Assembly: GCA_965247675.1 (NCBI GenBank)
Contig: OZ252025.1
Coordinates: 2,525,153-2,589,152, forward strand
Origin: Tepidiformaceae bacterium
GTDB lineage: Bacteria > Chloroflexota > Dehalococcoidia > Tepidiformales > Tepidiformaceae
DNA length: 64,000 bases
Direction of reading: 5' to 3'
Shown: positions 1 through 64,000 of the stretch, piece after piece
How positions within the stretch are numbered: the stretch's first letter is position 1
How the letters are laid out: each line of letters begins with the position of its first letter
Program-made: the position numbers and the translations under genes
The notes under the pieces: model-generated
Seen by the model: the letters and a program-made list of their open reading frames with translations, nothing else
The model's database searches: none
Told to the model about the DNA's origin: nothing

Positions 1-1
1 C

Positions 2-115
2 GCCATCCTCCTCGTCGAGCTCACCGCGGCGGGCGTGGCCGGCTACGAACTGGTCCCGGTCACCATCGTCGACGGGATTCCCCTGCTCGCCGAGGCCGGG
101 GAAGGCGGCCCCTGA
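2..115 (+). CDS. C-terminal end of a CDS entering from the left edge, product unknown
   Basis: Frame 2 is open from the edge (...AILLVELTAAGVAGYELVPVTIVDGIPLLAEAGEGGP) with TGA at 113-115. Too short to assign a family. Confidence 0.3.
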   Translation, partial: AILLVELTAAGVAGYELVPVTIVDGIPLLAEAGEGGP

Positions 116-137
116 GCCTTCCCGTATCGTGAACGCC

Positions 138-926
138 ATGCCCTACCGGCTCGCCGCCTTCGACATCGACGGCACCCTCGTGGGTCAGAGCGGCAGGCTC
201 TCGCCCGCGACGATCGAGGCGGTCGAGTGGCTCGCGGAGCGGGGCGTACGCATTGCGGTGGCCACTGCTCGTCCCTACGAGCTCGCCCTGCCCACGGTGG
301 CGCCCCTGGCCGGCGTCATCACCGCCGTCGTCGCCGCCGCCGGGGCCGACATCCGCCGCGCGGACGGCGAGCCCATCGCCCAGACCACGCTCCCAGCGGA
401 GGCCGCCCGCGCCATCGCCGAACTCTGCGACGCGCAGGACTGGCGTGTCGTGACGGGTACCGCGGCGGGAGCGTTTCGGCGGCTGCCTACGGGGGAAGCA
501 CGGGGACCCGCCGCCACCGTCGCCAACCTGACCGACGTCGCCTTCGACCGGGTCTACGTGATTGCACCGTTCACGAGTCCCGACGACCCTGCCTTCGCCG
601 CCCTTGAGGCAACCGTGAAGGATGCGGGCCTGCGCGCCGAGCGTGCGCTCACCAGTTCCGGGCGCGAGATCGTAGCCGTCACGAGCGCCGCCGCCGGCAA
701 GGGCCCGGCCCTCCAGCGCCTCTGCGACGCCTTCGGCATCCCGCTCGCGGAAGCGGTCGCGTTCGGCGACACGGAGGTGGACCTGCCGATGATCGAGGTC
801 GCCGGATACGGCGTCGCCATGGGGGACGCGCCCCCCTCCCTGAAGGCGGCGGCAGACCTGGTAACGGGCACGGCCGCCGAGGACGGCGTCGCCACCGCCA
901 TCCAGCACATCTGGGGCGAGCACTGA
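138..926 (+). CDS. HAD-superfamily hydrolase, Cof-like (HAD-IIB) phosphatase
   Basis: ORF track 129..926. Motif I DxDGT (AAFDIDGTLV) and motif IV GDxxxD (AFGDTEVDLPMI). ATG 138 lies 7 nt after a TATCGT -10-like hexamer (125-130), so it is preferred to GTG 129. Confidence 0.85.
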   Translation: MPYRLAAFDIDGTLVGQSGRLSPATIEAVEWLAERGVRIAVATARPYELALPTVAPLAGVITAVVAAAGADIRRADGEPIAQTTLPAEAARAIAELCDAQDWRVVTGTAAGAFRRLPTGEARGPAATVANLTDVAFDRVYVIAPFTSPDDPAFAALEATVKDAGLRAERALTSSGREIVAVTSAAAGKGPALQRLCDAFGIPLAEAVAFGDTEVDLPMIEVAGYGVAMGDAPPSLKAAADLVTGTAAEDGVATAIQHIWGEH

Positions 927-947
927 GCCGCTCTCGCGGGAAGGGGG

Positions 948-1478
948 ATGGAAACACGCTTGTATTTCTGTATGCTTGGAGAAAACATACGAACAGTTCC
1001 GCGCGGGTTCGCGGGCGCGATCCGGGGGCCGCAACTGGAACAACCACAGGATCGGGAGTCGATATGGAGCGTCAGAAGGCAGACGAGGGAGACCTACTTT
1101 GTCGTCTTCATCGCCCTGTTCTTCCTGGGCATGGGGCTCGCGTCCCTGCGCGCCTTCCACGACGGCGGCACCCTGCTCGACACGACACTTGCGGTATGGT
1201 CGGATGCAGCGCCGCTGACCATCACGGCAGCGGCGGCCGCACTGGCGCTGACTGAGATCGGGAGGAGCCTCATGGTTATCGCACGACGGCTGGAAGAGGG
1301 TCTGGAGCGGCTCCGCGAACGACGCCGGGCTGAAGGCCGGGCCGAGGGGCGCGTCGAAGGCAGGGCCGAAGGGCGCGCCGAAGTGAACCGCGCATGGCGG
1401 GCGTGGAACGGAAGACGGCTCGAAGCAGAGGCGCGCGGAGAGCCGTTCACCGAGCCTCCTCCGAAGTACTCGGACTAG
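948..1478 (+). CDS. Hypothetical two-TM membrane protein with a charged C-terminal (AEGR)n / RAWRAW..PFTEPPP module
   Basis: ORF track. Two hydrophobic helices (YFVVFIALFFLGMGLASL, LTITAAAAALALTEIG). The C-terminal ~55 aa are paralogous to the N-terminus of the next gene. Start uncertain (948 or 972). Confidence 0.5.
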   Translation: METRLYFCMLGENIRTVPRGFAGAIRGPQLEQPQDRESIWSVRRQTRETYFVVFIALFFLGMGLASLRAFHDGGTLLDTTLAVWSDAAPLTITAAAAALALTEIGRSLMVIARRLEEGLERLRERRRAEGRAEGRVEGRAEGRAEVNRAWRAWNGRRLEAEARGEPFTEPPPKYSD

Positions 1479-1508
1479 GCTCACCTCGGGCACGGAGATC
1501 GGGAATCC

Positions 1509-1913
1509 ATGGTTCTTGCCGAGCGCCTGGAAGACTTCTTCGAGCGGGGGCGGCGAAGGCGGAGGGCCGAAGCCCGGGCCAAGGGCATGGCCGAGGGTAA
1601 GGCGGAGGTCCACCGTGCGTGGAGAGCCTGGCTCATGCGCCTCGAAGAATCCAAAGCACAGGGTAGGCCGTTCACCGAGCCTCCACCGGTCTTTCCGGGG
1701 GTGGAGACAGAAACTGGCCTCCCGATGAAGATCCACTACAACCGAGAAACCGACACACTACGAATTGTCCTTCGCGATGACCCCGTGGCCGACAGCTACG
1801 AACCCGTCGCCGGCCTAATCCTCGACCTCGACGGTGAGCAAGAAGTCATTGCCATCGAGCTTCTCGATGCCTCAAGAAAGACCAGCCTGGAACTCGGCAT
1901 CGACATGGCCTAG
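1509..1913 (+). CDS. DUF2283-domain protein with an N-terminal RAWRAW..PFTEPPP module
   Basis: The C-terminal 60 aa (MKIHYNRETDTLRIVLRDDP...IAIELLDAS) look like DUF2283. The N-terminal 60 aa are paralogous to the tail of 948..1478. An internal ATG at 1725 is an alternative start. Confidence 0.6.
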   Translation: MVLAERLEDFFERGRRRRRAEARAKGMAEGKAEVHRAWRAWLMRLEESKAQGRPFTEPPPVFPGVETETGLPMKIHYNRETDTLRIVLRDDPVADSYEPVAGLILDLDGEQEVIAIELLDASRKTSLELGIDMA

Positions 1914-1940
1914 GGCGTAGTGCCGCAGGTCCAGAGCGCG

Positions 1941-2435
1941 CTACGCCTCCGCCACCCACTCCCCACTCTTGCCGCCCCGCTTCTGCAGCAGGCGCACGCC
2001 CTCGATGCGCATCCCCCGGTCGACGGCCTTGCACATGTCGTAGACCGTCAGGGCGGCCACGCTGACCGCCGTCAGCGCCTCCATCTCGACACCCGTCCGC
2101 CCCTCCGTCCGCACCGTCGCCTCGACGCGCATGCGTTCGCCGTCCACGGGTTCGAGCGCGACCGCGACCGCCGTGATGGGCAGGGGGTGACACATCGGGA
2201 TGAGCTCGCTCGTGCGCTTCGCCGCCTGGATTCCCGCCACGCGCGCAACGGCGAGGACGTCCCCCTTGGGGAGCCCCCCCTCCTGGATGAGCGCGAGGGT
2301 CTCGGGGCGCATCGCGACGAACCCCTCCGCCAACGCCTCCCGCGCCGTGACCGCCTTGCCGGAGACATCGACCATGCGCGCGCCACCGCGCTCGTCGAGG
2401 TGCGAGAGGCGCTGCTCTTCGCGCTCAGACGCCAT
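1941..2435 (-). CDS. moaC: Cyclic pyranopterin monophosphate synthase MoaC
   Basis: Full-length similarity to MoaC ([18 protein letters not shown]..., [49 protein letters not shown]). Confidence 0.95.
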
Positions 2436-2643
2436 GGTTCCGCCGCCACATCAGGGTCTCGTAGGCGAAGACGATGCCGTAGGCCAGCAGACCACCCACG
2501 ATCCCGCCGGCCACACCCAGCTGGGGCGCTATCCACATGTCCGCGGCGATGATGCCCGCGCCCCCACCGGCAAGGGCGGCGAAGAACGCCGAGCGCCGCC
2601 GCTCACTGGCGAAGCGGTCTCGCAGGGTTGGCTCCGCTTCCAT
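2425..2643 (-). CDS. Small hypothetical membrane protein upstream of moaC
   Basis: 72-aa ORF with two Gly/Ala-rich hydrophobic segments. It overlaps the moaC start by 11 nt. ATG 2643 lies 6 nt downstream of TATACT (reverse complement of 2650-2655). Confidence 0.5.
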
Positions 2644-2724
2644 GCGAGCAGTATAGGACGTCCCTCCCCCGCGGCCCCCCGTGGCGGTTGGGCGCTACGC
2701 GGGACGGCCCGCATAATCGGGCGC

Positions 2725-4065
2725 ATGCCGAACGCCGCTTCCCTCGACGCCCTGCCCTACCGCCACGTGCTCCCCCACACCAGCGCCCTCTCCCCCGCCG
2801 GGCGCCTGAGCATCGGCGGCTGCGACCTGCGCGAACTCGCCGAGATGTACGGCTCGCCCCTCTACGTGTTCGACGAAGCGGACTTCCGCGAGACCGCACG
2901 CGAGTTCCGCCGTGAGTTCGAGTCACGCTGGCCCGAGGTCTCCGTGCTCTACGCGGCCAAGGCCTACCTCAGCCTGCCCCTCGCCGCCATCGTGGCCGAG
3001 GAGGGGCTGGGCATGGACGTGGTCAGCGGCGGCGAGCTCGCGATCGCGCGGGCGGCGGGCTTCCCTTCCTCGCGCCTCTACTTCCACGGCAACAACAAGA
3101 GCGCCGAGGAGCTCGAGGCTGCCGTCAGCGGGGACCCCGTCGGCCGCGTCGTCGTCGACAACTTCCACGAGCTCGCCGAGCTCGACCGCATCGCGGGCGA
3201 GCGGCGGGCGCGCCAGCCGATCCTCCTGCGCATCTCCCCCAACGTGGACCCGCACACCCACGCCAAGACGACCACGGGCGTGCTCGACTCCAAGTTCGGC
3301 TTCGCCATCGCCAACGGCGACGCCGAGCGGGCCGTGGCGGTGGCGACGGCCGCCCCCAACATCGACCTGCGGGGGCTGCACGTGCACCTCGGCTCCCCCA
3401 TCTTCGAGGTGGAGCCGTACGAGCAGGCCAGCGACGTGATGTGCGCCTTCGCCGCGCAGATGGGCGACACCCACGGGTTCAGCTTCGACGAGTACAGCCC
3501 CGGCGGCGGCTTCGCCCTCGCCTACACCCGCGCCCAGCACGCCCCCGCCATCGCCGAGTACGCGGAGCGCGTGGCGCGCTCGATGGAAGCCGCCCTCGCC
3601 GAGCACCGCCTGGACCAGCCCTCCCTCCACATCGAGCCGGGCCGCTCCCTCATCGGGCGCGCCATGGTGGCGGTCTACACGGTGGGCGCGCGCAAGGAGA
3701 TCCCCGGCGTGCGCACCTACGTCTCCGTCGATGGCGGCATGGCCGACAACATCCGCCCGGCCATGTACGGCTCCGGCTACGAGGCCGTGCCCGTCGACCG
3801 GCCCCTCGAGGAACCCACGGAAACAGTCACGGTCGCGGGGAAGTACTGCGAGAGCGGCGACATCCTCGTGCGCGACGCCGAGCTGCCGCGCCTCGAGGCG
3901 GGCGAGCTCGTCGCCCTGCCGGCGAGCGGCGGCTACAACCTCGCCATGTCGAGCAACTACAACATGGCCCTGCGCCCGCCCGTCGTCGCCGTCCTTGACG
4001 GCGAGCCGCGCCTCCTCCAGCGCCGCGAGACGGTCGAGGACCTGGTCGCGCGGGACGTGCAGTAG
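2725..4065 (+). CDS. lysA: Diaminopimelate decarboxylase
   Basis: Inner part of ORF 2200..4065. PLP-fold III decarboxylase motifs (YAAKAY, HVHLGSPI, SPGGGF, CESGDIL, SGGYNLAMSSNYN). ATG 2725 lies 7 nt after CATAAT (2712-2717). The upstream part of the ORF is antisense to moaC. Confidence 0.93.
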   Translation: MPNAASLDALPYRHVLPHTSALSPAGRLSIGGCDLRELAEMYGSPLYVFDEADFRETAREFRREFESRWPEVSVLYAAKAYLSLPLAAIVAEEGLGMDVVSGGELAIARAAGFPSSRLYFHGNNKSAEELEAAVSGDPVGRVVVDNFHELAELDRIAGERRARQPILLRISPNVDPHTHAKTTTGVLDSKFGFAIANGDAERAVAVATAAPNIDLRGLHVHLGSPIFEVEPYEQASDVMCAFAAQMGDTHGFSFDEYSPGGGFALAYTRAQHAPAIAEYAERVARSMEAALAEHRLDQPSLHIEPGRSLIGRAMVAVYTVGARKEIPGVRTYVSVDGGMADNIRPAMYGSGYEAVPVDRPLEEPTETVTVAGKYCESGDILVRDAELPRLEAGELVALPASGGYNLAMSSNYNMALRPPVVAVLDGEPRLLQRRETVEDLVARDVQ

Positions 4066-4077
4066 GAGTTATCCGGC

Positions 4078-4533
4078 CTACCCGAACCGCTCCCGCAGGA
4101 CCTGCTTCCGGAACTCGAAGATGGCGCGGACGCGGGGGCGGACGGCCAGCTGGGCGACGATGTCGCCGAGGGGGCCGAAGGGGACCGCATAGTGGACGGT
4201 GTCGCGCACCTCGGCGCCGCCCTCCACCTCGCGGAAGTCGTGCTGGTGATGCCAGAGGCTGTAGGGACCGATGCGCTGGTCGTCCACGAATCGCACCCGG
4301 TCCTCGACGTGCGTGATCTCCGTCGCCCAGGGCAGCGGCAGGCCCAGGAAGGGCCGCACGTTGTAGGTGATGATGAGCCCGGGGTACATCTCCTCGGGCG
4401 GGTCGGAGGTCACCTCGAGCGCCAGCCAGGGCGGGGTGATGACGGGCAGGTTGCGCGGGTTCGAGAAGAACGCCCAGGCCTCGTCCAGCGACACCGGAAC
4501 GACCTGGCTCGCGGCCATGCGGTAGATCGCCAT
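4078..4533 (-). CDS. SRPBCC-family (cyclase/dehydrase-like) protein
   Basis: 151-aa ORF with an SRPBCC-like sequence (VPVSLDEAWAFFSNPRNL..., GPYSLWHHQHDF). It sits in the common pairing immediately downstream of a TIGR01777-type epimerase. Confidence 0.75.
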   Translation of the reverse strand: MAIYRMAASQVVPVSLDEAWAFFSNPRNLPVITPPWLALEVTSDPPEEMYPGLIITYNVRPFLGLPLPWATEITHVEDRVRFVDDQRIGPYSLWHHQHDFREVEGGAEVRDTVHYAVPFGPLGDIVAQLAVRPRVRAIFEFRKQVLRERFG

Positions 4534-4538
4534 CGCCG

Positions 4539-5432
4539 CTAGCCTCCCCGCAGCAGGGTGCGCAGCGCGCCTTCGACCTCGGGCTGCGAAAACTCGAAGC
4601 CATCCGCCGCGAGCCGCTCGGGGATGACGCGGTTGCTCGCGAAGAGGAGCGAGTCCGCCAGCTCGCCCATGACGAGGCGCATGGCGAACTGCGGCGCCAT
4701 CATGAACGCGGGGCGGCGCAGCACCCGCCCGAGCGAGCGCGTCAGGTCGGCGTTCGTGATGGTCACGGGCGCGACCACGTTCACGGGGCCGGTCGTGTCG
4801 CTGCCGAGCAGATGGGTGGTGGCGGCCACCGCGTCATTGAGCGTGATCCACGGCATCCACTGCTGCCCGCTCCCGAGCCTGCCGCCGACGCCGAGGCGGA
4901 AGGGCAACGTGAGCCGTTTGAAGGCCGGAGCCTCGTTGGCGAACACCACGCCGTAGCGCGCCATCGCCGTGGGGATGCCGGCCGCGTTCGCCTTCTCCGC
5001 CTCCGCCTCCCAGTCCGCGGTCATGTCCGCGAGGAAACCCTGGCCCCGGGGTGACTCTTCGGTAAGCGTCTCGCCCCCGCGGTCACCGTAGAAGCCCACC
5101 GCGGAGGCGACGATGAGGCGGCGGGGTTTCGGGTCGAGCGCCGCCAGGTGCGCGACGAGCACGCGCGTGGTGTCGATGCGGCTGGAGCGCAGCTCGGCCT
5201 TGCGGGCGGGAGTCCAGCGACCCTCGCCGACGGAGGCGCCGCTCAGGTGAACGACGGCGTCGCAGCCCTCGAAGACGCTCTCGCGGACCCAGCCCTCGGC
5301 CGGCGCCCAGTCCACGCCCTCCGCGCCGGCGGCCCCCCGCGCGATACGCACGACCTCGTCCCCACGCCCCTCGAGGCGGCGCGCCAGCGCCCCCCCGACC
5401 AGTCCCGTGCTTCCAGTGATAGCGACCTTCAT
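4539..5432 (-). CDS. TIGR01777-family NAD-dependent epimerase/dehydratase (DUF1731 C-terminus)
   Basis: Rossmann start MKVAITGSTGLVGGAL. GGAGG Shine-Dalgarno (SD) 7 nt upstream of ATG 5432. C-terminal DUF1731-like RVIPERLAADGFEF. The ORF track's extension to 5522 has no support. Confidence 0.85.
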   Translation of the reverse strand: MKVAITGSTGLVGGALARRLEGRGDEVVRIARGAAGAEGVDWAPAEGWVRESVFEGCDAVVHLSGASVGEGRWTPARKAELRSSRIDTTRVLVAHLAALDPKPRRLIVASAVGFYGDRGGETLTEESPRGQGFLADMTADWEAEAEKANAAGIPTAMARYGVVFANEAPAFKRLTLPFRLGVGGRLGSGQQWMPWITLNDAVAATTHLLGSDTTGPVNVVAPVTITNADLTRSLGRVLRRPAFMMAPQFAMRLVMGELADSLLFASNRVIPERLAADGFEFSQPEVEGALRTLLRGG

Positions 5433-5546
5433 CGGCGAACCTCCCAGGGGTCTCTCACCCTCTTCAATCCACCTTACCCTGACTTCGTGAAAAATGGCAC
5501 AACCGCCCCACGCCACATGCAAGCACCCTTACACGGGCGGCGCGAG

Positions 5547-5843
5547 TCAGGCTCGCGGCTTCACCTTCGCGGGGATCTCGTCGCCCGACTCGATCTGGGC
5601 GACGCGCAGTTCGTAGGTCTGCTGAAGGCTCATCCAGAACTCGGGTGTCGTGCCGAAGTAGCGGGCCAGGCGCAGGGCGGTGTCGGCTCTGACACCACGC
5701 TGGCCCTTGAGGATTGCGGTGATGCGATTCGTCGGGACGGCCAGGCGCCCGGCGAGCGCATTGGCCGACAGGCCAAGCTCATCCAATTCGTCCGCCAGGA
5801 TCTCCCCTGGATGAACCGGCGGCATTCCGTTGCGCACCCGCAT
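5547..5843 (-). CDS. HigA-family antitoxin (XRE helix-turn-helix), no cognate toxin adjacent
   Basis: VHPGEILADELDELGLSANALAGRLAVPTNRITAILKGQRGVRADTALRLARYFGTTPEFWMSLQQTYEL is the classic HigA/VapI pattern. GAGGAG SD 7 nt before ATG 5843. Confidence 0.85.
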   Translation of the reverse strand: MRVRNGMPPVHPGEILADELDELGLSANALAGRLAVPTNRITAILKGQRGVRADTALRLARYFGTTPEFWMSLQQTYELRVAQIESGDEIPAKVKPRA

Positions 5844-5987
5844 TTCGGTTCTCCTCGGCTCACGGGGCGCAAGCGCACCCACTTGCAGAACGCAATAACG
5901 AGAGACCACCACGACCGTCTGCGACGGTGGGATTGCGGGGGGAGTCCCGCGATGAGGTGGTGCTTCAACTGACCGTCCGGACCGCCA

Positions 5988-6296
5988 TTAAGACGATGGG
6001 TCGGGGCAGGCCCGTGGCTGCACCTGAGCGTTGATGTCGTCGCCGAACTCGACTTCGGCGGCGTGCAACTCGAAGTTCTGCTGAAGGCTCATCCAGAACT
6101 CCGGCGTCGTGCCGAAGTAGCGGGCCAGACGCAGGGCGGTTTCCGCGCTGACGCGGGTGCGACCCTTGAGGATCGCGGAGATGCGGCTCACGGGAACAGC
6201 CAGCTGGCTGGCAAGCGCCTTGGCGGTCAGGCCAAGGTCATCCAGGTTCTCCGCCAGGACCTCCCCTGGCTGCACCGGCCGCCTACCGTTACGCAC
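5988..6296 (-). CDS. HigA-family antitoxin (XRE helix-turn-helix), second tandem copy
   Basis: VQPGEVLAENLDDLGLTAKALASQLAVPVSRISAILKGRTRVSAETALRLARYFGTTPEFWMSLQQNFEL. GTG start at 6296. Confidence 0.85.
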   Translation of the reverse strand: MRNGRRPVQPGEVLAENLDDLGLTAKALASQLAVPVSRISAILKGRTRVSAETALRLARYFGTTPEFWMSLQQNFELHAAEVEFGDDINAQVQPRACPDPSS

Positions 6297-6317
6297 GTCA
6301 CACCGCCTTTCTCTGGT

Positions 6318-6788
6318 CTAGCCACCCTCCATGGCGACTACAAACAGGAACTCGACCTCGACGGGAACGCCGAGCGGGAGCGAGGCCATGCCGATGGCCA
6401 CGCGCGCGTGGCGGCCCGGCTCCCCGAAGATGTCGATGAGCAGCTCCGAGGCGCCGTTCACGACCGCGGGGTGTTGGGTGAAGCCGGCCGCGGCGGCCAC
6501 GTAGCCCCCCACCCGCACCACCCCGGTGATGCGGTCGAGCGAGCCGAGCGCAACGCGCGCCGCGGCGAGCCCGTTGAGGGCGCACTGGCGGGCGAGGGCA
6601 TAGCCCTCCTCCACGGTGACATCGACACCGCACCGACCCGTCGGGAGCGGCTCGCCGGGCGTGACCGGAAGCTGCCCCGAAACGGCGAGCAGGTCGCCGT
6701 GACGGCGGGCGGGGACGTAGGACCCGGCGGGCGCCGCCGGCTCCGGCAACTCAATGCCCAACTCTCGCAGACGTTCCTCGGCGCTCAT
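6318..6788 (-). CDS. RidA/YjgF-family protein
   Basis: 156-aa ORF with RidA-family features (LLAVSGQLP..., ARVAIGMASLPLGVPVEVEF). GGAGG SD before ATG 6788. Confidence 0.8.
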   Translation of the reverse strand: MSAEERLRELGIELPEPAAPAGSYVPARRHGDLLAVSGQLPVTPGEPLPTGRCGVDVTVEEGYALARQCALNGLAAARVALGSLDRITGVVRVGGYVAAAAGFTQHPAVVNGASELLIDIFGEPGRHARVAIGMASLPLGVPVEVEFLFVVAMEGG

Positions 6789-6923
6789 CTCGCGACCTCC
6801 TCATCCTTGCGCGACGGAATCGATACCATGTCGCGTTTTCCACCCACGGCCACCGTAGCGCAACCTGCCAGGGGCGTACGTAAAGGCCGGGAGCGTGCGT
6901 AAAGACTACGTAGGGTCAGTCTC

Positions 6924-7796
6924 TCAGAGCGAGAGCAGCTTGCTCGCGACGGCCTCGAGCTCCTCGGCGCTGTACGTGTCGACCACGATGCGGGCGCCGC
7001 CGCTCCGCTGCGACGTAACGGTCACGCGCGTGCCGAGCGAGCGGCGCAGGTTCGTCTCGAGGTCGCGCAGGGGCACGTCGCGACCGGCGGAGGGCGGCAG
7101 TGCGGCCCGGCGCTCCTCGCGCGGCGACAACGCGCGGCGCACGGCCGCCTCCGTCTCGCGCACGCTCAGGCCGCGGCGCGCGGTCTCGCGCCAGACCTCG
7201 AGCCGCGCCGCCCCCTCGGGCATGCCGAGGAGGGCGCGGGCGTGTCCCTCGCGGATCTCGCCAGCCACCAGGCTGCGGCGGATCTCCGCCTCCAGCTGGA
7301 GGAGGCGGATGGCGTTCGCGACGGCGGCGCGGCTGCGACCCACCCGTCGCGCGACCACCTCCTGGGTGAGCCCGTACTCGCTGAGGAGGCGGCGGTAGGC
7401 GAGCGCCTCCTCGATCGCGTTCAGGTCCGCGCGCTGGATGTTCTCCACCAGCGCCAGTTCCAGCAGCTCCGAGCCGTCCACCTCGCGCACGACCACGGGC
7501 ACGGTGGGGAGGTCGGCGAGACGCGCCGCCTGCAGCCGTCGTTCGCCCGCGATCAGGCGGTAGCCACCCTCGACCTCCAGGCTCACGACGAGCGGCTGGA
7601 GCACGCCGTGCTCGCGGATCGAGTCCGCCAGCTCGCGCAGCTGCTCGGGCGGGAAGTTGGTCCGCGGCTGCTCCGGGTTGGGCGCGATCAGATCGATGTC
7701 GATCTCCTGCGCTCTCCCCGGCAGGGGAGCTTCCCCGCCGCCGCCGGGCAGGAGGGCATCAAGCCCTCGGCCGAGTCCTCGTCGTGGCTGTGTCAT
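6924..7796 (-). CDS. parB: Chromosome partitioning protein ParB (Spo0J)
   Basis: MTQPRRGLGRGLDALL..., ParB box IAPNPEQPRTNFPPEQLRELADSIREHGVLQPLVV and GERRLQAARLA. ATG 7796 overlaps the parA stop (ATGA). Confidence 0.93.
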   Translation of the reverse strand: MTQPRRGLGRGLDALLPGGGGEAPLPGRAQEIDIDLIAPNPEQPRTNFPPEQLRELADSIREHGVLQPLVVSLEVEGGYRLIAGERRLQAARLADLPTVPVVVREVDGSELLELALVENIQRADLNAIEEALAYRRLLSEYGLTQEVVARRVGRSRAAVANAIRLLQLEAEIRRSLVAGEIREGHARALLGMPEGAARLEVWRETARRGLSVRETEAAVRRALSPREERRAALPPSAGRDVPLRDLETNLRRSLGTRVTVTSQRSGGARIVVDTYSAEELEAVASKLLSL

Positions 7797-8563
7797 GCGC
7801 GCACCCCCACGCGTTCCGTGAGCTCGACCGCCAGCCTGCGATAGGCGGTCGCGGCGCGGCTCCCCGGCCTGTACCGGAAGATCGACTGCCCGTAGCTCGG
7901 CGCCTCGGCAATGCTGACGGCGCGCGGAATCACGGTGTTGAAGGTCTCCCTGGGGAAGTGGATCATCACGTCGGCGGCGACTTCGCGCGCCAGGCGCGTA
8001 CGCCGGTCGAGCATCGTCAGCACGAGGCCGAGGGTTCGCAGCCGGGGGTTGAGGCTCCCCCGTACGAGCGCGAGCGTCTCCATCAGGTGCGCGAGCCCCT
8101 CCATGGGGAGGTACTCGCACTGCACGGGAACGACCACACTCGTGGCCGCCGTGAGGGCGTTCACGGTGAGGATGCCGAGCGACGGCGGGGAGTCGATAAA
8201 CACCCAGTCGTAGTCGTCCACGATAGGGGCGCAGACGTTCTTCAGGCGCTGCTCGCGGGCCATGGTGGGGGCCAATTCCACCTCCGCGCCCGAGAGTTCC
8301 CGCGTCGCCGGCAGGAGGTCGAACTTCTCCTCCTCGAGCCGCACCACGCAGTCGCGCGCCTCCGCTTCCAGCATGAGCGCGTCGTAGATCGAGGGTCCCT
8401 CGACCACGCAGCCGGACGCGCTCGTGGCGTTCGCCTGCGCGTCAAGGTCGATGAGGAGGACACGGTCGCCATTCCGCCCGAGGGCGGCCGCCAGCGAGAC
8501 GGCGGTGGTTGTCTTGCCCACGCCACCCTTCTGGTTCACAAAGGCGATCGTCTCACGCACCAT
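7793..8563 (-). CDS. parA: ParA/Soj partition ATPase
   Basis: Deviant Walker A (IAFVNQKGGVGKTTTAVSLAAAL). Full-length ParA similarity. GAGGAG SD before ATG 8563. Confidence 0.93.
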   Translation of the reverse strand: MVRETIAFVNQKGGVGKTTTAVSLAAALGRNGDRVLLIDLDAQANATSASGCVVEGPSIYDALMLEAEARDCVVRLEEEKFDLLPATRELSGAEVELAPTMAREQRLKNVCAPIVDDYDWVFIDSPPSLGILTVNALTAATSVVVPVQCEYLPMEGLAHLMETLALVRGSLNPRLRTLGLVLTMLDRRTRLAREVAADVMIHFPRETFNTVIPRAVSIAEAPSYGQSIFRYRPGSRAATAYRRLAVELTERVGVRA

Positions 8564-9404
8564 CCGCCGCTCCTCGCCGCACGCGGGCGTCGACTTCCTT
8601 ACGCGACGGCATCTCCAGCAGACCGCTCCGTTCGACCACGAGAGAGCCCATCGCATTTGCGAATGTACACGATTCGAACAAGTCCCCCGTCTCCACCAGC
8701 CGGATCACGAAGGCTGCGACGAAGCCATCGCCCGCTCCCGTCACGTCGATCACGTTCGTGGAGAAGGCCGGGAGCCCGCTGCGGGAGCCCCGGCGGTAGA
8801 GCCAGGCGCCGCGGTTGCCTCGCGTCACAACCGTCGCACCCCGCAGGGAGAGCGCCGTCGCCAGGCCCGGCGGGCCGTCCGCGTCTTCATCGCTGAAGAC
8901 GGCGATCACGCCCGGCGGCTGCAGGTCCCGCGCCCGCGCGACGGCCTGGGGGGCGCGGCGCACGGGGCGGTTGGGCAGCGCCGAGCGGAGCACCCCCTGG
9001 AGCGACACCACGCGCACCGGCGCCTCGATGGGGGGAAACTCCGTGAGCTCATCCAGCACGGGGGCGGCGATGACCGCGTCCGCGCTCAGGCCCGCGGGCA
9101 GGTCGCCGGCGGCGATAGGCTCGCCCGCCTGGTGCAGCAGCTGGCGGCGGAGTCCGCCCTTCGGGTAGCTGTTCTCGAAGCGGGGACAGCGTTCCGCGGG
9201 CAGCGCCTTCACGGTCAGTCCCTCGAACCAGCGTTGGGCGTAGTGCCCCGGCACGCGACTCACCAGCGTCACCTCCGCGCCCAGCGCCGCTGCCGCGCGT
9301 GCGCTGTAGAGCGCGGGACCGCCCGCCGTCCAGGTGCATTCGGCCGTCAGATCCTCGGTCACGTTCCCAACGATTACGATTCTCGGCGCGGGCGACTGGC
9401 TCAT
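8553..9404 (-). CDS. PfkB-family carbohydrate kinase
   Basis: Ribokinase-like fold with PfkB signature 2 (VIDVTGAGDGFVAAF). It occupies the position where rsmG often sits. Confidence 0.8.
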   Translation of the reverse strand: MSQSPAPRIVIVGNVTEDLTAECTWTAGGPALYSARAAAALGAEVTLVSRVPGHYAQRWFEGLTVKALPAERCPRFENSYPKGGLRRQLLHQAGEPIAAGDLPAGLSADAVIAAPVLDELTEFPPIEAPVRVVSLQGVLRSALPNRPVRRAPQAVARARDLQPPGVIAVFSDEDADGPPGLATALSLRGATVVTRGNRGAWLYRRGSRSGLPAFSTNVIDVTGAGDGFVAAFVIRLVETGDLFESCTFANAMGSLVVERSGLLEMPSRKEVDARVRRGAADGA

Positions 9405-9410
9405 TTCCTC

Positions 9411-10517
9411 TCAATCCTCCAAAAGACTGATCACGACCTTGCGGCTGTCTCCCTCGCCGATGCTGTTCGTCTCGAGCTCGGGGTCGTCGGCGAGGGACAG
9501 GTGAACGAGGCGCCGCTCCGCCGCGGACATCGGCTCGAGCGTGATCGGCTCGCCGCTCTCCCGCACAACCTCAGCCATACGCTCGGCCAGCGACATCAGT
9601 TGCTCTTCTCGGCGCCGTCGGTACTCCTCGACGTCGACCGTCACGGAGCCGCGCCCGGGAAAGCGGCGGGTTATCACAAGGTTCACGACGTACTGGAAGG
9701 CCAGCAGGCTCTCGCCCCGGCGCCCGATCAGCATCCCCAGGTCCTCCCCGGAGATGTCGATGACGGCGCGGGCGCTGCCCAGCCCGTCGCCGGGCGTAAC
9801 GGGCTCGCGGATGTTGATGTCGGCGTCAATGTCGAGAATCTGGAGGATCGAGTCGACCACCTCGGCCGCGAGATCGACCTCTTCGGCGTTGATGTCGGGC
9901 TCGATGTGCTCCTCCTCCCGGCGCCTGCGCGGACGGTCGCGCCGGGGAGGACCGCCGGAGCCGCCGCGAGGCGACCCACCGGAGCCGCCGCGAGGCGACC
10001 CGCCAGAACCGCCGCGAGGCGACCCACCAGAGCCTCGGCTCGGTGCAGCTCGGCCCGGCGCGGGAGCGGGCGGCGCCGCGCCATCGCCGAAGAAGTCCTG
10101 CTCGGTCAGCTCGGGCGCTCGTTCGACGCGAGGGCCACGCTGGCCGCCCGAACCGCCCCGCTCGCCCCCGCGGCCGCGTCCACCACCGCCACTGCCGCCA
10201 CCGCGGCGGCCCCGGTCGCGGTTTCCACCGCCGCCAGCGCCGCCACTGCCGCCACCGCCGCGGCCACTGCCGCCCCGGCCACCGCGTCCGCGGGGGATGG
10301 TGGTATCGGGCGGTTCGGGGGTCCGTTCGCGCCGCCCGTCGGAGCGGCGCTCGACCCGGACGACGGCGTCGCGGGAGCCGCGTCCGAAGAGGCGGCCCCC
10401 ACGCTGGCCCTCGTCGAGGACGGTTATCTCGACTTCATCGACGGTAGCGTTGAGCTTGGTCAGCGCCGCTCTAAGCGCGACGTCGACGGTTTTTCCGTTT
10501 GCTTCGGCGTGTTCCAT
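9411..10517 (-). CDS. khpB: RNA-binding protein KhpB/Jag (Jag_N + KH + R3H) with a long Arg/Gly-rich insert
   Basis: Jag_N (GKTVDVALRAALTKLNATVDEVEITVL). KH (ISGEDLGMLIGRRGESLLAFQYVV). R3H (MSAAERRLVHLSL). About 150 aa of RGG/SPRGG low complexity lie between Jag_N and KH. Confidence 0.9.
   Translation of the reverse strand: MEHAEANGKTVDVALRAALTKLNATVDEVEITVLDEGQRGGRLFGRGSRDAVVRVERRSDGRRERTPEPPDTTIPRGRGGRGGSGRGGGGSGGAGGGGNRDRGRRGGGSGGGGRGRGGERGGSGGQRGPRVERAPELTEQDFFGDGAAPPAPAPGRAAPSRGSGGSPRGGSGGSPRGGSGGSPRGGSGGPPRRDRPRRRREEEHIEPDINAEEVDLAAEVVDSILQILDIDADINIREPVTPGDGLGSARAVIDISGEDLGMLIGRRGESLLAFQYVVNLVITRRFPGRGSVTVDVEEYRRRREEQLMSLAERMAEVVRESGEPITLEPMSAAERRLVHLSLADDPELETNSIGEGDSRKVVISLLED
9949..10031. 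repeat. 24-bp tandem repeat (about 3.5 units) inside khpB, encoding (PRGGSGGS)n
   Basis: Units GCCGCCGCGAGGCGACCCACCGGA at 9960-9983, 9984-10007 and 10008-10031, with a partial unit before them. Confidence 0.85.
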
Positions 10518-11427
10518 GAGCAGATGTCCTCAATTCGCGGGAGGGCCGGCGGCGAGATCCGCTCGTGCCCTCCGAAGATACTGTTGCTGCCGCCTCGACC
10601 ACGGGCCGGGGCGTCGGTGGCCCCACCAGCGGTTGAATGTTGAGCAGGGGGAAGCCGTACGTGACGATGTTGAACCCCACGCTCACGAACGAGGTGACGA
10701 CCCAGTAGAGACTCACTCCACTGGGGAAGCTGAAGGCGAAGAACATGAACATGATGGGCAGCATCCACTGCATCATCTGTTGCTGCGTGCGCGCCCGGTC
10801 GTCGGTAGCGACGGTGACCGTCGTCTTCGATTGCGCCCACGTGGAGATGCCGACGAGGGCGACCATGATCATGTGGGACTCGGCCAGGTTCATCCCCAGG
10901 AAGCTCTCCTCCAGGGGAATCGCGCGCTGGATGTAGTCCCACGAATAGAGGTGCCCCGAGAGGTTGTCGAGCGCCTCCGGAGAGATCGCGAGCGTCTGGC
11001 GGATGGCGTAGAAGAGCGCGATCAGGACGGGGAACTGGAGGACGAGCGGCCCGAGGCAGCCAAGCGGATTGACGCCCGCCGCGCGGTACGCCTTCATCAT
11101 CTCTTCCTGGCGCCGCTTCGGATCGTTGAACTTCTTCTGAATCTCCTGCACGTGCGGCTGCAGCGCCTGCATCGCGCGGGTCTGCTGCAGCTGGCGCAGC
11201 GTCAGCGGGAACGTGACAAACCGGACAAGAATCGTGAAGGCGATGACGGCCAGCCCGAAGCTGCCCCAGAGCGCGTTGTTGAGCACGACGAGCAGATTGA
11301 TCATCGGGTCGAGCAACCCGACCGTGAAACTGTGCGTGAAGCCGAACGTGGCGATGACGAAGACGAGAGCGACGCCGCCGATCAGGGCGACACCGAGCCC
11401 GGCCCTCTGCGGTACGTTGCGAATCAC
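10471..11427 (-). CDS. yidC: Membrane protein insertase YidC (short, Oxa1-like form)
   Basis: FVTFPLTLRQLQQTRAMQALQPHVQEIQKKF..., GCLGPLVLQFPVLIALFYAI, SGVSLYWVVTSF and a basic C-tail. GTG 11427 overlaps the upstream stop (GTGA). Confidence 0.92.
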   Translation of the reverse strand: MIRNVPQRAGLGVALIGGVALVFVIATFGFTHSFTVGLLDPMINLLVVLNNALWGSFGLAVIAFTILVRFVTFPLTLRQLQQTRAMQALQPHVQEIQKKFNDPKRRQEEMMKAYRAAGVNPLGCLGPLVLQFPVLIALFYAIRQTLAISPEALDNLSGHLYSWDYIQRAIPLEESFLGMNLAESHMIMVALVGISTWAQSKTTVTVATDDRARTQQQMMQWMLPIMFMFFAFSFPSGVSLYWVVTSFVSVGFNIVTYGFPLLNIQPLVGPPTPRPVVEAAATVSSEGTSGSRRRPSRELRTSAHGTRRSKRKNRRRRA

Positions 11428-12584
11428 GGCAGGCCTCGCACTACGCGCTCAACCACCGTGAGGGTCTGCGGGTCGGCCTCGTACAGCTTCCCCTTCGTGC
11501 CGAGTACCCAGGCGTAGCCGTCTTTTTCCACCAAACCTGCTCGAATCTTCCCTGCGTCATCAAGCTTGACGGTATTTTGGCGCGCGCCGGTTGCCAGATC
11601 GAGGAAGTGCACCGAGCCGCCTTCATCCGCCACGATAAGCGTTTCGTCGATTATGACGCCCTGGGCCTTCACCTTGTCGCCGGCTTCATAGGGGACCCAC
11701 CGCGCGCGGCCGGTCCCCAGATCCATCGCGTGAACGAAACCCTCGAAGTCTCCGAAGTAGGCCACGCCGTTGCGGACCGCCGGCGTCGTCCACACCCATC
11801 CCTCCGCCTGATACGCATCGCGGAGAGCGCGGCCGCTCTCCGCATCGACGAGCCACACCTCGCCCCCGAGCGTCGGGACAAACAACACCCCATCCCCGAT
11901 GTAGGCCAGATCCGCGATTGCGCCCTCGGCGTCGAAAGGCTCCGGCCACAGTTCCTGCCCCGTCTCAAGGTTGAAGGCGTACAGGTTGCCGTCCATCGTC
12001 GGCACGTAGAGGACGCTCCCGACGACCACCAGTTGAGACCATATCTCACCTTTGAGCTTCAACCCATCGAGAGGCCACGCCGCCACGGCGCCGCCGTCCG
12101 CGACACTCCGTACGTAGAGGCGCTCCTCCGTCGTGCCGAATGCGAATACGTCCCCCGCGAGCACGGCTCCGCCCACGATGCTGCCCTTCACATCATCACG
12201 GCTCCAGCTCCCCCGACCCTGGCCGAGCCGCCCCTCCCGGGAGATGGCCACGATCTCCCCCGAGAACGCCGCGAGGATGATGCGGCCGCCGGCGAACAGC
12301 GGCGCTCCGTAGACAGCTTGGAGATCGAGGTCGTCCTCGGCATCAATATCGTTGTCGGGGAAGTACCAGCGGGCCTCGCCTCCGAGTTCGTCGAGCGTCA
12401 CGGCCACGAATTCCTCGCGGTCGGTGAAGACGTAGACGGTATCGCCCTCGAAGACGGGCTCAGCCCAGCCCCGGGGTTCGGAGAAGCCGACGCACGCCGT
12501 CGACACAAAAGCGACAGCAAGGATCACGGGAAGGAGGACTTTGCCAAGGCGCACGATCGGCATCGTAGCAGCAACCGATCTCAC
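11424..12584 (-). CDS. PQQ-like (BamB-like) beta-propeller repeat lipoprotein
   Basis: Signal peptide plus lipobox (AVAFVSTAC). Repeated ...G.LYA.D..TG...W motifs (DGNLYAFNLETGQELW, GEVWLVDAESGRAL, GFVHAMDLGTGRARW). GTG 12584 lies 8 nt after TATGTT. ATG 12563 is an alternative start. Confidence 0.75.
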   Translation of the reverse strand: MRSVAATMPIVRLGKVLLPVILAVAFVSTACVGFSEPRGWAEPVFEGDTVYVFTDREEFVAVTLDELGGEARWYFPDNDIDAEDDLDLQAVYGAPLFAGGRIILAAFSGEIVAISREGRLGQGRGSWSRDDVKGSIVGGAVLAGDVFAFGTTEERLYVRSVADGGAVAAWPLDGLKLKGEIWSQLVVVGSVLYVPTMDGNLYAFNLETGQELWPEPFDAEGAIADLAYIGDGVLFVPTLGGEVWLVDAESGRALRDAYQAEGWVWTTPAVRNGVAYFGDFEGFVHAMDLGTGRARWVPYEAGDKVKAQGVIIDETLIVADEGGSVHFLDLATGARQNTVKLDDAGKIRAGLVEKDGYAWVLGTKGKLYEADPQTLTVVERVVRGLP

Positions 12585-12604
12585 GGTCAGCGAACATAGA
12601 ACTC

Positions 12605-12620
12605 TGTTTCACGTGAAACA
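12605..12620. promoter_or_regulatory. parS: parS site 1 (ParB-binding centromere-like palindrome)
   Basis: Perfect 16-bp palindrome TGTTTCACGTGAAACA, the consensus parS. It lies 6 nt upstream of the TATGTT -10-like hexamer (reverse complement of 12593-12598) of the 11424..12584 gene. Confidence 0.85.
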
Positions 12621-12752
12621 GGCCGTTTTCGGGACCCGTCACACCGTTGCCCGCTTTGCGCGGGGCTCCTGGAAGCCCTTCCACCCATGCGCACAAGCCC
12701 TTTAGCAATTCTCTTGAAGGGACCTGCCCGAGCATTTACGCCGCTGCCCGGT

Positions 12753-12768
12753 TGTTTCACGTGAAACA
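12753..12768. promoter_or_regulatory. parS: parS site 2
   Basis: Perfect TGTTTCACGTGAAACA. Confidence 0.85.
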
Positions 12769-13210
12769 TCGCCCTTGCTGCGCTTTCACCCGCGTCGGGG
12801 CTCCGGCACCGACCGCAGGACCCTCCTCTGCGTGGTGTTTCCCGTCCTATGTCGGGTACGAGCGTTCCCCGGCCCCTTCCTGCCCCCGCCACGCTCTTCG
12901 CTCCCTTCTCTGGTCATCCTTTGCCTCGAGGCCCTCCCCCGCCGCCCTCGAGTGCGCTGGAAGGCGGCTCGCCCCGCCAACCCACCGTGGTCGAGCCCCT
13001 CCCTGGTCCCTTTCCGTCCCATTTCGCGGGATCGCTTTCGTTAAAGCCACGGGGGGACGAGGAACCAGGCCCCCAGCCGGTCCCCCCACGCCAACCGACA
13101 GCCACTCAAGGGTCCCTCGCCCGTCATGGGGTTGTTTCCCGTGCGCAGCAAGGGTTCGACCATCGATCCGCCGCTCCGCAGGCAGGCTCTCCCATCCACG
13201 ACTCCCGCCC

Positions 13211-13234
13211 GGAATGTTTCACGTGAAACATTCC
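13211..13234. promoter_or_regulatory. parS: parS site 3 (extended 24-bp palindrome)
   Basis: GGAATGTTTCACGTGAAACATTCC. The core 16-mer is at 13215-13230, 10 nt downstream of the yidD stop. Confidence 0.85.
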
Positions 13235-13239
13235 CGCCC

Positions 13240-13452
13240 CTAGTCAGGCACAGGATCATAGCCGTACCCACCTCCGGGACGGCACCTCAAGAGCCTCTTC
13301 ACCGTGAGCCATGCTCCCCCCAGGACGCCGTGCCTGGCCAGGGCCTCTTCCGCGTAGCGCGAACAGCTCGGCTCGAACCGGCAGCTGTTCATGAATAGCC
13401 CCGAAAGGGTGACCTGGTACACGCGAATCATGCCGACCAGCACCCACCTCAC
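13240..13452 (-). CDS. yidD: Membrane protein insertion efficiency factor YidD
   Basis: CRFEPSCSRYAEEALARHG...RLLRCRPGGGYGYDPVP. GTG start overlaps the rnpA stop (GTGA). Confidence 0.92.
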   Translation of the reverse strand: MRWVLVGMIRVYQVTLSGLFMNSCRFEPSCSRYAEEALARHGVLGGAWLTVKRLLRCRPGGGYGYDPVPD

Positions 13453-13787
13453 TCGTCCCCACCCTCCAGAAGCAGGCCCGCCCTGCCCAGCAGCGACCGC
13501 GCATCCTCTCGGAGGGCCGCGAAGGCCTCCGTCTGCGCCGACCGGCGAGCCAGCACAACCACGTCGTACCCGTCCCGGATCGCGACAGGCCGCAACGCGT
13601 GTCGCAAACGGCGCCGTACCCGGTTGCGGACGACGGCTCGCCTGTCCAGCCGCTTCCCGACCGCGAACCCCACCCGCGCCGGCCCTTCGCCGCGCGCAAG
13701 GAACCTGAGCGCAAGCGAGCGCCCACCAACAAACCGACCCGATGCGAACACTTGTTCGAAGTCTGTGCGCCGCCGCAGTGACTCCAC
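13449..13787 (-). CDS. rnpA: Ribonuclease P protein component
   Basis: LRRRTDFEQVF...RVGFAVGKRLDRRAVVRNRVRRRLRHAL matches the RnpA pattern. Position between rpmH and yidD. Confidence 0.9.
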   Translation of the reverse strand: MESLRRRTDFEQVFASGRFVGGRSLALRFLARGEGPARVGFAVGKRLDRRAVVRNRVRRRLRHALRPVAIRDGYDVVVLARRSAQTEAFAALREDARSLLGRAGLLLEGGDE

Positions 13788-13801
13788 CGCGCGCTCCCCG
13801 C

Positions 13802-13945
13802 CTAGACGACCGTCAGTCGACTCCGGCCCTTCAGACGCCGCGCCTTCAGCACCGCCCGACCCGCACGCGAGGCCATCCGCCGGCGAAAACCGTGACGGCG
13901 TTGACGCGGGCGGCGATGCGGTTGATACGTTCGTTTTGGTGACAC
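13802..13945 (-). CDS. rpmH: 50S ribosomal protein L34
   Basis: Not in the ORF track (47 aa). My translation of the minus strand from GTG 13945 is (M)[46 protein letters not shown], with TAG at 13802-13804. Confidence 0.9.
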
Positions 13946-13982
13946 GGCTTTTTCCCGGTCCCTAAGCTACGACGCCAAACCG

Positions 13983-16235
13983 CTATCCGCCAGCCCCTTC
14001 CCCGTAGAGCGCCCGGTACCAGGCGTAGTGCTCCATGACCAGTTGCACGTACGCCCGCGTCTCCGCGAAAACGACCGCCTCGACGAAGTCGGCGGGCGGC
14101 CACGAGGCCGCTGCCGCCCAGCGGCGCACGTTCTCCGGACCGCCGTTGTACGCGGCCAGGGCCTGGTGCACATCGCCGAAATCACGCAACTGCACGCCCA
14201 GGTAGTACGAACCGAATTCGATCGACACCGCCGGCCTGAACAGATCCCCGAGGGCGAAGTCCCGCACCCCCCGCCGCTCCGCGATCCACGTCGCCGTTGG
14301 GGGAATGACCTGCGTCAGCCCCATTGCCTGCGCGACCGACACCGCCTCCGCGTCCCAGTGGCTCTCCTGGTGGATCAGGGCCGCCAGCAACAGGGGATCG
14401 AGGCCGTTCGCCTTCCCCGCCTCCTCCAGCAGCGTCTCGTACGGCAGCGGGTAGCGAAGGCGCGCAAGGATGTCCGGTAGGGCTTCACTTCTGATACCCA
14501 GTATCTCTTGGAGCCTCGCTGCGAGAGCCGAGACTTGCTGCGGCAACCCCGACCGCCACGCCGACCGCGCTAGCGACAGCAGCACCCACGGATCGGTGGT
14601 TCGCGCCGCGGCCAGCGCGATCGCCTCCGACGCGCGACCGCCGAGCCCCGCCAGCGCGAGCTCCGGCGCCTCCGGCGCGACAGCCTGGAGCGCGCCCGGG
14701 CGGCGCCCCGACAGCCACTCCGCGAGCTCGTCCCAGTCGGGCGCGGGCTGGGGAGGGAGGGGCCGGTAGTCGCCGTCCCCACCCGGATCGATCCCGAGGG
14801 CGCGGCGCGCTTCGAGCCCGTGGAAGGAGCGAGGTTGCAGCGCCAACGCCTCCCGGAAGGCCCCCTGCGCTGGCTCCCCATCGCCCAGCTCCTCGTACGC
14901 GCGACCCAACCAGTACTGCGTCCGCGCGGCGGCGCCTGTCAGCGCCTCCCAGGCCTCGACCGCGCCCTCCACGTCACCCGCCCGCAGCCGGGCGAAACCG
15001 CTCCGGAAGGCGGCCTCCTCCGCGAACTCTCCCCCCGCCTCCTGCGCGACCACGTCGTAGCGCTGGGCGGCTTCCTCGTAGCGCCCTGCGCTCTCCAGGG
15101 CGCGCGCCGCCCAGTACCTCGACCGATGCCCAAAGATGCCCGCTTGCGGCATGGCCGCCACCGCGTCGTAGAGCGCCACCGACTCCACGTAGAAGCCGTC
15201 GTCGTCGTACGAGGCGGCAAGGAAGTAGGTGCGATAGACCAGCGCGTCGGCCGTCAGCTCCGGCTCTTCGATGGCGGGCACGAGGACGGCCCGCGCCTGG
15301 GCGAACGCGTGGCGCCGGTAGAGCACGTACCCCTCGTCGCCCGCGTCGACCGCGTAGCCCGCGTCGCGCAGGTCGCGCACGGAGAAGAGCGCCTCTTCGG
15401 CCGAGGGGCTCTCGACGATGATGGCGCGCAACTGCGCCTCGAACAGGTCGAGGTCGCCCAGCAGAAACCCCACGGCCGCGAGCTCGTGGCGCACCACCGG
15501 GTCGCCCGTGAGCGCAGCGAGCTCCCCCAGCCAGCGGCGCCGGGCCTCCAGGTCGCCGGCGACGCGGGCAATGGCCGCCCGCTGCCGCAGGATGGGGAGC
15601 CGCAGCTGCTCCCCCAGCCCCGGCGTCGCCAGCAGCGACTGCCAGACCGTCTCGGCGCGCTCCACGTCGCCGTTGGCGGCGAGGGCGCGGGCGTACTCCG
15701 AGACGATGGCGGGCGCGAGCGCGAGTCCGCTCCCGAGCACGGCGTGGGGTCGCAGCAGGGCCACCGCCTCGGCGAAGGCGCCCCCTTCGTTGAGTCGCAC
15801 ACCCAACAGGTACACGGCCCGCGCCTCCTCCGCTGTACCGTCGATCGCCGCAGCCACTGCCAGCCGCAGCAGCGACCGCGATCGACCGGCATCGCCCAGT
15901 TCGTACACGGCCACCGCCTCCCCCAGCCGCGCCGCCGAGACATCGGACGGTTCCGTGGCCACCTCGGCAACGTTCGCGAACGCCGCCGTCGCCTCGCCGT
16001 ACTGACCCCCACGGAGCAGCGCGTACGCCTCATCAAGGAGCACCGCGGGCGGGGGCGTCGGGGAAGGGGTCGGCGTGGCGGTTGGAACCCCTGCCGGCGA
16101 AGGCGAGGGCGTCGCCGGAGGCGGCTCCTCGCCGCCACAGGAGACGAGCAGGAGGGCCAGCAGGAGGGCAGCCAGCGCACCCTGCCGCACGCCGCTCAGC
16201 GGGCGGCCGCCGGGCCGGTTGCGTCTGGCGTCCAC
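13983..16235 (-). CDS. Soluble lytic murein transglycosylase (SLT domain) lipoprotein with a TPR-like superhelical N-domain
   Basis: Lipobox LLLVSCGG and a PT-rich linker. C-terminal SLT catalytic region (LLAALIHQESHWDAEAVSVAQAMGLTQVIPPTA, AAYNGGPENVRRW). Confidence 0.88.
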   Translation of the reverse strand: MDARRNRPGGRPLSGVRQGALAALLLALLLVSCGGEEPPPATPSPSPAGVPTATPTPSPTPPPAVLLDEAYALLRGGQYGEATAAFANVAEVATEPSDVSAARLGEAVAVYELGDAGRSRSLLRLAVAAAIDGTAEEARAVYLLGVRLNEGGAFAEAVALLRPHAVLGSGLALAPAIVSEYARALAANGDVERAETVWQSLLATPGLGEQLRLPILRQRAAIARVAGDLEARRRWLGELAALTGDPVVRHELAAVGFLLGDLDLFEAQLRAIIVESPSAEEALFSVRDLRDAGYAVDAGDEGYVLYRRHAFAQARAVLVPAIEEPELTADALVYRTYFLAASYDDDGFYVESVALYDAVAAMPQAGIFGHRSRYWAARALESAGRYEEAAQRYDVVAQEAGGEFAEEAAFRSGFARLRAGDVEGAVEAWEALTGAAARTQYWLGRAYEELGDGEPAQGAFREALALQPRSFHGLEARRALGIDPGGDGDYRPLPPQPAPDWDELAEWLSGRRPGALQAVAPEAPELALAGLGGRASEAIALAAARTTDPWVLLSLARSAWRSGLPQQVSALAARLQEILGIRSEALPDILARLRYPLPYETLLEEAGKANGLDPLLLAALIHQESHWDAEAVSVAQAMGLTQVIPPTATWIAERRGVRDFALGDLFRPAVSIEFGSYYLGVQLRDFGDVHQALAAYNGGPENVRRWAAAASWPPADFVEAVVFAETRAYVQLVMEHYAWYRALYGEGAGG

Positions 16236-16242
16236 CCCACGG

Positions 16243-16272
16243 ATGCTAGGCCCGTCCTCGCAGGCGGGTCAA
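16243..16272 (-). promoter_or_regulatory. Sigma70-like promoter of the SLT gene (TTGACC, 18 nt, TAGCAT), probably leaderless
   Basis: On the minus strand, TTGACC is the reverse complement of 16267-16272 and TAGCAT of 16243-16248. The spacer is 18 nt. The GTG start at 16235 is 7 nt after the -10. Confidence 0.5.
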
Positions 16273-16298
16273 AGCCTCGCCCTGGGAAGGGGGCCACC

Positions 16299-17495
16299 GT
16301 GCCAGCCAGCACTCCTGCAGCCAGCGACACCGCCCTCGCCGGAGCCACCAGGGCGCTTAACGCCTGGATCGAACTCGACCTCGACGCGCTCGCGAACAAC
16401 GCCCGCGTCCTGCGCGAAACCGCCGGCGAGGCCACCGTCATGGCCGTCGTGAAGGCGAACGCCTACGGGCACGGGGCGAGCATCATCGGACCCGCGCTCG
16501 AAGCGGCTGGGGTCGAACGCTTCGCCGTCGTCTTTCTGCCCGAGGCGGTCGCCCTGCGCGAGGCAGGCGTCACGAGACCGGTGCTCGTCCTCGGCCACTC
16601 CTTCCCCGAGGACGCCGAGGCCGCGGTCGCGGGCGACATCACCCTCACGGTCGATACCGAAGCGCTCGCCGAGGCCCTCTCCGGGGCCGCCCTGCGCGCA
16701 GGCAAGGCGCCCGCGCCCGTGCACATCAAGGTCGATAGCGGCATGCACCGCTTCGGCCTGACGCCCACCGAGGTGGCCGCCCTCGCCGAGCGCGTGCGCA
16801 CCCTGGAGGGCGTCACGCTCGAAGCGATCTGGACCCACCTCGCCAACGCCGACCACGCAGACGACTCCTTCACCGTCGAGCAGGACGCCGTCGTCTCGGA
16901 GGCGATCCGGCTGGCGGGGCCCGTGCCCATGCGCCACATCGCCAATACCGCCACGACGATCCGCCACCCCGAGTTCCGCTATGACGCCGTGCGCACGGGG
17001 CTCGGGCTCTACGGCGCACTGCCCGGCCACACCCCCAACCCCGGCGTGCGGCCAGTGCTCAGCATGAAGGCGCGGCTTGCGCGCGTGTTCAATGTCGCCC
17101 CCGGCGAGGGCGTCAGCTACGGCCTCACCTGGCGCGCCCAACGCCCCTCGCGTGTCGCGCTCGTGCCCATCGGTTACGCCGACGGCTACCACCGCGCCCT
17201 CAGCAACCGCGGCCAGGTCCTGGCCGGAGGCCAGCGCTGCCCCATCGTCGGCCTCATCTGCATGGACCACTTCCTCATCGACGTGACCGATGTCCCCGGT
17301 GCGGCGGCCGGCGACGAGGCCGTGCTCATCGGCGAGCAGGGCGGCGAGACCATCACGGCGGCCGAAGTCGCCGACACCATCGACACCATCAGCTACGAGG
17401 TGCTCGCCGGCCTCAACCGCCGCCTCCCCCGCGTGGGCCACCGCAACGGCGTGCTCGTTGGGACATTTCAAGGACCTCGTTCTTCTTCATCCTAG
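16299..17495 (+). CDS. alr: Alanine racemase
   Basis: C-terminal part of ORF 14820..17495. PLP site VVKANAYGHG. Full-length Alr similarity. First in-frame start after the SLT region is GTG 16299, preceded by a GGAAGGGGG SD. Confidence 0.9.
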   Translation: MPASTPAASDTALAGATRALNAWIELDLDALANNARVLRETAGEATVMAVVKANAYGHGASIIGPALEAAGVERFAVVFLPEAVALREAGVTRPVLVLGHSFPEDAEAAVAGDITLTVDTEALAEALSGAALRAGKAPAPVHIKVDSGMHRFGLTPTEVAALAERVRTLEGVTLEAIWTHLANADHADDSFTVEQDAVVSEAIRLAGPVPMRHIANTATTIRHPEFRYDAVRTGLGLYGALPGHTPNPGVRPVLSMKARLARVFNVAPGEGVSYGLTWRAQRPSRVALVPIGYADGYHRALSNRGQVLAGGQRCPIVGLICMDHFLIDVTDVPGAAAGDEAVLIGEQGGETITAAEVADTIDTISYEVLAGLNRRLPRVGHRNGVLVGTFQGPRSSSS

Positions 17496-17574
17496 GGGTG
17501 AAGGTTGCTACTAGCACACAGGCCGGCAGTAGGGTACTCTTCACCCAAGGGCTGAAGGGTTACGAGCGCTGGAG

Positions 17575-17868
17575 GTGCACTCCGCCAGTAACGCCCTCCG
17601 CCGCCAGTACGAATCCCGGAAGGAGGCAGCGAAGAAGTACGGTCCCGACCGGGGACGACGATACATCCAGCGCGTGACCGCTCTCTACGACGCCGAGGAC
17701 TGGGGTGCGATTCAACAGATTCACTCGCTTCGCGCACACCCACTCAGGGACAACCGAGCCGGTCAGTGGGCCATCGTCCTGCAGGGGAGATGGCACCTGA
17801 TTGTGGAAGTCGGAGAGGACGAACGGTCCGTCCCGATCCGGGGGGTATCAAATCACTATGGCAACTAA
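17575..17868 (+). CDS. higB: HigB-like toxin (plasmid maintenance system killer, RelE/ParE superfamily)
   Basis: KKYGPDRGRRYIQRVTALYDAED...LRAHPLRDNRAGQWAIVLQGRWHLIVEV matches the HigB/killer family pattern (PF05015-like). GTG start. It overlaps the next gene by 11 nt. Confidence 0.75.
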   Translation: MHSASNALRRQYESRKEAAKKYGPDRGRRYIQRVTALYDAEDWGAIQQIHSLRAHPLRDNRAGQWAIVLQGRWHLIVEVGEDERSVPIRGVSNHYGN

Positions 17869-18958
17869 CACAGCTGAACGTCTTTGGCCCGACATCGCGA
17901 TACCTCCAGGCGAGCTCCTGGGCGAGGAGTTGGATGCGCGCGGGATGAGTCAGCAAGAGCTCGCCCGTCGCATGGGGCGACCGCCACAGATGGTCAACGA
18001 GCTCATCCACGGCAAGAAGGTCCTCACCGCCGAAACGGCGCTTGGCCTGGAGAAGGTGCTAGGCATTCCGGCGAGCTTCTGGACGAACTCGGAGAGCAGC
18101 TACCAACTCATCAAGAGCCGCATCGAGGAACGGGAACGGCTCGAAGAGGAGGCCCCCTGCTGGCTTCCCGAGTTTCCTGTCGCCGACCTGATCCGAAGGC
18201 AGGTGTTACCGGTGCGGTCGCACGCGAAGCCCTGGGAGAAGGCGCACGCGTTGCTCCAGTTCCTCGGCTTCAGCAGTTTCGCGCAGTGGGAAGCCCAGAC
18301 TGCAACGGCCGCCGGCTTGCGGGTCACAGATCCGAAGCGCGCTTCGCGAGGCGCACTCGCCGTCTGGCTAAGGCAGGGCGCGCAAGATGGCCACGAGCAG
18401 GAGGCCGAGCCCTACAACGAAACGCGCTTCCGAGAGGTGCTGCAGACGCTGCGCGCCTACACCACCAGCGAGCCTGAAGTCTTTTCGGCGGAGATGCGCG
18501 ACCGATGCGTTGCCGCGGGAGTGGCCGTCTCCTTCATCAAGGAATACCCAAAGGCGAACGCCACGGGCGCCGCGCGCTGGCTCCAGGCAGACAAGGGACA
18601 CATCCAGCTTAGCCTCCGTCACAAGACCGCCGACATGCTCTGGTTCAGCTTCTACCACGAAGCAGAGCACCTTCTCGGGAAGCGTTTCAAGGGCGCGCGT
18701 GTCGACGGGATGCGCGGAATCGACCAGGACGCCGAAGAAGAGGCAGTCTGTGACGCCTTCGCCCGGGATACGCTGATTCCCAGCGACATCTGGGAAGCGT
18801 TCACCTACAAGGAGTGCTTCTCGGAACGTGATGTCCGTGAGTTCGCAGGGGAATCTGGCATCCACGCGGGAATCGTAGCTGGCCGCCTCCAGCACGAGCA
18901 CTTCATTCCCCATCACAGCCTCAACGACCTCAAAATGCGGCTGGAGTGGAGGGACTGA
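17858..18958 (+). CDS. HigA-like XRE antitoxin fused to an ImmA/IrrE (COG2856) HExxH metallopeptidase domain
   Basis: The N-terminus (IPPGELLGEELDARGMSQQELARRMGRPPQMVNELIHGKKVLTAETALGLEKVLGIPASFW) is HigA-type. The C-terminal domain carries FYHEAEHLL (HExxH) as in ImmA/IrrE. ATG 17858 is in frame within ORF 17801..18958. Confidence 0.8.
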   Translation: MATNTAERLWPDIAIPPGELLGEELDARGMSQQELARRMGRPPQMVNELIHGKKVLTAETALGLEKVLGIPASFWTNSESSYQLIKSRIEERERLEEEAPCWLPEFPVADLIRRQVLPVRSHAKPWEKAHALLQFLGFSSFAQWEAQTATAAGLRVTDPKRASRGALAVWLRQGAQDGHEQEAEPYNETRFREVLQTLRAYTTSEPEVFSAEMRDRCVAAGVAVSFIKEYPKANATGAARWLQADKGHIQLSLRHKTADMLWFSFYHEAEHLLGKRFKGARVDGMRGIDQDAEEEAVCDAFARDTLIPSDIWEAFTYKECFSERDVREFAGESGIHAGIVAGRLQHEHFIPHHSLNDLKMRLEWRD

Positions 18959-18968
18959 CGCACTGCCG

Positions 18969-19998
18969 CTAGCAGGGTGCTGAAGAAACGGCCTCGGGCG
19001 GAGCGGGCCTGCCCGCTCCGCGCTATCGGCGCGTTTCGGGGCGGGTTTCAGGGGCTTCGGAGTGCGCCCGTCGATGGCGCTACGACGCCCACGCTCGTTG
19101 CGGGCCACGTGCGGCGTCACCCCACGGGCGCGCACCGCCGCCACGACGTCGCGCGTGTCGTAGCCCCGGTCCGCCCCCTGGGTCGCGCGACTGCGTACGC
19201 TCCGCGCCAGCATCGGAAGGGCCGCCTCCCGCTCGCCATGGCCGTCCGCCTCGCTCAGCTCCACGTCCACCACCAGCCCGTGGCGGTTCTCACTGAGGAC
19301 GTGCCCCAGATAGCTCAGCTTCGCCTCCTGCTGCGGCCCCTTGCGATACAGCCGCGCCTCCGCGTCCGTGCGCGAGACGTGCGTCTCGCGGCTGCGCCGC
19401 CGACCCTGGAAGTCCCCCTCGGCGTTGCGTCCACCCCCGGAAGGCGGCGCCCGCTCGTCCCGCGGCCGGTAGCCCTTGAGCGAGGCCCACGCTTCCAGCA
19501 GCGGCCCGTCGACCGTGAAGTGCTCGTCCAAGAGCAACCGGCGGCGGCCCGCCTCGGCCACCACCTCGGTGAAGAAGGCGCGCGCCACCTCCCCTCCAAC
19601 ATGCGCTCGCGGTTCTTGGAGAAGGTCGTCGCGGCAAAGGGCTCATCGTCGACGTACAGGTCGAGGAACCGCTTGGAGAGCAGATTGTAGCGCACCTGCT
19701 CGCAGAACTGGCGCTCGCTGCGCACCGAGTAGAGGGCGATCAAGAGGCTCCCCTTGAGCAGGTGCTCGGGCGGGATCGAGGGACGACCGTGGTTGGCGTA
19801 CATCTCCTTGAAGCGTGGCGACAGCCGCGTCAGGCACTTCGTCCACCAGGGGCTTGATGCGCCGCCGGGGGGTGGTCGTCGGGGACGAACGCCTCCGGCG
19901 TCACCGCCAGCTTGATGTTGGCCTGCCGCTCTCGCTCTCCGCGCATGGGGAACCTCCACAGTCCGCTCCCAGCCCAAGCCTTTTCAGCACCCTGCTAG
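18969..19998 (-). mobile_element. Decayed IS5-family insertion sequence (copy A) with both terminal inverted repeats
   Basis: Left end CTAG+CAGGGTGCTGAAGAAA (18969-18988). Right end TTTTCAGCACCCTG+CTAG (19981-19998). Only 1030 bp, inserted 11 bp after the stop of the HigA-ImmA/IrrE fusion gene (17858..18958). Confidence 0.8.
19060..19946 (-). pseudogene. IS5-family (DUF772 + DDE) transposase, multiply frameshifted and C-terminally truncated
   Basis: Three segments lie in different frames: MRGERERQANIKLAVTPEAFVPDDHP; MYANHGRPSIPPEHLLKGSLLIALYSVRSERQFCEQVRYNLL; and DAEARLYRKGPQQEAKLSYLGHVLSENRHGLVVD...GADRGYDTRDVVAAVRARGVTPHVARNERGRRSAIDGRT. The usual C-terminal end is missing. Confidence 0.8.
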
Positions 19999-20157
19999 TC
20001 AAAACTCTGCCTTGGGGACCTCACCTGTGCGAATTCCATGTCCTCGCTGACGGCGTGAACGATCAGTCTCTCCCATTGGCAGTTTGGCGGCGCTACGGGG
20101 ACTCGGCCCCCGTTCCCACTGGGTTCCCGCGCCTTCGGAGACGCACGATGCCGGGGC

Positions 20158-20634
20158 TCACCCCCAGTCCAGACCCGTGAGGACCCAGTAGACAAGAAGA
20201 GATAGCCCGTTCAGCACCAAGAGCGCAACACCCATCCAAGTGCCGATCGAGAAGAAGACCTCTCCCCAGTCCATCTCTCGGACGGGAGCCCACCGCACCC
20301 GGGAAGTCCTCGTGAGAAGCACCGTGGCTGCGACGAAAGATGACAGGCCCAGTGCCGCAATTCCGGGGCTGTGCCGCTCCCACTGGGTACCGACGGCGAG
20401 CACTCCAACCCCGATCACCGCAACGGGCAGACCCCAACCAACAAGGTTGTGTTCCAACTGGGGGAAGCGGAGTCCTGACAACCCCGTTCCGACCGTCAAC
20501 ACGGCAACCACCAACACCCACCACAGGTAGGGTGACTCGCGAGCCAGAAGAGCCAGCAGCACGAAAGCGACGAGCGCACTGAGCATTCCCGCAGAGCGCC
20601 GCGTCACCAAGGCATCGAGTGCAGGCAAAGCCAC
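20158..20634 (-). CDS. Hypothetical multi-pass membrane protein (cargo between the two IS remnants)
   Basis: 158-aa ORF with 4-5 hydrophobic helices. G+C is visibly lower and there are more T-ending codons than in neighbours. No recognisable family. Confidence 0.5.
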   Translation of the reverse strand: MALPALDALVTRRSAGMLSALVAFVLLALLARESPYLWWVLVVAVLTVGTGLSGLRFPQLEHNLVGWGLPVAVIGVGVLAVGTQWERHSPGIAALGLSSFVAATVLLTRTSRVRWAPVREMDWGEVFFSIGTWMGVALLVLNGLSLLVYWVLTGLDWG

Positions 20635-20705
20635 GGAACCGCCTTACCTGAATTCTATCAAACAGACCGATGCCGCCAGAAGTCGTCGGCTACCCTTGGG
20701 GGACG

Positions 20706-21173
20706 AGAGCAACCGGCGGCGGCCCGCCTCGGCCACCACCTCGGTGAAGAAGGCGCGCGCCATCTCCGCCTCCAACAGGCGCTCGCGGTTCTTGGAGAAG
20801 GTCGTCGCGGCAAAGGGCTCATCGTCGACGTACAGGTCGAGGAACCACTTGAAGAGCAGATTGTAGCGCACCTGCTCGCAGAACTAGCGCTCGCTGCGCA
20901 CCGAGTAGAGGGCGATCAAGAGGCTCCCCTTGAGCAGGTGCTCGGGCGGGATCGAGGGACGACCGTGGCTGGCGTACATCTCCTTGAAGCGTGGCGACAG
21001 CCGCGTCAGGCACTTCATCCACCAGGGGCTTGATGCGCCGCCGGGGGTGGTCGTCGGGGACGAACGCCTCCGGCGTCACCGCCAGCTTGATGTTGGCCTG
21101 CCGCTCTCGCTCTCCGCGCATGGGGAACCTCCACAGTCCGCTCCCAGCCCAAGCCTTTTCAGCACCCGGCTAG
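20706..21173 (-). mobile_element. Truncated IS5-family copy B (right-end ~468 bp only), transposase pseudogene
   Basis: Near-identical to 19535-19998. It ends in TTTTCAGCACCCGGCTAG (21156-21173). It carries an in-frame TAG (SERQ to SER*) plus the same frameshift after LVDEV as copy A. Confidence 0.8.
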
Positions 21174-21811
21174 GGGCGCTTGCGCACCAGCACCGAGACC
21201 CTCGGAATCGGGGGGAGGGCGAAGGGGCCCAGCTCCACCAGGTCGATCGCGTCGAAGCCGCACTCCGTCAGGAGGGCCGCCAGCCGCCCCCAGCCGCGCA
21301 GGTCCACCCGTGCGCACCCGCCCGAGACAGCGAGCCGGTGGAGATTGTCGAGCCGCCCCCAGCGCACCGGCGCGAACTCGACCAGCAGCGCTGCTCCGCC
21401 CGGCGCCAGCACGCGCGACACCTCCTCGGCGAAGCCGTGCACGGCATCGTCGTCGAGCGCGCGCAGCACGTGCAGCGCCGTGATCGCCTCGAACGAGGCG
21501 TCCCGGAAGGGCAGCCGCTCCGGCCAGGCGACGAGGTCGACGGGTTCGCCACGCTTCGATACGTCCATCACGACGGGCCGGGCGGGCGAGCCCGCGCGCG
21601 CCGCCAGCAGCTCGGCGAAGGCGCCTCCGCCGTAGCCGACATCAAGATAGGTGCGGGCCGTGTCGAGCTCCAGCAGGTCGATCATCGTGTTGGCGCGGGG
21701 AAAGAGCGCTGCGCGCGCGGGCTGCGAATCGAGCGCGCGGGCGAGTGCGGCCTGCGGACCCGCGAGCCAGCGTTCCCGCGCGCTGATAGCTTCCCGACGG
21801 CGTCGAATCAC
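21170..21811 (-). CDS. Class I SAM-dependent methyltransferase
   Basis: Motif I YLDVGYGGGAF and a Methyltransf_11-like body. The TAG stop (21170-21172) lies inside the CTAG at the IS end. Confidence 0.75.
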   Translation of the reverse strand: MIRRRREAISARERWLAGPQAALARALDSQPARAALFPRANTMIDLLELDTARTYLDVGYGGGAFAELLAARAGSPARPVVMDVSKRGEPVDLVAWPERLPFRDASFEAITALHVLRALDDDAVHGFAEEVSRVLAPGGAALLVEFAPVRWGRLDNLHRLAVSGGCARVDLRGWGRLAALLTECGFDAIDLVELGPFALPPIPRVSVLVRKRP

Positions 21812-22233
21812 AGCTCGTAGGTTAGGCGCACGAGCCGCTTGGCGCGCCCCGCGCGTTCGGCGACGGCGCGCAGGGCCGCGGCCTCCGCGGCCAGGGTCTC
21901 CGCCCCCGCGCGCCGCACGAACACGGCCGCGCGCTCATCGCCGGCCAGCACCGTGGCGAGCGCGTCGAGGCTGGCGGCGAGGGGGTCCGCCTCCTGCCAG
22001 GCGCGTTCGAGGTTCGCCTCATCCTCCGCGTCCTCGGGCAGGCGCTCGTAGAACGTGGTGAGCGGCCACAGGCGCACGCCCAGCTCGGCGACGCGCTCGG
22101 CGAGCGCGATCAAGGGGTGGCGCGCCCCGAACCCGCGCACCGCCGCGAACGACATGAACGCCACCAGCGTCGCGCCCTCGCCCGGAAGCGCCGCCGCGCC
22201 GCCCTCGCCCTCCACCTCGACCGTGAGTCGCAT
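21808..22233 (-). CDS. Hypothetical protein
   Basis: 141-aa GC3-rich ORF, translationally coupled (GTGA overlap) to the methyltransferase. No family recognised. Confidence 0.5.
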   Translation of the reverse strand: MRLTVEVEGEGGAAALPGEGATLVAFMSFAAVRGFGARHPLIALAERVAELGVRLWPLTTFYERLPEDAEDEANLERAWQEADPLAASLDALATVLAGDERAAVFVRRAGAETLAAEAAALRAVAERAGRAKRLVRLTYEL

Positions 22234-22236
22234 CGC

Positions 22237-23244
22237 CTAGAACCCGTTCCGTCCGTCGATGAAGCGCACGGGGTCGACGAGGACGCCGTGCACGGAGACC
22301 TCCCAGTGCAGGTGGGGAGCCGTCGAGAGCCCGGAGTTCCCGACGAAGGCGATCACCTCGCCCTTCTCGACCTCCTGCCCCTCGGCCACCGCAAAGGCGC
22401 CCAGGTGGGCGTACCCGGAGAACACGCCACCGCCGTGGTCGATGATGACCATGTTCCCGCGAAGGGCCAGCTGCCGCGCGAGCGCCACGCGACCGCTGTT
22501 CGCGGCCATCACGGGCGACCCCTCCAGCACGCCGAAGTCGGTGCCGCCGTGGTTGCCGCCCAGCGGTCCGTCGTTGAACGAGCGGCGCTCGCCGAAGCGG
22601 CTGGAAATGCCGGCGACGCCCCCCCCCACGGGTGTCCGCCAGCGCCCCTGCCACAGCTTCTCCGGCGTCTCCAGTGCGTAGGTTTCGGCCAGCAGGGCGT
22701 CCTCGCGATCGCGCTCGGCGTTATCGAGCACGGGGTCGCCCGCGCCCTCGACGTAGTAGAGCCTGGCAACATCCCACTCCGTCTCGCTCACCGTGATCGT
22801 GTGCTCGAAGCTCCCGACTGAGCCGTTCGCAAGCGTGAGCTGCACGCGCATCGTGTGCGTTCCCGGCGCATCGAAGACGCCGATGCCCACGTAGGTGTAC
22901 TTGCTGAAGTCGCCCTGCGTGAGGGGATAGCGCCGGCCGAGGAACTGGACCTCGCCCTCCGTCACGCTGCCGGTGACTGACACGAGGATGGCGCTCCCCT
23001 GCGCCACCTCGGCCACGGAGACGATCAGCTCGGGGGGCTCGATAACAACCTCCCTGGCCGCGACTCCCACACGCTCGGCCTTCGACTCCGCGGAGACGGG
23101 CGTCACCGTCTTCACCTCCACCCCCGGTCGGTCCCCGCCGCACCCCCCTGTCAGCAGCGCCAGCGCCGCCACCACAAGACCCAGCCGTACGCGCGCGAGA
23201 GCCACGCCCCAAGGGTGCGACAGGCGCTCCCCAGCGTCGACCAC
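22237..23244 (-). CDS. M23-family (LytM-like) metallopeptidase, secreted
   Basis: HxxxD (GGNHGGTDF) and HxH (APHLHWEV) motifs. N-terminal signal/lipobox LALLTGGCGG. Confidence 0.88.
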   Translation of the reverse strand: MVDAGERLSHPWGVALARVRLGLVVAALALLTGGCGGDRPGVEVKTVTPVSAESKAERVGVAAREVVIEPPELIVSVAEVAQGSAILVSVTGSVTEGEVQFLGRRYPLTQGDFSKYTYVGIGVFDAPGTHTMRVQLTLANGSVGSFEHTITVSETEWDVARLYYVEGAGDPVLDNAERDREDALLAETYALETPEKLWQGRWRTPVGGGVAGISSRFGERRSFNDGPLGGNHGGTDFGVLEGSPVMAANSGRVALARQLALRGNMVIIDHGGGVFSGYAHLGAFAVAEGQEVEKGEVIAFVGNSGLSTAPHLHWEVSVHGVLVDPVRFIDGRNGF

Positions 23245-23279
23245 GCCCTCACTCCCCGCACCCTGCTACCATCCCGCCC

Positions 23280-23684
23280 ATGTCAGCGTCACACGTCGAG
23301 GAACGCCCCTTCGCCCTGCGCCGCACCGCCGCCTACGAGTTCATCGAGGGCCTGAACCGCACGAAGGAGGCCCTGCACGAACAGGGCTTCGACATCGCCA
23401 CCACCTTCGATACCGGGGGAGCGCTCGGCGGCGCCTGCACCATCCTCGGGGTCTGTGACGCGGACCTGCTGCGCCGCGCCATCGAGGCCGACGCCGAGGC
23501 GGGCGTCTTCCTCCCCTGCAGCGTCGCCGTGCACGAGAGCGAGGAGGGGATCGTCGTCGAGGCGGTCGACCCCAGGGCCACGGTGGGCGGGGCGGGCAAC
23601 GAGGCGCTCGTCGCCATCGCCGCCGAGGTCCGCGAGCGCCTCGTGAAGGCCCTCAACCGGCTGCCCCCCGGCAGCCGGCGCTAG
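23280..23684 (+). CDS. DUF302-domain protein
   Basis: ILGVCDADLLRRAIEADAEAGVFLPCSVAVHE matches the DUF302 pattern. ATG lies 7 nt after TACCAT (23267-23272). Confidence 0.7.
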   Translation: MSASHVEERPFALRRTAAYEFIEGLNRTKEALHEQGFDIATTFDTGGALGGACTILGVCDADLLRRAIEADAEAGVFLPCSVAVHESEEGIVVEAVDPRATVGGAGNEALVAIAAEVRERLVKALNRLPPGSRR

Positions 23685-23743
23685 CGCGGCCTGCCGGGCG
23701 AACGCGGCAACAACCGCGAAGGTTCACCAGACCCGGGAAAAAC

Positions 23744-23820
23744 TGGTCGGGGTGCCCGGATTCGAACCGGGGACCTCTTCGTCCCGAACGAAGCACTCTA
23801 CCTGGCTGAGCTACACCCCG
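23744..23820 (-). tRNA. tRNA-Pro (anticodon CGG), CCA encoded
   Basis: Reverse complement reads CGGGGUGUAGCUCAGCCAGGUAGAGUGCUUCGUUCGGGACGAAGAGGUCCCCGGUUCGAAUCCGGGCACCCCGACCA. Cloverleaf with a 7-bp acceptor stem, anticodon loop UUCGGGA and T-loop GGUUCGAAUCC. Confidence 0.93.
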
Positions 23821-23922
23821 AGGAACTCACAGAATAGCGCCGCCGCCCCCAACCGTCAGCGCCCCCTTCGCGCCCGCCTCTCCTACACTACGCCCGCGGG
23901 CCAGCAGCCCCGGGAGGACGCC

Positions 23923-24300
23923 ATGAGCGAACGCGCAGCAGACGAGCGCCTGGAAAGCACGAGCGAGCGCGCAGCAGACGAGCGCCTGGAGAACACGAGC
24001 GAGCGCGCAGCAGACGAGCGCGGAAACACGAGCGAGCGCGCAGCAGACGAGCGCCTGGAGAACACGAGCGAGCGCGCAGCAGACGAGCGCGGAAACACGA
24101 GCGAGCGCGCAGCAGACGAGCGCCTGGAGAACACGAGCGAGCGCGCAGCAGACGAGCGCGGAAACACGAGCGAGCGCGCAGCAGACGAGCGCCTGGAGAA
24201 CACGAGCGAGCGCGCAGCAGACGAGCGCGGAAACACGAGCGAGCGCGCAGCAGACGAGCGCGGAAACACGAGCGAGCGCGCAGCAGACGAGCGCGGAAAC
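23923..24300 (+). repeat. 11-unit tandem repeat of 36- and 33-bp units, in frame with the downstream SDR
   Basis: Units are ACGAGCGAGCGCGCAGCAGACGAGCGC followed by CTGGAGAAC or GGAAAC, encoding TSERAADERLEN / TSERAADERGN. Order is LES, LEN, GN, LEN, GN, LEN, GN, LEN, GN, GN, GN. There are no stops. Confidence 0.95.
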
Positions 24301-25077
24301 ATGAGCAAGCGCTTCGAAGGCAAAGTCGCCGTCATCACCGGCGCGGCCGGCGGCATCGGCCGCGCCACCGCCGTGCGGTTGGCGCGGGAGGGCGGGCGCG
24401 TCGTCGCCGTCGACCTGCCGGGGAGCGACCTCGCCGGCGCCGTCGCGGCGGTCGAGGAGGCCGGGAGCGAGGCCCTCGCCGTCCCCGCCGATGTGACCAG
24501 CTGGGCCGACCACGAGCGCTACGTGAGCGAGGCCGTCGAGCGCTTCGGCGGCATCGACGCGTTCTTCAACAACGCCGGCATCGAGGGCGTGGTCACCCCC
24601 CTCACGGACTACCCCGAGGACATCTTCGACAAGGTCATCGATGTGAACGTGAAGGGCGTCTGGCTCGGCCTGAAGGCCGTTGGCCCGGCGATGCGCGCGC
24701 GGGGGGGCGGCGCCATCGTCAACACCGCCTCGACGGCCGGCCTGGGGGGCACGCCCCACCTGGTCGCCTACGGGGCGAGCAAACACGCCGTCATCGGCAT
24801 GACGCGCACGGCCGCGCTCGAGTTCGCGCGCGACAACATCCGCGTGAACGCGATCTGCCCGGCGCCCATCGAAACGCGCATGATGCGCTCCATCGAGCGC
24901 GGCGGCGATCCCGACGACCCGGAGGGGCGCTACCGCGAGATCGCCGCCGGTCTGCCCCTGCGCCGCTACGGCCAACCCCACGAGGTCGCCGCCCTCACCG
25001 CCTTCCTGTTGAGCGACGAAGCGTCCTTCATGACCGGCGCCTACTACCAGGTCGACGGAGGCTCGAAGGCCCGCTAG
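23923..25077 (+). CDS. SDR-family oxidoreductase (FabG-like) with a possible 126-aa SERAADER-repeat N-terminal extension
   Basis: SDR motifs TGAAGGIGRA, NNAG and YGASKHAV. A GGAGGA SD lies 4 nt before ATG 23923. The catalytic domain proper starts at ATG 24301 (MSKRFEGKVAVITG), which has no SD. The ORF-track start at 23752 overlaps the tRNA and is spurious. Confidence 0.8.
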   Translation: MSERAADERLESTSERAADERLENTSERAADERGNTSERAADERLENTSERAADERGNTSERAADERLENTSERAADERGNTSERAADERLENTSERAADERGNTSERAADERGNTSERAADERGNMSKRFEGKVAVITGAAGGIGRATAVRLAREGGRVVAVDLPGSDLAGAVAAVEEAGSEALAVPADVTSWADHERYVSEAVERFGGIDAFFNNAGIEGVVTPLTDYPEDIFDKVIDVNVKGVWLGLKAVGPAMRARGGGAIVNTASTAGLGGTPHLVAYGASKHAVIGMTRTAALEFARDNIRVNAICPAPIETRMMRSIERGGDPDDPEGRYREIAAGLPLRRYGQPHEVAALTAFLLSDEASFMTGAYYQVDGGSKAR

Positions 25078-25084
25078 CGGGCGG

Positions 25085-27628
25085 CTACTCCGCCCCGTCC
25101 TCGAAGGTGATCTTCCAGATCACGTTGTCGCCAATATCCGTGACGAGCAGGGCGCCGGCGGCGGTAGCGACGATGCCCTGCGGCTTGCCCAACCCCTCGG
25201 CAACAACCGAGAGGACCCCGTCGCGAGTGACCCGAACAACCCTGCCATAGTCCTGGTCGGCGACGAAGAGGGCGCCATCGTGGCCGACCGCTATTCCGGC
25301 GATAGAGGGCGAGAGCGCGCCACCGTAAGGGTTTCGGGGGGTCCTGAGCACGGTTGAGACGAACCCGTTGCCATCAATAGCGCGGATGGGGTTCCAGCGC
25401 TCAGTGAAGAAGATGTTGCCTTCGCCGTCGACAGCGATACCCTCGGGAGAGAAGAACAGCGCCCTGTCGCCCGGACCGTCCACACTCCCCACCCATGCCG
25501 GCCTTTTTTCGGGTGAAGGAACGAACCTTCCACCTGCGACTGTCGAGACTTCCCCATCGGGGGAGAGCAGGCGCACCAGGCTATTGCCTCGTTCGGCAAT
25601 CAACAGATTCCCTTCGTGGTCGAATGCCAGCGCGGCAGGATCGCGGAACCGCGCCTCGGCGGCCAGGCCATCCCGGTAACCACCCCATTGGCCCTCCGCT
25701 GCCAGGGATCCGCCTCCCGCGACCGTCGTGACCGCACAGTCCGGCCCGATCCGACGAATGCGATTCGCGCGTGAGTCAGCGAGGTAGATAGAGCCGTCCT
25801 CGGCGACGGCAACGCCCTGCGGCCGCGCGAACTGCGCCTCGTCGCACGGCCCGTCGCGAGAGCCCTCTCCCTGGCCGCCGGCAATCGTCGTGACGGTGCC
25901 GTCCGGGGCGATACGGCGGATGGCGTGGTTCCCCGAATCGGCGACGATGACGTTGCCGTCGGTGTCAAGCGCCATTGCCCATGGCTGGTCGAATAGCGCC
26001 TCGCGGGAAGGGCCGTCCCTGAACCTCGGCTCTCCCTCGACCTTGGGCCCGGCCTTGCCGGCGAAGATCGAGACAGTGACGCCCTGCATTCGTGGAATGC
26101 CGAGGTCTCCGGCCAACCGAAGGCCTGGCGTACCCAGCCTGTTTCGTCCCAGGGTTATGCGGCGAATGACGCCATTGCCTTCGTCGGCCACCACAAGAGA
26201 GCCATCGTCCATGATCGCGATCCCGCCCGGGCGGTCGAACGCAGCCCCGTCGAGCGGGCCGTCTGCGTACGCACGATCTCCCGTGCCCGCTACCGCGCGC
26301 AGCTCCCCATCACTCGTCAGCCTCACCAGTTGGTGGCGCCCGGTGTTGGCAATATAGATGACACCATCACTCGTGACGGCGAGCCCCCGTGGATGCCCGA
26401 GCGTTAGCCCCGAGACCTGGTCAGTTTCCCGAAAGAGGGTGGACACCAGGCCGTCGGCCGTGACAGTGCGCACGGCGATGCCAGGGCCGGCTAAAGAATC
26501 GGTCCCTTCGACGACGTAGATGGTGCCACTGGAGTCGATTGCGATGGCGAGGATCTCAAAGAACCGCGCCCGTCCCGCAGGACCGTCGCGATAGCCAAGA
26601 CGAGAACTGCCTGCAAAGGTCGAGACCCACCCCGCCGGAGAAACGCGCCTGATCCGCTGATAGTCCTCCGCGACATAGAGGTCCCCGTACTGGTCGATCA
26701 CGATGCCGTGAGGAAAGCTGAATCTCGCTTCCTCCGCGGGACCATCTCGAAAGTCCCCCCACGCGGCCGCGTCATTTGAGAGGCCGGCAATGGGGCCCCC
26801 GCCAGCTACGGTCGTAACCATCCCATCGGGCGCGATTTTGCGGATGCGATGGGCATCCCTGTCGGCCACGTAGATCGAGCCGTCGGGAGCAATGGCCACG
26901 TCCTCCGGGCCAGCGAATTGCGCAGTGGCAGCGGGTCCGTCGCGCACTCCCTCCCCATTGCCGCCCGCGATCGTCGTCACCGTGCCATCCGGCAGGATGC
27001 GCCGGATGGCATGGTTCTCGCTGTCCGCCACGACCACGCTCCCGTCGCGGTCGCCCTCGATCCCGAGGCCGAAGAAGGACCGACCGAAGAGGGCCTCCTC
27101 GCCCTGCCCATCCTCATACCCGCGCAAATCCGGATGCCCCGCGAGCGTGGTGACCCTGGCCTCCTGCAGGGGAACGCCGAGGCTGATGTCTCCGAAGCGC
27201 CACTGCCTGTCGAAGCTGAGGCCCTCATCCAGTGGTAGCCGCACGGTCCCGAGCGTGTCCCACTCGCCCAGCGAATCGCGCGCGCTGATGTAGATGTTCT
27301 GGTCGTCCCGTACGTCCTGCCAGACCCGCACCTCGACTATCAGCGGCGAGGACCGGTTCGGGAGCCTGATATCAACGGAGATGTCCCCATAGCGGTACCA
27401 GCCGCGGGGACTGAATCCATCGTCGAGCGCCAGGGGGATTCTCCCCAGCGTCTGCCACAAGCCGTCCGCCGGGCGGGCGCCGATGTGGATCTCGCGGCCG
27501 TCCTCCACGCTCTGCCAGACCCGCACCTCCACCCGTACCGTCGCCTCACCTTGCGCCGCACCCGTCGCCACAACCGCCAGGCCGAGCACCGCCGCCAACG
27601 CCACCGCCACCAAGGTCAATCTGCGCAT
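25085..27628 (-). CDS. Secreted NHL-repeat beta-propeller protein, paralog 1
   Basis: Signal peptide MRRLTLVAVALAAVLGLAVVATGAAQG. Two copies of a ~58-aa module (VRVEVRVWQ...YRYGDISVD). More than 12 NHL-type repeats (HAIRRI.PDGTVTTIAGG..G.RDGP...AQF..P.GVA...DGS.YVAD). Confidence 0.85.
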   Translation of the reverse strand: MRRLTLVAVALAAVLGLAVVATGAAQGEATVRVEVRVWQSVEDGREIHIGARPADGLWQTLGRIPLALDDGFSPRGWYRYGDISVDIRLPNRSSPLIVEVRVWQDVRDDQNIYISARDSLGEWDTLGTVRLPLDEGLSFDRQWRFGDISLGVPLQEARVTTLAGHPDLRGYEDGQGEEALFGRSFFGLGIEGDRDGSVVVADSENHAIRRILPDGTVTTIAGGNGEGVRDGPAATAQFAGPEDVAIAPDGSIYVADRDAHRIRKIAPDGMVTTVAGGGPIAGLSNDAAAWGDFRDGPAEEARFSFPHGIVIDQYGDLYVAEDYQRIRRVSPAGWVSTFAGSSRLGYRDGPAGRARFFEILAIAIDSSGTIYVVEGTDSLAGPGIAVRTVTADGLVSTLFRETDQVSGLTLGHPRGLAVTSDGVIYIANTGRHQLVRLTSDGELRAVAGTGDRAYADGPLDGAAFDRPGGIAIMDDGSLVVADEGNGVIRRITLGRNRLGTPGLRLAGDLGIPRMQGVTVSIFAGKAGPKVEGEPRFRDGPSREALFDQPWAMALDTDGNVIVADSGNHAIRRIAPDGTVTTIAGGQGEGSRDGPCDEAQFARPQGVAVAEDGSIYLADSRANRIRRIGPDCAVTTVAGGGSLAAEGQWGGYRDGLAAEARFRDPAALAFDHEGNLLIAERGNSLVRLLSPDGEVSTVAGGRFVPSPEKRPAWVGSVDGPGDRALFFSPEGIAVDGEGNIFFTERWNPIRAIDGNGFVSTVLRTPRNPYGGALSPSIAGIAVGHDGALFVADQDYGRVVRVTRDGVLSVVAEGLGKPQGIVATAAGALLVTDIGDNVIWKITFEDGAE

Positions 27629-27654
27629 TGGGGCCCGCCACTCACCACGCCGCG

Positions 27655-27684
27655 ACCTTAACAGACGGAAAGTCGAATTACCCC
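27655..27684 (-). promoter_or_regulatory. Bipartite upstream motif copy 1 (GGGGTAATTC, 14 nt, TAAGGT)
   Basis: On the minus strand, TAATTC is the reverse complement of 27675-27680 and TAAGGT of 27655-27660. It lies upstream of paralog 1 (ATG 27628). Confidence 0.45.
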
Positions 27685-27759
27685 ACCCGCCTCAGGCGAC
27701 CGGTCATGTGTCGCTGGCGCCCCCGACGACGGCGGTTCGAAGGCCCGCTAGGCCAGGTG

Positions 27760-30103
27760 CTACTCGAATGTGATCTTCCAGATCGCGTCGATGGTAGAGA
27801 CGAGCAGGCTGCCGTCGGGCGTGACGAGAATCCCCGTTGACTGCTCGTTTCGGTCCGGGGAGTACACGCTGTGCTCGACCACGATCGCGACGGCGCCATC
27901 CGGCGATATCCTCACGACGTGGCCGTACCCCGTGTCGACGACGTAGAGCGTCCCGTCGGGCGCGACGGCGATGCCCCCGATGGAAAGCGTTAGAACCCCG
28001 CCGTGGTGTTCCTGGCGGTCCTGAAAAGCCGTCGAGACATCTCCATCTGGCGTGACCTTCACGATGATGGCTCTCCCCTGCCGCCACGTCATGAGGTAGG
28101 CGTCACCCCCTTCGCCCACGGCAATCGCTTGAATGAACTCGAGTCCTGCTGCGAGGAGGGTCCAGGTCTCTCCGTCAGCGGACACCCGGTAGAGGCGGCC
28201 GGGAAACGCCTCGGCGATGAGCAAGTTGCCGTCGTCATCGAAGGCCAATGCCTGGGGACGCCGAACCTCGAAGCCATCGGCGGGGTCGACCGTCGTGACG
28301 GAACCATCGGGTGAGACCTTGCGGATGCGGTCGTTACCGTAATCCGCGACATAGAGGGAGCCATCGGCGTGGACGGCAATCCCCCTGGGCCGCTTGAACT
28401 GCGCTTCGTCGCCTGGGCCGTCACGGAATCCAGCCCCGTTGGCCCCGGCCAGGGTCGTCACCGTGCCATCCGGCGAGACGCGACGGACAGAGTTGTATTG
28501 AGCGTCCGCGACTACCACATTGCCAGTTGAATCCAACGCGATGAGCTCCGGCGTGAAGGGCAAGTCCCGGGCGAAGATGCTGGCGCGCACGCCCTCCACC
28601 CGGGGCACCGGCTCCCCGCCCGCAAGCGCGATGTCGGTGGAGTCGGAGCCGCCTGGGTCGGGAGCAATCACGCGGAGCAGACTCTCTGCCTGATCGGTCA
28701 CCACGAGGGAACCATCGGGCAGCACGGCAAGCGAGCCTGGCAGGCTCAGGGCGGCCGCGCCCCTGGGGCCATCTACATACCCATCCTCCCCGGCCGGCTA
28801 CTGCCTCCAGCGTGCCGTCGGCAGTGAGCCTGACTATCTGGTGCCGGCCCGTATTCGAGATGAGGATCTCGCCGTCATTTGTCACGGCCAGCCCCGCAGG
28901 CCCGGCCAACACGCCCCCGGAAAAGGGCGACTCGCTCCGGAAGAGCGTGGTGACCACGCCATTCGTGTCGACCTTGCGGATAGTGGCGAAGGAACCGACC
29001 TCACCCGGAACAAAGACCCAGTCGATCACGTAGACGGTACCCGCATCGTCCACCGCGAGGTCTTCCAGCCAGGTGAACTGGGCCTGCGCCCCCGGGCCGT
29101 CGCGATAGCCGCGCCCACCTCCGCCAGCGAGGTGCGTGACCCACCCCGATGACGAGATCCGTCTGATCTGGTACTGCTCCATAACGTAGAGGTCGCCCTC
29201 TGGGCTCAGCGCGGTCCCCCTGACACTCCTGAAATACGCCTCTTCCGCGGGCCCGTCGGGCGGGATTTCGAAGGGCGCGCCCTCGGGACCGCCCCCGGCG
29301 ACGACGCTGGTCACCCTTCCGTCTGACGAGAACTTGCGGATAAGGCCGCCGGCCCAGGCGGCGGCCACGTAGATGTTCCCCTCCGCATCCACAGCAACAT
29401 CGCTGGGCGGGGGCAGAGCGCTCCTGTTGCCGCCGGCGATGGTGCTCACCGCGCCATCCGGCGCGACGCGTCGAACTGCACCATGCGCCCGGTCTGCCAC
29501 GATCACGCTCCCGTCGGGCGCCGCGGCCAGCCCCAGGTCCCTGATAATTGACGCCCACTGCTGACCGAAGCGTGCTTCGGTCCCGGGTCCATCCGCGTAG
29601 CCCCACTCGCCCGCCCGGCCCGCGAGCGTGCTGACCGCCTCCGTGGGTAGCGGCGCCTCAAGCCTGACATCGCCGAAGCGGAGGGTACGGTCGGGGGTGA
29701 GGCCGTCGTCCAGCGGGAGGGAGATGGTCCCCAGCGTGTCCCACTCGCCCAGCGAACCGCGCGCGCTGATGTAGATGTTCTGGTCGTCCCGTACGTCCTG
29801 CCAGACCCACACCTCGACGGTCACCGGCGAGGACCGGTTCGGGAGCCCGAGGTCAACGGAGATGTCCCCATAGCGGTACCTGCCGCGGGGACTGAATCCA
29901 TCGTCGAGCGCCAGGGGGATTCTCCCCAGCGTCTGCCACAAGCCACCCGCCGGGCGGGCGCCGATGTGGATCTCGCGCCCGTCCTCCACGTTCTGCAAGA
30001 CGCGCACCTCGACCGTAACCGTTGGCTCGCTCTGGGCGCCGCTCGCCGGCGCCACAACCAGGCCCAGCAAAGCGGCCAGCGCCGCGAACGCCAGTCTCCT
30101 CAT
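27760..30103 (-). pseudogene. Secreted NHL-repeat beta-propeller protein, paralog 2, interrupted by one frameshift
   Basis: ORFs 28421..30142 and 27760..28725 are two halves of one gene. Homology switches frame at the C/G run near 28787-28792 (AVAGRG | EDGYVDGPRGAAALSLPGSLAVLPDGSLVVTD). ATG 30103 is preceded by a GGAAGGAAGG SD. Confidence 0.8.
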
Positions 30104-30128
30104 CCGCCTTCCTTCCTCATGCACGGCG

Positions 30129-30157
30129 ACCCTAGCAGACAACCCTCCGACTACCCC
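30129..30157 (-). promoter_or_regulatory. Bipartite upstream motif copy 2 (GGGGTAGTC, 14 nt, TAGGGT)
   Basis: TAGTC is the reverse complement of 30149-30153 (one base shorter than TAATTC). TAGGGT is the reverse complement of 30129-30134. Confidence 0.4.
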
Positions 30158-30229
30158 GTCCGTTCAGCGCTACGTGTCATCCTTCGTGACCGGCGCCTAC
30201 TACCAGGTCGCCCGCGGCTCCAGGCCCTG

Positions 30230-32806
30230 CTAGTCCCAGGTTGCGTCATCGACCGGCTGGGCCGGCTCATCCGCGACCGGCTCGTCCTCAGCCGGCTCAT
30301 CCCCGAACGTGATCTTCCAGATCACATTCGCGACGGTGTCGGAGACGATGAGGTCGCCGTTCGCAGCGACCAGGATCCCGTGGGGCTCGTACAGCCGCAC
30401 GGTCGAGGGCGGACCACCCGCGGGAGCGGCGCGGAGCGTACCGGGGGACGGCCTTCCAGCCACCACCAACACCTCCCCGTCCAGCGTGACCCTGAGCACG
30501 CGTCCGTAGTAGCTCTCCGTCACGTAGAGGGCGCCATCGGCGCCAAGGGCAATCCCGTCCGGAGCCGAGAGAATCCCGCCCACGCCGGGCAGGGGCCGCT
30601 CCAGGAGGGCTGAGACGTTGCCCTCGGCGTCGATCACGAAGAGGCCGTCTTTCTCAACGACGAAGACGTTGCCCTCGTCGTCGAGCGCGATCGCTTCTGG
30701 ATGCTCGAAGGGGTGGCCCTGTCCGCGCCCCTCGAACGTGGAGACCCGACCGTGCGGCGAGAGCAGCTTGATGCGGTGGGCCCCCCGGTCGACGATCAGG
30801 AGTCTCCCCTCACCGTCAAAGGCGAGCCCAACGGCCTTGGTGAATCCACGGGCGACGACGGTGGTGACGGTACACAGTGGGCTGATGAGGCGGATGCGGC
30901 GACCCCCCTCATCGGCGACCACGATGTCACCACCCGGTGCGACAGCGACGGCCTGAGGGCTCCAGAACTGCGCGCTCGCACATGATCCGTCGCGCGTCCC
31001 CGCCCCATTGCCGCCGGCCAGCGTCGTCACGGTGCCATCGGGGGCGATGCTGCGAATCGCGTGGTTCGCCGAGTCGGCGACCAGCACATTGCCCTCGCCA
31101 TCGAACGCCATGCCCCGGGGCTCGCCAAAGGCCGCCTTGTGCCCGGGCCCGTCCGCCAGTTCCGGGTCCCGTCCACCCCAACCTGCCAGGATCGTGACCT
31201 CGCCCACGCCGGCCAGGTAGGGAGGGGCAACTCCGCCCACCACAGCCAACTCGCCGCTGTCCGCATCGGGGGCAATGCGGCGGATGATGTGGTTGCCCTC
31301 ATCGGCCACCACGAGCGTTCCGTCATCAGCGATGGCGATCGAGGCCGGCTCGTTGAACAAAGCCTCGGCGGGGTCGCCCTCGATGTAGCCCCGCTCGCCC
31401 GTGCCCGCCACGGCCCGCAGCACGCCCTCGGGCGTGAGCGCCAGGATCTGGTGGTGGAACGTGTTTGCCAGGTAGACCGTGCCGTCGTTCCCAAGCGCAA
31501 GACCGCGGGGGTAGGCGAGCTCCCCACCAAGCCCCGGCCCCTCGCTCCGGAAGAGCGTCGACACGGTGCCTGCGGGGTCGATCACCCGAACGGCAAAGAA
31601 ACGGCCGCTGCCGATCTCACCGCTCTCGTCGAGCACGTAGACCTTTCCCGCGTCATCAACGTCGATTGCCCGCGGGTGAAAGAACTGGGCCTGCGCAGCC
31701 GGTCCGTCGCGATACCCGAATGCATCGGTTCCGGCGAAGGTCGAGACCCAGCCCGTCGGGGAGAGGCGCCGGATGCGCCTGTTCCACTCGGCGATGTAGA
31801 GGTTGCCGGCCTCATCGATGGCGAGAGCCCGGGGGAAGGAGAATTTCGCACTTGCCGCAGGACCATCAACAACGCTCCCCTGCGTGTGGGCCTGCAGGGG
31901 ACCGCCACCGGCCACGGTCGTGACCATCCCGTCCGGGGCGACCTTGCGGATGCGGTGCCCATCCGAGTCCGCGACGTAGATGGACCCGTCGCTGGCGATG
32001 GCCACGTCGGTCGGCCCGGCAAACTGCGCCGACGAGCCAGGCCCGTCACGAACGCCGCGCCCGTTGCCGCCGGCGATGGTCGTCACCGTCCCGTCGGCGG
32101 CGATCCGCCGGATAGCCCGGTTTGCTTGATCCGCCACCACGACACTTCCGTCGCTATCGAACTCCAGTCCGAGACCGAATGCCTTCCCGCCACGTTCGAA
32201 GAGCGCCTGGCTCCCCTCGCCGTCGCGGTAGCCCTGCACCCCCGGAATGCCCGCAAGCGTTGTCACGCCCACGTCGGGCAGCGGCACATCCAATGCGATG
32301 TCGCCGTAGCGGAACGTGTCGGTGTCATCGAATCCGTCGTCCAGCGGCAGGGACCTGGTCTCAAACGACGCCCACAGGCCCCTCGACCCGCGCGCACTGA
32401 TGTGGACGTTGCGGTCGTTCCGCACGTGCTGCCAGACGCGCACCTCGACGGTCACCGGCGAGGCCCAGTTCCAGAGCGGCACGTCGAGCGCGATGTCGCC
32501 GTAGCGGAACGTGTCGGTGGGGTCGAATCCATCGTCCAGCCGGAGCCGGCGCGTACCGAACGTTCGCCACAAGCCACCCTCCGGCCGGGCGCTGACGTGG
32601 ATGTTCTGGCCGTTTTCCACGTGCTGCCAGACGCGCACCTCCACCCGTACCGTGCCGGGGTCGTACTCCGCCGTCCCGGCGCCGCCCAACCCCACGAGCC
32701 CGAGCAGCGTGGCAATCGCCGCAGCGGCAACCGCTCGCGCGGGCCATCCCCAGATGGCCGTCCTCGCAGGGACGGGTCCGAAGCCTTTCGACCCTGGCAC
32801 GCGCAT
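30230..32806 (-). CDS. Secreted NHL-repeat beta-propeller protein, paralog 3
   Basis: Same architecture: twin VRVEVRVWQH...FRYGDIALDV modules followed by NHL repeats, with an acidic C-tail. ATG 32806 lies 6 nt after TACGGT. The ORF-track start at 32875 would include the promoter motif. Confidence 0.82.
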   Translation of the reverse strand: MRVPGSKGFGPVPARTAIWGWPARAVAAAAIATLLGLVGLGGAGTAEYDPGTVRVEVRVWQHVENGQNIHVSARPEGGLWRTFGTRRLRLDDGFDPTDTFRYGDIALDVPLWNWASPVTVEVRVWQHVRNDRNVHISARGSRGLWASFETRSLPLDDGFDDTDTFRYGDIALDVPLPDVGVTTLAGIPGVQGYRDGEGSQALFERGGKAFGLGLEFDSDGSVVVADQANRAIRRIAADGTVTTIAGGNGRGVRDGPGSSAQFAGPTDVAIASDGSIYVADSDGHRIRKVAPDGMVTTVAGGGPLQAHTQGSVVDGPAASAKFSFPRALAIDEAGNLYIAEWNRRIRRLSPTGWVSTFAGTDAFGYRDGPAAQAQFFHPRAIDVDDAGKVYVLDESGEIGSGRFFAVRVIDPAGTVSTLFRSEGPGLGGELAYPRGLALGNDGTVYLANTFHHQILALTPEGVLRAVAGTGERGYIEGDPAEALFNEPASIAIADDGTLVVADEGNHIIRRIAPDADSGELAVVGGVAPPYLAGVGEVTILAGWGGRDPELADGPGHKAAFGEPRGMAFDGEGNVLVADSANHAIRSIAPDGTVTTLAGGNGAGTRDGSCASAQFWSPQAVAVAPGGDIVVADEGGRRIRLISPLCTVTTVVARGFTKAVGLAFDGEGRLLIVDRGAHRIKLLSPHGRVSTFEGRGQGHPFEHPEAIALDDEGNVFVVEKDGLFVIDAEGNVSALLERPLPGVGGILSAPDGIALGADGALYVTESYYGRVLRVTLDGEVLVVAGRPSPGTLRAAPAGGPPSTVRLYEPHGILVAANGDLIVSDTVANVIWKITFGDEPAEDEPVADEPAQPVDDATWD

Positions 32807-32812
32807 CGCGCG

Positions 32813-32842
32813 ACCGTAACAGACAAGGCTCCGAATTACGCC
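32813..32842 (-). promoter_or_regulatory. Bipartite upstream motif copy 3 (GGCGTAATTC, 14 nt, TACGGT)
   Basis: TAATTC is the reverse complement of 32833-32838. TACGGT is the reverse complement of 32813-32818, 6 nt before ATG 32806. Confidence 0.45.
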
Positions 32843-32881
32843 ATACCGCCGCCCACGCCCGTCGCCATCTATCATGGGCGC

Positions 32882-33625
32882 GTGGCCATCGAGGAACCGC
32901 TGACGCCGCCTGCTCCCTCGCGCCGCCGGCTCGTCGCGCCCATGCTCGCCGTCGTCCTGGTGCTGGCGCTGCTCGTCGGGGGTGGGGCCGTCGCCTTCAT
33001 CGTTTCGCAGTCGGCCGGCAGCGACGCGCCCCCGGAGGCGGGGCCGTTCCTGACGCCCGCGGCCGCGCGCCCCGCCGCCATCTTCGACGTGCGCGAGGCG
33101 AACGGCCCCTCGCTCACGCTGCTGCCCGCCAACATCGAGGGAGAATCACTCACCGTCACGCTCGCCGCCGGAGTCGTGTTCGAGGCGCTTGTGCCCGGCC
33201 TGCCCTCGCGCATCGAGCCGGGGCAGTGGCTCACCTTCATCGGCGAGCGCGACCCCGTGCGCAACTTCGTCATCCGCCAGGTCATCGCCATCACCGAGCC
33301 GGGCGCCCCCCAGGCCGACGGCCTGGCGCGCTCGCCCGCGGGCTTCACCGGCGCCGAGCTCGTGAGCAACCCGGACCAGCGCCCCGTCCTCTGGGGCCGC
33401 GTCGTGTCCGTCACCCAGCAGACGAGCGAGGGCGGGGCCGAGATCACCCTCGCCGGACCGGACGGTCCCATCACGGTGCATATCTTCGCGGCCATGCCCC
33501 TCTTCTTCGTCGAGCCCTACGACGGCCCCATCATCGACGGCGACCGCATCGCCACGCGCGCACCCGCCGGCACCAGCCCCGCCAGCGCCGGGGTCGTGCT
33601 CGTCGCCCCCCAGGGCGCCCGCTAG
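32882..33625 (+). CDS. Hypothetical membrane-anchored protein
   Basis: C-terminal part of ORF 31061..33625. GTG 32882 lies 6 nt after TATCAT (32870-32875). One TM helix (LVAPMLAVVLVLALLVGGGAVAFIV). The TAG stop lies inside the CTAG at the MITE boundary. Confidence 0.55.
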   Translation: MAIEEPLTPPAPSRRRLVAPMLAVVLVLALLVGGGAVAFIVSQSAGSDAPPEAGPFLTPAAARPAAIFDVREANGPSLTLLPANIEGESLTVTLAAGVVFEALVPGLPSRIEPGQWLTFIGERDPVRNFVIRQVIAITEPGAPQADGLARSPAGFTGAELVSNPDQRPVLWGRVVSVTQQTSEGGAEITLAGPDGPITVHIFAAMPLFFVEPYDGPIIDGDRIATRAPAGTSPASAGVVLVAPQGAR

Positions 33626-33780
33626 CAGGGTGCTGATAAAGTCCGCAGCGGTCGTTTTGGGCTGATTTTGCGCCGTTCGCGAAATCGAAAAGGCCAATGT
33701 TTCTGGGCTCTACGAGAGACTGCCGGATGGTCAGTCAGGGCCTCAGGCCCAGGATCATGCATTTATCAGCACCCTGCTAG
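33622..33780. mobile_element. 159-bp MITE with the same terminal inverted repeats as the IS5-like copies
   Basis: CTAG+CAGGGTGCTGATAAA (33622-33640) and TTTATCAGCACCCTG+CTAG (33762-33780). There is no coding capacity, and the interior is AT-richer. Confidence 0.8.
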
Positions 33781-33973
33781 GGGGCAGGAGCTGGCGCCGC
33801 GGTCGGTGCGGGTGTCGGGCTGGGCGTGGACGTGGGCGACATTTCGGCGGTCGCCGTAGGGGCTGATGCGCCGGACCCGAGGCGGGAGGGATCATCTCGC
33901 CGCCGCACGCCGCCGCTGCGAGGGTGAGCAGGCAGGCGAACAGCACGAGAAAGGCACGGGCCCGACGCATCAT
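33781..33973 (-). pseudogene. 5' fragment of a paralog of the 34045..35349 lipoprotein, truncated by the MITE
   Basis: MMRRARAFLVLFACLLTLAAAACGGEMIPPASGPAH is nearly identical to the N-terminus of the next gene. The PT-linker is out of frame. The reading frame runs into the MITE inverted repeat. Confidence 0.75.
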
Positions 33974-33979
33974 GGCCAA

Positions 33980-34009
33980 ACCCTAGGGACGAAAACTCCG
34001 AATTACCCC
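33980..34009 (-). promoter_or_regulatory. Bipartite upstream motif copy 4 (GGGGTAATTC, 14 nt, TAGGGT)
   Basis: TAATTC is the reverse complement of 34000-34005. TAGGGT is the reverse complement of 33980-33985, 6 nt before ATG 33973. Confidence 0.45.
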
Positions 34010-34044
34010 GTCCGTTTCGAGGGAATTTCGGCCAATTTCCCGCC

Positions 34045-35349
34045 CTACTCGGGCGCGGGCCGGGCGGCGAAGAGGCCAAGAAGGCCCCGGGTCCCCGGAA
34101 ACGCTTCATCGAGCCCAACAACCTCGTGAACGCTTCGCGTCTCCAGGTCCACGAGGACCGTGGCGCGCATGGGCCCGCAGGCGTCTATTCCCAACAGCCC
34201 CACGAAGAGCTCCCCACCCAGGTGATCTATCAGCTCAAGAGGCTTCGGGTCTTCCCATGAATACGCCCCCAGAATCACGCCCTGTTCATTGATGGTGAAG
34301 AAACGATCGGGCTCGATCGGCGGATACCCGCGGTGCGTGCTCCACAGGAGAGTGCCGCCAGGCAAACTGACCGTTGGCCACCAGAACGAGCCCGAGGCGG
34401 TGACTTCGCCCCCGGGAGGCTTGCCCAAGAGACCGCCAGATGCATCCACGAAAGACGTATTCGGATTGTCCGACCAGCGTGGACGGTCCGACCAGACCGG
34501 ATTTAGTCCGTCCCCGCTAACTCGCCATGCCGCCATATATGGGGAATCAAGCCCTTCTGGAGGCGTCAGTTGTTCGCCCGAGCGGAACCACCATGCCCGT
34601 CTCAACTCCTCCTGCCCGGAACTCACCTTGCGGGCGAACAGGGCCACATCATCGTCCGTGACGGCAAGAATTTGCACCGACGCCCCAACAACCGGGACCT
34701 CACCCCACGTCTCCCACGTCTCCCACGTCTCGCCGCCATCCTCCGACACCCAGAGCGCCGAGACGGCATGCCCGTCCGGTCCATCGATCGTCCAGCAGAA
34801 TCCACGTTCACACCGCAGGGCCGCCAAGGTCTGGCCGCTCGCGCTCACCCCATAGACCACCACATCCGCGCCGGGATGAGACTGCTCGTCGAAGAAGGAC
34901 AGCGGGCGGTCGACCCGGAACTGGGCTGCGTCCGCTTGGGCAATGACTCTGTGCGTGTCCCAAGCACCCTCGCAGTGGTGTTCCAGGTAGTACAACGCCA
35001 TCCCCGCCGGCAGCGCCCGGGGCTCGCCCATGGTGAGCGGCAGGTACTCAGTGGCGGGCGGCGGCGTGGGAGTTGCCGTCGGTTCGGGCGCCGGGGCCGG
35101 GGTCGGTTCCGGCGAGTGAGTGGCAGTGGCAGCGGGCGAAGGGGTGGGGGTGGGAACGGGTGTGGGGGTGGCGGTGACAGTGGACGCAGCGGTCGGGGTG
35201 GCCGTCGGCGAAGGTTCCGGCGATTCGGTGGCGGTGGGGGACTGATGCGCCGGACCCGGGGCGGGAGGGATCGTCTCGCCGCCGCACGCCGCCGCTGCGA
35301 GGGTGAGCAGGCAGGCGAACAGCACGAGAAAGGCACGGGCCCGACGCAT
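34045..35349 (-). CDS. Lipoprotein with a Pro/Thr-rich linker and an Asp-box (BNR-like) containing globular domain
   Basis: Lipobox LTLAAAACGG and ~80 aa of PT-rich linker. SEDGGETW matches the SxDxGxTW Asp-box. No specific family recognised. Confidence 0.75.
   Translation of the reverse strand: MRRARAFLVLFACLLTLAAAACGGETIPPAPGPAHQSPTATESPEPSPTATPTAASTVTATPTPVPTPTPSPAATATHSPEPTPAPAPEPTATPTPPPATEYLPLTMGEPRALPAGMALYYLEHHCEGAWDTHRVIAQADAAQFRVDRPLSFFDEQSHPGADVVVYGVSASGQTLAALRCERGFCWTIDGPDGHAVSALWVSEDGGETWETWETWGEVPVVGASVQILAVTDDDVALFARKVSSGQEELRRAWWFRSGEQLTPPEGLDSPYMAAWRVSGDGLNPVWSDRPRWSDNPNTSFVDASGGLLGKPPGGEVTASGSFWWPTVSLPGGTLLWSTHRGYPPIEPDRFFTINEQGVILGAYSWEDPKPLELIDHLGGELFVGLLGIDACGPMRATVLVDLETRSVHEVVGLDEAFPGTRGLLGLFAARPAPE
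34705..34731. repeat. 9-bp tandem repeat x3 (CCACGTCTC) encoding ETWETWETW directly after the Asp-box
   Basis: Three exact units at 34705-34713, 34714-34722 and 34723-34731. Confidence 0.8.
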
Positions 35350-35358
35350 CAGGGCCTC

Positions 35359-35388
35359 ACCCTAGACGCGCGAGGGCCGAATTACCCC
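35359..35388 (-). promoter_or_regulatory. Bipartite upstream motif copy 5 (GGGGTAATTC, 14 nt, TAGGGT)
   Basis: TAATTC is the reverse complement of 35379-35384. TAGGGT is the reverse complement of 35359-35364, 9 nt before ATG 35349. Confidence 0.45.
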
Positions 35389-35467
35389 GTCCGTTTTCCG
35401 CAAAATTCCAACTCAGCCGCGCGCCAGTGCGGCGCTCCACTCAGCCGCGCGTCAGCCCGGCGTTCTC

Positions 35468-38400
35468 CTACTCCGTCCGCAACACCGCCGCGTCGGACGT
35501 GCGCGCGAGGGCCCGGACCGTGGCCGCAAGAGCGATGGCGAAGACGGCCGCCACCACCGCCGCCCCGACCACGACGTAGGCCCAGTCCGTCTGCAGGACA
35601 AAGCCCGGTTCGACGGGCAGGCCCGCCTCCGTCACGTCGAGGAAGGAGAGCATGCGCCGCCCCACGAACTGCCCCACAAGCACGCCCGCGGCGATGCCCA
35701 CCACCCCCACGATGGCGTACTCCAGCCCCAGCACGGCCATCACCTGGCGCCGCGTCAGCCCGATCGCTCCAAGTACGGCGAACTCGACGCGGCGACGCTG
35801 AATCGCCATCCACAGCGAGACCAGCAGCGCCACCGCCACCAGGACCAGCGTCGCCACGAACGAGACCGAGAGGATGCCCGTCCCGCTGGCCGCGATCAGC
35901 GGGTTCGAGCGCACCGAAGCGAGGGTCGCCTCCCGATCGACGACGCGGCGCAGGCCGAACCCGTCCAGCGCCTCCACGATGAGCTCGCGATCGGCGTCGG
36001 GCGCGAGGTCGAGCCAGACTTCGTTGGCGCGGGAGAGGGCGCCCGGGGCGGTGCTGACCATGTACCCCCAGCGCAGCAGCTGGTCGCGATTGAGCACGAC
36101 CGAGGGTCCTTTCAGCGCAGGCAACGTGGGGAAGCGCTCGTACACGCCGCGCACGACGATGGGCACGATGATGCCGTCGATCTCGATCAGGTCCTCATCG
36201 CCGATCGCCAGCCGGTTCTCCGACAGGAAGGACTCGCTCGCGAGGAGCGGCAGGGGGATGCCGCGGTCGGCCGGGAAGAGCCCCCGGCGCTCGCCCGTGG
36301 TGCCACGCCGGAAGCCAAGGCGGGCCGCCTGCGACCCCGTGCGCACCTCTTCACGGCTCAGCTGCAGGTTGTCGACATCCCGCTCGGCGCTGGGGACCGG
36401 CTCCCAGCGCACCACCCCCTCGAAGCCCTCCAGCAGGTTGAGGGTTCCGTCCGGGTCCACCGACGAGAGGTCGTCGATGTAGACGGGTTCGTTGCTCGCG
36501 TTGAACTGGTTGATCGGCTCCGTGAGGATGAGGGCGATCAGCGAGAGCGGCTCCACCAGGGGCCGGAAGCCGCCGCCCTCAATGGGCGCGCGCAGCTCGC
36601 GCCAGCCGCGGAAGTCGAGCTTCCCGAAGGGCAGCAGGCCGTGCCGGCCGGTGGCGTCGCGAACGCGCCCCCAGATCGTGACCGTGCTCCGATCGAGCGC
36701 CGGGTTCACCCACACGGAGAGCTCGGCCGAGCCCAGCGGGATGGGTATGCCCATCAGGATCTCGCCGCTGTCGACGCGGTCGAGGATGGCCGCGAGCGGA
36801 ACCTCGGCGAAGTCGTCGCGCCACCAGAGGAGGTCGCCGGCTTTCGCCGAGACGGCGAGCACCGCCACCTCCGGGCCGGAGCTGTTGGGCGTAGCGATCT
36901 CCCCGTCCAGACGCATGACGGCCAACCCCTCCTCCACGCCCTCGACGGCGGCCAGCGCGCCCTCGAGCTTGGCCGGGTCGGCGGGCAGGAAGGTGGCGTC
37001 GCCCGCGCTCGCGCGCAGCTCGACACCCGACACGAAGCGGGCGCGATCCTCGTAGGAGCGCTCGGTCGTGCTCGTGTAGCTGGCCGCGAAGATACCAACG
37101 GCCACGGCCATCATGAGGAGCAGGGCGAGCTGCGTGTACGGTCCCGGGCGCCGCACCAGCTGCCACAGCCCCATGACCACCGCCACCCCGGCCACGCGCC
37201 CCACCACCCGCACGATCACGCGCAGCACGATCGGGTAGAGCCGCGCCAGCACCGCCGCCGCCGCCGCGATGATCAGCGCCGGCGAGGCGAGCAGGAGCGG
37301 GTCGCTCGAGACACCCCCCGTGGCCGACGGCGTGTAGACCGAGTCGCGCTCGTTCAGCTCCCACAGGGCCAGCAGCGCGAATCCCACCAGCACGACATCG
37401 AGGTAGTAGCGCTGGAGGAAGCCGGCAGTGGGACGCGCCAGCGCGCGGCGCTGCCCCTGCGGCCCGCGCCGCGCCACCACGAAGGCGGGCGCCGTGAGCG
37501 CCACGATGGAGAGCAGGGCGCCGAGCGCCGCCAGCGGGAAGGCAAGTGGCTCGAAGGTGACCGGCAGCAGCTCGCCGCCGGAGATGTCGCTGAACACGGG
37601 CGTGAACCCGAGCAGGGCCGTCACCCCGCCGGCGATGAAGGGCGCCACCAGAATCGCGGGCAGGCCCAGGGCGAGCCCTTCCAGCGCGTAGAGCGCGACA
37701 ATCTGCGCCGTGCTCGACCCGCGCCCCCGCAGCAGCGCGATCTGCTCCCCCTGGCGCTCCACCACGGCCACCGAGATGAGGGCCACGTAGAAGAGCGCGA
37801 TGGCCGCGATCTGAACGAGCAGGATCGTCAGCGGCGCACGCTGGAAGTCCGCGCTCCGCCCGAAGGCAGCAAGCGTGACCGTGAGCGGGCTGGTGGCGTA
37901 GCCGCGGTAGACGCGCAGGTCCTGGTTGAGCCCGATGATGTCGGCCCGCGCCCGCTGGAAGTTGCCCTGGTCGAGCTGGTCGACGTCGGCGAAGACGTTC
38001 CAGCGAAGGATGAGGCGCTGGCCCGGGTAGCGCACGGCCAGGTCGCCGAGGAGGGCATCGACGTGCGCGACCATGGGCGCCACGAGCCCCGAGTCCGCCA
38101 GGGGCGCGCTCGGCATCACGTAGCGTCTGCTGACCGACGCCCAGAAGGAAGCGTCCTCGTTCTCGATCGAGATGAGGCCCGTGAGCACGGCGGGCACGCT
38201 GTAGCGCACGAACATCGTCAGGTCGCAGGGAAGCTGTGGCTGGAGGCCCTGCGGGATGATGCGGTCGCAGTTGTCGACCTCTTCGATGAGCAGGAAGCTG
38301 TCGCCCACCTGCAACCGCGCGAGGGCTGCGGCGCGCGGGCCCATCGCCACCTCGATCGGCCCGTCGGGGCCGGTTGGCACGGGCAGGCGCCCCTCCTCGA

Positions 38401-38818
38401 GCGACACATGCCGCTCGAATCCCTCAAGCGCGTAGAGCACACCCAGCGTGGTCCCGGCGCGCGGCTCCTCGCCTGTCTGCCCGACCGTGAGCCGCGCCGA
38501 CTCAACCACGACGGAGCGGCCAAGCGCGAACCAGCCGAGCCGCTCGTCGATGCGCCGCTCGACGGCCTCGCGCACGGCCAGGGAGTCGGGCGTGGCCAGC
38601 TGCTGCGCCTCGATGCCGGCGCGGATGGAGGGCTCGCCGCGGAGCTCGTCGCGCACGGTGAACTTGAGGCCGAGGTCGGCCATGGCGCGCGCGTAGATGG
38701 GCGCGCTCGCCAGCAGCGTCGAGGCCACGAGCACGCCCAGCGTGAGCACGCCCAGCATGCGCCAGCTGGCCGCGCCGTGACGCAGCAGCAACCCCCAGAG
38801 GACGGCCAGGTTCCCCAT
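35468..38818 (-). CDS. Large ABC-transporter permease with two FtsX (MacB-type) domains
   Basis: 1116 aa. N-terminal TM helix, large extracytoplasmic domain and FtsX 3-TM bundle, with this arrangement repeated. Paralogous to 39792..43154. ATG 38818 lies 9 nt after TACCCT (reverse complement of 38828-38833). Confidence 0.85.
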   Translation of the reverse strand: MGNLAVLWGLLLRHGAASWRMLGVLTLGVLVASTLLASAPIYARAMADLGLKFTVRDELRGEPSIRAGIEAQQLATPDSLAVREAVERRIDERLGWFALGRSVVVESARLTVGQTGEEPRAGTTLGVLYALEGFERHVSLEEGRLPVPTGPDGPIEVAMGPRAAALARLQVGDSFLLIEEVDNCDRIIPQGLQPQLPCDLTMFVRYSVPAVLTGLISIENEDASFWASVSRRYVMPSAPLADSGLVAPMVAHVDALLGDLAVRYPGQRLILRWNVFADVDQLDQGNFQRARADIIGLNQDLRVYRGYATSPLTVTLAAFGRSADFQRAPLTILLVQIAAIALFYVALISVAVVERQGEQIALLRGRGSSTAQIVALYALEGLALGLPAILVAPFIAGGVTALLGFTPVFSDISGGELLPVTFEPLAFPLAALGALLSIVALTAPAFVVARRGPQGQRRALARPTAGFLQRYYLDVVLVGFALLALWELNERDSVYTPSATGGVSSDPLLLASPALIIAAAAAVLARLYPIVLRVIVRVVGRVAGVAVVMGLWQLVRRPGPYTQLALLLMMAVAVGIFAASYTSTTERSYEDRARFVSGVELRASAGDATFLPADPAKLEGALAAVEGVEEGLAVMRLDGEIATPNSSGPEVAVLAVSAKAGDLLWWRDDFAEVPLAAILDRVDSGEILMGIPIPLGSAELSVWVNPALDRSTVTIWGRVRDATGRHGLLPFGKLDFRGWRELRAPIEGGGFRPLVEPLSLIALILTEPINQFNASNEPVYIDDLSSVDPDGTLNLLEGFEGVVRWEPVPSAERDVDNLQLSREEVRTGSQAARLGFRRGTTGERRGLFPADRGIPLPLLASESFLSENRLAIGDEDLIEIDGIIVPIVVRGVYERFPTLPALKGPSVVLNRDQLLRWGYMVSTAPGALSRANEVWLDLAPDADRELIVEALDGFGLRRVVDREATLASVRSNPLIAASGTGILSVSFVATLVLVAVALLVSLWMAIQRRRVEFAVLGAIGLTRRQVMAVLGLEYAIVGVVGIAAGVLVGQFVGRRMLSFLDVTEAGLPVEPGFVLQTDWAYVVVGAAVVAAVFAIALAATVRALARTSDAAVLRTE

Positions 38819-38931
38819 GCGCGCACAAGGGTAGCGGTCTCAGGCCCCCACGCGCTCGCCCACCCCCACACCCTCCCCTGGCAACGGTTGTGCCGGCGGC
38901 GACGCTGGGCCTGCCGGTTGGTGCTGCTGCC

Positions 38932-38978
38932 CCCCATCGTTCTCCACCTTCGTGGTGAATGCGCGGGGGCTTCTTGGG
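38932..38978 (+). repeat. Intergenic repeat R1 (~46 bp)
   Basis: CCCCATCGTTCTCCACCTTCGTGGTGAATGCGCGGGGGCTTCTTGGG is about 75 percent identical to R2. It contains a small hairpin (CACC..GGTG). Confidence 0.6.
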
Positions 38979-39052
38979 CGGTCCCCAGCGAGTGTGACAT
39001 CGCCCCCCGACCCACCCCCAACCCCCCACATCCGCCAGCCCGGCGAGTACGC

Positions 39053-39082
39053 TTGACAAATTTTGCTGAAGCAAGGAATAAT
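39053..39082 (+). promoter_or_regulatory. Near-consensus sigma70 promoter (TTGACA, 18 nt, AATAAT) with an inverted repeat in the spacer
   Basis: TTGACA at 39053-39058 and AATAAT at 39077-39082. The spacer contains TTGCT-GA-AGCAA (39063-39074). It stands out as an AT-rich island. Confidence 0.55.
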
Positions 39083-39108
39083 GGGGCTTGCCCGATAGGG
39101 CGAATATT

Positions 39109-39154
39109 CCCCGTCGTTCTCCACCTCGGTGGAAAACTGGCGGGGGTTCTCTTG
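39109..39154 (+). repeat. Intergenic repeat R2 (~46 bp) in the putative 5' leader of the NYN gene
   Basis: CCCCGTCGTTCTCCACCTCGGTGGAAAACTGGCGGGGGTTCTCTTG. Hairpin TCCAC-CTCG-GTGGA. It ends 5 nt before ATG 39160. Confidence 0.6.
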
Positions 39155-39159
39155 TCACC

Positions 39160-39795
39160 ATGACCAACCGCATCGCCGTTTACATCGATGCCCAGAACTT
39201 TTATCAGGGCGCCCGGGCGCGCTTCTTTGCGCCAGGCGCTCCTCGACGCAGGGGGCAGATAACCCCGCTGGAGCTCGGCAGGCTTCTCTGTACCCGCCGC
39301 AGGAATCTTGTAGAGCGCACGCTTGAGCAGGTGCGCATCTACACCGGGCGCCCAGACCCGCTCAGGGACCCGAGGACTTACGCCGCCCACATGCGCCAGT
39401 GCCACACCTGGGAGCGTTCGGGCGCCGTCGTCATCACCCGGCCCCTCAGGTACCCGCGCGATTGGCCCCGGGCCCGCGCCCAGGAGAAGGGCATCGACGT
39501 GCAGCTCGCCATCGACTTCGTCGCCGGCGCCATCGACGACGCCTACGACACCGGCATCATCTGTTCGACCGACACCGACCTGCTCCCGGCGCTGGAGTTC
39601 GTCGCAACCCGCTACGGCCGCGAGCGCGCCGAGACCGCCGCCTGGCTCGCGGGCGGCAAGGGCAGCGAACTCCGCCTCAGGCGCCCTTCGACCTGGCGCC
39701 ACCGCCTGAGCTTCCCGACACTGAGGCCGTCCGCGACCCAACCGACGACGCGCGATAGCAGGGCGCTCTCCTGTACGCTGACGCGCACTCCATGA
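39160..39795 (+). CDS. NYN-domain (PIN-like, LabA/DUF88-type) putative ribonuclease
   Basis: MTNRIAVYIDAQNFYQGAR... and EKGIDVQLAIDFVAGAIDDAYDTGIICSTDTDLLPALEFV are the NYN acidic motifs. The stop overlaps the permease ATG (ATGA). TTG 39088 is an alternative start. The C-terminal ~30 aa may be frameshifted. Confidence 0.7.
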   Translation: MTNRIAVYIDAQNFYQGARARFFAPGAPRRRGQITPLELGRLLCTRRRNLVERTLEQVRIYTGRPDPLRDPRTYAAHMRQCHTWERSGAVVITRPLRYPRDWPRARAQEKGIDVQLAIDFVAGAIDDAYDTGIICSTDTDLLPALEFVATRYGRERAETAAWLAGGKGSELRLRRPSTWRHRLSFPTLRPSATQPTTRDSRALSCTLTRTP

Positions 39796-42700
39796 ACAGC
39801 TTCGCCTCGCTCCTGCGCATCATCGCCCAGCGAAGCCTCGCAAACTGGCGGCTGCTCGCCACCGTCATCTTCGGCATGGTGCTCGCAGCCGCCCTCATGT
39901 CGAGCGTCATCCTCTACGCCGACGCCGTGCGCGACCTCGGCCTCAGCTTCACCCTGCGCCAGCAGGAACCGCTCGACCTCGACCTCAAGGTAGTCAGCAA
40001 CAGCCAGCCCGCCGAGCCCGCCATCTACCTGGAGCGCCGCAACGCGACGTTGGACCTCCTCCGCCGCTACGGCGGCGGGCTCATCGAGGGGACCGGCGTC
40101 TACGGGCGTACCTCCACCTTCTTCCTGACCGACCCCGGCCAGCCCGTCGAGAAGGAGGACGACCTGCGCGCCCGCGCCCATTTCCTCTTCTTCTCCGACG
40201 TCAGCGCCCACGTCACGCTCGTCGAGGGCGCCCCCGCCGCCCCCTCGCCCGCCACCACCGACCCCACCCGACGCCCCAGCATCGAGGTCTGGCTCAGCGC
40301 AACCGCCGCCCGCCAGCTCGGCGTCGCCCCCGGCGAGACGTTCGACGTCCACCCCTTCTGGCGCGACGACGTGGACCCCGTCGAGATCACGATCGTCGGT
40401 CTGATCGAGCCCAACGACCCGTCCGAGGACTACTGGTTCGGCAACGCCCACCGCCTGGTCGTCGGCAAGACGCGCTGGCCCACGTACCCGTTCGTCATCG
40501 ACGAACGCACCCTCGTCGAGGTTATCGCCCCCTACCTGCCCTCGATCGACGGCACCTTCGAGACCTTCGCATTCGTCGACAGCAACCGCGTCAACAGCCG
40601 CAACGCCGAGCAGGTCGAGCTCAACCTGCGCGCCCTCGAGAGGGCCGTGCGCGCCCAGCTGGAGCTGTCCTCGCTCAGCTCGGAGCTGCCGGACGTGATC
40701 TCCGAGTACCAGGAGAAGCTGTTCTTCACGCGGTTGCCCCTCTTCGCGCTCATGCTGCTCATCGTGGGCATCGCCCTGTACTACCTGGTGCTGGTCTCGA
40801 CGATGCTGGTGGAGCGCCAGACGGGCGAGATCGCGCTCCTCAAGAGCCGCGGCGCCGGCCTCGGCCAGATCATGACCGTCTACCTGATCGAAGGGCTGGC
40901 GCTCACCGTCTTCGCCGTCGTCCTGGGACCGCTGCTGGCCTCGGGCATGATCCGCCTGCTCGGTCCCACGCCGCCGTTCGCCGACCTGAGCCAGGGCGAA
41001 CTGCTGCAGGTCACCCTCACGCCGGAGGCGTTCGGCCTGGCCGCGCTGGGGGCGGCGCTCGCCCTCGCCGCCCTGCTCTGGCCCGCCTACCGCGCCTCCG
41101 AGGCGACCATGGTGCACTACAAGCAGAGCCTCGCCCGCCCCGACCGGCAGCCTCTCTTCCTGCGCTACTACCTCGATCTCGTGCTCATCGGCGTGGGCGC
41201 GTTCCTCTTCTACCAGCTGCGCCAGCGAGGCTCGCTCGTGACCGAGAACCTCTTCGGCGACCTCTCCGCCGACCCCCTCCTGCTCGTCTCCCCCGCGCTC
41301 TTCATGCTCATGATCGCGCTCGTCTTCCTGCGGCTCTTCCCGGTTGTGCTGCGGGTGGCCTCGTGGGCGCTGCGCGGGCTGAGCGGGGCGACAATCCTGC
41401 TCGGGCTCTGGCGCATGGTGCGAAGCCCCCTCCACTACAGCCGCCTCATCCTCCTGCTCCTGCTGGCGACCTCCGTGGGCATGTTCGCCGCCGGCTTCCG
41501 CGCCACGCTCGACCGCAGCTTCGAGGACCGCGCCGCCTATGAGGCCGGCGCCGCCGCCCGGCTCGTCGATATCCGCTCTCCCTCCCGCCTCTCGCCCGCG
41601 CGCCTCGAACAGACGATCGAGTCGATCGACGGGCTCGACGGCGCCAGCGCCGCCGCCCGAATCGAGGTGGCCTACTCCCCCCTCACCGGACGCTCGGTCC
41701 AGGCCGAACTCCTCGGCGTGGGCGAGAACTTCTCCGACGTGGCCTACTGGCGAAACGATTTCGGCGGCGACCTCGACGCGCTGCTCGCCGATCTCCAGCC
41801 CGAGGCGGAGGCGGACCTGCCCGACGGCGCTCTCATCCCCGCGGGCTCACGCGCCATCGGCATCTGGACGCGCATCTCCCTGCCCCCAACCGCCGCCCGG
41901 CCCGGCGTGCGCCTGCGGGACGAGAACGGCCTCTTCTACGAGTACATCTTCGCGACCGACGCCGTCGATGAGGACGACGGCTGGCTCCTCTACGTCGCCG
42001 ACCTTACCCGTCCCTTCAGCCCTCGCAACAACGGCCCCCCCCTCGACGCCACCCTGGAGGTCGAATCCGTCTTCCTCAGCGTGCGCCGCTACGCCGCCGC
42101 CCCTGGACGCATCGCGGGCGTCCTCGACCACCTCGTCGCCTACCCCGAGGGCGGCGGGCGCGACAGCGCCGTCGTGGTCGAGCCCTTCGAGTCGCTCGAC
42201 CGCTACCAGTCCATCACCGGCGCCTCTGGATCTGCGGAGACGACCATCACGCGAGCCGACGTCGACAACGCGCGCGGCCGCTACGCCGCCCAGATCACGT
42301 TCAACTACGACGCCTTCTCGACGAGCGCCGTGGGCCTGCGCCTGCGCCGCTCGCCCGCCCCCCTGCGCGTGCTCGCCAGCGAGTCGTTCCTGGAGGCCAC
42401 GGGCGCCAGTCCGGGCGACACCTTCCGCCTGCGGGTGAACCGCCAGGTGGTGCAAGCACAGATAACCGGCGCCTTCGAGCTCTTCCCCGGCTTCTACCCG
42501 GGCCCGCGCGACCACCTGCTGGTGGCCGACCTCGCCGCCCTCAGGGGGGCGGGCGCGGGGCTGCCGCGCATGGCCGGGGGCATCAACGCCAACGAGATCT
42601 GGCTGGGGGGCGTCGAGGGCGTCGAACTCACGACCGAGTGGCTCGAGGAGCAGGGCATCCGCGCCCGCTGGGTCTACGACGAGGGCGCCATCCTCGCCCT

Positions 42701-43154
42701 TGAGTCCTCCGACCCGCTCGTGGCCGCCAGCTGGGAGGGCATCCTCTTCCTCTCCTTCGGGGCGGTGCTGCTGCTCACCGCCCTCGGCTTCATCGTCTTC
42801 TCCTACCTGGCCGCGCAGACGCGCTCGCTGGAATTCGCCATTCTCCGCACGATGGGCTTCTCGGGACGGCAGATCGTGGGCGTCGTCGCCTTCGAGCAGC
42901 TCTTCGTGATCGTCGCGGGCGTGGCCGCGGGCACCGCCCTCGGTTTCCCCCTCGGACGCCTCATGATCGGCGCCCTCGCCCTCACCGAGGACGGCAGTGA
43001 CGTGGTGCCACCCCTGCTTTCGCAGGTAAGCTGGGAGACCGTGCTCTCCGTTTACGGCCTGCTGGCCCTCGTCTTCATCGCCACCGTGGCCGCCCTCACG
43101 CGGCTCTACTCGCGGCTGGCCCTGCACCGCGCCCTGCGCATCGGCGAGCTTTAG
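39792..43154 (+). CDS. Large ABC-transporter permease with two FtsX (MacB-type) domains
   Basis: 1120 aa with the same architecture as 35468..38818. N-termini align: WRLLATVIFGMVLAAALMSSVILYADAVRDLGLSF versus WRMLGVLTLGVLVASTLLASAPIYARAMADLGLKF. Confidence 0.85.
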   Translation: MNSFASLLRIIAQRSLANWRLLATVIFGMVLAAALMSSVILYADAVRDLGLSFTLRQQEPLDLDLKVVSNSQPAEPAIYLERRNATLDLLRRYGGGLIEGTGVYGRTSTFFLTDPGQPVEKEDDLRARAHFLFFSDVSAHVTLVEGAPAAPSPATTDPTRRPSIEVWLSATAARQLGVAPGETFDVHPFWRDDVDPVEITIVGLIEPNDPSEDYWFGNAHRLVVGKTRWPTYPFVIDERTLVEVIAPYLPSIDGTFETFAFVDSNRVNSRNAEQVELNLRALERAVRAQLELSSLSSELPDVISEYQEKLFFTRLPLFALMLLIVGIALYYLVLVSTMLVERQTGEIALLKSRGAGLGQIMTVYLIEGLALTVFAVVLGPLLASGMIRLLGPTPPFADLSQGELLQVTLTPEAFGLAALGAALALAALLWPAYRASEATMVHYKQSLARPDRQPLFLRYYLDLVLIGVGAFLFYQLRQRGSLVTENLFGDLSADPLLLVSPALFMLMIALVFLRLFPVVLRVASWALRGLSGATILLGLWRMVRSPLHYSRLILLLLLATSVGMFAAGFRATLDRSFEDRAAYEAGAAARLVDIRSPSRLSPARLEQTIESIDGLDGASAAARIEVAYSPLTGRSVQAELLGVGENFSDVAYWRNDFGGDLDALLADLQPEAEADLPDGALIPAGSRAIGIWTRISLPPTAARPGVRLRDENGLFYEYIFATDAVDEDDGWLLYVADLTRPFSPRNNGPPLDATLEVESVFLSVRRYAAAPGRIAGVLDHLVAYPEGGGRDSAVVVEPFESLDRYQSITGASGSAETTITRADVDNARGRYAAQITFNYDAFSTSAVGLRLRRSPAPLRVLASESFLEATGASPGDTFRLRVNRQVVQAQITGAFELFPGFYPGPRDHLLVADLAALRGAGAGLPRMAGGINANEIWLGGVEGVELTTEWLEEQGIRARWVYDEGAILALESSDPLVAASWEGILFLSFGAVLLLTALGFIVFSYLAAQTRSLEFAILRTMGFSGRQIVGVVAFEQLFVIVAGVAAGTALGFPLGRLMIGALALTEDGSDVVPPLLSQVSWETVLSVYGLLALVFIATVAALTRLYSRLALHRALRIGEL

Positions 43155-43162
43155 GACACCGC

Positions 43163-44080
43163 ATGACTACCTTTCTCGACACCGAGACCGAGGCGCCTCC
43201 CTACATCCTCTGCGAGGACCTCTTCAAGATTCACAAGAGCGAGGACCTCGAGGTCGTCGCCCTGCGCGGCCTCGACCTGAAGGTCCGCGGGGGCGAGCTG
43301 ATGGCCATCGTCGGCGCCTCCGGCTCGGGCAAGAGCACCCTGCTCAACATCCTCGCCGGGCTCGACCAGCCCAGCGCCGGGCGCGCCTTCGTGGGCGGAC
43401 GCGACCTGCTCACCCTGACCGAGCCCGAGATGGTGCGTTACCGCCGCAGCTCCGTCGGCTTCATCTGGCAGCAGACCGGCCGCAACCTCATCCCCTACCT
43501 GACCGCCACCCAGAACGTCGAGCTGCCCCTCATGCTCGATGGCGTCGAGTCGCGCGCCGCCCGCGCGCGCGCCAACGAGCTCCTCGAGGCGGTCAGCCTG
43601 GGCCACCGCCACGACCACCACCCCGAGCAGCTCTCGGGCGGCGAGCAGCAGCGCGTCTCCATCGCCGTGGCGCTCGCCAACCGCCCGCCCCTGCTCCTGG
43701 CCGACGAGCCCACCGGCGAGCTCGATGCTATCGGCGCCGACAGCGTCTACGAGGTCCTCGGCGACCTGAACGCGCGCTACGGCGTCACCATCATCATCGT
43801 CACCCACGACCCCGAAATCGCCTCCCGCGTCGACCGCGTCGTCGCCATTCGCGACGGCCGCACGAGCATGGAGATCTTCCGCCGCGTGGAGAAGACGGGC
43901 GGCGTCACCCACGTCGTGCACGACGAGTACGTGCTCGTCGATTCCGCCGGCCGCCTGCAGGTGCCGCGCGAATTCCTCGACCGGCTCAGCATCCGCGAGC
44001 GGGCCAAGCTCTTCCTGGGCGATGGCCGCGTCGAGGTGCTGCCCGACACCGTTCGCCGCGTGCCCGTGGAGGAAAGCTGA
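43163..44080 (+). CDS. ABC transporter ATP-binding protein (MacB/LolD type) with a C-terminal AbrB/SpoVT-like extension
   Basis: Walker [10 protein letters not shown], signature LSGGEQQRV and Walker [13 protein letters not shown]. The tail [38 protein letters not shown] resembles a swapped-hairpin domain. Confidence 0.88.
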
Positions 44081-44958
44081 TGGCCGGCGCTTCGGTCGAG
44101 CTACGCAACGTCTCCCGCCGCTTCCAGCTCGGGTCGGAGGAGGTGTGGGCCGTTCGCGGCGTCACCCTCTCCATCGAGCCGGGCGAGTTCCTCGCCCTGA
44201 TCGGACGCTCCGGCTCCGGCAAGACGACCCTGCTCAACACCATCGCCGGGCTCGACCGCCCCACCGCCGGCGAGGTCGAGATCGACGGGGTGCGCGTCGA
44301 CACGATGCGCGAGTCCGAGCTGATTTCGCTGCGCCGCCAGAAGCTGGGCTTCATCTTCCAGTCGTTCGGATTGCTGCCCCTCCTCTCCGCCCAGGAAAAC
44401 GTGGAGCTACCCCTGCGCATCGCCGGCGTGCAGCGCGCACGCCCCGCCCGCGCCCGCGAGGTGCTGGAGCTGGTGGGGCTCGAACGGCGCGCCCACCACC
44501 GCCCCTACGAGCTCTCCGGAGGCGAGCAGCAGCGCGTCGCCATCGCCCGCGCGCTCGTCACCGAACCCACCCTCGTGCTCGCCGACGAGCCCACCGGCGA
44601 ACTCGACTCCGCCACCGCCACCGCCGTCTTCACCCTCATCCGCGACATCTGTCGCGAGCGCGGCGTCACCATCATCACCTGCACGCACGACCGCCTCGTG
44701 ATGGAGATGGCCAGCCGCGTCGAGGAACTGGAGGACGGCCGCCTCGCCACGGGCCACAAGGGCGATGTCTGGGGACGGGTGCAGTCGCGCGAACGCACCC
44801 CCTTCGAAGCGCCCGAGGGCGAGAGCCAGGAGAGCCAGTCGCTCCCCTCCCTCATCGGCGCCGACACCCGCAACTTCGGTCCCCGCGAGCCCGAGCCCAG
44901 GCCGGAGCCAGAGGAAGTCGAGGACATCCCCGAGGGCCGCTGGTCCCGGCCGGAGTAG
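44080..44958 (+). CDS. ABC transporter ATP-binding protein (MacB/LolD type) with an acidic disordered tail
   Basis: Walker A GRSGSGKTT, signature [15 protein letters not shown] and Walker [13 protein letters not shown]. The start overlaps the upstream stop (TGATG). Confidence 0.9.
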   Translation: MAGASVELRNVSRRFQLGSEEVWAVRGVTLSIEPGEFLALIGRSGSGKTTLLNTIAGLDRPTAGEVEIDGVRVDTMRESELISLRRQKLGFIFQSFGLLPLLSAQENVELPLRIAGVQRARPARAREVLELVGLERRAHHRPYELSGGEQQRVAIARALVTEPTLVLADEPTGELDSATATAVFTLIRDICRERGVTIITCTHDRLVMEMASRVEELEDGRLATGHKGDVWGRVQSRERTPFEAPEGESQESQSLPSLIGADTRNFGPREPEPRPEPEEVEDIPEGRWSRPE

Positions 44959-44992
44959 GGGACTCGCTGGCACCGCATACGGTGTCAGCGCC

Positions 44993-45367
44993 ATGCAAAC
45001 CGTTGACTACCTGGAGCTCCCATACCACCGCATCATCCAGCCGGGTGAGGGCGGCTACTGGTCCGCCCACGTGCTGGAGCTCGACGGCGTGTTCAGCGAG
45101 GGTGGGAGCGCTGCCGAAGCGGCCGAGAACCTGAACCTCGCGATGGGCCTCTGGATCGACCACGAGCTCGCAGAGGGCCACCCCATCCCCCAGCCCTGGG
45201 GTGCCGACCGCTCCGGCGACATCCGCCTGCGCCTGCCTCGATCGCTGCACGCCAATGCAGCCCTGCGGGCCAAGATCGAAGGGGTCTCACTCAACTACCT
45301 GATCGCTACTGCCCTCACGGCCTATCTCTCCCAACCAGTGGCGGCAGGCGAAGCCGCCAACCGATAG
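44993..45367 (+). CDS. hicB: HicB-family antitoxin (HicB N-domain + RHH-like C-terminus), no HicA adjacent
   Basis: YHRIIQPGEGGYWSAHVLELDGVFSEGGSAAEAAENLNLAMGLWIDHELAEGHPIPQP followed by RLRLPRSLHANAALRAKIEGVSLNYLIATAL. ATG lies 9 nt after TACGGT. Confidence 0.8.
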   Translation: MQTVDYLELPYHRIIQPGEGGYWSAHVLELDGVFSEGGSAAEAAENLNLAMGLWIDHELAEGHPIPQPWGADRSGDIRLRLPRSLHANAALRAKIEGVSLNYLIATALTAYLSQPVAAGEAANR

Positions 45368-45374
45368 CCTTCGC

Positions 45375-45707
45375 TCAGGGCGGGGGTAGCACAACCGCCA
45401 CCTGCCGACCGTCGTCGCCCAGTTCCCGCTTCAGGTAGAGGCACGCCGCCGCCAGCGAGTCCACCCGGGCAGTCCCGACGAGCTCCCACCCCTCTGCCCC
45501 AAGCGTCCCGAGGATCCACGTCGTGTGAACCTTCTCAGGGTCGAAGTGAATGGAGGTCGGGGTCTGGCTCGTGGCTCGGTCGGCGTGGAGCCCGAGGCTG
45601 GCCGCATCCTGCTCGTGGCTGAACAGAATCCAACCCCGCGCCGGCTTCTCGTCGGCGATGTACAGCAGCGCGTACTCCCACTTCACCGGCCGCATGCTAT
45701 CCGCCAC
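45375..45707 (-). CDS. Hypothetical small protein (DUF4177-like WEY...GAEGWELVG pattern)
   Basis: 110-aa ORF. GTG 45707 lies 8 nt after TAGAGT of motif copy 6. ATG 45695 is an alternative start. Confidence 0.45.
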   Translation of the reverse strand: MADSMRPVKWEYALLYIADEKPARGWILFSHEQDAASLGLHADRATSQTPTSIHFDPEKVHTTWILGTLGAEGWELVGTARVDSLAAACLYLKRELGDDGRQVAVVLPPP

Positions 45708-45715
45708 ATGGTTTC

Positions 45716-45745
45716 ACTCTAGCGACCCCCCGACCGAATTACCCC
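45716..45745 (-). promoter_or_regulatory. Bipartite upstream motif copy 6 (GGGGTAATTC, 14 nt, TAGAGT)
   Basis: TAATTC is the reverse complement of 45736-45741. TAGAGT is the reverse complement of 45716-45721. Confidence 0.45.
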
Positions 45746-45759
45746 ACCCGCTCAACCCC

Positions 45760-45893
45760 GCATCGCGAGCGCGCAGCAGTCGAGCGCAGACCTTAAAGCC
45801 CACCGCTCTCCTCCCCCCTCAGGCACGCATCGCGAGCGCGCAGCAGTCGCGCGCGGAGAACCTCGCGCGGCGCTCTCCTCCGGTACACTCTCC
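45760..45893 (+). repeat. Two tandem ~67-bp units, each containing the GCGAGCGCGCAGCAGNCGNGCGC motif also amplified at 23923-24300
   Basis: GCATCGCGAGCGCGCAGCAGTCG starts at 45760 and again at 45827. The second unit continues ..GCGCGGAGAAC, matching the 36-bp SDR repeat unit. It ends at the TACACT -10 (45884-45889). Confidence 0.75.
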
Positions 45894-45895
45894 CC

Positions 45896-46321
45896 ATGCC
45901 CGTTTTCCCTTCCACCGAGTGGTTCCAGGAGGCGGCCGACCGCCTCAACGCCTCCGACAGCTTCGACCGCCTCGGAAACTGCGACGCCGCCGTCGGCGTG
46001 CGCGTGGGCGACCGCTGCTTCGCCATCACCTTCGACGCGTTCGCTATCACCGACGTCGCCGAGGTGCCCTGCGACGCCCCGGGGGATCTCGACTTCACGC
46101 TGCTGCAGACGCCGGAGGCCTGGCGCGCGATGCTCGAGAACATCAAGGAGAACGGTCAGGCGGACGCACTCTTCACCCTCAACTCGCTCGACCTCTCGAC
46201 CTCCGACGGCCTCGCCACGGGCGAGGACTACCACCGCCGCGACCTCCTCTACCGCTACAACCAGACCTTCCAGGAATACTTCGACATATCCGCGGAGATG
46301 GACACGACCTTCGCGCCATGA
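45896..46321 (+). CDS. SCP2 (sterol-carrier-like) domain protein
   Basis: MPVFPSTEWFQEAADRLNAS... is the typical N-terminus of actinobacterial SCP2-domain proteins. ATG lies 6 nt after TACACT. The stop overlaps the next ATG (ATGA). Confidence 0.6.
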   Translation: MPVFPSTEWFQEAADRLNASDSFDRLGNCDAAVGVRVGDRCFAITFDAFAITDVAEVPCDAPGDLDFTLLQTPEAWRAMLENIKENGQADALFTLNSLDLSTSDGLATGEDYHRRDLLYRYNQTFQEYFDISAEMDTTFAP

Positions 46322-47634
46322 CCGCAACACCGCCCTTCCTCACGCGTGTTCGCATCAAGAACTACAAGAGCATCGCGGCATGCGATGTGAAGCTGGGGAA
46401 CCTGGCCTTTTTGGTCGGCCCCAACGGCTCCGGTAAGAGCAACTTCCTCGACGCCCTCCGCTTCGTAGCCGACGCGCTTGACGACTCGCCCAGCCCGATC
46501 GAGCCGGATCAGAATGTCGTGCACATCACGCCCGGGAAGGTTCCAGACACACCTCTGGGCCGCGCGCTCGAAGTCCGTGGAGGCATCCGCCTAGTTCACC
46601 AGCAGATGGGCCCACTCGGATTCTCCTTCGGGATCCGGCTTGACTTCCACACTCGGGACGGCCGGCGCGGCCACTACAGCCTGCAGATTGGCACGAACGA
46701 AGCGGCTCAGGTGAGGCAAGACGAGCCACAATTCACTGTCGAGCGAGAGGAATGCGACCTTGGCGGCGGTGCGTCCTTTTCCATCGACAAATCCACTGTT
46801 GATGGATTTCCGCCGCCCCCGTTCCCTCCCGACAAGTCGCTACCCTGCGTCGACCGCTCCGATCTCTATCTGCGAAGACTGGCCCTCGATCACGACAGCC
46901 CACCGACACTGTTGCCCTTCCGGGACGCTTACAGCGCCCTGGTTCGTATGCGTTCCTACAGCCCCAGGCCCGATTCGATGCGCAAGCCCCTAAAGCCAGA
47001 CGAGAAGGGGCTTTTGCAGCACGACGGCGAGAACATTTGGGCCGTGCTCCAGAACCTGCAGGCGGTCAGTCCAGACACGTTCAGCCAAATCGAGGATTAT
47101 CTGGAGCTTGTCGTCCCGGGTCTGTCACTTGAGCCGTTTCTCCTCAGCCCTACCGACGCCGCCTACGCGGAGTTTCACGAGGATGTCCCTGGCCGGACCT
47201 ATCCCAGAAAGCTCCCTGCGAGGTCGATGTCGGACGGCACCCTACGAGCCGTCGGAGCACTCACTGCCCTGTTTCAGGAGGACGAAGCCGGGCCGCCAAC
47301 ACTTGTGGCGATCGAGGAGCCTGAGACGGCCCTTCACCCTGCAGCCGTGGGTGTCCTTCTCGGGGCCATGCGCTCCGTCAGCGACCACACCCAGGTGCTT
47401 GTCACGACGCACTCGCCAGAGCTTCTTCACTCCGATGACGTGCGGACGGACGAACTGCTCGCCGTATCGGCAGAGACCGGCGTGACCGTGATCGGCGGCA
47501 TTGACGTAGGCTCCCGCGATATCCTGGCGGACCGGCTGTTCTCGCCTGGAGAGCTCTTGCGCCTCGACCAGCTCGAGCCGGACAGCGCCGCTCCTCCGGC
47601 TGCCTGCGACGAAAGCGACCTTTTCGAACTCTAG
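46318..47634 (+). CDS. AAA_15/AAA_21-type (ABC/SMC-like) ATPase
   Basis: In frame within ORF 45550..47634. RIKNYKSI...LVGPNGSGKSNFLDALRF (Walker A), MSDGTLRAVG, and LVAIEEPETALHP...VTTHSPELL (Walker B / D- and H-loops). Confidence 0.85.
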   Translation: MTATPPFLTRVRIKNYKSIAACDVKLGNLAFLVGPNGSGKSNFLDALRFVADALDDSPSPIEPDQNVVHITPGKVPDTPLGRALEVRGGIRLVHQQMGPLGFSFGIRLDFHTRDGRRGHYSLQIGTNEAAQVRQDEPQFTVEREECDLGGGASFSIDKSTVDGFPPPPFPPDKSLPCVDRSDLYLRRLALDHDSPPTLLPFRDAYSALVRMRSYSPRPDSMRKPLKPDEKGLLQHDGENIWAVLQNLQAVSPDTFSQIEDYLELVVPGLSLEPFLLSPTDAAYAEFHEDVPGRTYPRKLPARSMSDGTLRAVGALTALFQEDEAGPPTLVAIEEPETALHPAAVGVLLGAMRSVSDHTQVLVTTHSPELLHSDDVRTDELLAVSAETGVTVIGGIDVGSRDILADRLFSPGELLRLDQLEPDSAAPPAACDESDLFEL

Positions 47635-48221
47635 ATGCGGCAGATCGTGCCAATCGTCGAGGGTCACGGTGAGCTGCGCGCAATTCCCATCCTTGTCCGC
47701 CGCGTCCTGGAGGCACAGGGCATCCTCACCAGTGTCCAGGTTTCAAGGCCATCCGCGAGCGCAGGGGCACTCTGCTGAAACAGGGCGGTGTCGAACGCCT
47801 CGCGCAGGCTGCCCGACGGAAGGCAAGGAGCGAGGCACGGGTTCTCGTTGTCCTTGACGCAGACGACGACTGTGCCGCGACCTTAGGGCCGCAACTCCAA
47901 GGGCGGCTGGAACGGGAACTCGGAGACAATGCGGGGGCCGCAGTGCTGCCGGTACGCGAGTACGAGAGCTGGCTGATCGGCGACGCACCCTCGCTCAGCC
48001 GGGATGGAGCCTTCCGAGACAACATCAGGCCGCAGGGGAACCCCGAGTCCGTCCTTGACGCCAAGCGATGGCTCAACGACCGGCGTACGGCCAAACATCG
48101 CTATGACCCTGTCAAGGACCAGGCCCGCCTCACCGAACTCGTAGACCTCGAAATTGTCCGCCAGCGGTGCCCATCCTTCGACAAGTTCTGGCGCGAGGTC
48201 GAGCGACTCGCGACTTCCTAG
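47635..48221 (+). pseudogene. DUF4276-family protein, split by a single frameshift
   Basis: ATG 47635 gives MRQIVPIVEGHGELRAIPILVRRVLEAQGILTSVQ, then stops at 47776. The family-like sequence continues without stops in another frame from about 47736: FKAIRERRGTLLKQGGVERL...VLVVLDADDDC...REYESWLIGD...CPSFDKFWREVERL. Confidence 0.7.
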
Positions 48222-48739
48222 CGCCTCGCTCGACGGTGCCAGCGACGACCGCGCCCTGACCCGCCGTGCCTCGCCGGTGCGGGCGTGGGGGCGAGGGTGG
48301 CGGCCCCCTTCTCGATGATCGGGTGCAGCACCGTCATCGCGCGGGCGACCTCGCCCGCCACCTCGTTCGCAAGCTCGACCGTGAGGCGCTCGAAGGGGAA
48401 GGGGCGGTGCAGCCGCCGCCAGGTCGAGGTCCACTCCTCCAGCTCCCAGGAGGGGCCAAGCTCCCCGAGAACGTCAGCGGCGTTCGCGGCCAACAGCTCC
48501 ACCCAGGCGTCGTTCGCCTCGACCGCGCCCTCGAAGTGCAGCCCCGCCTCCACCACGCCCCGCCCCATCTGCGGCTGCAGCTCGAAGTGCACGTGCTCGT
48601 CGCCGAAGTGCAGCTGCAGCATCGTCCAGCGCACACGGTGCTCGGGCGGGGGGATGGCGGGCGGCAGCTGCGTCAGGATCTGGTCCTCGCAGAAGAACAC
48701 GAACTCGCGCGCCTTGAGGGAACCGTCCGGTTTCGGCAT
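48218..48739 (-). CDS. Hypothetical protein
   Basis: GC3-rich ORF (track 48218..48748). ATG 48739 lies 8 nt after TACAGT (reverse complement of 48748-48753). No family recognised. Confidence 0.55.
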   Translation of the reverse strand: MPKPDGSLKAREFVFFCEDQILTQLPPAIPPPEHRVRWTMLQLHFGDEHVHFELQPQMGRGVVEAGLHFEGAVEANDAWVELLAANAADVLGELGPSWELEEWTSTWRRLHRPFPFERLTVELANEVAGEVARAMTVLHPIIEKGAATLAPTPAPARHGGSGRGRRWHRRARR

Positions 48740-48791
48740 CGTCCCCAACTGTAGCGAACCCCGTCGCCATGGGGACTACACTTCCGTACAG

Positions 48792-49157
48792 ATGACCTCC
48801 CGGACGGAAGAAGACGGCGCCACCATCGTCGCCGAGGCGCGCGACATTGCCGAGGCGCACATCTGGATCCACGCCCTCCGCGACGAGGACATTGAGGCCG
48901 CCTTCCTCGAGCGCGGCCCGGGCGGCGCCTTAGGCGGCGCCAGCCTCTTCGGCAGCTCCTACGCCGTGCTCGTGCCCCGCGCCCGCATCGGCGAGGCCCG
49001 CAGCGTCATCGCCGAGCTCGGCGGCGGCCGCGCCCTCGTCGCCTATCGCACCGCCGAGGAGGAGCGGGAGCGCGCGCGCCGCGTCTTCCTCACGGTGGCG
49101 GGAGGGGTTTCACTCGTGGCGGTCGCCGTCGTCGTCCTGCGCTTCGCCCTGGGCTAG
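48792..49157 (+). CDS. DUF2007-like small protein with a C-terminal TM helix
   Basis: In frame within ORF 48285..49157. ATG lies 9 nt after TACACT (48777-48782). AEAHIWIHALRDEDIEAAF...YAVLVPRARIGEARSVIAEL resembles DUF2007. Confidence 0.55.
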   Translation: MTSRTEEDGATIVAEARDIAEAHIWIHALRDEDIEAAFLERGPGGALGGASLFGSSYAVLVPRARIGEARSVIAELGGGRALVAYRTAEEERERARRVFLTVAGGVSLVAVAVVVLRFALG

Positions 49158-49161
49158 CGGC

Positions 49162-51201
49162 TCATTCGCCCAGGATCAACGACAGCACCCGGGCGCGCGT
49201 GCCGCGCGTCATCGCCAGCGTCAGGCGATCGCCCCGGCGCAGCACGGCATTGCCCGCAGGCGCCGAGAGGCGGCCGCGGTGCTCCATCGTCAGCACGCGG
49301 ACACCTTCGGGGAGGCCCGCGTCCGCCAGCGTCTTGCCCTCAACGGGCGCGCCCGCCGCCACCGTCAGCTCCATGGTGCTGATCTCCTCGTCGACGGGCG
49401 TAAGCGGCCGTACCTGCTGTTGCACCGCGCGCCGGTACGAGCGCACCAGCGCGCGCGCATCGATGGCGCCGAGCACGGGGCCGTCGCTCCCGTCGAGCAC
49501 GGGCAGCCAGCGGCGATCGTGGCTGGCGAGGCGGTCGAGCGCCTCGTCCAGGGGGGTGTCGGCGAGGACGACGGCGGGAAGGTCGCTCGCGAACCCCTCG
49601 ACCGGCGCTCCCGCATCGGGAACGGCGCGCAGTTCCTCGCTGGTGATCTCGCCCACGAGCCGCCCTCGTTCGTCCACCACCACACCCTCAGTGCTCCCCC
49701 GCCGCTCCAGGCTGGCGAGCGCGTCGGCCACGGTGGCGGTGTCGCGCACGGTGGCCAGGCGCACCACTGCGCGCTGGGCGGGCAGGGCGTCGAGCAAGGG
49801 GAAGGCGAAGCGATGGCGGTGCGCCATCGAGTCGGCGCGCGTCGGGACCTGGCTGCGGTAGATGGTGGTTTTCCCCACAAGCAGGGTGGCCACCGCCACG
49901 GTCACCATCGCGGGGGCCAGCAGCGAGAGGTTTCCCGTCATCTCGCCGACCATCAGCATCATCGCGAGGGGGGCGTGGGCGATGCTGCCGAAGACCGCGA
50001 TCATGCCGATGATCACGAGCGGCGCCGGTTCCGCGGGGAAGCCGGGCAGGTCGTGGAAGAGCCGCCAGAAGAGCGCCCCCAGCATGCCCCCGGCCACCAT
50101 CCCGGGGGCGAAGATGCCGCCCGCCGCGCCCGACCCCACCGTGAGCACCCCCGCAAGGATTCGCAGCAGCGGCAGGGCGATGATCAACCAGAGGGAGAAG
50201 TCCATCACCTCGTCGGGGGTGAGGGATTGCTGCACCCAGCCGTACCCGATGTGGATGGCTTCCGGGGCGAACATCGCGATGCCGCCGACGAGCACGCCGC
50301 CGATCGCGGGCTTCACCCAGCGCGGGCCGGTAAGTCTCGCGAAGAGCACCTGCGCGCCCTGCAGCCCGCGCGCGTAGAGGATGCCGAGCAGCCCGCAGGC
50401 CACGCCCAGGGCGAGGTAGTACGGCAGCTCCTCCGGGTGGGTGAAGGAGAATCCCGCCGTACCGCCGAAGATCGGCGTGTAGTCGTACCAGGCGCCGTAG
50501 ACGGCGAAGGCCACGATCGAGGAGATGAGCGAGAGCAGGATCGCGTCCGCCTCGAAGTCGTCGCGGTAGAGGGCCTCGGCGGCCATCATCGCGCCGCCCA
50601 GGGGAGCGCGGAAGATGGCGCCCACACCCGCCCCCATCCCGGCTACCAACGCCCGCCGGCGCTCGACCGCGTCCAGCCTCAGGAGGTCGGCGATCACCGA
50701 GCCGATGCCTCCCGAGATCTGCGCCGCCGGCCCCTCCCTCCCGGCTGCCCCACCGCTGCCAATCGTGATGGCGGAGGCGATCAGCTTCACCGGAATGACG
50801 CGCAGGCGCATGCGCCCGCCGCGCTGGTGGAAGGCGTCGATCACCTGGTCGGCCCCGGCCCCCTCCGCCTCCGGCGCCAGCGCATAAACGAGGATCCCCG
50901 AAGCGAGCGCCCCCAGTCCCACCACGATCGGGAGCATCCAGACGCGCGTCGGGCGGGAGGGTTCGCCGCCGCCCTCGCCCAGGGGATGGGGAGGCGCGTA
51001 GCCCGTCAGCTCGGTGAGGATGTAGCGAGTGGAGAAGTCGATCGCCTCGAAGAAGAGGATCGCCGCCACCCCGGCCACCACCCCGATGAGCGTGCCCAGC
51101 CAGAGCGCGCGCACGACATCCTGGGTCGTTACGCGCCCGAGGCGGCGTCGCAGGCGGCCACCGGCCCGCCTTCTCCAGCGACGCTTACGCGCGCGCCTCA
51201 T
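49162..51201 (-). CDS. ClC-family chloride channel/antiporter with C-terminal CBS pair and TrkA-C (RCK_C) domain
   Basis: GSGGAAGREGPAAQ, GAIFRAPLGG and GGIFAPGM selectivity motifs. A CBS-like region and a C-terminal VEGKTLADAGLPEGVRVLTMEHRG. Start is ATG 51201 or GTG 51207, which lies 6 nt after TACGAT. Confidence 0.88.
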   Translation of the reverse strand: MRRARKRRWRRRAGGRLRRRLGRVTTQDVVRALWLGTLIGVVAGVAAILFFEAIDFSTRYILTELTGYAPPHPLGEGGGEPSRPTRVWMLPIVVGLGALASGILVYALAPEAEGAGADQVIDAFHQRGGRMRLRVIPVKLIASAITIGSGGAAGREGPAAQISGGIGSVIADLLRLDAVERRRALVAGMGAGVGAIFRAPLGGAMMAAEALYRDDFEADAILLSLISSIVAFAVYGAWYDYTPIFGGTAGFSFTHPEELPYYLALGVACGLLGILYARGLQGAQVLFARLTGPRWVKPAIGGVLVGGIAMFAPEAIHIGYGWVQQSLTPDEVMDFSLWLIIALPLLRILAGVLTVGSGAAGGIFAPGMVAGGMLGALFWRLFHDLPGFPAEPAPLVIIGMIAVFGSIAHAPLAMMLMVGEMTGNLSLLAPAMVTVAVATLLVGKTTIYRSQVPTRADSMAHRHRFAFPLLDALPAQRAVVRLATVRDTATVADALASLERRGSTEGVVVDERGRLVGEITSEELRAVPDAGAPVEGFASDLPAVVLADTPLDEALDRLASHDRRWLPVLDGSDGPVLGAIDARALVRSYRRAVQQQVRPLTPVDEEISTMELTVAAGAPVEGKTLADAGLPEGVRVLTMEHRGRLSAPAGNAVLRRGDRLTLAMTRGTRARVLSLILGE

Positions 51202-51340
51202 CCGCACGCCTAAATCGTACGCCTCTGGTCCCCTCGGGCTACTCCGCCTATTTCGGGCACTCTTTGCTCCCCGCTCAGCCACCGCCCGTCGCGCGCACTG
51301 GGCACGACGGTGCGCGCCCTCGCGGCCCAGGGCTACCCGG

Positions 51341-51380
51341 AAAAGCCACAGAGCGCGGCCCCCGTAAGGGGCCACGCTCT
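51341..51380 (-). terminator. Rho-independent terminator after the groES-groEL-small-ORF unit
   Basis: Minus strand reads AGAGCGTGGCCCC-TTACG-GGGGCCGCGCTCT followed by GTGGCTTTTCC. The stem is 13 bp with one mismatch. Confidence 0.6.
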
Positions 51381-51404
51381 GTCAAAGGTGCTGATGGAGG
51401 CTGA

Positions 51405-51524
51405 CTAGGCCTCTTCGGAGGTCTCTCCGCCCATGAACCTTCGGATGACCACGAAAAGCAGGCCAAGAAGGACGATGGGGAACGCGATGTACTTGATGGG
51501 GCCGGTGCGAAGCCGATCCAACAT
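51405..51524 (-). CDS. Possible 39-aa single-TM protein immediately downstream of groEL
   Basis: My translation is MLDRLRTGPIKYIAFPIVLLGLLFVVIRRFMGGETSEEA. The ATG is 3 nt after the groEL stop. It is too short to appear in the ORF track. Confidence 0.35.
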   Translation of the reverse strand: MLDRLRTGPIKYIAFPIVLLGLLFVVIRRFMGGETSEEA

Positions 51525-51526
51525 GA

Positions 51527-53149
<1,623 letters not shown>

Positions 53150-53173
53150 TCAGGGTCCTTCCCGTGCGCTCCC

Positions 53174-53488
53174 TTAGGAGACGAGCTTGCAGAGGATGTC
53201 CTTCTCGTTCAGGACGATGTAGTCGATGCCGTCGAGCTTGATGTCCGTGCCGGCGTACTTGGCGTAGAGAATGCGGTCGCCGGACTCAAGATCGATGGGC
53301 TGATGGGCGCCACTGTCGTCGCGCTTGCCGGGGCCCACGGCCATGACCTCGCCCTGCTGCGGCTTCTCCTTGACGGTGTCGGGAATGATGATGCCGCTGG
53401 CGGTCTCTTCTTCCTGCTTCAGCGCAGTCACGACGATGCGGTCGGCCAGGGGCACGAGTGTGGTCTTGGTTGCTGTCTTTGCGGGCAC
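53174..53488 (-). CDS. groES: Co-chaperonin GroES
   Basis: [10 protein letters not shown]...[25 protein letters not shown]...[13 protein letters not shown] 53488 is preceded by GGAGGA with a 6-nt spacer. The ORF-track start at 53533 would include the CIRCE flank. Confidence 0.93.
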
Positions 53489-53534
53489 GGATTTTCCTCC
53501 AACGCTTTCTTTGAATTTGAGCGTGCCGAGCATG

Positions 53535-53561
53535 TTAGCACTCTCCCCGCGAGAGTGCTAG
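53535..53561. promoter_or_regulatory. CIRCE operator (HrcA binding site)
   Basis: TTAGCACTC-N9-GAGTGCTAG matches the consensus TTAGCACTC-N9-GAGTGCTAA in 17 of 18 positions. It lies directly upstream of groES. Confidence 0.9.
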
Positions 53562-53650
53562 CAAGGCCGTTCATGCGGTTTCCTGCGGCGGGCCAATTTC
53601 ACCTACGCGTGAGGGTGTGGTAGCTTCTGAACCTCGAAGGAGAACCAGCG

Positions 53651-55525
53651 TTGCGCATTCTGCTGCGCGTTGGCGGCTACGCCGTCCCCTACCGGAAGAT
53701 GCTCACCCTCGGCCTGGTGTCGATGTTGGGCGCCGGCCTGCTCGGCATCCTCTGGCCGATCTTGCTCCAGCTCGCGATCGACCGGGGCCTGCGCCCCATA
53801 CGCGACGAGGCCACCGAGGCCATCGTCGCCTTCGATGGCAGCGTGCTCACGCTCGTGCTCTTCTCCCTTGCCATCGTCGGCTTCGCCGTCGGCCGCGGGC
53901 TCAGCGCCTTCACCCAGACCTACATCTCCGAGAGCCTCGGCCAGCGCGTCGCCTACGACCTCCGCAACAACATCTACGACACCGTCCAGCGCCTCAGCTA
54001 CGCCTACCACGACAGGGTGCAGACCGGACAGATCATGTCCCGCGCCACCCAGGATGTGGAGGCCATCCGCATGTTCATGTCGATGGCCTCGCTCCGCCTG
54101 ATGATGATCATCGTGATGATCATCGTCGGCGTCGGCTGGATGTTCATCGCCAACTGGCAGCTCGCCCTCATCAGCTGCATCACCCTCCCCTTCATCGCCT
54201 GGCGCTCGTGGGCCGTGCATCGCGTGATGCGACCCCTCTGGGTCGAGATCCAGGCGAGCGAGGCGCGCATGACGGAGGTGGCCGACGAGGGCCTGGGCGG
54301 CATCCGCGTCGTCAAGGCCTTCAGCCGCGAACCCGTCGAGGCCCACAAGTTCGCGAACGCCGCCGGGGAGCAGCGCAACCTCCAGCTCACGCAGGCGACC
54401 TTAATGGCCCGCCACGCCCCCCTCCTCCAGGGCCTTGCCGGCATCCAGCAGGCAGCAACCCTCGGCTTCGGCATCTGGCTCATCGTCGCTGGCAACCTCA
54501 CCGCCGGCGAACTCCTCTCCTTCATCTTCATCCTCGCCCTCCTGCAGGGGCCCGTGCGCATGCTCGGCTTCATGGTCACCAGCTTCTCGCGCGCCATCGC
54601 CTGCGGCACGCGCGTCTTCGAGCTGCTTGATGCACGCTCAGCCGTGCAGGAGCGCCCCGGCGCCGTGCCTCTTGGCGACGCCCGGGGCCACGTTCGCTTC
54701 CGCGACGTCTCCTTTGGCTACGACAACGTCAGCGCGGTGCTCCGCGACATCGAGATCGACGCGCCGCCGGGCAAGATCATCGCCCTCCTCGGCCCCACCG
54801 GCAGCGGCAAGTCCACCATCGTCAACCTGCTGCCCCGCTTCTACGACGTGACCGAGGGCTCCATCTCCATCGACGGCGTCGACATCCGCAACTACCAGCT
54901 GGAGTCCCTGCGGGCCAGCATCGGCTCCGTCCAGCAGGATGTCTTCCTCTTCGTCGGCACCATGCGCGACAACATCGCCTACGGACGGCCCGAGGCCACG
55001 CAGGAGGAGATCGAGACGGCCGCCAAGGCATCCCGCATCCACGACTTCATCATGAGCCTGCCCTACGGCTACGACGAGTGGGTGGGCGAGCGCGGCGTCA
55101 CCCTCTCCGGCGGCCAGCGCCAGCGCGTCGCCATCGCCCGGACGCTCCTGCTCGACCCGCGCGTCCTCATCTTCGACGACTCGACCGCGAGCGTGGACAC
55201 GCAGACCGAGTTCCTTATCCAGCAGGCCCTCGCCATGCTCATGGAGGGCCGCACCACCTTCGTCATCGCCCAGCGCCTACGCACCGTGATGCGCGCCGAC
55301 GAGATCCTCGTGCTCGCGGACGGCGCCATCGTGCAGCGCGGCAGGCACGAGGAGCTGCTGGAAGAGGACGGCCTCTACCGTTCGATCTACGACCTTGAGC
55401 TGCGCGACCAGGAAGAGGCGCTTGGCGAGGCCGGCTCGGTCCAGTCCCCCACCTCGACCGAGCCGGCGCCCGCGCCAGAACCCGCCGAACTGACCGAGCC
55501 GGCGGGCGAAAGCGGAGGCGCCTGA
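53651..55525 (+). CDS. ABC exporter, fused permease/ATPase subunit (MdlA/MsbA-like)
   Basis: Six-TM ABC_membrane domain followed by GPTGSGKST, LSGGQRQRVAIAR and LIFDDSTASVD. TTG start with GAAGGAG SD. Confidence 0.9.
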   Translation: MRILLRVGGYAVPYRKMLTLGLVSMLGAGLLGILWPILLQLAIDRGLRPIRDEATEAIVAFDGSVLTLVLFSLAIVGFAVGRGLSAFTQTYISESLGQRVAYDLRNNIYDTVQRLSYAYHDRVQTGQIMSRATQDVEAIRMFMSMASLRLMMIIVMIIVGVGWMFIANWQLALISCITLPFIAWRSWAVHRVMRPLWVEIQASEARMTEVADEGLGGIRVVKAFSREPVEAHKFANAAGEQRNLQLTQATLMARHAPLLQGLAGIQQAATLGFGIWLIVAGNLTAGELLSFIFILALLQGPVRMLGFMVTSFSRAIACGTRVFELLDARSAVQERPGAVPLGDARGHVRFRDVSFGYDNVSAVLRDIEIDAPPGKIIALLGPTGSGKSTIVNLLPRFYDVTEGSISIDGVDIRNYQLESLRASIGSVQQDVFLFVGTMRDNIAYGRPEATQEEIETAAKASRIHDFIMSLPYGYDEWVGERGVTLSGGQRQRVAIARTLLLDPRVLIFDDSTASVDTQTEFLIQQALAMLMEGRTTFVIAQRLRTVMRADEILVLADGAIVQRGRHEELLEEDGLYRSIYDLELRDQEEALGEAGSVQSPTSTEPAPAPEPAELTEPAGESGGA

Positions 55526-57480
55526 TGGGCATGTGGGGCGGCGGCGGAGCAGGCGGCTACAGCTCCGGCATCGGCGGCCAGCGCGGCATGAACCGGGGTG
55601 GCAACCGCGGGCACGATGGCTGGGACGAGGAGTACCTGGGCAAGCCCTACGACGCCGATGTGATCCGCAAGATGGTGCCCTACCTGCGGCACCGCTGGCG
55701 CGCCGTCAGCCTCGCCTTCGTCTGCATGTTGCTGGTCTCCGTCTCGGTCTATGTGCCCTTCGCCATCGTTGGACGCGCCATCGGCGACGCGACCGAAGGG
55801 AACACCGGGCGGCTGCCGCTGTGGATCGGGCTCGTTGCCGGGCTGGCCGTGACCGGCTGGCTCGCCGCCATGGCCCAGCAGCTCATCATGGCTCGCGTGG
55901 GCACGCAGCTCCTCTACGAGCTGCGCACCAAGATGTACGAGCACATGCAGGGCCTCTCCCTCTCGTTCTACGACGAGATGGAAGTGGGCCGCATGATCAG
56001 CCGCCTCACGAGCGACGTGACCGTCATGCAGGAGTTGCTCAGCACGGGCTCCCTCACCTTCGCCGCCGACCTCGTCGGCATCGCCATCGCCGTCACCATC
56101 CTCATGCAGGCCGACTGGGTGCTCGCGCTCTACACCTTCGCGGTCGTGCCGCCCCTGATCGTCGTCCTCATTATCTGGGCCCGCTACGCGCGCGAGGCCT
56201 TCATCAACGTGCGTATCCGCATCAGCGAGCTCTACGGCAACCTCGGCGAGAGCCTCGCCGGTGTGCGCACCGTGCAGTCACTCAACCGCGAGGACGAGAA
56301 CGCCCGCCGCTTCGACGTGATGAACCAGAACAACCGCAACGCGAACATCTGGGCGGGCACGCTCACCGCCCTTGTCGCGCCCGTCATCGAGATGTGCATC
56401 GCCATCTCCATCTGCGCCGTGCTGGTCGTGGCCGGCATGCGCGCCCTCAGTGGCGACGGCGTCGACATCGGCGCCACCTTCACCATCATCGGCATCTTCG
56501 TCGGCTTGGTGCTGCGCTTCTTCGAGCCCATCCGCGACATCATCATGCAGTACACGATGCTCCAGCGCGCCATGGCCGGCGGCCAGCGCATCTTCGAGGT
56601 GCTGGAGACCGTTCCCCGCATCCGCGACCGCGAGGACGCCATCGAGCTCGAGGCCGTCGAGGGCAGAGTGGACTTCGACAACGTGCAGTTCCACTACGTC
56701 GAAGGGGTGCCCGTCCTCCAGGACTTCGACCTGCACGTCGAGCCCGGCGAGACGATCGCGCTCGTGGGCCACACCGGCTCGGGCAAGACCACCATCACCA
56801 CCCTCATCAGCCGCGGCTACGACGTCTCCGACGGCTCCATCCGCATCGACGGCCAGGACGTGCGCGACATCAAGCGGCGCTCGCTCACGCAGTTCATGGG
56901 CGTGGTCCTGCAAACCCCATACCTCTTCAGCGGCACCATCCGCGAGAACATCGAGTACGGGAAGCCGGGCGCCACCGACGCGGAGATCGAGGAGGCATCG
57001 ATAGCCGTCGGCGCCCACGACTTCATCTCCCACCTCCCCGGTGGCTACCACCACGAGCTGCACCAGCGCGGCCAGAACATCTCCGTGGGCCAGCGCCAAC
57101 TCCTCAGCTTCGCCCGCGCCGTGCTCGCCGCCCCCCGCATCCTCATCCTCGATGAGGCCACCGCCTACGTAGACACGCAGACGGAGGTCATCATCCAGCG
57201 CGCCCTGCGCCAGCTCCTCCAGAACCGCACCTCCTTCGTCATCGCCCACCGCCTCTCGACCATCCGCGAGGCCAGCCGCATCGTCGTCCTCGAGAACGGG
57301 CGCATGGTCGAGATCGGCAGCCACGAGGAACTGCTCGCCTCCGACGGCGTCTACTCGCGCCTCTACAAGATGACCTACGAGCAGGAGCAGGACGCCTCCC
57401 TCGGCGAGGACGAGGCCGTCAGCCGCCGCCGCCGCGGCGACCTCGGCGAGGCCGCCCCCCAGCCCGCCGGCGGCAAGTAG
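55525..57480 (+). CDS. ABC exporter, fused permease/ATPase subunit (MdlB-like partner)
   Basis: Gly-rich N-tail, six-TM domain, then GHTGSGKTT, ISVGQRQLLSFARA and LILDEATAYVD. The start overlaps the upstream stop (TGATG), implying a heterodimer. Confidence 0.9.
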   Translation: MGMWGGGGAGGYSSGIGGQRGMNRGGNRGHDGWDEEYLGKPYDADVIRKMVPYLRHRWRAVSLAFVCMLLVSVSVYVPFAIVGRAIGDATEGNTGRLPLWIGLVAGLAVTGWLAAMAQQLIMARVGTQLLYELRTKMYEHMQGLSLSFYDEMEVGRMISRLTSDVTVMQELLSTGSLTFAADLVGIAIAVTILMQADWVLALYTFAVVPPLIVVLIIWARYAREAFINVRIRISELYGNLGESLAGVRTVQSLNREDENARRFDVMNQNNRNANIWAGTLTALVAPVIEMCIAISICAVLVVAGMRALSGDGVDIGATFTIIGIFVGLVLRFFEPIRDIIMQYTMLQRAMAGGQRIFEVLETVPRIRDREDAIELEAVEGRVDFDNVQFHYVEGVPVLQDFDLHVEPGETIALVGHTGSGKTTITTLISRGYDVSDGSIRIDGQDVRDIKRRSLTQFMGVVLQTPYLFSGTIRENIEYGKPGATDAEIEEASIAVGAHDFISHLPGGYHHELHQRGQNISVGQRQLLSFARAVLAAPRILILDEATAYVDTQTEVIIQRALRQLLQNRTSFVIAHRLSTIREASRIVVLENGRMVEIGSHEELLASDGVYSRLYKMTYEQEQDASLGEDEAVSRRRRGDLGEAAPQPAGGK

Positions 57481-57726
57481 CCCGTTCGGAAACCGGTTCG
57501 GAAACCGTGCGGAACCCCGTCCGCTTCCTGGCGGTTCAGTGCGCGCCGCGCCGCTCCAGCGGGAAGCCGCACACCTCCGCACACGGCTTCCCACCCCGCT
57601 TCCACGCACGCTGGACCCGCCAGAAACACGGCAACGCCGCGCTCGTTGCCGTGAATCCGTCCCTTTCCGCACGGCTCACCACCACCATCATCCCCACTAC
57701 TCCCACCTTCGCTACGATCGGGTCCG

Positions 57727-58986
57727 ATGTTCGATAGCGTTCGGATCACAGTCGAAGGCGGAATCGGGGGTGGCGGCGCAGCGACGTTCCACCGGGAGAA
57801 GTTCGTCCCGCTCGGAGGCCCCGACGGGGGCGACGGAGGGCGCGGAGGGCGCGTCCTGCTGCGGGCCGTTGACGATAGCTACACGCTTGAGCGCTTCCGC
57901 AGCCGCCGCCGCTTCCGCGCGGGGAACGGCGGACCGGGTGGCCCGAAGCTCCGTACGGGCCCCCAGGGCGAGGACCTCACGCTCGACGTGCCCGCCGGGA
58001 CCATCGCCTTCGATGATGAGAGCGGCGAGCCCCTCGCGGACCTCGCGCAGCCGGGGGAGACCGCGCTTGTCGCCTGGGGTGGCCGCGGCGGCTGGGGGAA
58101 TAAGCGGTTCGCGACCAGCACCAACCAGTCGCCCCACTACTCCCAGCGTGGCCACGCGGGCGAGTCCGTCTCCCTACGGCTCGACCTGCGCCTGCTCGCC
58201 GATGTGGGGCTGCTCGGCCTCCCCAACGCCGGCAAGTCCACGCTGCTCGCCGCCGTCTCGCACGCCAGGCCGAAGATCGCCGAGTACCCCTTCACGACGC
58301 TCGAGCCGATGCTCGGTGTCGTCGGCGTGGGCTACGAGCGCTTCACCCTCGCGGACCTGCCCGGGCTCATCGAGGGGGCCAGCGAGGGCTACGGCCTCGG
58401 CTTCGAGTTCCTGAAGCACGTGCGCCGCTGTCGCGTGCTCCTGCACGTGGTCGACTGCAGCTCGATCGACCCCGTGACCGACTACGAGCTCATCGAGTCC
58501 GAGGTGCGCGCCTACGACGATGCCCTCGCCGCCATCCCCCGCGTAATCGCCGTGACAAAGGCGGACCTCGACGAGGAGGTGGCACGCGATTCCGCGGCCA
58601 CGCTCGAGGCCCACGTGGGTGCACCCGTCGCCGTCATCTCGGCGCTGGAGGGCGTGGGCGCCGACGCCCTGGTGGCGCAGCTGATGGCGCTCGTTCGCGA
58701 CGAGCGTGAGCGCGCCGCCTCCAGGCCTCCGGAAGTCCTGCCTGTCGTCCGTCCCCAGCCCGAGGAGCGCTTCACCGTCGCAAAGCGAGGGCCCGGACTC
58801 CTCGTGGTCGAAGGGCAACGCGTCGTGACCTTCCTGGAGATGATGGACCTGGAGATGGAGGGTGCGCGTGACGAGGTCGACCGCCGCCTGACTCGCTGGG
58901 GCGTGGCCCGTGCCCTCCGCCGCGCGGGCGTCGCCGAGGGTGACACCGTGCGCTTCGGTGAGGTCGACCTCACCTGGCGAGAGTGA
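57727..58986 (+). CDS. obg: GTPase Obg/CgtA
   Basis: Obg fold (MFDSVRITVEGGIGGGGAATFHREKFVPLGGPDGGDGGRGG), G1 GLPNAGKST, and a C-terminal OCT-like domain. ATG lies 8 nt after TACGAT (57713-57718). Confidence 0.95.
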   Translation: MFDSVRITVEGGIGGGGAATFHREKFVPLGGPDGGDGGRGGRVLLRAVDDSYTLERFRSRRRFRAGNGGPGGPKLRTGPQGEDLTLDVPAGTIAFDDESGEPLADLAQPGETALVAWGGRGGWGNKRFATSTNQSPHYSQRGHAGESVSLRLDLRLLADVGLLGLPNAGKSTLLAAVSHARPKIAEYPFTTLEPMLGVVGVGYERFTLADLPGLIEGASEGYGLGFEFLKHVRRCRVLLHVVDCSSIDPVTDYELIESEVRAYDDALAAIPRVIAVTKADLDEEVARDSAATLEAHVGAPVAVISALEGVGADALVAQLMALVRDERERAASRPPEVLPVVRPQPEERFTVAKRGPGLLVVEGQRVVTFLEMMDLEMEGARDEVDRRLTRWGVARALRRAGVAEGDTVRFGEVDLTWRE

Positions 58987-59034
58987 CCGCGGTCCCGCGC
59001 TAGAATGGCCTCCCCTGCCCGAAGGAGGGCTGCC

Positions 59035-59820
59035 ATGTCCGAGACCGTGCGCTACGAGACCGACGGCGCCATTGGCGTCATCACCCTGAACCGGCCCGAC
59101 GCCCTCAACGCCATGAGCGGTGAGCTGCTCGACGCCCTCGTCGCGCGCGGCCACGAAGCGGCCGGCGACGAGGCGGTGCGCTGCGTGGTGGTGACGGGCG
59201 CGGGGCGCGCCTTCTGCTCTGGGGGCGACCTCAGGGGCATCGGCACGGGCGATGAGCTCGACCCGCTCGCGAGCACCGCCCAGCTGCGGCGCTTCGAGGA
59301 GATCTCGCGGCTGCTGGCGGAGATGCCCAAGCCCACCATCGCGGCCGTGAACGGCGCCGCCGCGGGCGCCGGCTTCTCCCTCGCGCTGGCCGCCGATATC
59401 CGCCTCGCGGGTGCAGGGGCGCGCTTCGTCACCGCTTTCGGTCGCGTCGGCCTCACGGGAGACTTCGGCGGCAGCTGGCAGCTCGAACGGATCGTGGGGG
59501 TCGCCAAAGCCAAGGAGCTCTACCTGCTCGGCCCGCAGATCGACGCCGCCACGGCGCTCCGCCTGGGCATCGTCAACCGCATCGTGCCCGACGGCGCCCT
59601 GCGCGACGAAGCGATGGCCCTCGCCGGCAAGCTCGCCGCCGGCCCCACCGCCGCCTTCGGGCGCATGAAGCGCAACTTCGCCTACGGCGCCACCCACACC
59701 TTCTCAGAGACCCTCACCTTCGAGGCGGGCAACATGATCGCGGCCTCGAAGAGCGAGGACTTCAAGAACGCAGCCGCCGCCTTCCTCGAGCGCCGCGAGC
59801 CGGAGTTCAAGGGCCGCTAG
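59035..59820 (+). CDS. Enoyl-CoA hydratase/isomerase (crotonase) family protein
   Basis: GVITLNRPDALNAM and VVVTGAGRAFCSGGDL. GAAGGAGGG SD before ATG 59035. TAGAAT -10-like hexamer at 59001-59006. Confidence 0.88.
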   Translation: MSETVRYETDGAIGVITLNRPDALNAMSGELLDALVARGHEAAGDEAVRCVVVTGAGRAFCSGGDLRGIGTGDELDPLASTAQLRRFEEISRLLAEMPKPTIAAVNGAAAGAGFSLALAADIRLAGAGARFVTAFGRVGLTGDFGGSWQLERIVGVAKAKELYLLGPQIDAATALRLGIVNRIVPDGALRDEAMALAGKLAAGPTAAFGRMKRNFAYGATHTFSETLTFEAGNMIAASKSEDFKNAAAAFLERREPEFKGR

Positions 59821-60149
59821 GGGCGCAACCTGGCGGCCCTGGCGACGAGTTCGTCGGCAAGGTCCTCCAGGGATGCGGCGAGGTCGTGCACGAGCTGGTC
59901 GGCGCGCGCTGTCATGACGCGCCTCTCCCGTGGGGCGCCTGCAGAGATCGCTTCCAGCCTGACGGAGTGGACACGAAGCCAGCGCGCTACCGTGCGCCAC
60001 TTCATCTGCGTGGCTGCAAGCTCCCTGGCGAACTCCACTATCTCCTCGTTCGAGGCGGCAAGGATTCGGCCGTTCAGGGCCAGGAACAGGAATGTCGTCG
60101 CCAGACCCATGCGCTTGTTGCCGTCGACGTACGGGTGGTTCTTGACCAT
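59817..60149 (-). CDS. doc: Doc-family (Fic-fold) toxin; the conserved region extends upstream of the annotated ATG
   Basis: Fic/Doc motif HPYVDGNKRMG. The same frame is stop-free back to about 60359 and encodes Doc-like LSVEHIGQRLALRFFANYGSALPSYRANLARPEALESALGLTRQPYYRDVFEKAGALLRS, but it contains no ATG, GTG or TTG. Confidence 0.65.
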   Translation of the reverse strand: MVKNHPYVDGNKRMGLATTFLFLALNGRILAASNEEIVEFARELAATQMKWRTVARWLRVHSVRLEAISAGAPRERRVMTARADQLVHDLAASLEDLADELVARAARLRP

Positions 60150-60361
60150 CGACCGAAGCAGGGCTCCTGCCTTCTCGAAGACATCCCGGTAGTAAGGCTG
60201 TCGCGTGAGCCCAAGCGCAGACTCAAGCGCTTCCGGCCGTGCGAGGTTCGCGCGGTAGGAGGGGAGTGCGCTTCCGTAGTTGGCGAAGAATCGGAGCGCT
60301 AGCCGCTGCCCGATGTGCTCGACGCTGAGAGGGCTGAGGTGGCGGAGCCGTCGAGGCAGCG

Positions 60362-60493
60362 CTAAGTCCGTTCGAGCGCCTTGATCGCGGGTGTGTACAT
60401 CTCTTTGAAGAGGTCCGCGATCGTGTCAAACGCCTTCTTCTCGATGGCGCTCAACTCGCGCTCGTCCCTGAACCTGTCGCTGCGGGTTGTCAT
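60362..60493 (-). CDS. Putative 43-aa antitoxin partner of Doc
   Basis: My translation is MTTRSDRFRDERELSAIEKKAFDTIADLFKEMYTPAIKALERT. GAGGGA SD 9 nt upstream. The stop abuts the Doc-like frame. Not in the ORF track. Confidence 0.4.
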   Translation of the reverse strand: MTTRSDRFRDERELSAIEKKAFDTIADLFKEMYTPAIKALERT

Positions 60494-60574
60494 CTGGGCC
60501 ATTCCCTCAGCCTCTCGTCGCTCCACCTTAGGGCGGGGCTTGAGTCGCGCGCAAGGGTCGGCCCGGGCGACCCC

Positions 60575-61618
60575 CTAGAGCCCCTCGTTGATCTCCGCCA
60601 GGCCGATGTCGAAGTACTCGTTCAGGTTCGTGACCGTGCCCGCCAGCAGCAAGGCGCCGAGGGCGATCAGCATGCCCGCGCTCACCACCTCGATAACCGG
60701 CATGAAGCGCTGCATCTTCCGCACCGCGCGGGTGGCGTCGCCCACGGCCAGGCCGGCGAGCAGGAAGGGGATGCCCAGCCCGGCCGAGTAGAAGGCCAGC
60801 AGGTAGGTGCCCGTGACCGCGTCCCCGGAGGTGGCGGCCAGCGTCAGGATGAACCCCAGGACCGGCCCCACGCAGGGCGACCAGCCGATCGCGAAGCCCC
60901 CGCCCACCATCGCCGAGCGCGTGTAACCCACGCTGCGCGTCCCGCCGAAATCGGCCTTGAGCGTGCGCTGCAGCAGGTTGAACTGGATGTAACCCGAGTA
61001 CTTCGCCCAGGCTACGAGGCCCGCCAGCCCCAGCAGCACCATCCGCCAGGGCTCATCGCGCAGTTCCGCCAGCTCGACGATGCCGAAGAAGGCCGCCGCC
61101 GTGAGCGCCAGCGCGAGCGCCGCCAGCAGCGGCGGCTTCCGTCCGAACGAGGGGATGAGGAGCGAGCCCAGCACGATGAGCAGCACGCCCGCCGCCGTTT
61201 CCATCTCGGGCTGGTAGTCGAGCAGCGCCACGCCGAAGAGGCCGGCGCTGGCGCCCAGGGCGATGAACACCGCGCTCAGCCCGATGACGAAGGCGACCGC
61301 GTGCGTGAATGTCTTGCGGCGGGCGGCGCGGACTTCGCCCCGCTCCACCGTTGCGCCGGCCAGGTTCGTCAGGTAGATGGGCACGATCGGCAGGACGCAG
61401 GGCGAGAGGAAGGACAACATGCCCGCGGAGAAGGCGATGAAGGGACCGCCCGCTCCCATGAGCGTCTCGCGGGGATTGACGTCCACGCCGCCCACCGTGA
61501 ACACGAGGAACGGCGTGGCGACAAGCAGGGCGAACGCCAGGTAGAGCACCCACGCCCGTCCGCCGCGCAGCCCACGCCGTCCGAGGGAACCTGGTCTCGC
61601 CGTCCGCCCGGTCGCCAC
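60575..61618 (-). CDS. ccdA: Cytochrome c biogenesis / thiol-disulfide transporter CcdA (DsbD-family membrane protein)
   Basis: FLSPCVLPIVPIYL and GWSPCVGPVLG CxxP motifs. Polytopic. GTG start with GGGAGG SD. Confidence 0.82.
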   Translation of the reverse strand: MATGRTARPGSLGRRGLRGGRAWVLYLAFALLVATPFLVFTVGGVDVNPRETLMGAGGPFIAFSAGMLSFLSPCVLPIVPIYLTNLAGATVERGEVRAARRKTFTHAVAFVIGLSAVFIALGASAGLFGVALLDYQPEMETAAGVLLIVLGSLLIPSFGRKPPLLAALALALTAAAFFGIVELAELRDEPWRMVLLGLAGLVAWAKYSGYIQFNLLQRTLKADFGGTRSVGYTRSAMVGGGFAIGWSPCVGPVLGFILTLAATSGDAVTGTYLLAFYSAGLGIPFLLAGLAVGDATRAVRKMQRFMPVIEVVSAGMLIALGALLLAGTVTNLNEYFDIGLAEINEGL

Positions 61619-61711
61619 CGCGCCCTCCCGTCAGGCCATTATCGACCCACCCCCCTTCCGTGTCAGAGGGCCGGGGTAAAGGGGCGGCCGTGCTTCGCGG
61701 GTGAGCCGCCC

Positions 61712-62971
61712 CTACTCGCGCGCCGCCAGGTCGACCGTCTCGGTGCCGAGGGTGACGGCGTTCCCCCCGTCTGCCCACGTGTGAATGCTGTAGACGGCGA
61801 CCGTCGGATCACCCTTCGGGCTGAGGTTGATCGGCCCGCTTACGCCGCTGTAGTCGATGTCCTGCCCCTCGTCGATGAGGGCGGCGCACTCGCCGTAGCT
61901 GCCGCAGGCGACGCCCTCGTGCGTGAGGCCCGTGATCGCCTCCATCATCGCCTCGCCATCGCTGGGGTCCCCAACGATGCGGGCCGCCAGGGCCAGCAGG
62001 ATGACGCAGTCGTATCCCTCGGCGCCGTAGGCCAGGTAGTCGCCTGCCTCGGCCCTGAGCCGCTCCTGGAAGGCCTCGTTGCCCTTCGCCGTCTGCGAGA
62101 TGCCCAGCATCCCATCGAGTACGGACGGGTTGGAGGCGTCGACTGACTCCCACAGCGTCGTCCTGTAGAGCCCGGTGGCCGCCAGCTGCCGCTCCGGCCC
62201 GATGCCGGACTCGAGCAGCTGGCGCACCGTCTCGGAGCCGTCGCTGCTGAAGCCGAGGTTGATGACCATGTCCGGCTCGTAGTTCACCACCGCCGTGACC
62301 TCGGCGCTGTAGGAGGCTGTCTCGGGGTCGTAGAGGACGGACAGCGTTTCGGCGCCGAGCTTGTCGAATTCGTCGACGAGCAGCGATTCGAGCGCGTTCC
62401 CCCAGGCGTCCGCGCGGCCGATGATGGCGATGCGCGTCGCCCCCCGCGAGACGACCACGTCGGCGATGACGGGCGCCATGGCGGTGTCGGGCGGGATCGT
62501 GCGGAAGTAGTAGGCGGCGTTCTCCTGCGTGGTGAACACGGGCGAGGTGTTCGAGGGCGAGCACTGCGGGACCTGCTCGTCGAACAACGTCTGCACGAAC
62601 GCCTGCGAGACGGACGAGGCACCCGCCCCGACGATGACGTGCGCGCCCTCGCCGAGCAGCCGCCGGGCGCCTTCGAGGCCGGTCGCGGGGTTTGTGCCGG
62701 AGTCGGCGAGCGTGAGCGTGACCTGCCCGCCCTGGGCGTTCACGTCCTCCACGGCCAGCCGCACGGCGGCGATGATGGGCACGCCCAGGAACGCCAGCGA
62801 CCCCGTCTCGGGCAGAACCGCGCCGATGTGCAGCGCCACCGGCTCGCTGCTCTCGGCCGGGGCGCGGGGCCCCTCATCCCCACCACTCCCGTCACCTCCG
62901 CAGGCCGCGATGACCAGCGCGAGAAGCGCCGCTCCCGTGACGACGGCGAGCCACCGTCCAGCTGGTCGCAC
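61712..62971 (-). CDS. ABC transporter substrate-binding lipoprotein, LivK/Peripla_BP_6 (branched-chain amino acid type)
   Basis: Lipobox LALVIAACGG. IGAVLPETGSLAFLGVPIIAAVRLAVEDVNAQGG is typical of the family. GTG 62971 is preceded by GGAAGGA. The upstream part of ORF 61712..63400 is antisense to the SDR. Confidence 0.8.
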   Translation of the reverse strand: MRPAGRWLAVVTGAALLALVIAACGGDGSGGDEGPRAPAESSEPVALHIGAVLPETGSLAFLGVPIIAAVRLAVEDVNAQGGQVTLTLADSGTNPATGLEGARRLLGEGAHVIVGAGASSVSQAFVQTLFDEQVPQCSPSNTSPVFTTQENAAYYFRTIPPDTAMAPVIADVVVSRGATRIAIIGRADAWGNALESLLVDEFDKLGAETLSVLYDPETASYSAEVTAVVNYEPDMVINLGFSSDGSETVRQLLESGIGPERQLAATGLYRTTLWESVDASNPSVLDGMLGISQTAKGNEAFQERLRAEAGDYLAYGAEGYDCVILLALAARIVGDPSDGEAMMEAITGLTHEGVACGSYGECAALIDEGQDIDYSGVSGPINLSPKGDPTVAVYSIHTWADGGNAVTLGTETVDLAARE

Positions 62972-63092
62972 CGGTACCGTCCTTCCCGGCCGCCAGGCCA
63001 CTCCAGGACCGAACAGCCTGGACGATACCAGAGCGTGCCCGCTCAACCGGTCCGGTTCTCCGATAGACTGCGCGCCGCAACGGAGGTACCGC

Positions 63093-63893
63093 GTGAACGA
63101 GTTTCGGGGCAAGACAGCAGTCGTGACGGGAGGCGCCGGGGGCATCGGCCGCGCCATGGCGCTCACGTTCGCGGGCGAGGGCATGAACGTCGTCATCGCC
63201 GACGTGGAGATGGATACCGCGGCGGCCACGGCCGCCGAGATCGAGGCCAGGGGCGTCCGCTGCATCACGGTCGAGACGGACGTCTCCAGCCGCGCCTCGG
63301 TGGGCAACCTCGCCGACCGCGCCTTCGACGAGATGGGGGGCGTGCACGTCCTCTGCAACAACGCCGGCGTCGTCTCCATGGGCCCCTCCCACCTGCTCAC
63401 CGATCACGACTGGGACTGGGTCATCGGCGTCGACCTGCTCGGCGTCATCTACGGCATCCAGGCGTTCCTGAAGCGCATGGTCGACCAGGACGAGGAGTGT
63501 CACATCGTCAGCACGGCCTCGATCGCCGGTCTGGTGGCGCATCCCGGCATCGCGCCCTACAACGTCGCCAAGTTCGGCGTCGTCGCCCTCACGGAGTCGC
63601 TGCGGCTGGACCTCGCGCAGACGAAGGTGAGCGCCTCCGTCCTCTGCCCCGGCGGCGTGCGCACGCGCATTATGGAATCGGATCGCAACCGCCCGCAGGA
63701 ACTCGGCGGCCCGGGCGACTTCCAGGCGCGCGCGGGGGCAATGCCCCCCGCCCCCATCGACCCCATGATCGTCGGCCAGCGCGTCCTCGACGCCATCCGC
63801 GCGGATGCGCCCTACATCGTCACCCACAAGGAGCAGAAGGCGATGGTCGAGGGCCGCTTCAACCCCATCCTGGAGGCTTTCGACCGGCTGTAG
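63093..63893 (+). CDS. SDR-family oxidoreductase
   Basis: In frame within ORF 62529..63893. GTG 63093 follows a GGAGG SD. Motifs TGGAGGIGRA, NNAG and YNVAKFGV. Confidence 0.85.
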   Translation: MNEFRGKTAVVTGGAGGIGRAMALTFAGEGMNVVIADVEMDTAAATAAEIEARGVRCITVETDVSSRASVGNLADRAFDEMGGVHVLCNNAGVVSMGPSHLLTDHDWDWVIGVDLLGVIYGIQAFLKRMVDQDEECHIVSTASIAGLVAHPGIAPYNVAKFGVVALTESLRLDLAQTKVSASVLCPGGVRTRIMESDRNRPQELGGPGDFQARAGAMPPAPIDPMIVGQRVLDAIRADAPYIVTHKEQKAMVEGRFNPILEAFDRL

Positions 63894-63932
63894 GGATGTA
63901 CCGGCATCGGCCAGTCGTTGTAAGCTGACAGC

Positions 63933-64000
63933 ATGAGCCATCGGGCCCAGGTCACCCTTACCGATGAGCAGTACGCTCGCCTGTGCGACGAGGCGCGGCG
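63933..64000 (+). CDS. 5' end of a small CDS, possibly a ribbon-helix-helix antitoxin (runs off the window)
   Basis: ATG 63933. MSHRAQVTLTDEQYARLCDEARR resembles RHH/CopG-type N-termini. Only 22 codons are visible. Confidence 0.3.
   Translation, partial: MSHRAQVTLTDEQYARLCDEAR

Follow-up and report, generated by a model that had tools for sequence, protein, structure and literature searches.

An in-frame array of eleven repeat units at the start of an SDR gene in Tepidiformaceae, a probable expanded member of a dispersed MIRU-like minisatellite family

The window analysed here, a stretch of 64,000 nucleotides, belongs to a 2.88-Mb contig of a Tepidiformaceae (Chloroflexota, Dehalococcoidia) MAG and contains an SDR gene on the forward strand. 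The open frame of this gene runs from the ATG at 23923 through the stop codon at 25075-25077, and its first 378 bp are a tandem array that directly precedes the catalytic domain (Table 1). Pfam adh_short_C2 matched residues 140-380 (E=5.7e-66), the NCBIfam profile NF005559 (glucose 1-dehydrogenase subfamily) scored 254.7 bits, above its cut-off of 215, and the NCBIfam SDR profiles begin exactly at the internal methionine encoded at 24301. Judged by its Rossmann TGxxxGxG, NNAG and Ser-Tyr-Lys motifs and the full-domain profile match, the enzyme is an intact classical SDR. The gene call in the public record is the 384-aa form. The convergent neighbour of the SDR gene (window 25085-27628, minus strand) encodes an 847-aa NHL-repeat beta-propeller protein (Pfam NHL, E=3e-53). 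ORFs read from the minus strand over the array were dismissed as shadow frames of the kind usual in high-GC DNA, lying opposite an SDR gene with strong support.

The tRNA-Pro gene upstream is divergent from the SDR gene and separated from it by 102 bp, so the SDR promoter must sit in this gap. The same tRNA was found upstream of the SDR gene in all 28 species representatives of the genus, seen as in-frame read-through of the tRNA. A sigma-70 consensus scan upstream of the SDR gene found no promoter, and the CTCTCCTACACTACGCC block with the candidate -10 box is kept in 11 of 12 aligned genus genomes, reading TACACT in nine and TAGACT in two. A genus-conserved block, TCTCCTACACTACGCC (window 23879-23895), resembles the 3' end of the REP-like units described below (GCGCTCTCCTA/C...), and on this resemblance it is a possibility that REP-like units carry or mimic a -10-like TACACT promoter element.

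Table 1. Features of the SDR locus and two related repeat units, in window coordinates
Feature	Position	Strand	Sequence or basis
tRNA-Pro(CGG)	23744..23820	-	ARAGORN; Rfam tRNA 65.4 bits
Candidate -10 box TACACT	23884..23889	+	within the conserved CTCTCCTACACTACGCC block; proposed from conservation
Shine-Dalgarno (SD) GGGAGGA	23912..23918	+	4 nt 5' of ATG 23923
Array	23923..24300	+	unit = (A[TC]G)AGCGA(A/G)CGCGCAGCAGACGAGCGC, then CTGGA(A/G)A(G/A)C or GGAAAC
Ancestral SDR start codon, now internal (ATGAGCAAGCGCTTC)	24301..24303	+	sequence and alignment
SDR catalytic domain	24301..25077, stop included	+	motifs TGAAGGIG, NNAG, S...YGASK
Two REP-like intergenic units	45764..45854 (45764-45787, 45831-45854)	+	core CGCGAGCGCGCAGCAGTCG(A/C)GCGC

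The original prediction, made from the sequence alone, described 11 units of 36 and 33 bp over 378 bp, and this was borne out by dissection into units of 36, 36, 33, 36, 33, 36, 33, 36, 33, 33 and 33 bp (five of 36 bp and six of 33 bp) and by TRF, which gave a period of 33 with 11.3 copies and 92% matches. The 69-bp higher-order repeat that had been proposed was recovered as well (TRF period 69, 5.6 copies, 97% matches, score 707). The 25-nt core occurs 11 times in the array, against 0 copies expected from 100 dinucleotide-preserving shuffles. The units are ordered as A, then B C four times, then C C, and encode the peptides MSERAADERLES (once), TSERAADERLEN (four times) and TSERAADERGN (six times). 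Units 2, 4, 6 and 8 are mutually identical, as are units 3, 5, 7, 9, 10 and 11; because the internal units are identical, the expansion is probably very recent.

The statement that every unit length is a multiple of three and that no stop codon interrupts the array is also true, but the absence of stops carries little information. T is absent from the 33-bp unit and occurs once in the 36-bp unit and six times in the entire array, and with so little T stop codons are almost impossible in any sense frame, so their absence is nearly automatic. The informative points on the frame are the multiple-of-three unit lengths, the conserved upstream SD and ATG, and the comparative data. The unit is purine-rich, and the RNA of the array is less structured than all 100 of 100 shuffles (z=+6.1), in keeping with a sequence that could occupy a translation start without blocking initiation.

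The 3' end of the 16S rRNA of this genome is GGATCACCTCCTTTCT, with the canonical CCUCCU, and is complementary to the GGGAGGA ahead of 23923; in the alignment, this SD and the context of its ATG are kept genus-wide. Ahead of ATG 24301 the only candidate is the weak SD-like GCGGAAAC, and the claim that the only good SD precedes 23923, in frame, therefore holds. From these sequence features, the 126-aa E/R/A/D-rich tail would be translated in this genome. A short isoform from ATG 24301 may also be made, since the internal ATG is retained here and in the closest species representative.

SDR orthologues were compared in 28 species representatives of the genus, including this genome, and for each the distance was taken between the conserved SD-ATG and the codon that aligns with the window's internal ATG. 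This distance was 0 nt in five species, 12 nt in four, 15 nt in three, 33 nt in two, 36 nt in seven, 51 nt in three, 72, 87 and 108 nt in one species each, and 378 nt in this genome; this corresponds to 11 units here and to between none and about three in the other 27 species, in a sample in which all genomes are MAGs, the relatives are phylogenetically non-independent, and several are fragmented short-read assemblies whose arrays may be collapsed. Whether orthologous SDRs carry the extension had been put forward as a check, and they do so in graded form, from 0 to 108 nt in the 27 other species. The frame between the SD-ATG and the RFEGK motif is kept in all 28 orthologues, most of which have no internal ATG, the codon having mutated in most relatives to ATT, ACG, CCG or ACT. 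As the homologous internal ATG has decayed in most relatives, the upstream ATG is the start there and the units are translated. Sister species differ at the SDR locus in six of nine pairs.

SDR orthologues without the extension begin ATGAGCGAGCG(G/C)TTC, and the empty form reads GGAGGAcaacATGAGCGAGCGGTTCGAC. Empty and filled sites can be aligned as ATGAGCGAGCGGTTC and ATGAGCGAGCG...GGAAAC-ATGAGCGAGCGCTTC, respectively. In the closest species representative, at 95% identity, the sequence is ATGAGCGAGCGCGCAGCAGTCGAGCGGGGAAAC-ATGAGCGAGCGCTTC, in which a single unit of 33 nt separates two copies of the native ATGAGCGAGCG start; the proposed seeding of the array at the start codon is thereby supported. 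The 90%-identity protein cluster of this SDR has 29 members of 262-384 aa, and the listed members are all in frame. The two members nearest the window, on independent contigs, have catalytic domains 98.0% and 97.2% identical to it and carry 7 and 3 units; both share the lineage-specific SERAADER and MSKRF variants with the window, and the 7-unit relative also keeps the internal ATG. With 7, 3 and 11 units at a domain identity of at least 97%, the copy number changes fast, and the hypervariability expected by the original prediction is thus found between close relatives, within this cluster as well as among the 27 other species. A phase-variable contingency locus was considered and rejected, as the units are 33 or 36 bp long and all 28 orthologues and the listed cluster members are in frame.

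The array unit is a member of a dispersed, genus-wide repeat family and not a local invention. The core of the family is ATGAGCGAGCGCG(A/C)AGCAG(T/A)CGAGCG. A search of this genome with the array itself turned up related arrays and single units at other places. A 20-nt core gave 32 matches when as many as 2 mismatches were allowed, compared with none for its reversed control, representing about 15 real loci, and a 26-nt ATG-led core was found in 21 of the 28 genus genomes, again with 0 matches for the reversed control. The core is essentially confined to the genus among 301 Dehalococcoidia genomes, and exact copies among about 185,000 species came only from Tepidiformaceae-type MAGs. Family copies are co-oriented with the flanking genes and are located at gene starts (SDR, pdxS), at ATGA stop/start overlaps (Rrf2-cysK, cysS-OsmC-like) and downstream of proA. 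Rfam (E<=1) over five family loci returned no known RNA family besides tRNA. The dispersed distribution and the coupled mini-ORFs at operon junctions make a MIRU-like origin of the array much likelier than a purpose-built protein domain.

At pdxS, 12 species begin ATGAGCGAG-AACGGA (MSENGA), the ancestral start, and 11 species have a 36-nt unit at this position (MSEREAVERLEN-IGE-NGA); in most of these filled species the earlier ATGAGCGAG now reads ATAGGCGAG, ATCGGCGAG or GTCGGCGAG. Remnants of partial deletions are seen in three species, and in some species additional 46-bp units that contain a stop lie upstream. The starts of the SDR and pdxS genes themselves have only stop-free units with a multiple-of-three length. 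A tree of three host genes (FastTree), on which the sister pairs were compared, was rooted arbitrarily on the most divergent clade, and this clade is empty at both SDR and pdxS.

The Rrf2(CymR-like)-cysK junction is empty in nine species, reading CAGATATGACC, in which the Rrf2 stop overlaps the cysK start (ATGA). In 13 species it is filled, with spacings of 43, 88, 133, 178, 223, 268 and 313 nt that correspond to 1-7 units of 45 nt. The filled site has the form CAGATATGA-[47 + 45n nt]-ATGACC; each end carries a regenerated ATGA, and the cysK ATG is preceded by GGAGGAAC or GGGGGAAT, which is SD-like. This genome has seven units at the junction, forming a repeat-only ORF of 104 aa, and sister species differ there in five of eight pairs. 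The empty cysS-OsmC-like site, TTCCGATGAGCGAGGGC, is likewise an ATGA overlap, and its downstream gene natively starts ATGAGCGAG. Filled cysS sites contain 1, 2, 3 or 6 units of 46-47 nt (0-6 overall) and keep the 5' ATGA; each unit is a mini-ORF, MSEREAVERTSGAS-stop, with the next ATG 1 nt further on (TGA-n-ATG). Downstream of proA, a GTGA or ATGA at the end of the repeat-only ORF overlaps the start of the gene that follows; this genome has 2.3 units, with the stop overlapping a GTG start, and the closest relative has an ORF of 101 aa. A leader-peptide regulon linking cysS, cysK, the CymR-like regulator and pdxS was considered and rejected, as the same junctions are free of units in sister species.

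The family comprises two classes, the ATG-led units at gene starts and junctions, and REP-like intergenic units of about 65 bp with the same core. The REP-like class has a GAGCGC...GCGCTC inverted repeat, and the ATG-led units have no hairpin. The REP-like units (about 61-67 bp) follow the pattern ...CTCAGGCGGGCAT-CGCGAGCGCGCAGCAGTCGAGCGC-AGAnnnn-GGCGCTCTCCTC, are often in tandem and often adjoin tRNA genes. Besides the two in the window, further REP-like units are located on this genome's contig at 178592, 183506, 186748, 265624, 267025, 2058552 and 2486876-2487023. An intermediate 30-bp form, ATGAGCGAGCGCGCAGCAGTCGAGCGCAGA, occurs three times in the relative genome G043 (L053).

Most ATG-led loci of this genome lie within about 140 kb (2.43-2.57 Mb of the contig, on which the window spans 2525153-2589152), namely pdxS at 2434260, proA at 2452575, cysS at 2459971, a further locus at 2471275 and SDR at 2549078. 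The clustering of the orthologous loci is similar in G024 and G043, and it may reflect synteny or local spread. Tandem arrays rich in GAGCG/AAGCAGTCGA, with periods of 56, 57, 40 and 33 bp, were observed on the same contig at 788836-789103, 2694637-2694817, 2322834-2322939 and 1033308-1033459, respectively; they are situated at the borders of genes, one of them a plsX-like gene with the array upstream, and are probably more divergent members of the same family. In a Dehalococcoidia MAG with a marine-type title (CB27_Tmax.119, CAUYXJ010000091.1, about 1053-1250, minus strand), an array of 35-36-bp core units lies just past the end of a gene, and each unit ends GGTGAGATT and so contains a stop.

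The structure of the tail was modelled with AF2 from the single sequence, which gave one helix over residues 3-130 (pLDDT about 80-91) and a poorly modelled SDR domain. Single-sequence AF2 models over-predict helices for charged repeats. The tail may tentatively be described as helix-prone or disordered, and the original prediction of a single long helix or a disordered tail is compatible with the model.

Taking these data together, we consider it probable that the array is a greatly expanded copy, kept in frame, of an interspersed minisatellite that is specific to the genus and works in the manner of the mycobacterial MIRUs. The unit consists of its own ATG, a core of 24-26 nt and a variable tail of 7-20 nt, and lodges at start codons. 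At operon junctions, a unit becomes a small ORF that is translationally coupled to its neighbours. In genes that natively begin ATGAGCGAG (SDR, pdxS), the unit is 33 or 36 nt long and stop-free; the conserved SD would now drive initiation at the unit's ATG, and the enzyme would gain 11-12 residues per unit. Copy number would then drift through slipped-strand events or unequal recombination; in this genome, the 69-bp dimer would have been amplified about four times and the 33-bp unit about twice more thereafter. New sites may be reached by microhomology-mediated template switching at ATGA or ATGAGCGAG. The E/R/A/D-rich tail is most likely a tolerated, neutral passenger.

A different reading takes the repeat, MSER(E/A)A(V/D)ER..., as a selected protein module on PdxS and the SDR that would act as a helical spacer, as a tag for targeting or assembly, or as a signal for solubility or degradation. 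It could account for the same peptide heading two unrelated enzymes in many species, always in frame, and for the helix modelled over the tail. However, the identity among copies is at the DNA level, and the family also includes stand-alone, stop-containing mini-ORFs and intergenic arrays of 45-57 bp. Presence and absence flip between sister species, partial deletions are tolerated, and the unit tails vary freely (LEN, PEN, PGN, GN, LDD, HED). Residues 1-130 gave nothing at E<=1e-3 against 5.8 billion proteins, the repeat has no matches outside the SDR cluster, and in Pfam its one match, to RDM3_C, lay below the cut-off. The synonymous-site test on the pdxS core, in species picked for having the core, was not significant (1 of 7 codons synonymously variable, compared with about 50% in the gene body, P~0.06). 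We regard a selected module as improbable. A further proposal, that the array is mainly a leader, translated or not, with the active enzyme made from ATG 24301 and copy number tuning expression in the style of a contingency locus, also seems unlikely to us. The retention of ATG 24301 here, in the closest species representative and in the 7-unit relative would suit a leader, as would the unusually unstructured array RNA and the SD-like ends of the junction-type units before the host ATG. Against it, no stop lies between 23923 and the SDR domain, so ribosomes starting from the strong conserved SD make the fusion, and GCGGAAAC is all that precedes 24301; most relatives have lost the internal ATG with the frame kept, and copy changes cannot toggle the frame because all unit lengths are multiples of three.

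The 11 copies could also be an assembly or polishing artefact of a MAG with an estimated contamination of 8.7%, the true array being much shorter. No second contig of the same strain was found in two metagenome-contig scans, with the internal unit junction and the array/SDR junction (0 matches each), or in a contig look-up for the 384-aa product. The size of the contig nevertheless indicates that this is probably a long-read assembly, and reads of that kind are much longer than 378 bp; the irregular order of the units is not a simple run, and further loci of the family have several copies both here and in other complete assemblies. Independently assembled SDR relatives contain arrays of the same kind with 7, 4 and 3 units, and multi-unit arrays in independent assemblies make an artefact unlikely. 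We consider an artefact very improbable.

Returning to the MIRU-like minisatellite, we give an even chance to a stronger form of it, in which the family is an actively spreading mini-element that targets start codons and ATGA stop/start overlaps, represents the MIRU lifestyle arising independently a second time, in a distant phylum, and can convert between two forms; one contains a stop and inserts a coupled mini-ORF, the other lacks a stop, takes over the host's start codon and builds new N-terminal protein sequence. If this is true, the clean empty and filled sites in dozens of complete genomes would make the insertion mechanism directly tractable. The same junctions are empty in some species and hold 1-7 units in others, which is unusually clear comparative evidence, and they form a natural series in which to test how insertions at start codons are buffered by translational coupling. 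The family shows how repeat instability creates new N-terminal protein sequence on housekeeping enzymes (PdxS, SDR), and provides a ready set of VNTR markers for an uncultured genus of soil Chloroflexota. For annotators it is also a warning that the long 'extensions' on SDR and pdxS are real coding sequence and not mis-called starts.

Several known systems resemble parts of this picture. The array shares with ER-K single alpha-helix (SAH) sequences and coding-region VNTRs an in-frame minisatellite that alters protein length, a composition rich in E, R, A and D, and a long predicted helix. In contrast to them, it is attached to a cytoplasmic housekeeping-type SDR and not to a surface or motor protein, and its G-N-T-S every 11-12 residues would interrupt a true SAH, which is a stable, isolated long helix with E and R/K in an i,i+4 pattern; the helix here comes from a single-sequence model only. 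REP/BIME elements are palindromic units mobilised by RAYT (Y1) transposases. The second class of the present family, about 65-bp intergenic units with an inverted repeat that are often near tRNA genes, is similar to REP, whereas the start-codon position of the ATG-led units is not a REP property, and these units have no hairpin. The Y1/RAYT transposase domain PF01797 was not found in this genome, while control genomes were positive; on this absence, and on an array RNA less structured than the shuffles, mobilisation of the REP/RAYT type was rejected. Rickettsia palindromic elements (RPEs) are dispersed in-frame inserts in unrelated metabolic genes that leave the host protein intact; they are about 150 bp long, palindromic, usually single-copy and located inside ORFs (PMC10969869). 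The array units are likewise in-frame inserts that add a conserved peptide and leave the host protein intact, but compared with the palindromes of about 100-150 bp they are only 33-36 bp, non-palindromic, in tandem and confined to the extreme N-terminus. An RPE-like insert was accordingly rejected on size and palindromy, the in-frame insertion being the shared property.

The closest match is the MIRU. MIRUs are used worldwide for strain typing, and no explanation is known to us of their origin, their movement or their choice of start codons. As recounted from Supply et al. 1997 in PMC12548453 and PMC3184786, MIRUs are short units in variable tandem arrays that are dispersed and inserted at start codons. 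Their internal ORF is coupled to the host gene at -4, and a filled site is set apart from an empty one by a short direct repeat (PMC12548453, PMC3184786). In the present family, tandem copy number varies (SDR 0-11, cysK 0-7, cysS 0-6), and one consensus is dispersed over unrelated loci, at start codons and intercistronic junctions in the orientation of the flanking genes. The -4 overlaps of ORFs are found at loci other than SDR (ATGA at both ends of Rrf2-cysK, ATGA at the cysS end, GTGA downstream of proA), and empty and filled orthologous sites with a short direct repeat are found at cysK, cysS and SDR. The SDR copy itself differs in that it is not intergenic and has no stop overlapping the host start, that is, it lacks the defining MIRU feature and is fused in frame. 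The units are also 33-57 bp compared with about 40-100 bp for MIRUs, the host phylum is Chloroflexota (Tepidiformaceae), and the likeness described here is one of design. By this analogy the family would work like a MIRU, with no claim to membership of MIRU sensu stricto (Mycobacterium). The design is already known and no new principle is involved; what is added is the extra stop-free, multiple-of-three form, which replaces the start codon and fuses to the SDR or pdxS protein, so that takeover of a start codon into N-terminal protein sequence is the additional outcome.

Follow-up and report, generated by a model that had tools for sequence, protein, structure and literature searches.

Six genes on the minus strand of a Tepidiformaceae (Dehalococcoidia) genome of ~69% GC are preceded by the same two-part motif, a conserved box followed by a TANNGT hexamer. 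Do these sites belong to a promoter class of their own and, if so, what kind of protein reads the box? To our knowledge, transcription signals have hardly been described in Dehalococcoidia or Tepidiformaceae, a mostly uncultured clade, and we found no literature on its promoters. We examined the sites in a 64-kb stretch of this genome (the window) and compared them with sites in other genomes. Judged from sequence, the six are members of a predicted promoter class specific to Tepidiformaceae and related Dehalococcoidia, whose box marks a gene set predicted to be co-regulated.

Six sites in the window

The initial annotation had named six genes with the motif upstream, and all six copies are indeed present on the minus strand. 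The genes behind them are as follows.

25085-27628, minus strand: NHL1, a secreted NHL-repeat beta-propeller protein of 847 aa; it has a signal peptide and, at its N terminus, 'VEVRVWQ' domains
27760-30103, minus strand: NHL2, a paralogue in two parts because of a frameshift near 28787-28791
30230-32806, minus strand: NHL3, an 858-aa NHL-repeat paralogue
33755-33973, minus strand: remnant of the lipoprotein 5' end, 73 codons, frameshifted after the lipobox
34045-35349, minus strand: lipoprotein of 434 aa, with lipobox LAAAAC-GGE, a Pro/Thr-rich linker and then a beta-propeller domain
45375-45707, minus strand: small protein restricted to the clade, 106 aa when read from the ATG at 45695

The NHL2 frameshift reflects either a pseudogene or an assembly error. 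The lipoprotein matches no family in Pfam. The 106-aa protein has no signal peptide, gives only a sub-threshold hint of DUF4177 in Pfam, and is modelled by AF2 with low confidence (pLDDT 52). Its start had been placed at the GTG at 45707, which is not conserved; the start kept across orthologues is instead the ATG at 45695.

The promoters share the general form (RCGGRY)GGGGTAATTCGG-N12-TAnnGT:

27655-27693, minus strand: site 1, NHL1 promoter, GAGGCGGGT-GGGGTAATTCGA-N12 (ending in TGT)-TAAGGT
30129-30165, minus strand: site 2, NHL2 promoter, GAACGGAC-GGGGTA-GTCGG-N12 (ending in TGC)-TAGGGT
32813-32851, minus strand: site 3, NHL3 promoter, GGCGTAATTCGG-N12 (ending in TGT)-TACGGT
33980-34018, minus strand: site 4, perfect box, GAAACGGAC-GGGGTAATTCGG-AGTTTTCGTCCC-TAGGGT
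35359-35397, minus strand: site 5, perfect box, AAAACGGAC-GGGGTAATTCGG-N12-TAGGGT
45716-45754, minus strand: site 6, perfect box, TGAGCGGGT-GGGGTAATTCGG-N12-TAGAGT

Three of the six boxes are thus perfect (sites 4, 5 and 6), two have a single mismatch (NHL1, ...TTCGA; NHL3, GGCG...), and 1 nt is deleted in the NHL2 copy. For the distance between hexamer and start codon, the values read in the initial annotation are correct: 26 nt (NHL1, ATG at 27628), 25 nt (NHL2, ATG at 30103), 6 nt (NHL3, ATG at 32806), 6 nt (site 4, ATGATG at 33973), 9 nt (lipoprotein, ATG at 35349) and 8 nt (small gene, GTG at 45707), and hence 6-9 nt in four of the six. The 6-nt distance of NHL3 is a leaderless geometry, while the conserved ATG of the small gene lies 20 nt from its hexamer. 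The NHL1 promoter has a TGn extended -10, and the NHL2 leader contains a Shine-Dalgarno-like GGAAGGAAGG. Site 3 lies within a divergent region common to NHL3 and a gene for a 247-aa membrane protein. Site 4 heads the frameshifted fragment of the lipoprotein 5' end; its counterpart in related genomes, promoter and fragment together, is followed by a VWA gene, which is missing in the window. Orthologues of the lipoprotein have ATGATG at 6-7 nt, the first ATG of which has become CTG in the window.

The 14-nt gap first reported between the two parts is correct when counted from ...GGGGTAATTC (...TTC), while from ...TTCGG the gap is 12 nt. Nor is the spacing strictly invariant when measured from the 5' half of the box, given the deletion in NHL2. 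A CGTC/TGTCTG string between the parts had also been described as a partly conserved element, but its position is not fixed, and at the NHL promoters it mostly amounts to the TGn extension; when the six window sites are aligned, the shared region is the box alone. Searching the window for GGGGTAATTCGG-N12-TANNGT with up to three mismatches gave five sites against 0.13 expected, a number reached in 0/100 shuffles; the NHL2 site is not among the five because of the deletion in its box (GGGGTA-GTCGG). A weight-matrix scan of the window found no additional copy, GTAATT and GTAATTC have no other occurrence on either strand within the 64 kb, and none of the window boxes lies away from a -10 hexamer.

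Distribution and conservation across genomes

An exact-pattern scan of 185,579 species genomes returned 43 loci with 1-3 matches per genome, of which 35 came from the clade; the 8 matches outside it all lack promoter geometry. Conservation of the 12-bp core among these matches is imposed by the search pattern, and evidence of unforced conservation comes only from loci found via protein homology and from weight-matrix matches. When metagenomes were scanned for just the 5' half of the box, as a negative control only, 115 of at least 120 loci had no promoter geometry; three true copies were among the matches listed, almost all others being chance.

Within the clade, members of at least 12 unrelated gene families, spread over more than 20 genomes, have the box in front of them, and most of these encode exported proteins: the beta-propeller lipoprotein, NHL, RCC1, LRR and VWA proteins and PBP1A, in addition to the 106-aa protein and three GerE-HTH membrane proteins. 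Orthologues and unrelated envelope genes carry it at the same spacing in more than 20 genomes, bearing out the initial idea of a dedicated promoter class for secreted beta-propeller and lipoprotein genes. Spacers and flanks differ from one gene family to another. They also diverge among orthologues of the lipoprotein (33-84% protein identity), while box and hexamer are kept perfect or with one mismatch; the box is still perfect at 33% identity. One cis-element, conserved between species, therefore recurs before several genes that are unlinked but related in function, as is characteristic of a regulon, and the genes behind it are predicted to be co-expressed. Regulon membership is not constant: in two other genomes the orthologous small gene has no box, yet a TACCAT-N6-GTG promoter is present at the same place.

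Promoter geometry

The architecture of the class is (A-tract/RCGGRY)-GGGGTAATTCGG-N12-TAnnnT-N6-7-start codon. With the A of the start codon as +1, TAnnnT occupies -12 to -7 and the 12-bp box -36 to -25; an upstream extension reaches to about -45, so that the conserved stretch measures 12-20 bp. There is one asymmetric box per promoter, its orientation is strict, and its spacing to the hexamer is fixed within 1 nt. An A-tract (AAAACGG) lies at about -45 to -39, replaced by GGGCGGGT or GGGGGAT in half of the gene families, and the lipoprotein and VWA promoters have an AT-rich 'gaaatttc' stretch at about -60 to -45.

A sigma-70-type TANNNT lies ~6-8 nt before the ATG or GTG start in 34/37 clade sites and 4/6 window sites, in agreement with the leaderless geometry proposed initially; TANNNT at such a distance is a recognised signature of leaderless genes in high-GC bacteria (PMC3160421). 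We infer from this spacing where transcription starts: the lipoprotein, NHL3, PBP1A and GerE genes would have leaderless transcripts, and NHL1 and NHL2 (~19 nt) and VWA (~95 nt) short leaders. As in known leaderless promoters, TAnnnT lies 6-7 nt before the start without a Shine-Dalgarno sequence, a general habit of this genome; other window genes have the same -10/start geometry with an ordinary or absent -35. Known leaderless promoters, however, have a weak or TTGACA-like -35, whereas here there is an invariant 12-20 bp box. At the position of a TTGACA-like -35, 16-18 bp from the -10, these promoters hold GGGTAA/GGTAAT. The box is also, as previously noted, unlike the promoter of the SLT gene in the same window, which has a -35-type arrangement (TTGACC-N18-TAGCAT-N7-GTG). 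Among the loci compared, a small and noisy set, no consensus -35 of ordinary leaderless promoters was definable.

Within the hexamer, T-12, A-11 and T-7 are invariant, unforced sites included. G at -8 (TAnnGT) occurs in 12/14 unforced sites, compared with ~21% of other candidate promoters. A TGn extended -10 accompanies only 3/43 perfect boxes but 12/14 degenerate ones (Fisher p = 5e-8), a correlation confounded by orthology in that the degenerate sites are mostly NHL-gene promoters.

What might read the box

We tentatively take the box to be the docking site of a dedicated positive factor. A sigma-A-type holoenzyme would read the -10 hexamer, plus the TGn extension where present, while the box would stand in for the -35 hexamer and dock the putative factor. 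This factor would recruit polymerase, as at class II promoters (MalT boxes, pho boxes), and so co-regulate the envelope and secreted genes, namely those for the beta-propeller lipoprotein, NHL, RCC1, LRR and VWA proteins and PBP1A. The box at -36 to -25, with its extension to -45 and spacing within 1 nt, lies where a class II activator site would. Its conserved 12-20 bp exceed a -35 element, the genes behind it include three GerE-family regulators and no sigma gene, and boxless orthologues of the small gene retain the -10/start promoter at the same place. Both the positive sign of the regulation and the nature of the factor are presumptive.

The closest known system is perhaps MalT (E. coli and Klebsiella, with the motif also in Actinoplanes), whose box, GGGGA(T/G)GAGG, keeps a constant distance from the transcription start and overlaps the -35 (PMC7567727). 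Both systems have an asymmetric G-rich box over the -35 and no consensus -35, and both are multi-operon regulons found by upstream motif search; MalT belongs to the LuxR/GerE family, and the genes behind the present box include three of the GerE family. However, the box sequences are unrelated, MalT boxes are repeated where there is a single box per promoter here, and the binding protein here is only putative. The present promoters also differ in their predicted leaderless transcripts, in their uncultured Chloroflexota hosts and in their gene set, which encodes envelope and surface proteins rather than sugar use. The pho boxes of PhoB likewise replace the -35 hexamer, and consist of direct repeats with 11-bp periodicity. 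They resemble the present box as an activator site (putative here) in place of the -35 at fixed distance from the -10, but no direct repeat with such periodicity is evident in it.

The strongest competitor is a dedicated non-ECF alternative sigma factor, with a sigma-A-like region 2 and a region 3 reading TAnnGT and TGn and region 4 reading GGGGTAATTC, which we consider possible though somewhat less probable. Single asymmetric boxes, strict orientation and fixed spacing suit a sigma -35 equally well, the window box is never apart from a -10 hexamer, and the excess of G at -8 over other candidate promoters could reflect a different sigma. Nevertheless, 12-20 conserved bp exceed typical region-4 contacts, and boxless orthologous promoters share the same -10 and start position. 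Moreover, no sigma gene was found behind ~50 sites or among 76 small flanking ORFs (8-kb pieces per genome), and a pooled Pfam scan of these ORFs revealed no recurrent regulator or sigma family; sigma autoregulation is common, although not universal. On balance, an activator box at -35 of the MalT kind seems to us more probable than such a sigma factor. No candidate regulator gene for the box is present in the window. An ECF-type sigma, the example given in the initial annotation, is disfavoured. ECF promoters have, for example, GGAAC/GGAAT at -35 and CGTC/GTT at -10, and for a group 4 ECF sigma GGTAAT/GGAAAC would serve as the -35 ('AAC/AAT'), with the GT at the 3' end of the hexamer belonging to the -10. 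The likeness lies in a well conserved -35 with an AA(C/T) core (variants GGGGAAATTCCG, GGGGGAAACTCC and GGTGTAACTCC resemble ECF -35 cores), strict spacing, CGTC-like strings in several spacers and the envelope/secreted gene set typical of ECF regulons. However, these promoters share the TAnnnT -10 of the genome's ordinary promoters, with T-12, A-11 and T-7 invariant also at unforced sites, and weak boxes have a compensating TGn extension, an element read by sigma region 3, which ECF sigmas do not have. The CGTC strings are variably placed, ~10 nt from GTAAT and so well below the usual 16-17 nt, and among the loci seen (8-kb pieces per genome) no sigma/anti-sigma pair lies behind or beside any site. 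An ECF sigma is therefore very unlikely, given the TAnnnT -10 and the TGn extension.

The box might instead be a repressor operator overlapping the -35 of otherwise constitutive promoters, in keeping with its position over the -35 region, its length and conservation, and the turnover of regulon membership between genomes. But there is no recognisable -35 hexamer under or beside the box, and promoters without a positive factor would therefore rest on the -10 alone; the box also has no dyad symmetry, and compensating TGn at weak boxes is expected if the box adds promoter strength. This seems unlikely, as does, to the same degree, the idea of strong constitutive promoters at which the housekeeping holoenzyme itself reads the box and an AT-rich UP-like stretch with no dedicated regulator. 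The A-tract and the 'gaaatttc' stretch fall at about -60 to -39, the positions of UP-element subsites, but half of the gene families have no A-tract, another promoter of the same genome uses TTGACC, and the box is found only at envelope genes and at a few places in each genome. That the copies are by-products of local duplication or chance matches is barely credible. The NHL genes are all three paralogous, and the fragment is a duplicated lipoprotein 5' end with a promoter; the window sites therefore trace back to three independent origins, not six. Across the clade, however, at least 12 unrelated families in over 20 genomes have the box, each with different spacers and flanks, and the copies are therefore not mere products of local duplication, as had already been argued. 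Five window sites against a shuffle expectation of 0.13, and the absence of -10 and start geometry at matches elsewhere, speak against chance; the 43-locus genome scan, the unrelated families and the start geometry of 34/37 sites led us to reject both. Least probable of all is that transcription begins further upstream and the conserved sequence acts as a structured RNA within a 5' UTR, a reading that has nothing but the sequence conservation in its favour. RNAalifold on 20 diverse sites gave -0.49 kcal/mol and 0 covarying pairs, the variable 12-nt spacer shows no complementarity, and Rfam has no match at these sites; in the absence of conserved structure or covariation, we discarded a cis-regulatory RNA.

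If the box docks an activator, the GerE-HTH membrane proteins encoded behind it might themselves be the readers, although we regard this as rather doubtful. They combine a single transmembrane helix with an HTH at the N terminus, a relative of sigma region 4, and with an RCC1 or PD40 beta-propeller or an unassigned domain outside the cell, and a propeller sensor acting on the -35 would replace sigma region 4 and activate the surface-protein genes. This would constitute a clade-specific, positively autoregulated, one-component membrane-anchored signalling route, in which extracellular propeller sensing switches on genes for secreted propeller, LRR, VWA and lipoprotein products. The window contains no GerE-TM homologue, and at one further GerE-RCC1 gene, from a single genome, the box is no better than a weak variant. 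The GerE N-terminal family is large and widespread.

Through the box, a conserved regulon encoding surface and secreted repeat proteins (NHL, RCC1, LRR, VWA and the lipoprotein propeller) plus PBP1A can be approached from sequence alone. These proteins are probably the set by which the cells meet their surroundings or hosts, and the lipoprotein beta-propeller among them is new. Being short and invariant, the box would also make good bait for its regulator in DNA-affinity methods. Together with the leaderless geometry, it fixes true start codons that public gene calls have misplaced, for example those of loci L001 (at 10001) and L166 (at 6001).

Six box-hexamer sites in a genome with leaderless geometry

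Six genes in the window are preceded by a 12-bp box in the -35 region followed, 12 nt later, by a TAnnGT/TAnnnT hexamer (-10), with an RCGGRY or A-tract extension upstream of the box. The initial annotation had placed six such copies upstream of these genes, and its observation is real save for two points; the reported 14-nt gap holds only when counted from ...TTC (it is 12 nt after ...TTCGG), and three of the copies are imperfect. All sites are on the minus strand, each 5' of a minus-strand gene.

Box and hexamer copies in the window (sequences aligned on the hexamer)
27655-27693, minus, site 1, NHL1: GAGGCGGGT GGGGTAATTCGA CTTTCCGTCTGT TAAGGT
30129-30165, minus, site 2, NHL2: GAACGGAC GGGGTA-GTCGG AGGGTTGTCTGC TAGGGT
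32813-32851, minus, site 3, NHL3: CGGCGGTAT GGCGTAATTCGG AGCCTTGTCTGT TACGGT
33980-34018, minus, site 4, lipoprotein fragment: GAAACGGAC GGGGTAATTCGG AGTTTTCGTCCC TAGGGT
35359-35397, minus, site 5, lipoprotein: AAAACGGAC GGGGTAATTCGG CCCTCGCGCGTC TAGGGT
45716-45754, minus, site 6, small gene: TGAGCGGGT GGGGTAATTCGG TCGGGGGGTCGC TAGAGT

The hexamer lies 26, 25, 6, 6, 9 and 8 nt 5' of the proposed start codons of sites 1-6, respectively. With up to three mismatches, the combined pattern matches the window 5 times (0.13 expected). A weight-matrix scan found no further box copies in the window, and GTAATT does not occur on either strand of the 64 kb outside the sites. In a MAFFT alignment, the six upstream regions have only the box and hexamer columns in common. 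By descent, the sites fall into three groups: the three NHL paralogues, the lipoprotein together with its duplicated 5' portion, and the small gene. An exact 18-bp direct repeat, GCTGCGCGCTCGCGATGC (45760-45777 and 45827-45844, minus), lies immediately 5' of site 6, and similar strings occur upstream of the lipoprotein promoter in locus L165 and the small gene in L170 (L-numbers denote loci from other genomes or metagenome contigs); it may be another cis-element or a clade intergenic repeat.

The window has a GC content of ~69% and also contains ParA, Jag and YidC genes, placing it near the replication origin. In many of the window's genes, TAnnnT stands 5-9 nt 5' of the start codon with an ordinary or absent -35 (e.g. 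the SLT gene, TTGACC-N18-TAGCAT-N7-GTG), indicating that leaderless geometry is this genome's habit, in agreement with the TANNNT signal reported from high-GC bacteria (PMC3160421). What sets the six sites apart is not this geometry but their box in the -35 region. Elsewhere in the window, a CIRCE-type inverted repeat (53535-53561, TTAGCACTC-N9-GAGTGCTAG) directly 5' of groES (53174-53533) and groEL (51527-53146) indicates HrcA-type heat-shock control. A direct repeat of ~470 bp (19531-19998 and 20706-21173, 98-100% identity, copies 1175 bp apart), which may be a partial duplication or mobile-element remains, sits within a region (16.2-21.1 kb) in which no ORF passes a GC3-based coding filter.

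Conservation of the box across genomes

We scanned one genome from each of 185,579 species for YGGGGTAATTCGG-N12-TAVRGT and found 43 loci, 35 of them in Tepidiformaceae, Dehalococcoidia or Chloroflexota assemblies (1-3 per genome). The remaining 8 (Rhodoferax, Reinekea, Elusimicrobiota, Mucilaginibacter, Thiothrix and others) are a chance-level number. The scan thus identifies the clade as Tepidiformaceae. Of the 37 clade sites, 34 have an ATG or GTG 6-8 nt beyond the hexamer (6 nt, 16 sites; 7 nt, 17 sites; 8 nt, 1 site), vs 2/8 chance matches. As a control, metagenomes were scanned for just the 5' half, CGGRYGGGGTAATTCGG, giving at least 120 loci; among the 120 matches listed, 5 had TAnnnT at +12, three of these being true clade copies, and hence the 17-mer brings no -10 hexamer by chance. 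An unrelated recurrent element, 'gtcctcNc CGGACGGGGTAATTCGG gacgctcg...ctcgctgtctgctgt', has the 17-mer in common by chance and is found in low-GC (0.38-0.48) metagenome contigs (L046, on a contig labelled human gut metagenome, L049, L061, L081, L091, L092, L104, L139, L141, L154, L156 and L161).

Lipoprotein homologues are located on Chloroflexota or Dehalococcoidia contigs. In four loci found via protein homology rather than the box pattern (L001, L165, L166 and L167), the gene order FtsX / FtsX-lipoprotein-(fragment+VWA)-247-aa gene-NHL-SDR is syntenic, and the lipoprotein promoter carries no mismatch except for one in L166, even at 33-46% protein identity. Across 23 distinct lipoprotein-type promoters, the AAACGGACGGGGTAATTCGG block and TAGGGT are invariant, while variation is seen in the spacer and in all sequence 5' of about -50. 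In public annotations the lipoprotein start is called 150-450 nt too far downstream (L001 at 10001; L166 at 6001); the true start in both has leaderless geometry, with ATGATG 6-7 nt after TAGGGT and no Shine-Dalgarno. The adjacent FtsX permease gene has its own conserved promoter of leaderless type, without the box, GA(G/A)ACCGC-TACCCT-TGTGCGCGC-ATG (window about 38819-38850, minus; L165 2525, L166 2359, L167 2555), so the transporter is outside the box-carrying set. A tRNA-Pro(CGG) gene (23744-23820, minus) is overlapped by the longest ORF of the SDR gene next to it (23752-25077, plus), and hence the real SDR start must be further downstream; orthologues have 270-295 aa.

An NHL sub-type in at least 10 genomes reads GGGGGAT-GGGG[TA][AT]ATTCCG, a 13-nt spacing ending in TGC or TGT, then TA[AT]GGT, with a leader of ~26 nt as at the window's NHL1 and NHL2. 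The box is missing from orthologues of the small (106-aa) gene in two other genomes, which retain a TACCAT-N6-GTG promoter in the same position, suggesting that membership of the set turns over between genomes. Intergenic 'GGAGAGCGC(N)...GCTGAGTGG / CGCCTGAG' modules (L170 2787-3000, L171 2842-3000, L168 3845-4000) look like a family of repeats in this clade.

Genes behind the box

NHL1 and NHL3 are secreted NHL beta-propeller proteins. Their paralogue NHL2 (27760-30103, minus) has a frameshift near 28787-28791, with overlapping frames 28421-30142 and 27760-28725, and represents either a pseudogene or an assembly error at a homopolymer. The lipoprotein combines a lipobox with a Pro/Thr-rich linker and an all-beta domain, two of which occur in longer homologues. 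Its AF2 model (pLDDT 79, pTM 0.73) matches prolyl oligopeptidase beta-propeller domains at TM 0.36-0.41, a generic propeller fold.

At 33755-34018 (minus), a perfect promoter precedes ~70 codons of the duplicated lipoprotein 5' end, a unit also present at L001 11727, L165 7459, L034 and L037. In related genomes this unit precedes a VWA/YfbK gene; this gene is missing in the window, leaving an orphan promoter directed into the 3' end of a 247-aa gene (32882-33625, plus) that is convergent with it. The latter gene encodes a conserved membrane protein that spans the membrane once and matches no Pfam family, and it is syntenic in all the related loci examined. The gene has a leaderless-type promoter of its own (TATCAT-N6-GTG) and is divergent from NHL3, both promoters lying within one 75-bp intergenic region.

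Other families with a perfect or near-perfect box upstream
PBP1A: L006, L026
VWA/YfbK protein, leader ~95 nt: L002, L003, L014, L015, L031, L040, L043
VWA/YfbK protein behind lipoprotein fragment: L034, L037, L165
RCC1 lipoprotein: L027
Two LRR proteins: L021
Further lipoproteins: L009, L018, L151
Small membrane protein: L036
106-aa protein: L022, L044
Three GerE-HTH / transmembrane / extracellular-domain proteins: L007, L027, L033

The set is mainly exported repeat proteins (NHL, RCC1, PD40, the new propeller, LRR and VWA) plus a cell-wall synthase, and comparative genomics supports the dedicated regulon proposed by the initial annotation.

The proposed factor reading the box

Numbering from the A of an ATG 6 nt downstream of the hexamer (+1), the hexamer occupies -12 to -7, the box -36 to -25 and RCGGRY -42 to -37; about half of the gene families have the A-tract at -45 to -42. 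An RNA element was excluded (consensus fold -0.49 kcal/mol, no covariation, no Rfam match there).

The initial annotation suggested an alternative sigma factor, for example of ECF type, or an activator over the -35. An ECF sigma is unlikely to read these promoters: T-12, A-11 and T-7 are invariant even at sites not selected by the scan pattern, and CGTC strings have no fixed position. A TGn extension is also nearly absent at perfect boxes (3/43) and nearly universal at degenerate ones (12/14; p = 5e-8), although this comparison is confounded since most of the degenerate sites belong to orthologous NHL promoters. Such a pattern is expected if box and TGn contribute alternatively to one sigma-A-like holoenzyme. 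A putative activator binding the box over the -35 is a real possibility, if somewhat short of an even chance; it would fit the 12-20 bp conserved stretch, the use of the same -10 by orthologous promoters without the box, the presence of GerE genes and no sigma gene among about 50 genes behind a box, and the precedent of MalT boxes over the -35 (PMC7567727). The evidence does not settle the choice between this activator and a dedicated sigma factor. The box is strictly asymmetric and occurs in a single orientation, as one copy per promoter at fixed spacing, with G favoured at -8; these features argue for its being the -35 of a dedicated non-ECF sigma, which we consider possible and somewhat less likely than the activator.

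The box resembles either MalT/PhoB-type boxes, in replacing the -35, or the -35 of an alternative sigma, here at TANNNT promoters of leaderless geometry. Searches of the literature turned up no work on promoters in this bacterial group, and the box sequence, its clade and its gene set appear not to have been described previously. This kind of element is well known, and the sharpness of its conservation here is unusual. No regulator gene was found among 76 small ORFs flanking the sites or within the 64-kb window. In the boldest reading, which we consider unlikely, the membrane-tethered GerE proteins would read the box directly.

Follow-up and report, generated by a model that had tools for sequence, protein, structure and literature searches.

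The region between positions 35,468 and 44,958 of a 64,000-nucleotide stretch of DNA from a Tepidiformaceae bacterium (the window) contains, in our reading, a four-gene ABC machine of the YbbAP type and an unrelated cassette, composed of a NYN gene and a leader RNA, that has been inserted between the machine's promoters. We hold this account as a whole with good confidence. The machine, comprising perm1 and the gene series perm2-atp1-atp2, is a conserved and unstudied unit of the Tepidiformaceae (Chloroflexota). Its genes and the neighboring features, with coordinates counted from the first letter of the window, are as follows.

35468..38818, minus strand: perm1, a double-FtsX permease of 1116 aa with two Pfam FtsX matches
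38819..38840, minus strand: perm1-proximal end of the ancestral spacer, GCGCGCACAAGGGTAGCGGTC, conserved and carrying TACCCT, a -10-like box, 9 nt upstream of the perm1 start codon
38908..38980, plus strand: NYN leader RNA, a further copy upstream that is degenerate (32.1 bits with covariance model R1, E 5e-6)
39053..39082, plus strand: putative promoter of the NYN cassette, TTGACA, 18 nt, AATAAT (11 of 12 consensus matches)
39085..39157, plus strand: predicted NYN leader RNA (R1, 85.2 bits, E 2e-19), with its end 2 nt upstream of the NYN start codon
39160..39795, plus strand: NYN ORF as read from its ATG, with a match to Pfam NYN (PF01936)
39759..39791, plus strand: perm2-proximal end of the ancestral spacer, GCGCTCTCCTGTACGCTG..., conserved and carrying TACGCT, a -10-like box, 13 nt upstream of the perm2 start codon
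39792..43154, plus strand: perm2, a double-FtsX permease of 1120 aa with two Pfam FtsX matches
43163..44080, plus strand: atp1, a MacB/LolD/YbbA-type ABC ATPase of 305 aa
44080..44958, plus strand: atp2, a second MacB/LolD-type ABC ATPase, of 292 aa
44993..45367, plus strand: orphan HicB-like gene of 124 aa (UPF0150 and RHH; PF05534, E 4e-8)

The genes, their junctions, and the 341-bp spacer between perm1 and the NYN gene (38819-39159) agree with an earlier description of this DNA, hereafter the initial annotation: as read, the NYN ORF overlaps perm2 by 4 nt, 8 nt separate perm2 from atp1, and the start of atp2 overlaps the stop of atp1 by 1 nt. The two divergent permeases are paralogs, as had been proposed, with 30% identity over their full length, and the two ATPases share 50% identity across the nucleotide-binding domain. 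The four-gene set was present in 27 of 27 genomes of the genus and in all 36 genomes of the family Tepidiformaceae. Among these relatives, atp1-atp2 always lie behind perm2, and perm1 is adjacent to or near perm2 in all genus genomes. Where perm1 is unlinked, as in G003 and G054, both ATPase genes still remain with perm2.

Hydropathy analysis predicts 10 TM helices for perm1 and, for perm2, the order TM1, ECD1 (~280 aa), TM2-4, a TM5-6 linker, TM7, ECD2 (~400 aa, including an extra beta-rich insert), and TM8-10. Structure prediction, which the initial annotation had suggested for the extracytoplasmic domains, yielded an AF2 model of perm2 with a pLDDT of 81.5, for which Foldseek identified YbbP (9ge6_A; E 2.8e-18) as the best-matching fold in the PDB, followed by BceB, MacB, and LolC/E, with HrtB and YtrF among the further matches. 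Short helices at residues 344-352 and 1012-1020 of the model occupy the positions expected of coupling helices. We read each permease as a pseudo-dimer of 10 helices that exposes two large domains on the outer side. The predicted layout contains the FtsX four-helix module of type VII ABC systems, in which helices one and two flank an extracytoplasmic domain, and the arrangement of YbbAP-type permeases, in which two FtsX modules are combined with two linking helices and the outer domains fall at TM1-2 and TM7-8.

As in type VII ATPases, both atp1 and atp2 belong to the MacB/LolD/FtsE subfamily and carry complete catalytic motifs (Walker A, Q-loop, LSGGEQQR, Walker B-E, and H-loop); their best partial NCBIfam matches are LolD, MacB, YbbA, and FtsE. 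The AF2 model of atp1 (pLDDT 85) superimposes on the MacB nucleotide-binding domain in Foldseek with a TMt of 0.94 and 44% identity, and LolD and YbbA also match. The C-terminal tail of atp1 (residues ~233-295) is beta-rich, contains a GRLQVP motif, and is kept in orthologs and fusions; the tail of atp2 is acidic and variable. In three protein clusters (P0268, P0275, and P0283), atp1 and atp2 are naturally fused into one polypeptide in the same order, with the atp1 tail as the linker, and at a locus from another member of the Chloroflexota (L163) a single ATPase fusion lies behind two tandem FtsX permeases. The occurrence of such fusions in other Chloroflexota supports a heterodimeric motor, and we infer from these distant relatives that an atp1/atp2 heterodimer drives the permeases.

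With two permeases and two ATPases, the locus could alternatively encode separate transporters, in which one permease works on an atp1 homodimer and the other on an atp2 homodimer with no shared heterodimer. ATPase homodimers are used by BceAB and YbbAP (PMC12646458), and the tail is found solely on atp1, where its GRLQVP pattern resembles swapped-hairpin dimerization domains and might favor atp1-atp1 pairing; however, this tail has no Pfam AbrB match and is the very segment that links the two ATPases in the fusions. Since one fusion suffices for a two-permease locus, the two ATPase genes overlap at their stop and start, and both stay with perm2 where perm1 has become unlinked, we consider separate transporters unlikely. 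The heterodimer-driven machine remains our reading, and the hetero-oligomeric MacB/FtsX-type assembly put forward in the initial annotation is supported by the conserved gene set, the fold match, and the ATPase fusions.

The initial annotation had further read the plus strand as a NYN-permease-ATPase-ATPase operon with an embedded, translationally coupled nuclease that could act in regulation or defense, and it had stated that this reading would fall if the NYN gene did not stay with the transporter in relatives. On the operon view, the nuclease would control the mRNA of the transporter or join the transporter in defense. We found the NYN gene between the permeases in 9 of 28 genus genomes and in none of the 9 other genera of the family, and only 5 of 80 NYN loci adjoin such permeases, with the other 75 nowhere near them. 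Orthologs occupy other sites in five genomes (G009, G012, G016, G029, and G037), and five pairs of sister species differ in NYN presence at the inter-permease site. Conversely, the transporter is kept without NYN at this site in 19 of 28 genus genomes and in all other genera. Of these nine copies, three are damaged, by a frameshift (G000), a stop codon (G001), and an 11-aa deletion (G024), and across the genus the cassette at this site is present, mosaic, decayed, or absent.

In at least 15 genomes the spacer between perm1 and perm2 measures 73-130 nt with both ends conserved, which is the ancestral length. Its perm1-proximal end is near-identical in at least 20 genus genomes, with or without a NYN insert, and its perm2-proximal end is likewise kept in genomes with and without NYN; the TACCCT and TACGCT boxes would be the promoters of perm1 and perm2, respectively. 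We read the NYN cassette as an independent accessory insert between these two putative core promoters, which lie back to back, and its closeness to the transporter as a matter of position rather than function. The shared site in nine genus species, the absence of a detectable terminator between NYN and perm2 in a terminator scan of the window, and the 4-nt overlap of the NYN ORF with the perm2 ATG all speak for an operon member; yet the overlap stems from a 1-nt deletion where relatives have a 33-nt gap, and the NYN gene comes with a promoter and a leader of its own at each of its sites. The phyletic pattern largely refutes the operon view, which we judge highly improbable. Separately, transcription that starts at the NYN promoter might continue into perm2, and the sharing of one site by nine species might reflect a local benefit, e.g., extra drive for perm2.

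The NYN protein scores 37.4 bits against the Pfam NYN model (cut-off 24.2), and its invariant acidic residues D10, D113, D138, and D140 are all present in the window copy, leaving the catalytic core intact. The C-terminus is frameshifted after L183 by a 1-nt deletion near 39708, where CTGGAG in two close relatives has become CTGAG. In these relatives, and in the shifted frame of the window, the protein ends in ...ELPD(Y/T)E.VRDPTD(Y/D)AR followed by the ancestral stop, TAG at 39756-39758, 33 nt before the perm2 ATG. The 4-nt overlap that the initial annotation had reported is thus present in the ORF as read, because one G is deleted in the window, but the translational coupling drawn from it is not supported. 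The conserved C-terminal motif W-C-H-x-L...DY..VRD..DY is not in an intact frame in the window copy, homologs span just 88% of the ORF as read, and near-invariant residues are substituted (C180R, Y to T, and Y to D). The site of the deletion is a GG run, where an assembly error is conceivable; three further substitutions at conserved positions speak against one, without constituting proof. In its NYN domain, acidic residues, and stand-alone form of ~200 aa, the protein resembles LabA-like NYN proteins (PF01936) and the PADLOC model HEC-09 (E 1.6e-11), from which the window copy differs in being frameshifted. To our knowledge, no member of the LabA-like NYN subfamily has a tested function.

The promoter assigned to the cassette was the single one found in a scan with 0.1 expected, and other Chloroflexota loci have an equivalent TTGACA/-10 pair 25-28 nt upstream of the hairpin core. 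The leader that follows would consist of a P1 hairpin (GCCC-GAUA-GGGC), a long conserved hairpin (CCCCGUCGU...ACUGGCGGGG), and a U-rich tract, with a folding energy of -36.5 kcal/mol (z -4.6). R1 lies directly upstream of NYN and on the same strand in 71 of 80 homolog loci from Chloroflexota and Actinomycetota, and is found upstream of NYN at every locus type; relatives also retain better-preserved second or third copies. The leader shows strong covariation: 92.9% of cells in the alignment are paired, as against ~50% for slid controls, and compensatory changes occur at 13 of the 17 pairs. These pair counts are somewhat inflated by the fitting of the model alignment (A5) to the structure. The many G-U pairs fit an RNA read on the NYN strand, and at several loci the upstream gene is divergent, so that the hairpin cannot be that gene's terminator. 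Rfam 15 gave no relevant match for the window spacer at E up to 10 and no gathering-score match for the leader from nine loci in three phyla, and we found no published description of it; by these comparisons, the NYN leader appears to be a conserved, uncatalogued RNA element of ~70 nt.

In the proposed arrangement, a strong sigma-70-type promoter would drive the leader RNA and the gene behind it, which encodes a NYN ribonuclease of LabA type. Directly ahead of the start codon, the conserved hairpin and U-tract of the leader resemble an intrinsic terminator; the tract is weak in the window (UUCUCUUGU) and did not pass a simple terminator scan. Most likely, the leader holds NYN expression low through termination or occlusion of the start site, and the NYN protein itself probably recognizes the leader, which would serve as a target for autoregulation or as an RNA antidote.

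A structured RNA with a terminator-like element is likewise found between promoter and ribonuclease gene in the type III toxin-antitoxin systems ToxIN, CptIN, and TenpIN and in the leaders of rne, rnc, and pnp, and in type III systems, too, RNA copies may be tandem. The cassette might accordingly be a pair of this kind, serving addiction or phage defense, in which an abundant short hairpin RNA ends at the U-tract and rare read-through produces a putative NYN toxin that is neutralized by the RNA or processes it. Such a pair would fit the fixed promoter distance, which places the RNA start 5-7 nt before the hairpin, the conservation of the U-rich tract even in genomes of 70% GC, the two or three tandem RNA copies in several genomes, the accessory, patchy, and mosaic distribution, and the HEC-09 match. 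Copies of the leader RNA without NYN, in three genomes (G011, G004, and G015), would fit it too, although nuclease decay with retention of the RNA in G011 fits simple erosion as well. Furthermore, the majority of loci contain just one copy, which has the look of a conventional 5' leader, and HEC-09 protected against none of the phages tested (10.1101/2024.01.29.577857). We therefore regard a toxin-antitoxin-like pair as possible but doubtful, and retain a leader-controlled accessory gene as the preferred reading. Membership in type III itself was rejected: NYN belongs to a different nuclease family, unrelated to ToxN/AbiQ, and its one to three separate RNA units stand 120-200 nt apart, unlike the abutting 34-40-nt ToxI repeats.

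Downstream of the machine, the hicB gene starts 34 nt after atp2 and is found at the same position in at least 10 genus genomes. A search for HicA-like ORFs found no hicA in or near the window, and the five HicA matches in the genome all lie elsewhere, the nearest ~76 kb away; the gene is an orphan, as the initial annotation had stated. A HicAB toxin-antitoxin system was rejected, the HicB domain being present but an adjacent hicA not.

By analogy to YbbAP, with which perm2 shares its fold, we can propose how the machine may work. As in YbbA2:YbbP1, one atp1/atp2 pair would bind each permease through its two coupling helices, and ATP binding and hydrolysis would move the extracytoplasmic domains by mechanotransmission, in which the membrane offers no route for a substrate to cross; this motion could extract or hand over an envelope substrate or partner. 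The stoichiometry and mechanism suggested here follow those described for YbbAP (PMC12646458; PDB 9GE6/9GE7/9GE8).

YbbAP has a single 10-TM permease, a pseudo-dimer in which TM5-6 connect the two FtsX modules, with extracytoplasmic domains between TM1-2 and TM7-8 and two coupling helices, and a MacB/LolD-type ATPase that is 45% identical to atp1. In contrast to this one permease and its YbbA homodimer, the Tepidiformaceae locus encodes two paralogous permeases and two different ATPases; the outer domains, with the beta-rich insert of ECD2, are much larger than those of YbbP, and the sequence identity to YbbP is just 14%. YbbAP(-TesA) is from E. coli, whereas the present machine is from a Chloroflexota bacterium, and no TesA-like partner gene was found in the locus with Pfam or NCBIfam. 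Because two permeases and two ATPases form the conserved set, the ATPases are fused in relatives, and TesA is lacking, we classify the machine as a variant of YbbAP and reject orthology. LolCDE, MacB, and BceAB have in common with it LolD/MacB-type ATPases, outer domains of the Porter/Sabre kind, and the FtsX membrane fold. In NCBIfam, every score falls far short of the family cut-off, with strong partial matches to LolD/MacB and weak ones to LolC/LolE; identity with LolCDE was rejected on scores of 32-45 bits for LolC/E (cut-offs 362-540) and 222 for LolD (cut-off 308). LolCDE also differs in combining two 4-TM permeases with one ATPase species, MacB in being a homodimer of an NBD-permease fusion with an adaptor and exit duct, and BceB in having one large outer domain and a kinase as partner.

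The locus lies in a window of about 70% G+C drawn from a metagenome-assembled genome of eight contigs and 3.04 Mb, which named relatives assign to Tepidiformaceae (Dehalococcoidia, Chloroflexota). Its reading frames agree with the description in the initial annotation, whose overlaps and gaps are correct as given; they are listed here with their lengths and domain matches.

Genes of the locus
35468-38818, minus strand: perm1, double-FtsX permease, 1116 aa, two FtsX matches
39160-39795, plus strand: NYN, LabA-like nuclease gene with ATG at 39160, 211 aa as read, Pfam NYN domain
39792-43154, plus strand: perm2, double-FtsX permease, 1120 aa, two FtsX matches
43163-44080, plus strand: atp1, ABC ATPase, 305 aa
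44080-44958, plus strand: atp2, ABC ATPase, 292 aa
44993-45367, plus strand: hicB-like gene, 124 aa, HicB domain

The two permeases share 30% identity over their whole length, and the two ATPases are 50% identical across the nucleotide-binding domain. The hicB-like gene keeps the same position in at least 10 genomes of the genus, and no hicA partner was found for it. PADLOC returned no match for the permease or the hicB-like gene, and where it matched atp1 to ATPases of defence systems the likeness is that of the general ABC fold. A small 110-aa ORF (45375-45707, minus strand) separates hicB from the ATPase cassette and has marginal Pfam matches only (DUF4871, E 0.043; DUF4177, E 0.11). The first ~260 codons of the 694-aa ORF at 45550-47634 (plus strand) resemble a high-GC artefact, the AAA_21/AAA_15 ATPase starting near MTATPPFLTRVRIKNYKSI (~residue 257); in relatives this region holds separate genes, followed by DUF4276 (locus L001).

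The apparent coupling of NYN to perm2 arises from a damaged reading frame. Several hundred NYN homologues of ~200 aa align to the first 88% only of the window ORF, whose last 28 residues are unrelated in the alignment to the conserved C-terminus ...TWCHRLE.xDYE.VRDPTDY. That terminus is present in another frame of the window, ELPDTEAVRDPTDDAR*, closed by a TAG stop at 39756-39758. When we aligned the DNA with two close relatives (L001 and L002, the latter a locus in a closed 2.98-Mb genome), a single G was missing from the window at ~39708 (CTGGAG to CTGAG), and the near-invariant Cys and Tyr codons of the relatives were altered in the window (TGC to CGC, TAT to ACT, TAC to GAC). The NYN stop in both relatives lies 33 nt upstream of the perm2 ATG; the 4-nt overlap between NYN and perm2 is therefore a product of the frameshift.

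The transporter genes and NYN also differ in distribution: the unit that is conserved comprises perm1, perm2, atp1 and atp2 and does not include NYN. Genes of the perm1 and perm2 types were found in 27 of 27 other genomes of the genus, 36 of 36 genomes of the family and 7 of 24 other sampled families of the class. Among 37 loci, atp1-atp2 follows perm2 in every case, and perm1 is mostly divergent from perm2, being tandem in one genome (G041) and unlinked in two (G003, G054). The permease start codons are 73-130 nt apart in at least 15 genomes, and both ends of this spacer are conserved (GCGCGCACAAGGGTAGCGGTC at the perm1 side, TAGCGCGGCGCTCTCCTGTACGCTG at the perm2 side); the window retains both, one on each side of the insert. 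NYN stands between the permeases in 9 of the 28 genus genomes, and an orthologue (51-71% identical) occupies unrelated sites in five (G009, G012, G016, G029, G037); the remaining genus genomes are without a close orthologue and carry at most distant paralogues elsewhere. NYN presence differs within five strongly supported sister pairs of the perm2+atp1+atp2 tree (G010/G007, G026/G025, G005/G023, G019/G022, G001/G014). Among 80 NYN loci sampled from GTDB species genomes, five have NYN flanked by perm1/perm2-type permeases, all five from this genus. NYN is thus not conserved with the transporter, and the reading in the initial annotation of an embedded, translationally coupled nuclease within the permease-ATPase operon is refuted. 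Instead, NYN and its leader RNA are an accessory cassette in the divergent promoter region of the ABC machine, carried by part of one genus and already decaying here. Two cautions follow for the reading of gene neighbourhoods: a start/stop overlap seen in a single genome may be created by a frameshift, and a gene that adjoins others within a divergent promoter may have arrived by insertion.

Other copies of the insert are likewise altered. NYN of G001 has an in-frame stop, and that of the sister genome G024 (P0016; L002:10001-10582) has lost 11 aa from a conserved segment. The G024 gene is also a mosaic, its N-terminal half resembling a different allele group and its C-terminal half near-identical to the window lineage, which suggests recombination between cassette alleles. 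In the G007 spacer (L011) another small ORF stands in place of the NYN coding region, bordered by the same remnant of the promoter on one side and by the same 3' flank on the other, and the G025 spacer (L008) holds a different insert of 782 nt with a MITE-like inverted repeat, CAGGGTGCTGA...TCAGCACCCTG. The perm1-perm2 spacer resembles a hot spot of insertion for small cargo.

Directly downstream of perm1 is a lipoprotein gene (34045-35349, minus strand) encoding a signal peptide, a lipobox and a long Pro/Thr linker. The possibility that this gene (dn434) belongs to a multi-copy family was rejected, one copy being present in this genome. In many genomes of the genus a homologue (28-46% identical) adjoins the ABC module, placed behind either perm1 or atp2; this makes the lipoprotein a candidate extracytoplasmic partner of the module, which we regard as a weak lead. 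TAnnnT boxes stand 9-13 nt upstream of the start codons of perm1 (TACCCT; 38819-38840, minus strand), perm2 (TACGCT; 39759-39791, plus strand) and the lipoprotein gene (TAGGGT; 35350-35380, minus strand). Since none of the three has a Shine-Dalgarno sequence, this spacing suggests that their mRNAs may be leaderless or near-leaderless in the window organism. A degenerate search of the window for an upstream motif common to perm1 and perm2 gave one site only, not above chance.

The spacer contains one near-consensus promoter, TTGACA-18-AATAAT at 39053-39082 (11/12 matches, 0.1 expected by chance). The 73 nt that come next form two hairpins (-36.5 kcal/mol, z -4.6), a small one of the GNRA type and a long one, CCCCGUCGU...ACUGGCGGGG; on the 3' side of the latter is a U-rich run that ends 2 nt from the NYN ATG. 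In relatives each NYN insert has this promoter-plus-RNA unit upstream, in some of them doubled or tripled, and a second, degenerate leader copy is present in the window at 38908-38980. A covariance model of the leader (R1), built from 13 copies, found in the genome of the window two copies upstream of this NYN, one weak match beside a NYN paralogue and nothing more. R1 also matched just ahead of NYN in G009, G012, G016, G029 and G037, where the gene occupies different chromosomal sites, and upstream of four distant NYN homologues in unrelated contexts. In 71 of the 80 sampled NYN loci R1 matched upstream on the same strand, with a median gap of 15 nt from the end of the hit to the protein match. 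The R1-positive loci come from Chloroflexota, Dormibacterota and Actinomycetota, the last including Streptomyces, Kitasatospora, Frankia, Geodermatophilus, Thermoleophilia and Acidimicrobiia.

Some R1 matches depart from this arrangement. In G000 (the genome of the window; G000:C1:716303-716364), G009 and G012 (L123, L132), a weak match lies ~110-190 nt upstream of a distant NYN paralogue (45-47% identical) on the opposite strand, and is either a related element in the other orientation or an effect of the near-palindromic hairpin. Leader copies with no detectable adjoining NYN comprise two in the G011 permease spacer (L020) and single orphans at G004:C1:1038161-1038235 and G015:C2:979757-979825.

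The leader alignment was fitted to R1, so that its figures lean towards structure. In it 92.9% of cells pair, whereas sliding the partners lowers this to 36-55%; compensatory changes occur in 13 of the 17 pairs; and a covariation score of 0.328 compares with 0.118 ± 0.007 for shuffles. The lower stem and 3' bulge are nearly invariant in sequence, which suggests that a protein may recognise them. In Chloroflexota the end of the -10 box is 25-28 nt from the hairpin core and the extra first hairpin is present; in many Actinomycetota this distance is exactly 12 nt, and the leader RNA there would start a few nucleotides upstream of the hairpin. The U-rich run 3' of the hairpin is present even in high-GC genomes. 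The hairpin as a terminator of the upstream gene was rejected, since that gene is divergent at several loci and in the window itself. A DNA operator is unlikely in view of the strand-specific R1 hits and the many G-U pairs, which fit an RNA read on this strand.

No matching family was identified in Rfam 15, and our literature searches found no paper connecting NYN/LabA genes with a leader RNA of this kind and no tested function for this LabA-type NYN subfamily. The NYN protein matches the PADLOC HEC-09 model (E 1.6e-11), and HEC-09 gave no defence in its sole published test (10.1101/2024.01.29.577857). Tentatively, leader hairpin and NYN could constitute a nuclease module under RNA control that is new and spans phyla, a self-contained cassette that moves between sites and whose short terminated RNA would act as antidote or autoregulatory decoy of the LabA-type RNase; we hold this as a possibility rather than an expectation. 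LabA-type NYN ribonucleases are widespread, and a leader whose sequence and structure are both conserved ahead of ~90% of these genes across Chloroflexota and Actinomycetota, including those of culturable Streptomyces, Frankia and Geodermatophilus, offers an experimental handle on their function.

Both ATPases of the transporter have the full set of catalytic motifs. The atp1 model is 44-45% identical to the nucleotide-binding domains of MacB, LolD and YbbA, and the protein continues into a conserved beta-rich tail (E-Y-V-L-V-D-x-A-G-R-L-Q-I/V-P...); the tail of atp2 is variable and acidic. The atp1 tail alone had no Pfam match, with no AbrB/MazE even at E up to 1, and the nucleotide-binding domain dominates Foldseek hits of the whole model, so an AbrB-like reading of the tail is a sequence-pattern resemblance only. 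Three protein clusters (P0268, P0275, P0283; 517-531 aa) in other Chloroflexota, one labelled Anaerolineales, carry atp1, its tail included, and atp2 in a single chain, their halves 56% identical to atp1 and 50% to atp2. In one case (L163:3816-11596) the fusion gene comes after a tandem pair of FtsX permeases, 1089 and 917 aa long. Of the new evidence on which subunits make up the machine, these natural fusions are the strongest, and they support an atp1/atp2 heterodimer that would serve a two-permease system. The transporter reading of the initial annotation is borne out and refined: the permeases are YbbP-like, the motor is predicted to be heterodimeric, and the genes are a core set of the family; fusion proteins and conserved gene set together provide a concrete construct for structural studies.

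Type VII ABC machines (Lol, FtsEX, MacB, BceAB, YbbAP) each have a distinct cell-envelope job. The locus adds a variant that is core throughout the family and combines two fused permeases with a probably heterodimeric, sometimes fused, motor; little is understood of the envelope in this phylum. Separately from the nuclease cassette, Chloroflexota might conceivably use the paired permeases and their motor as an essential machine for building the envelope, a proposal we make with considerable doubt; its eight-module architecture would be one that has not been described for type VII ABC systems.

By hydropathy, both permeases have the order TM1, ECD1 (~280 aa), TM2-4, TM5-6, TM7, ECD2 (~400 aa) and TM8-10, ECD1 and ECD2 being extracytoplasmic domains. 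We modelled perm2 with AlphaFold2 (alignment of 37 sequences, pLDDT 81.5, pTM 0.67), and the best structural match of the model, over the full length, was E. coli YbbP (9ge6_A, E 2.8e-18), followed by BceB, MacB, LolC/E, HrtB and YtrF. The YbbAP-TesA study (PMC12646458) describes YbbP as a pseudo-dimer of ten helices whose outer domains are set between TM1-2 and between TM7-8; it has two coupling helices, binds two YbbA and one periplasmic TesA, and works by mechanotransmission. The window permeases are built on the same plan but are ~300 aa longer, carry an extra beta-rich insert in ECD2 and, unlike YbbP, occur as a conserved pair.
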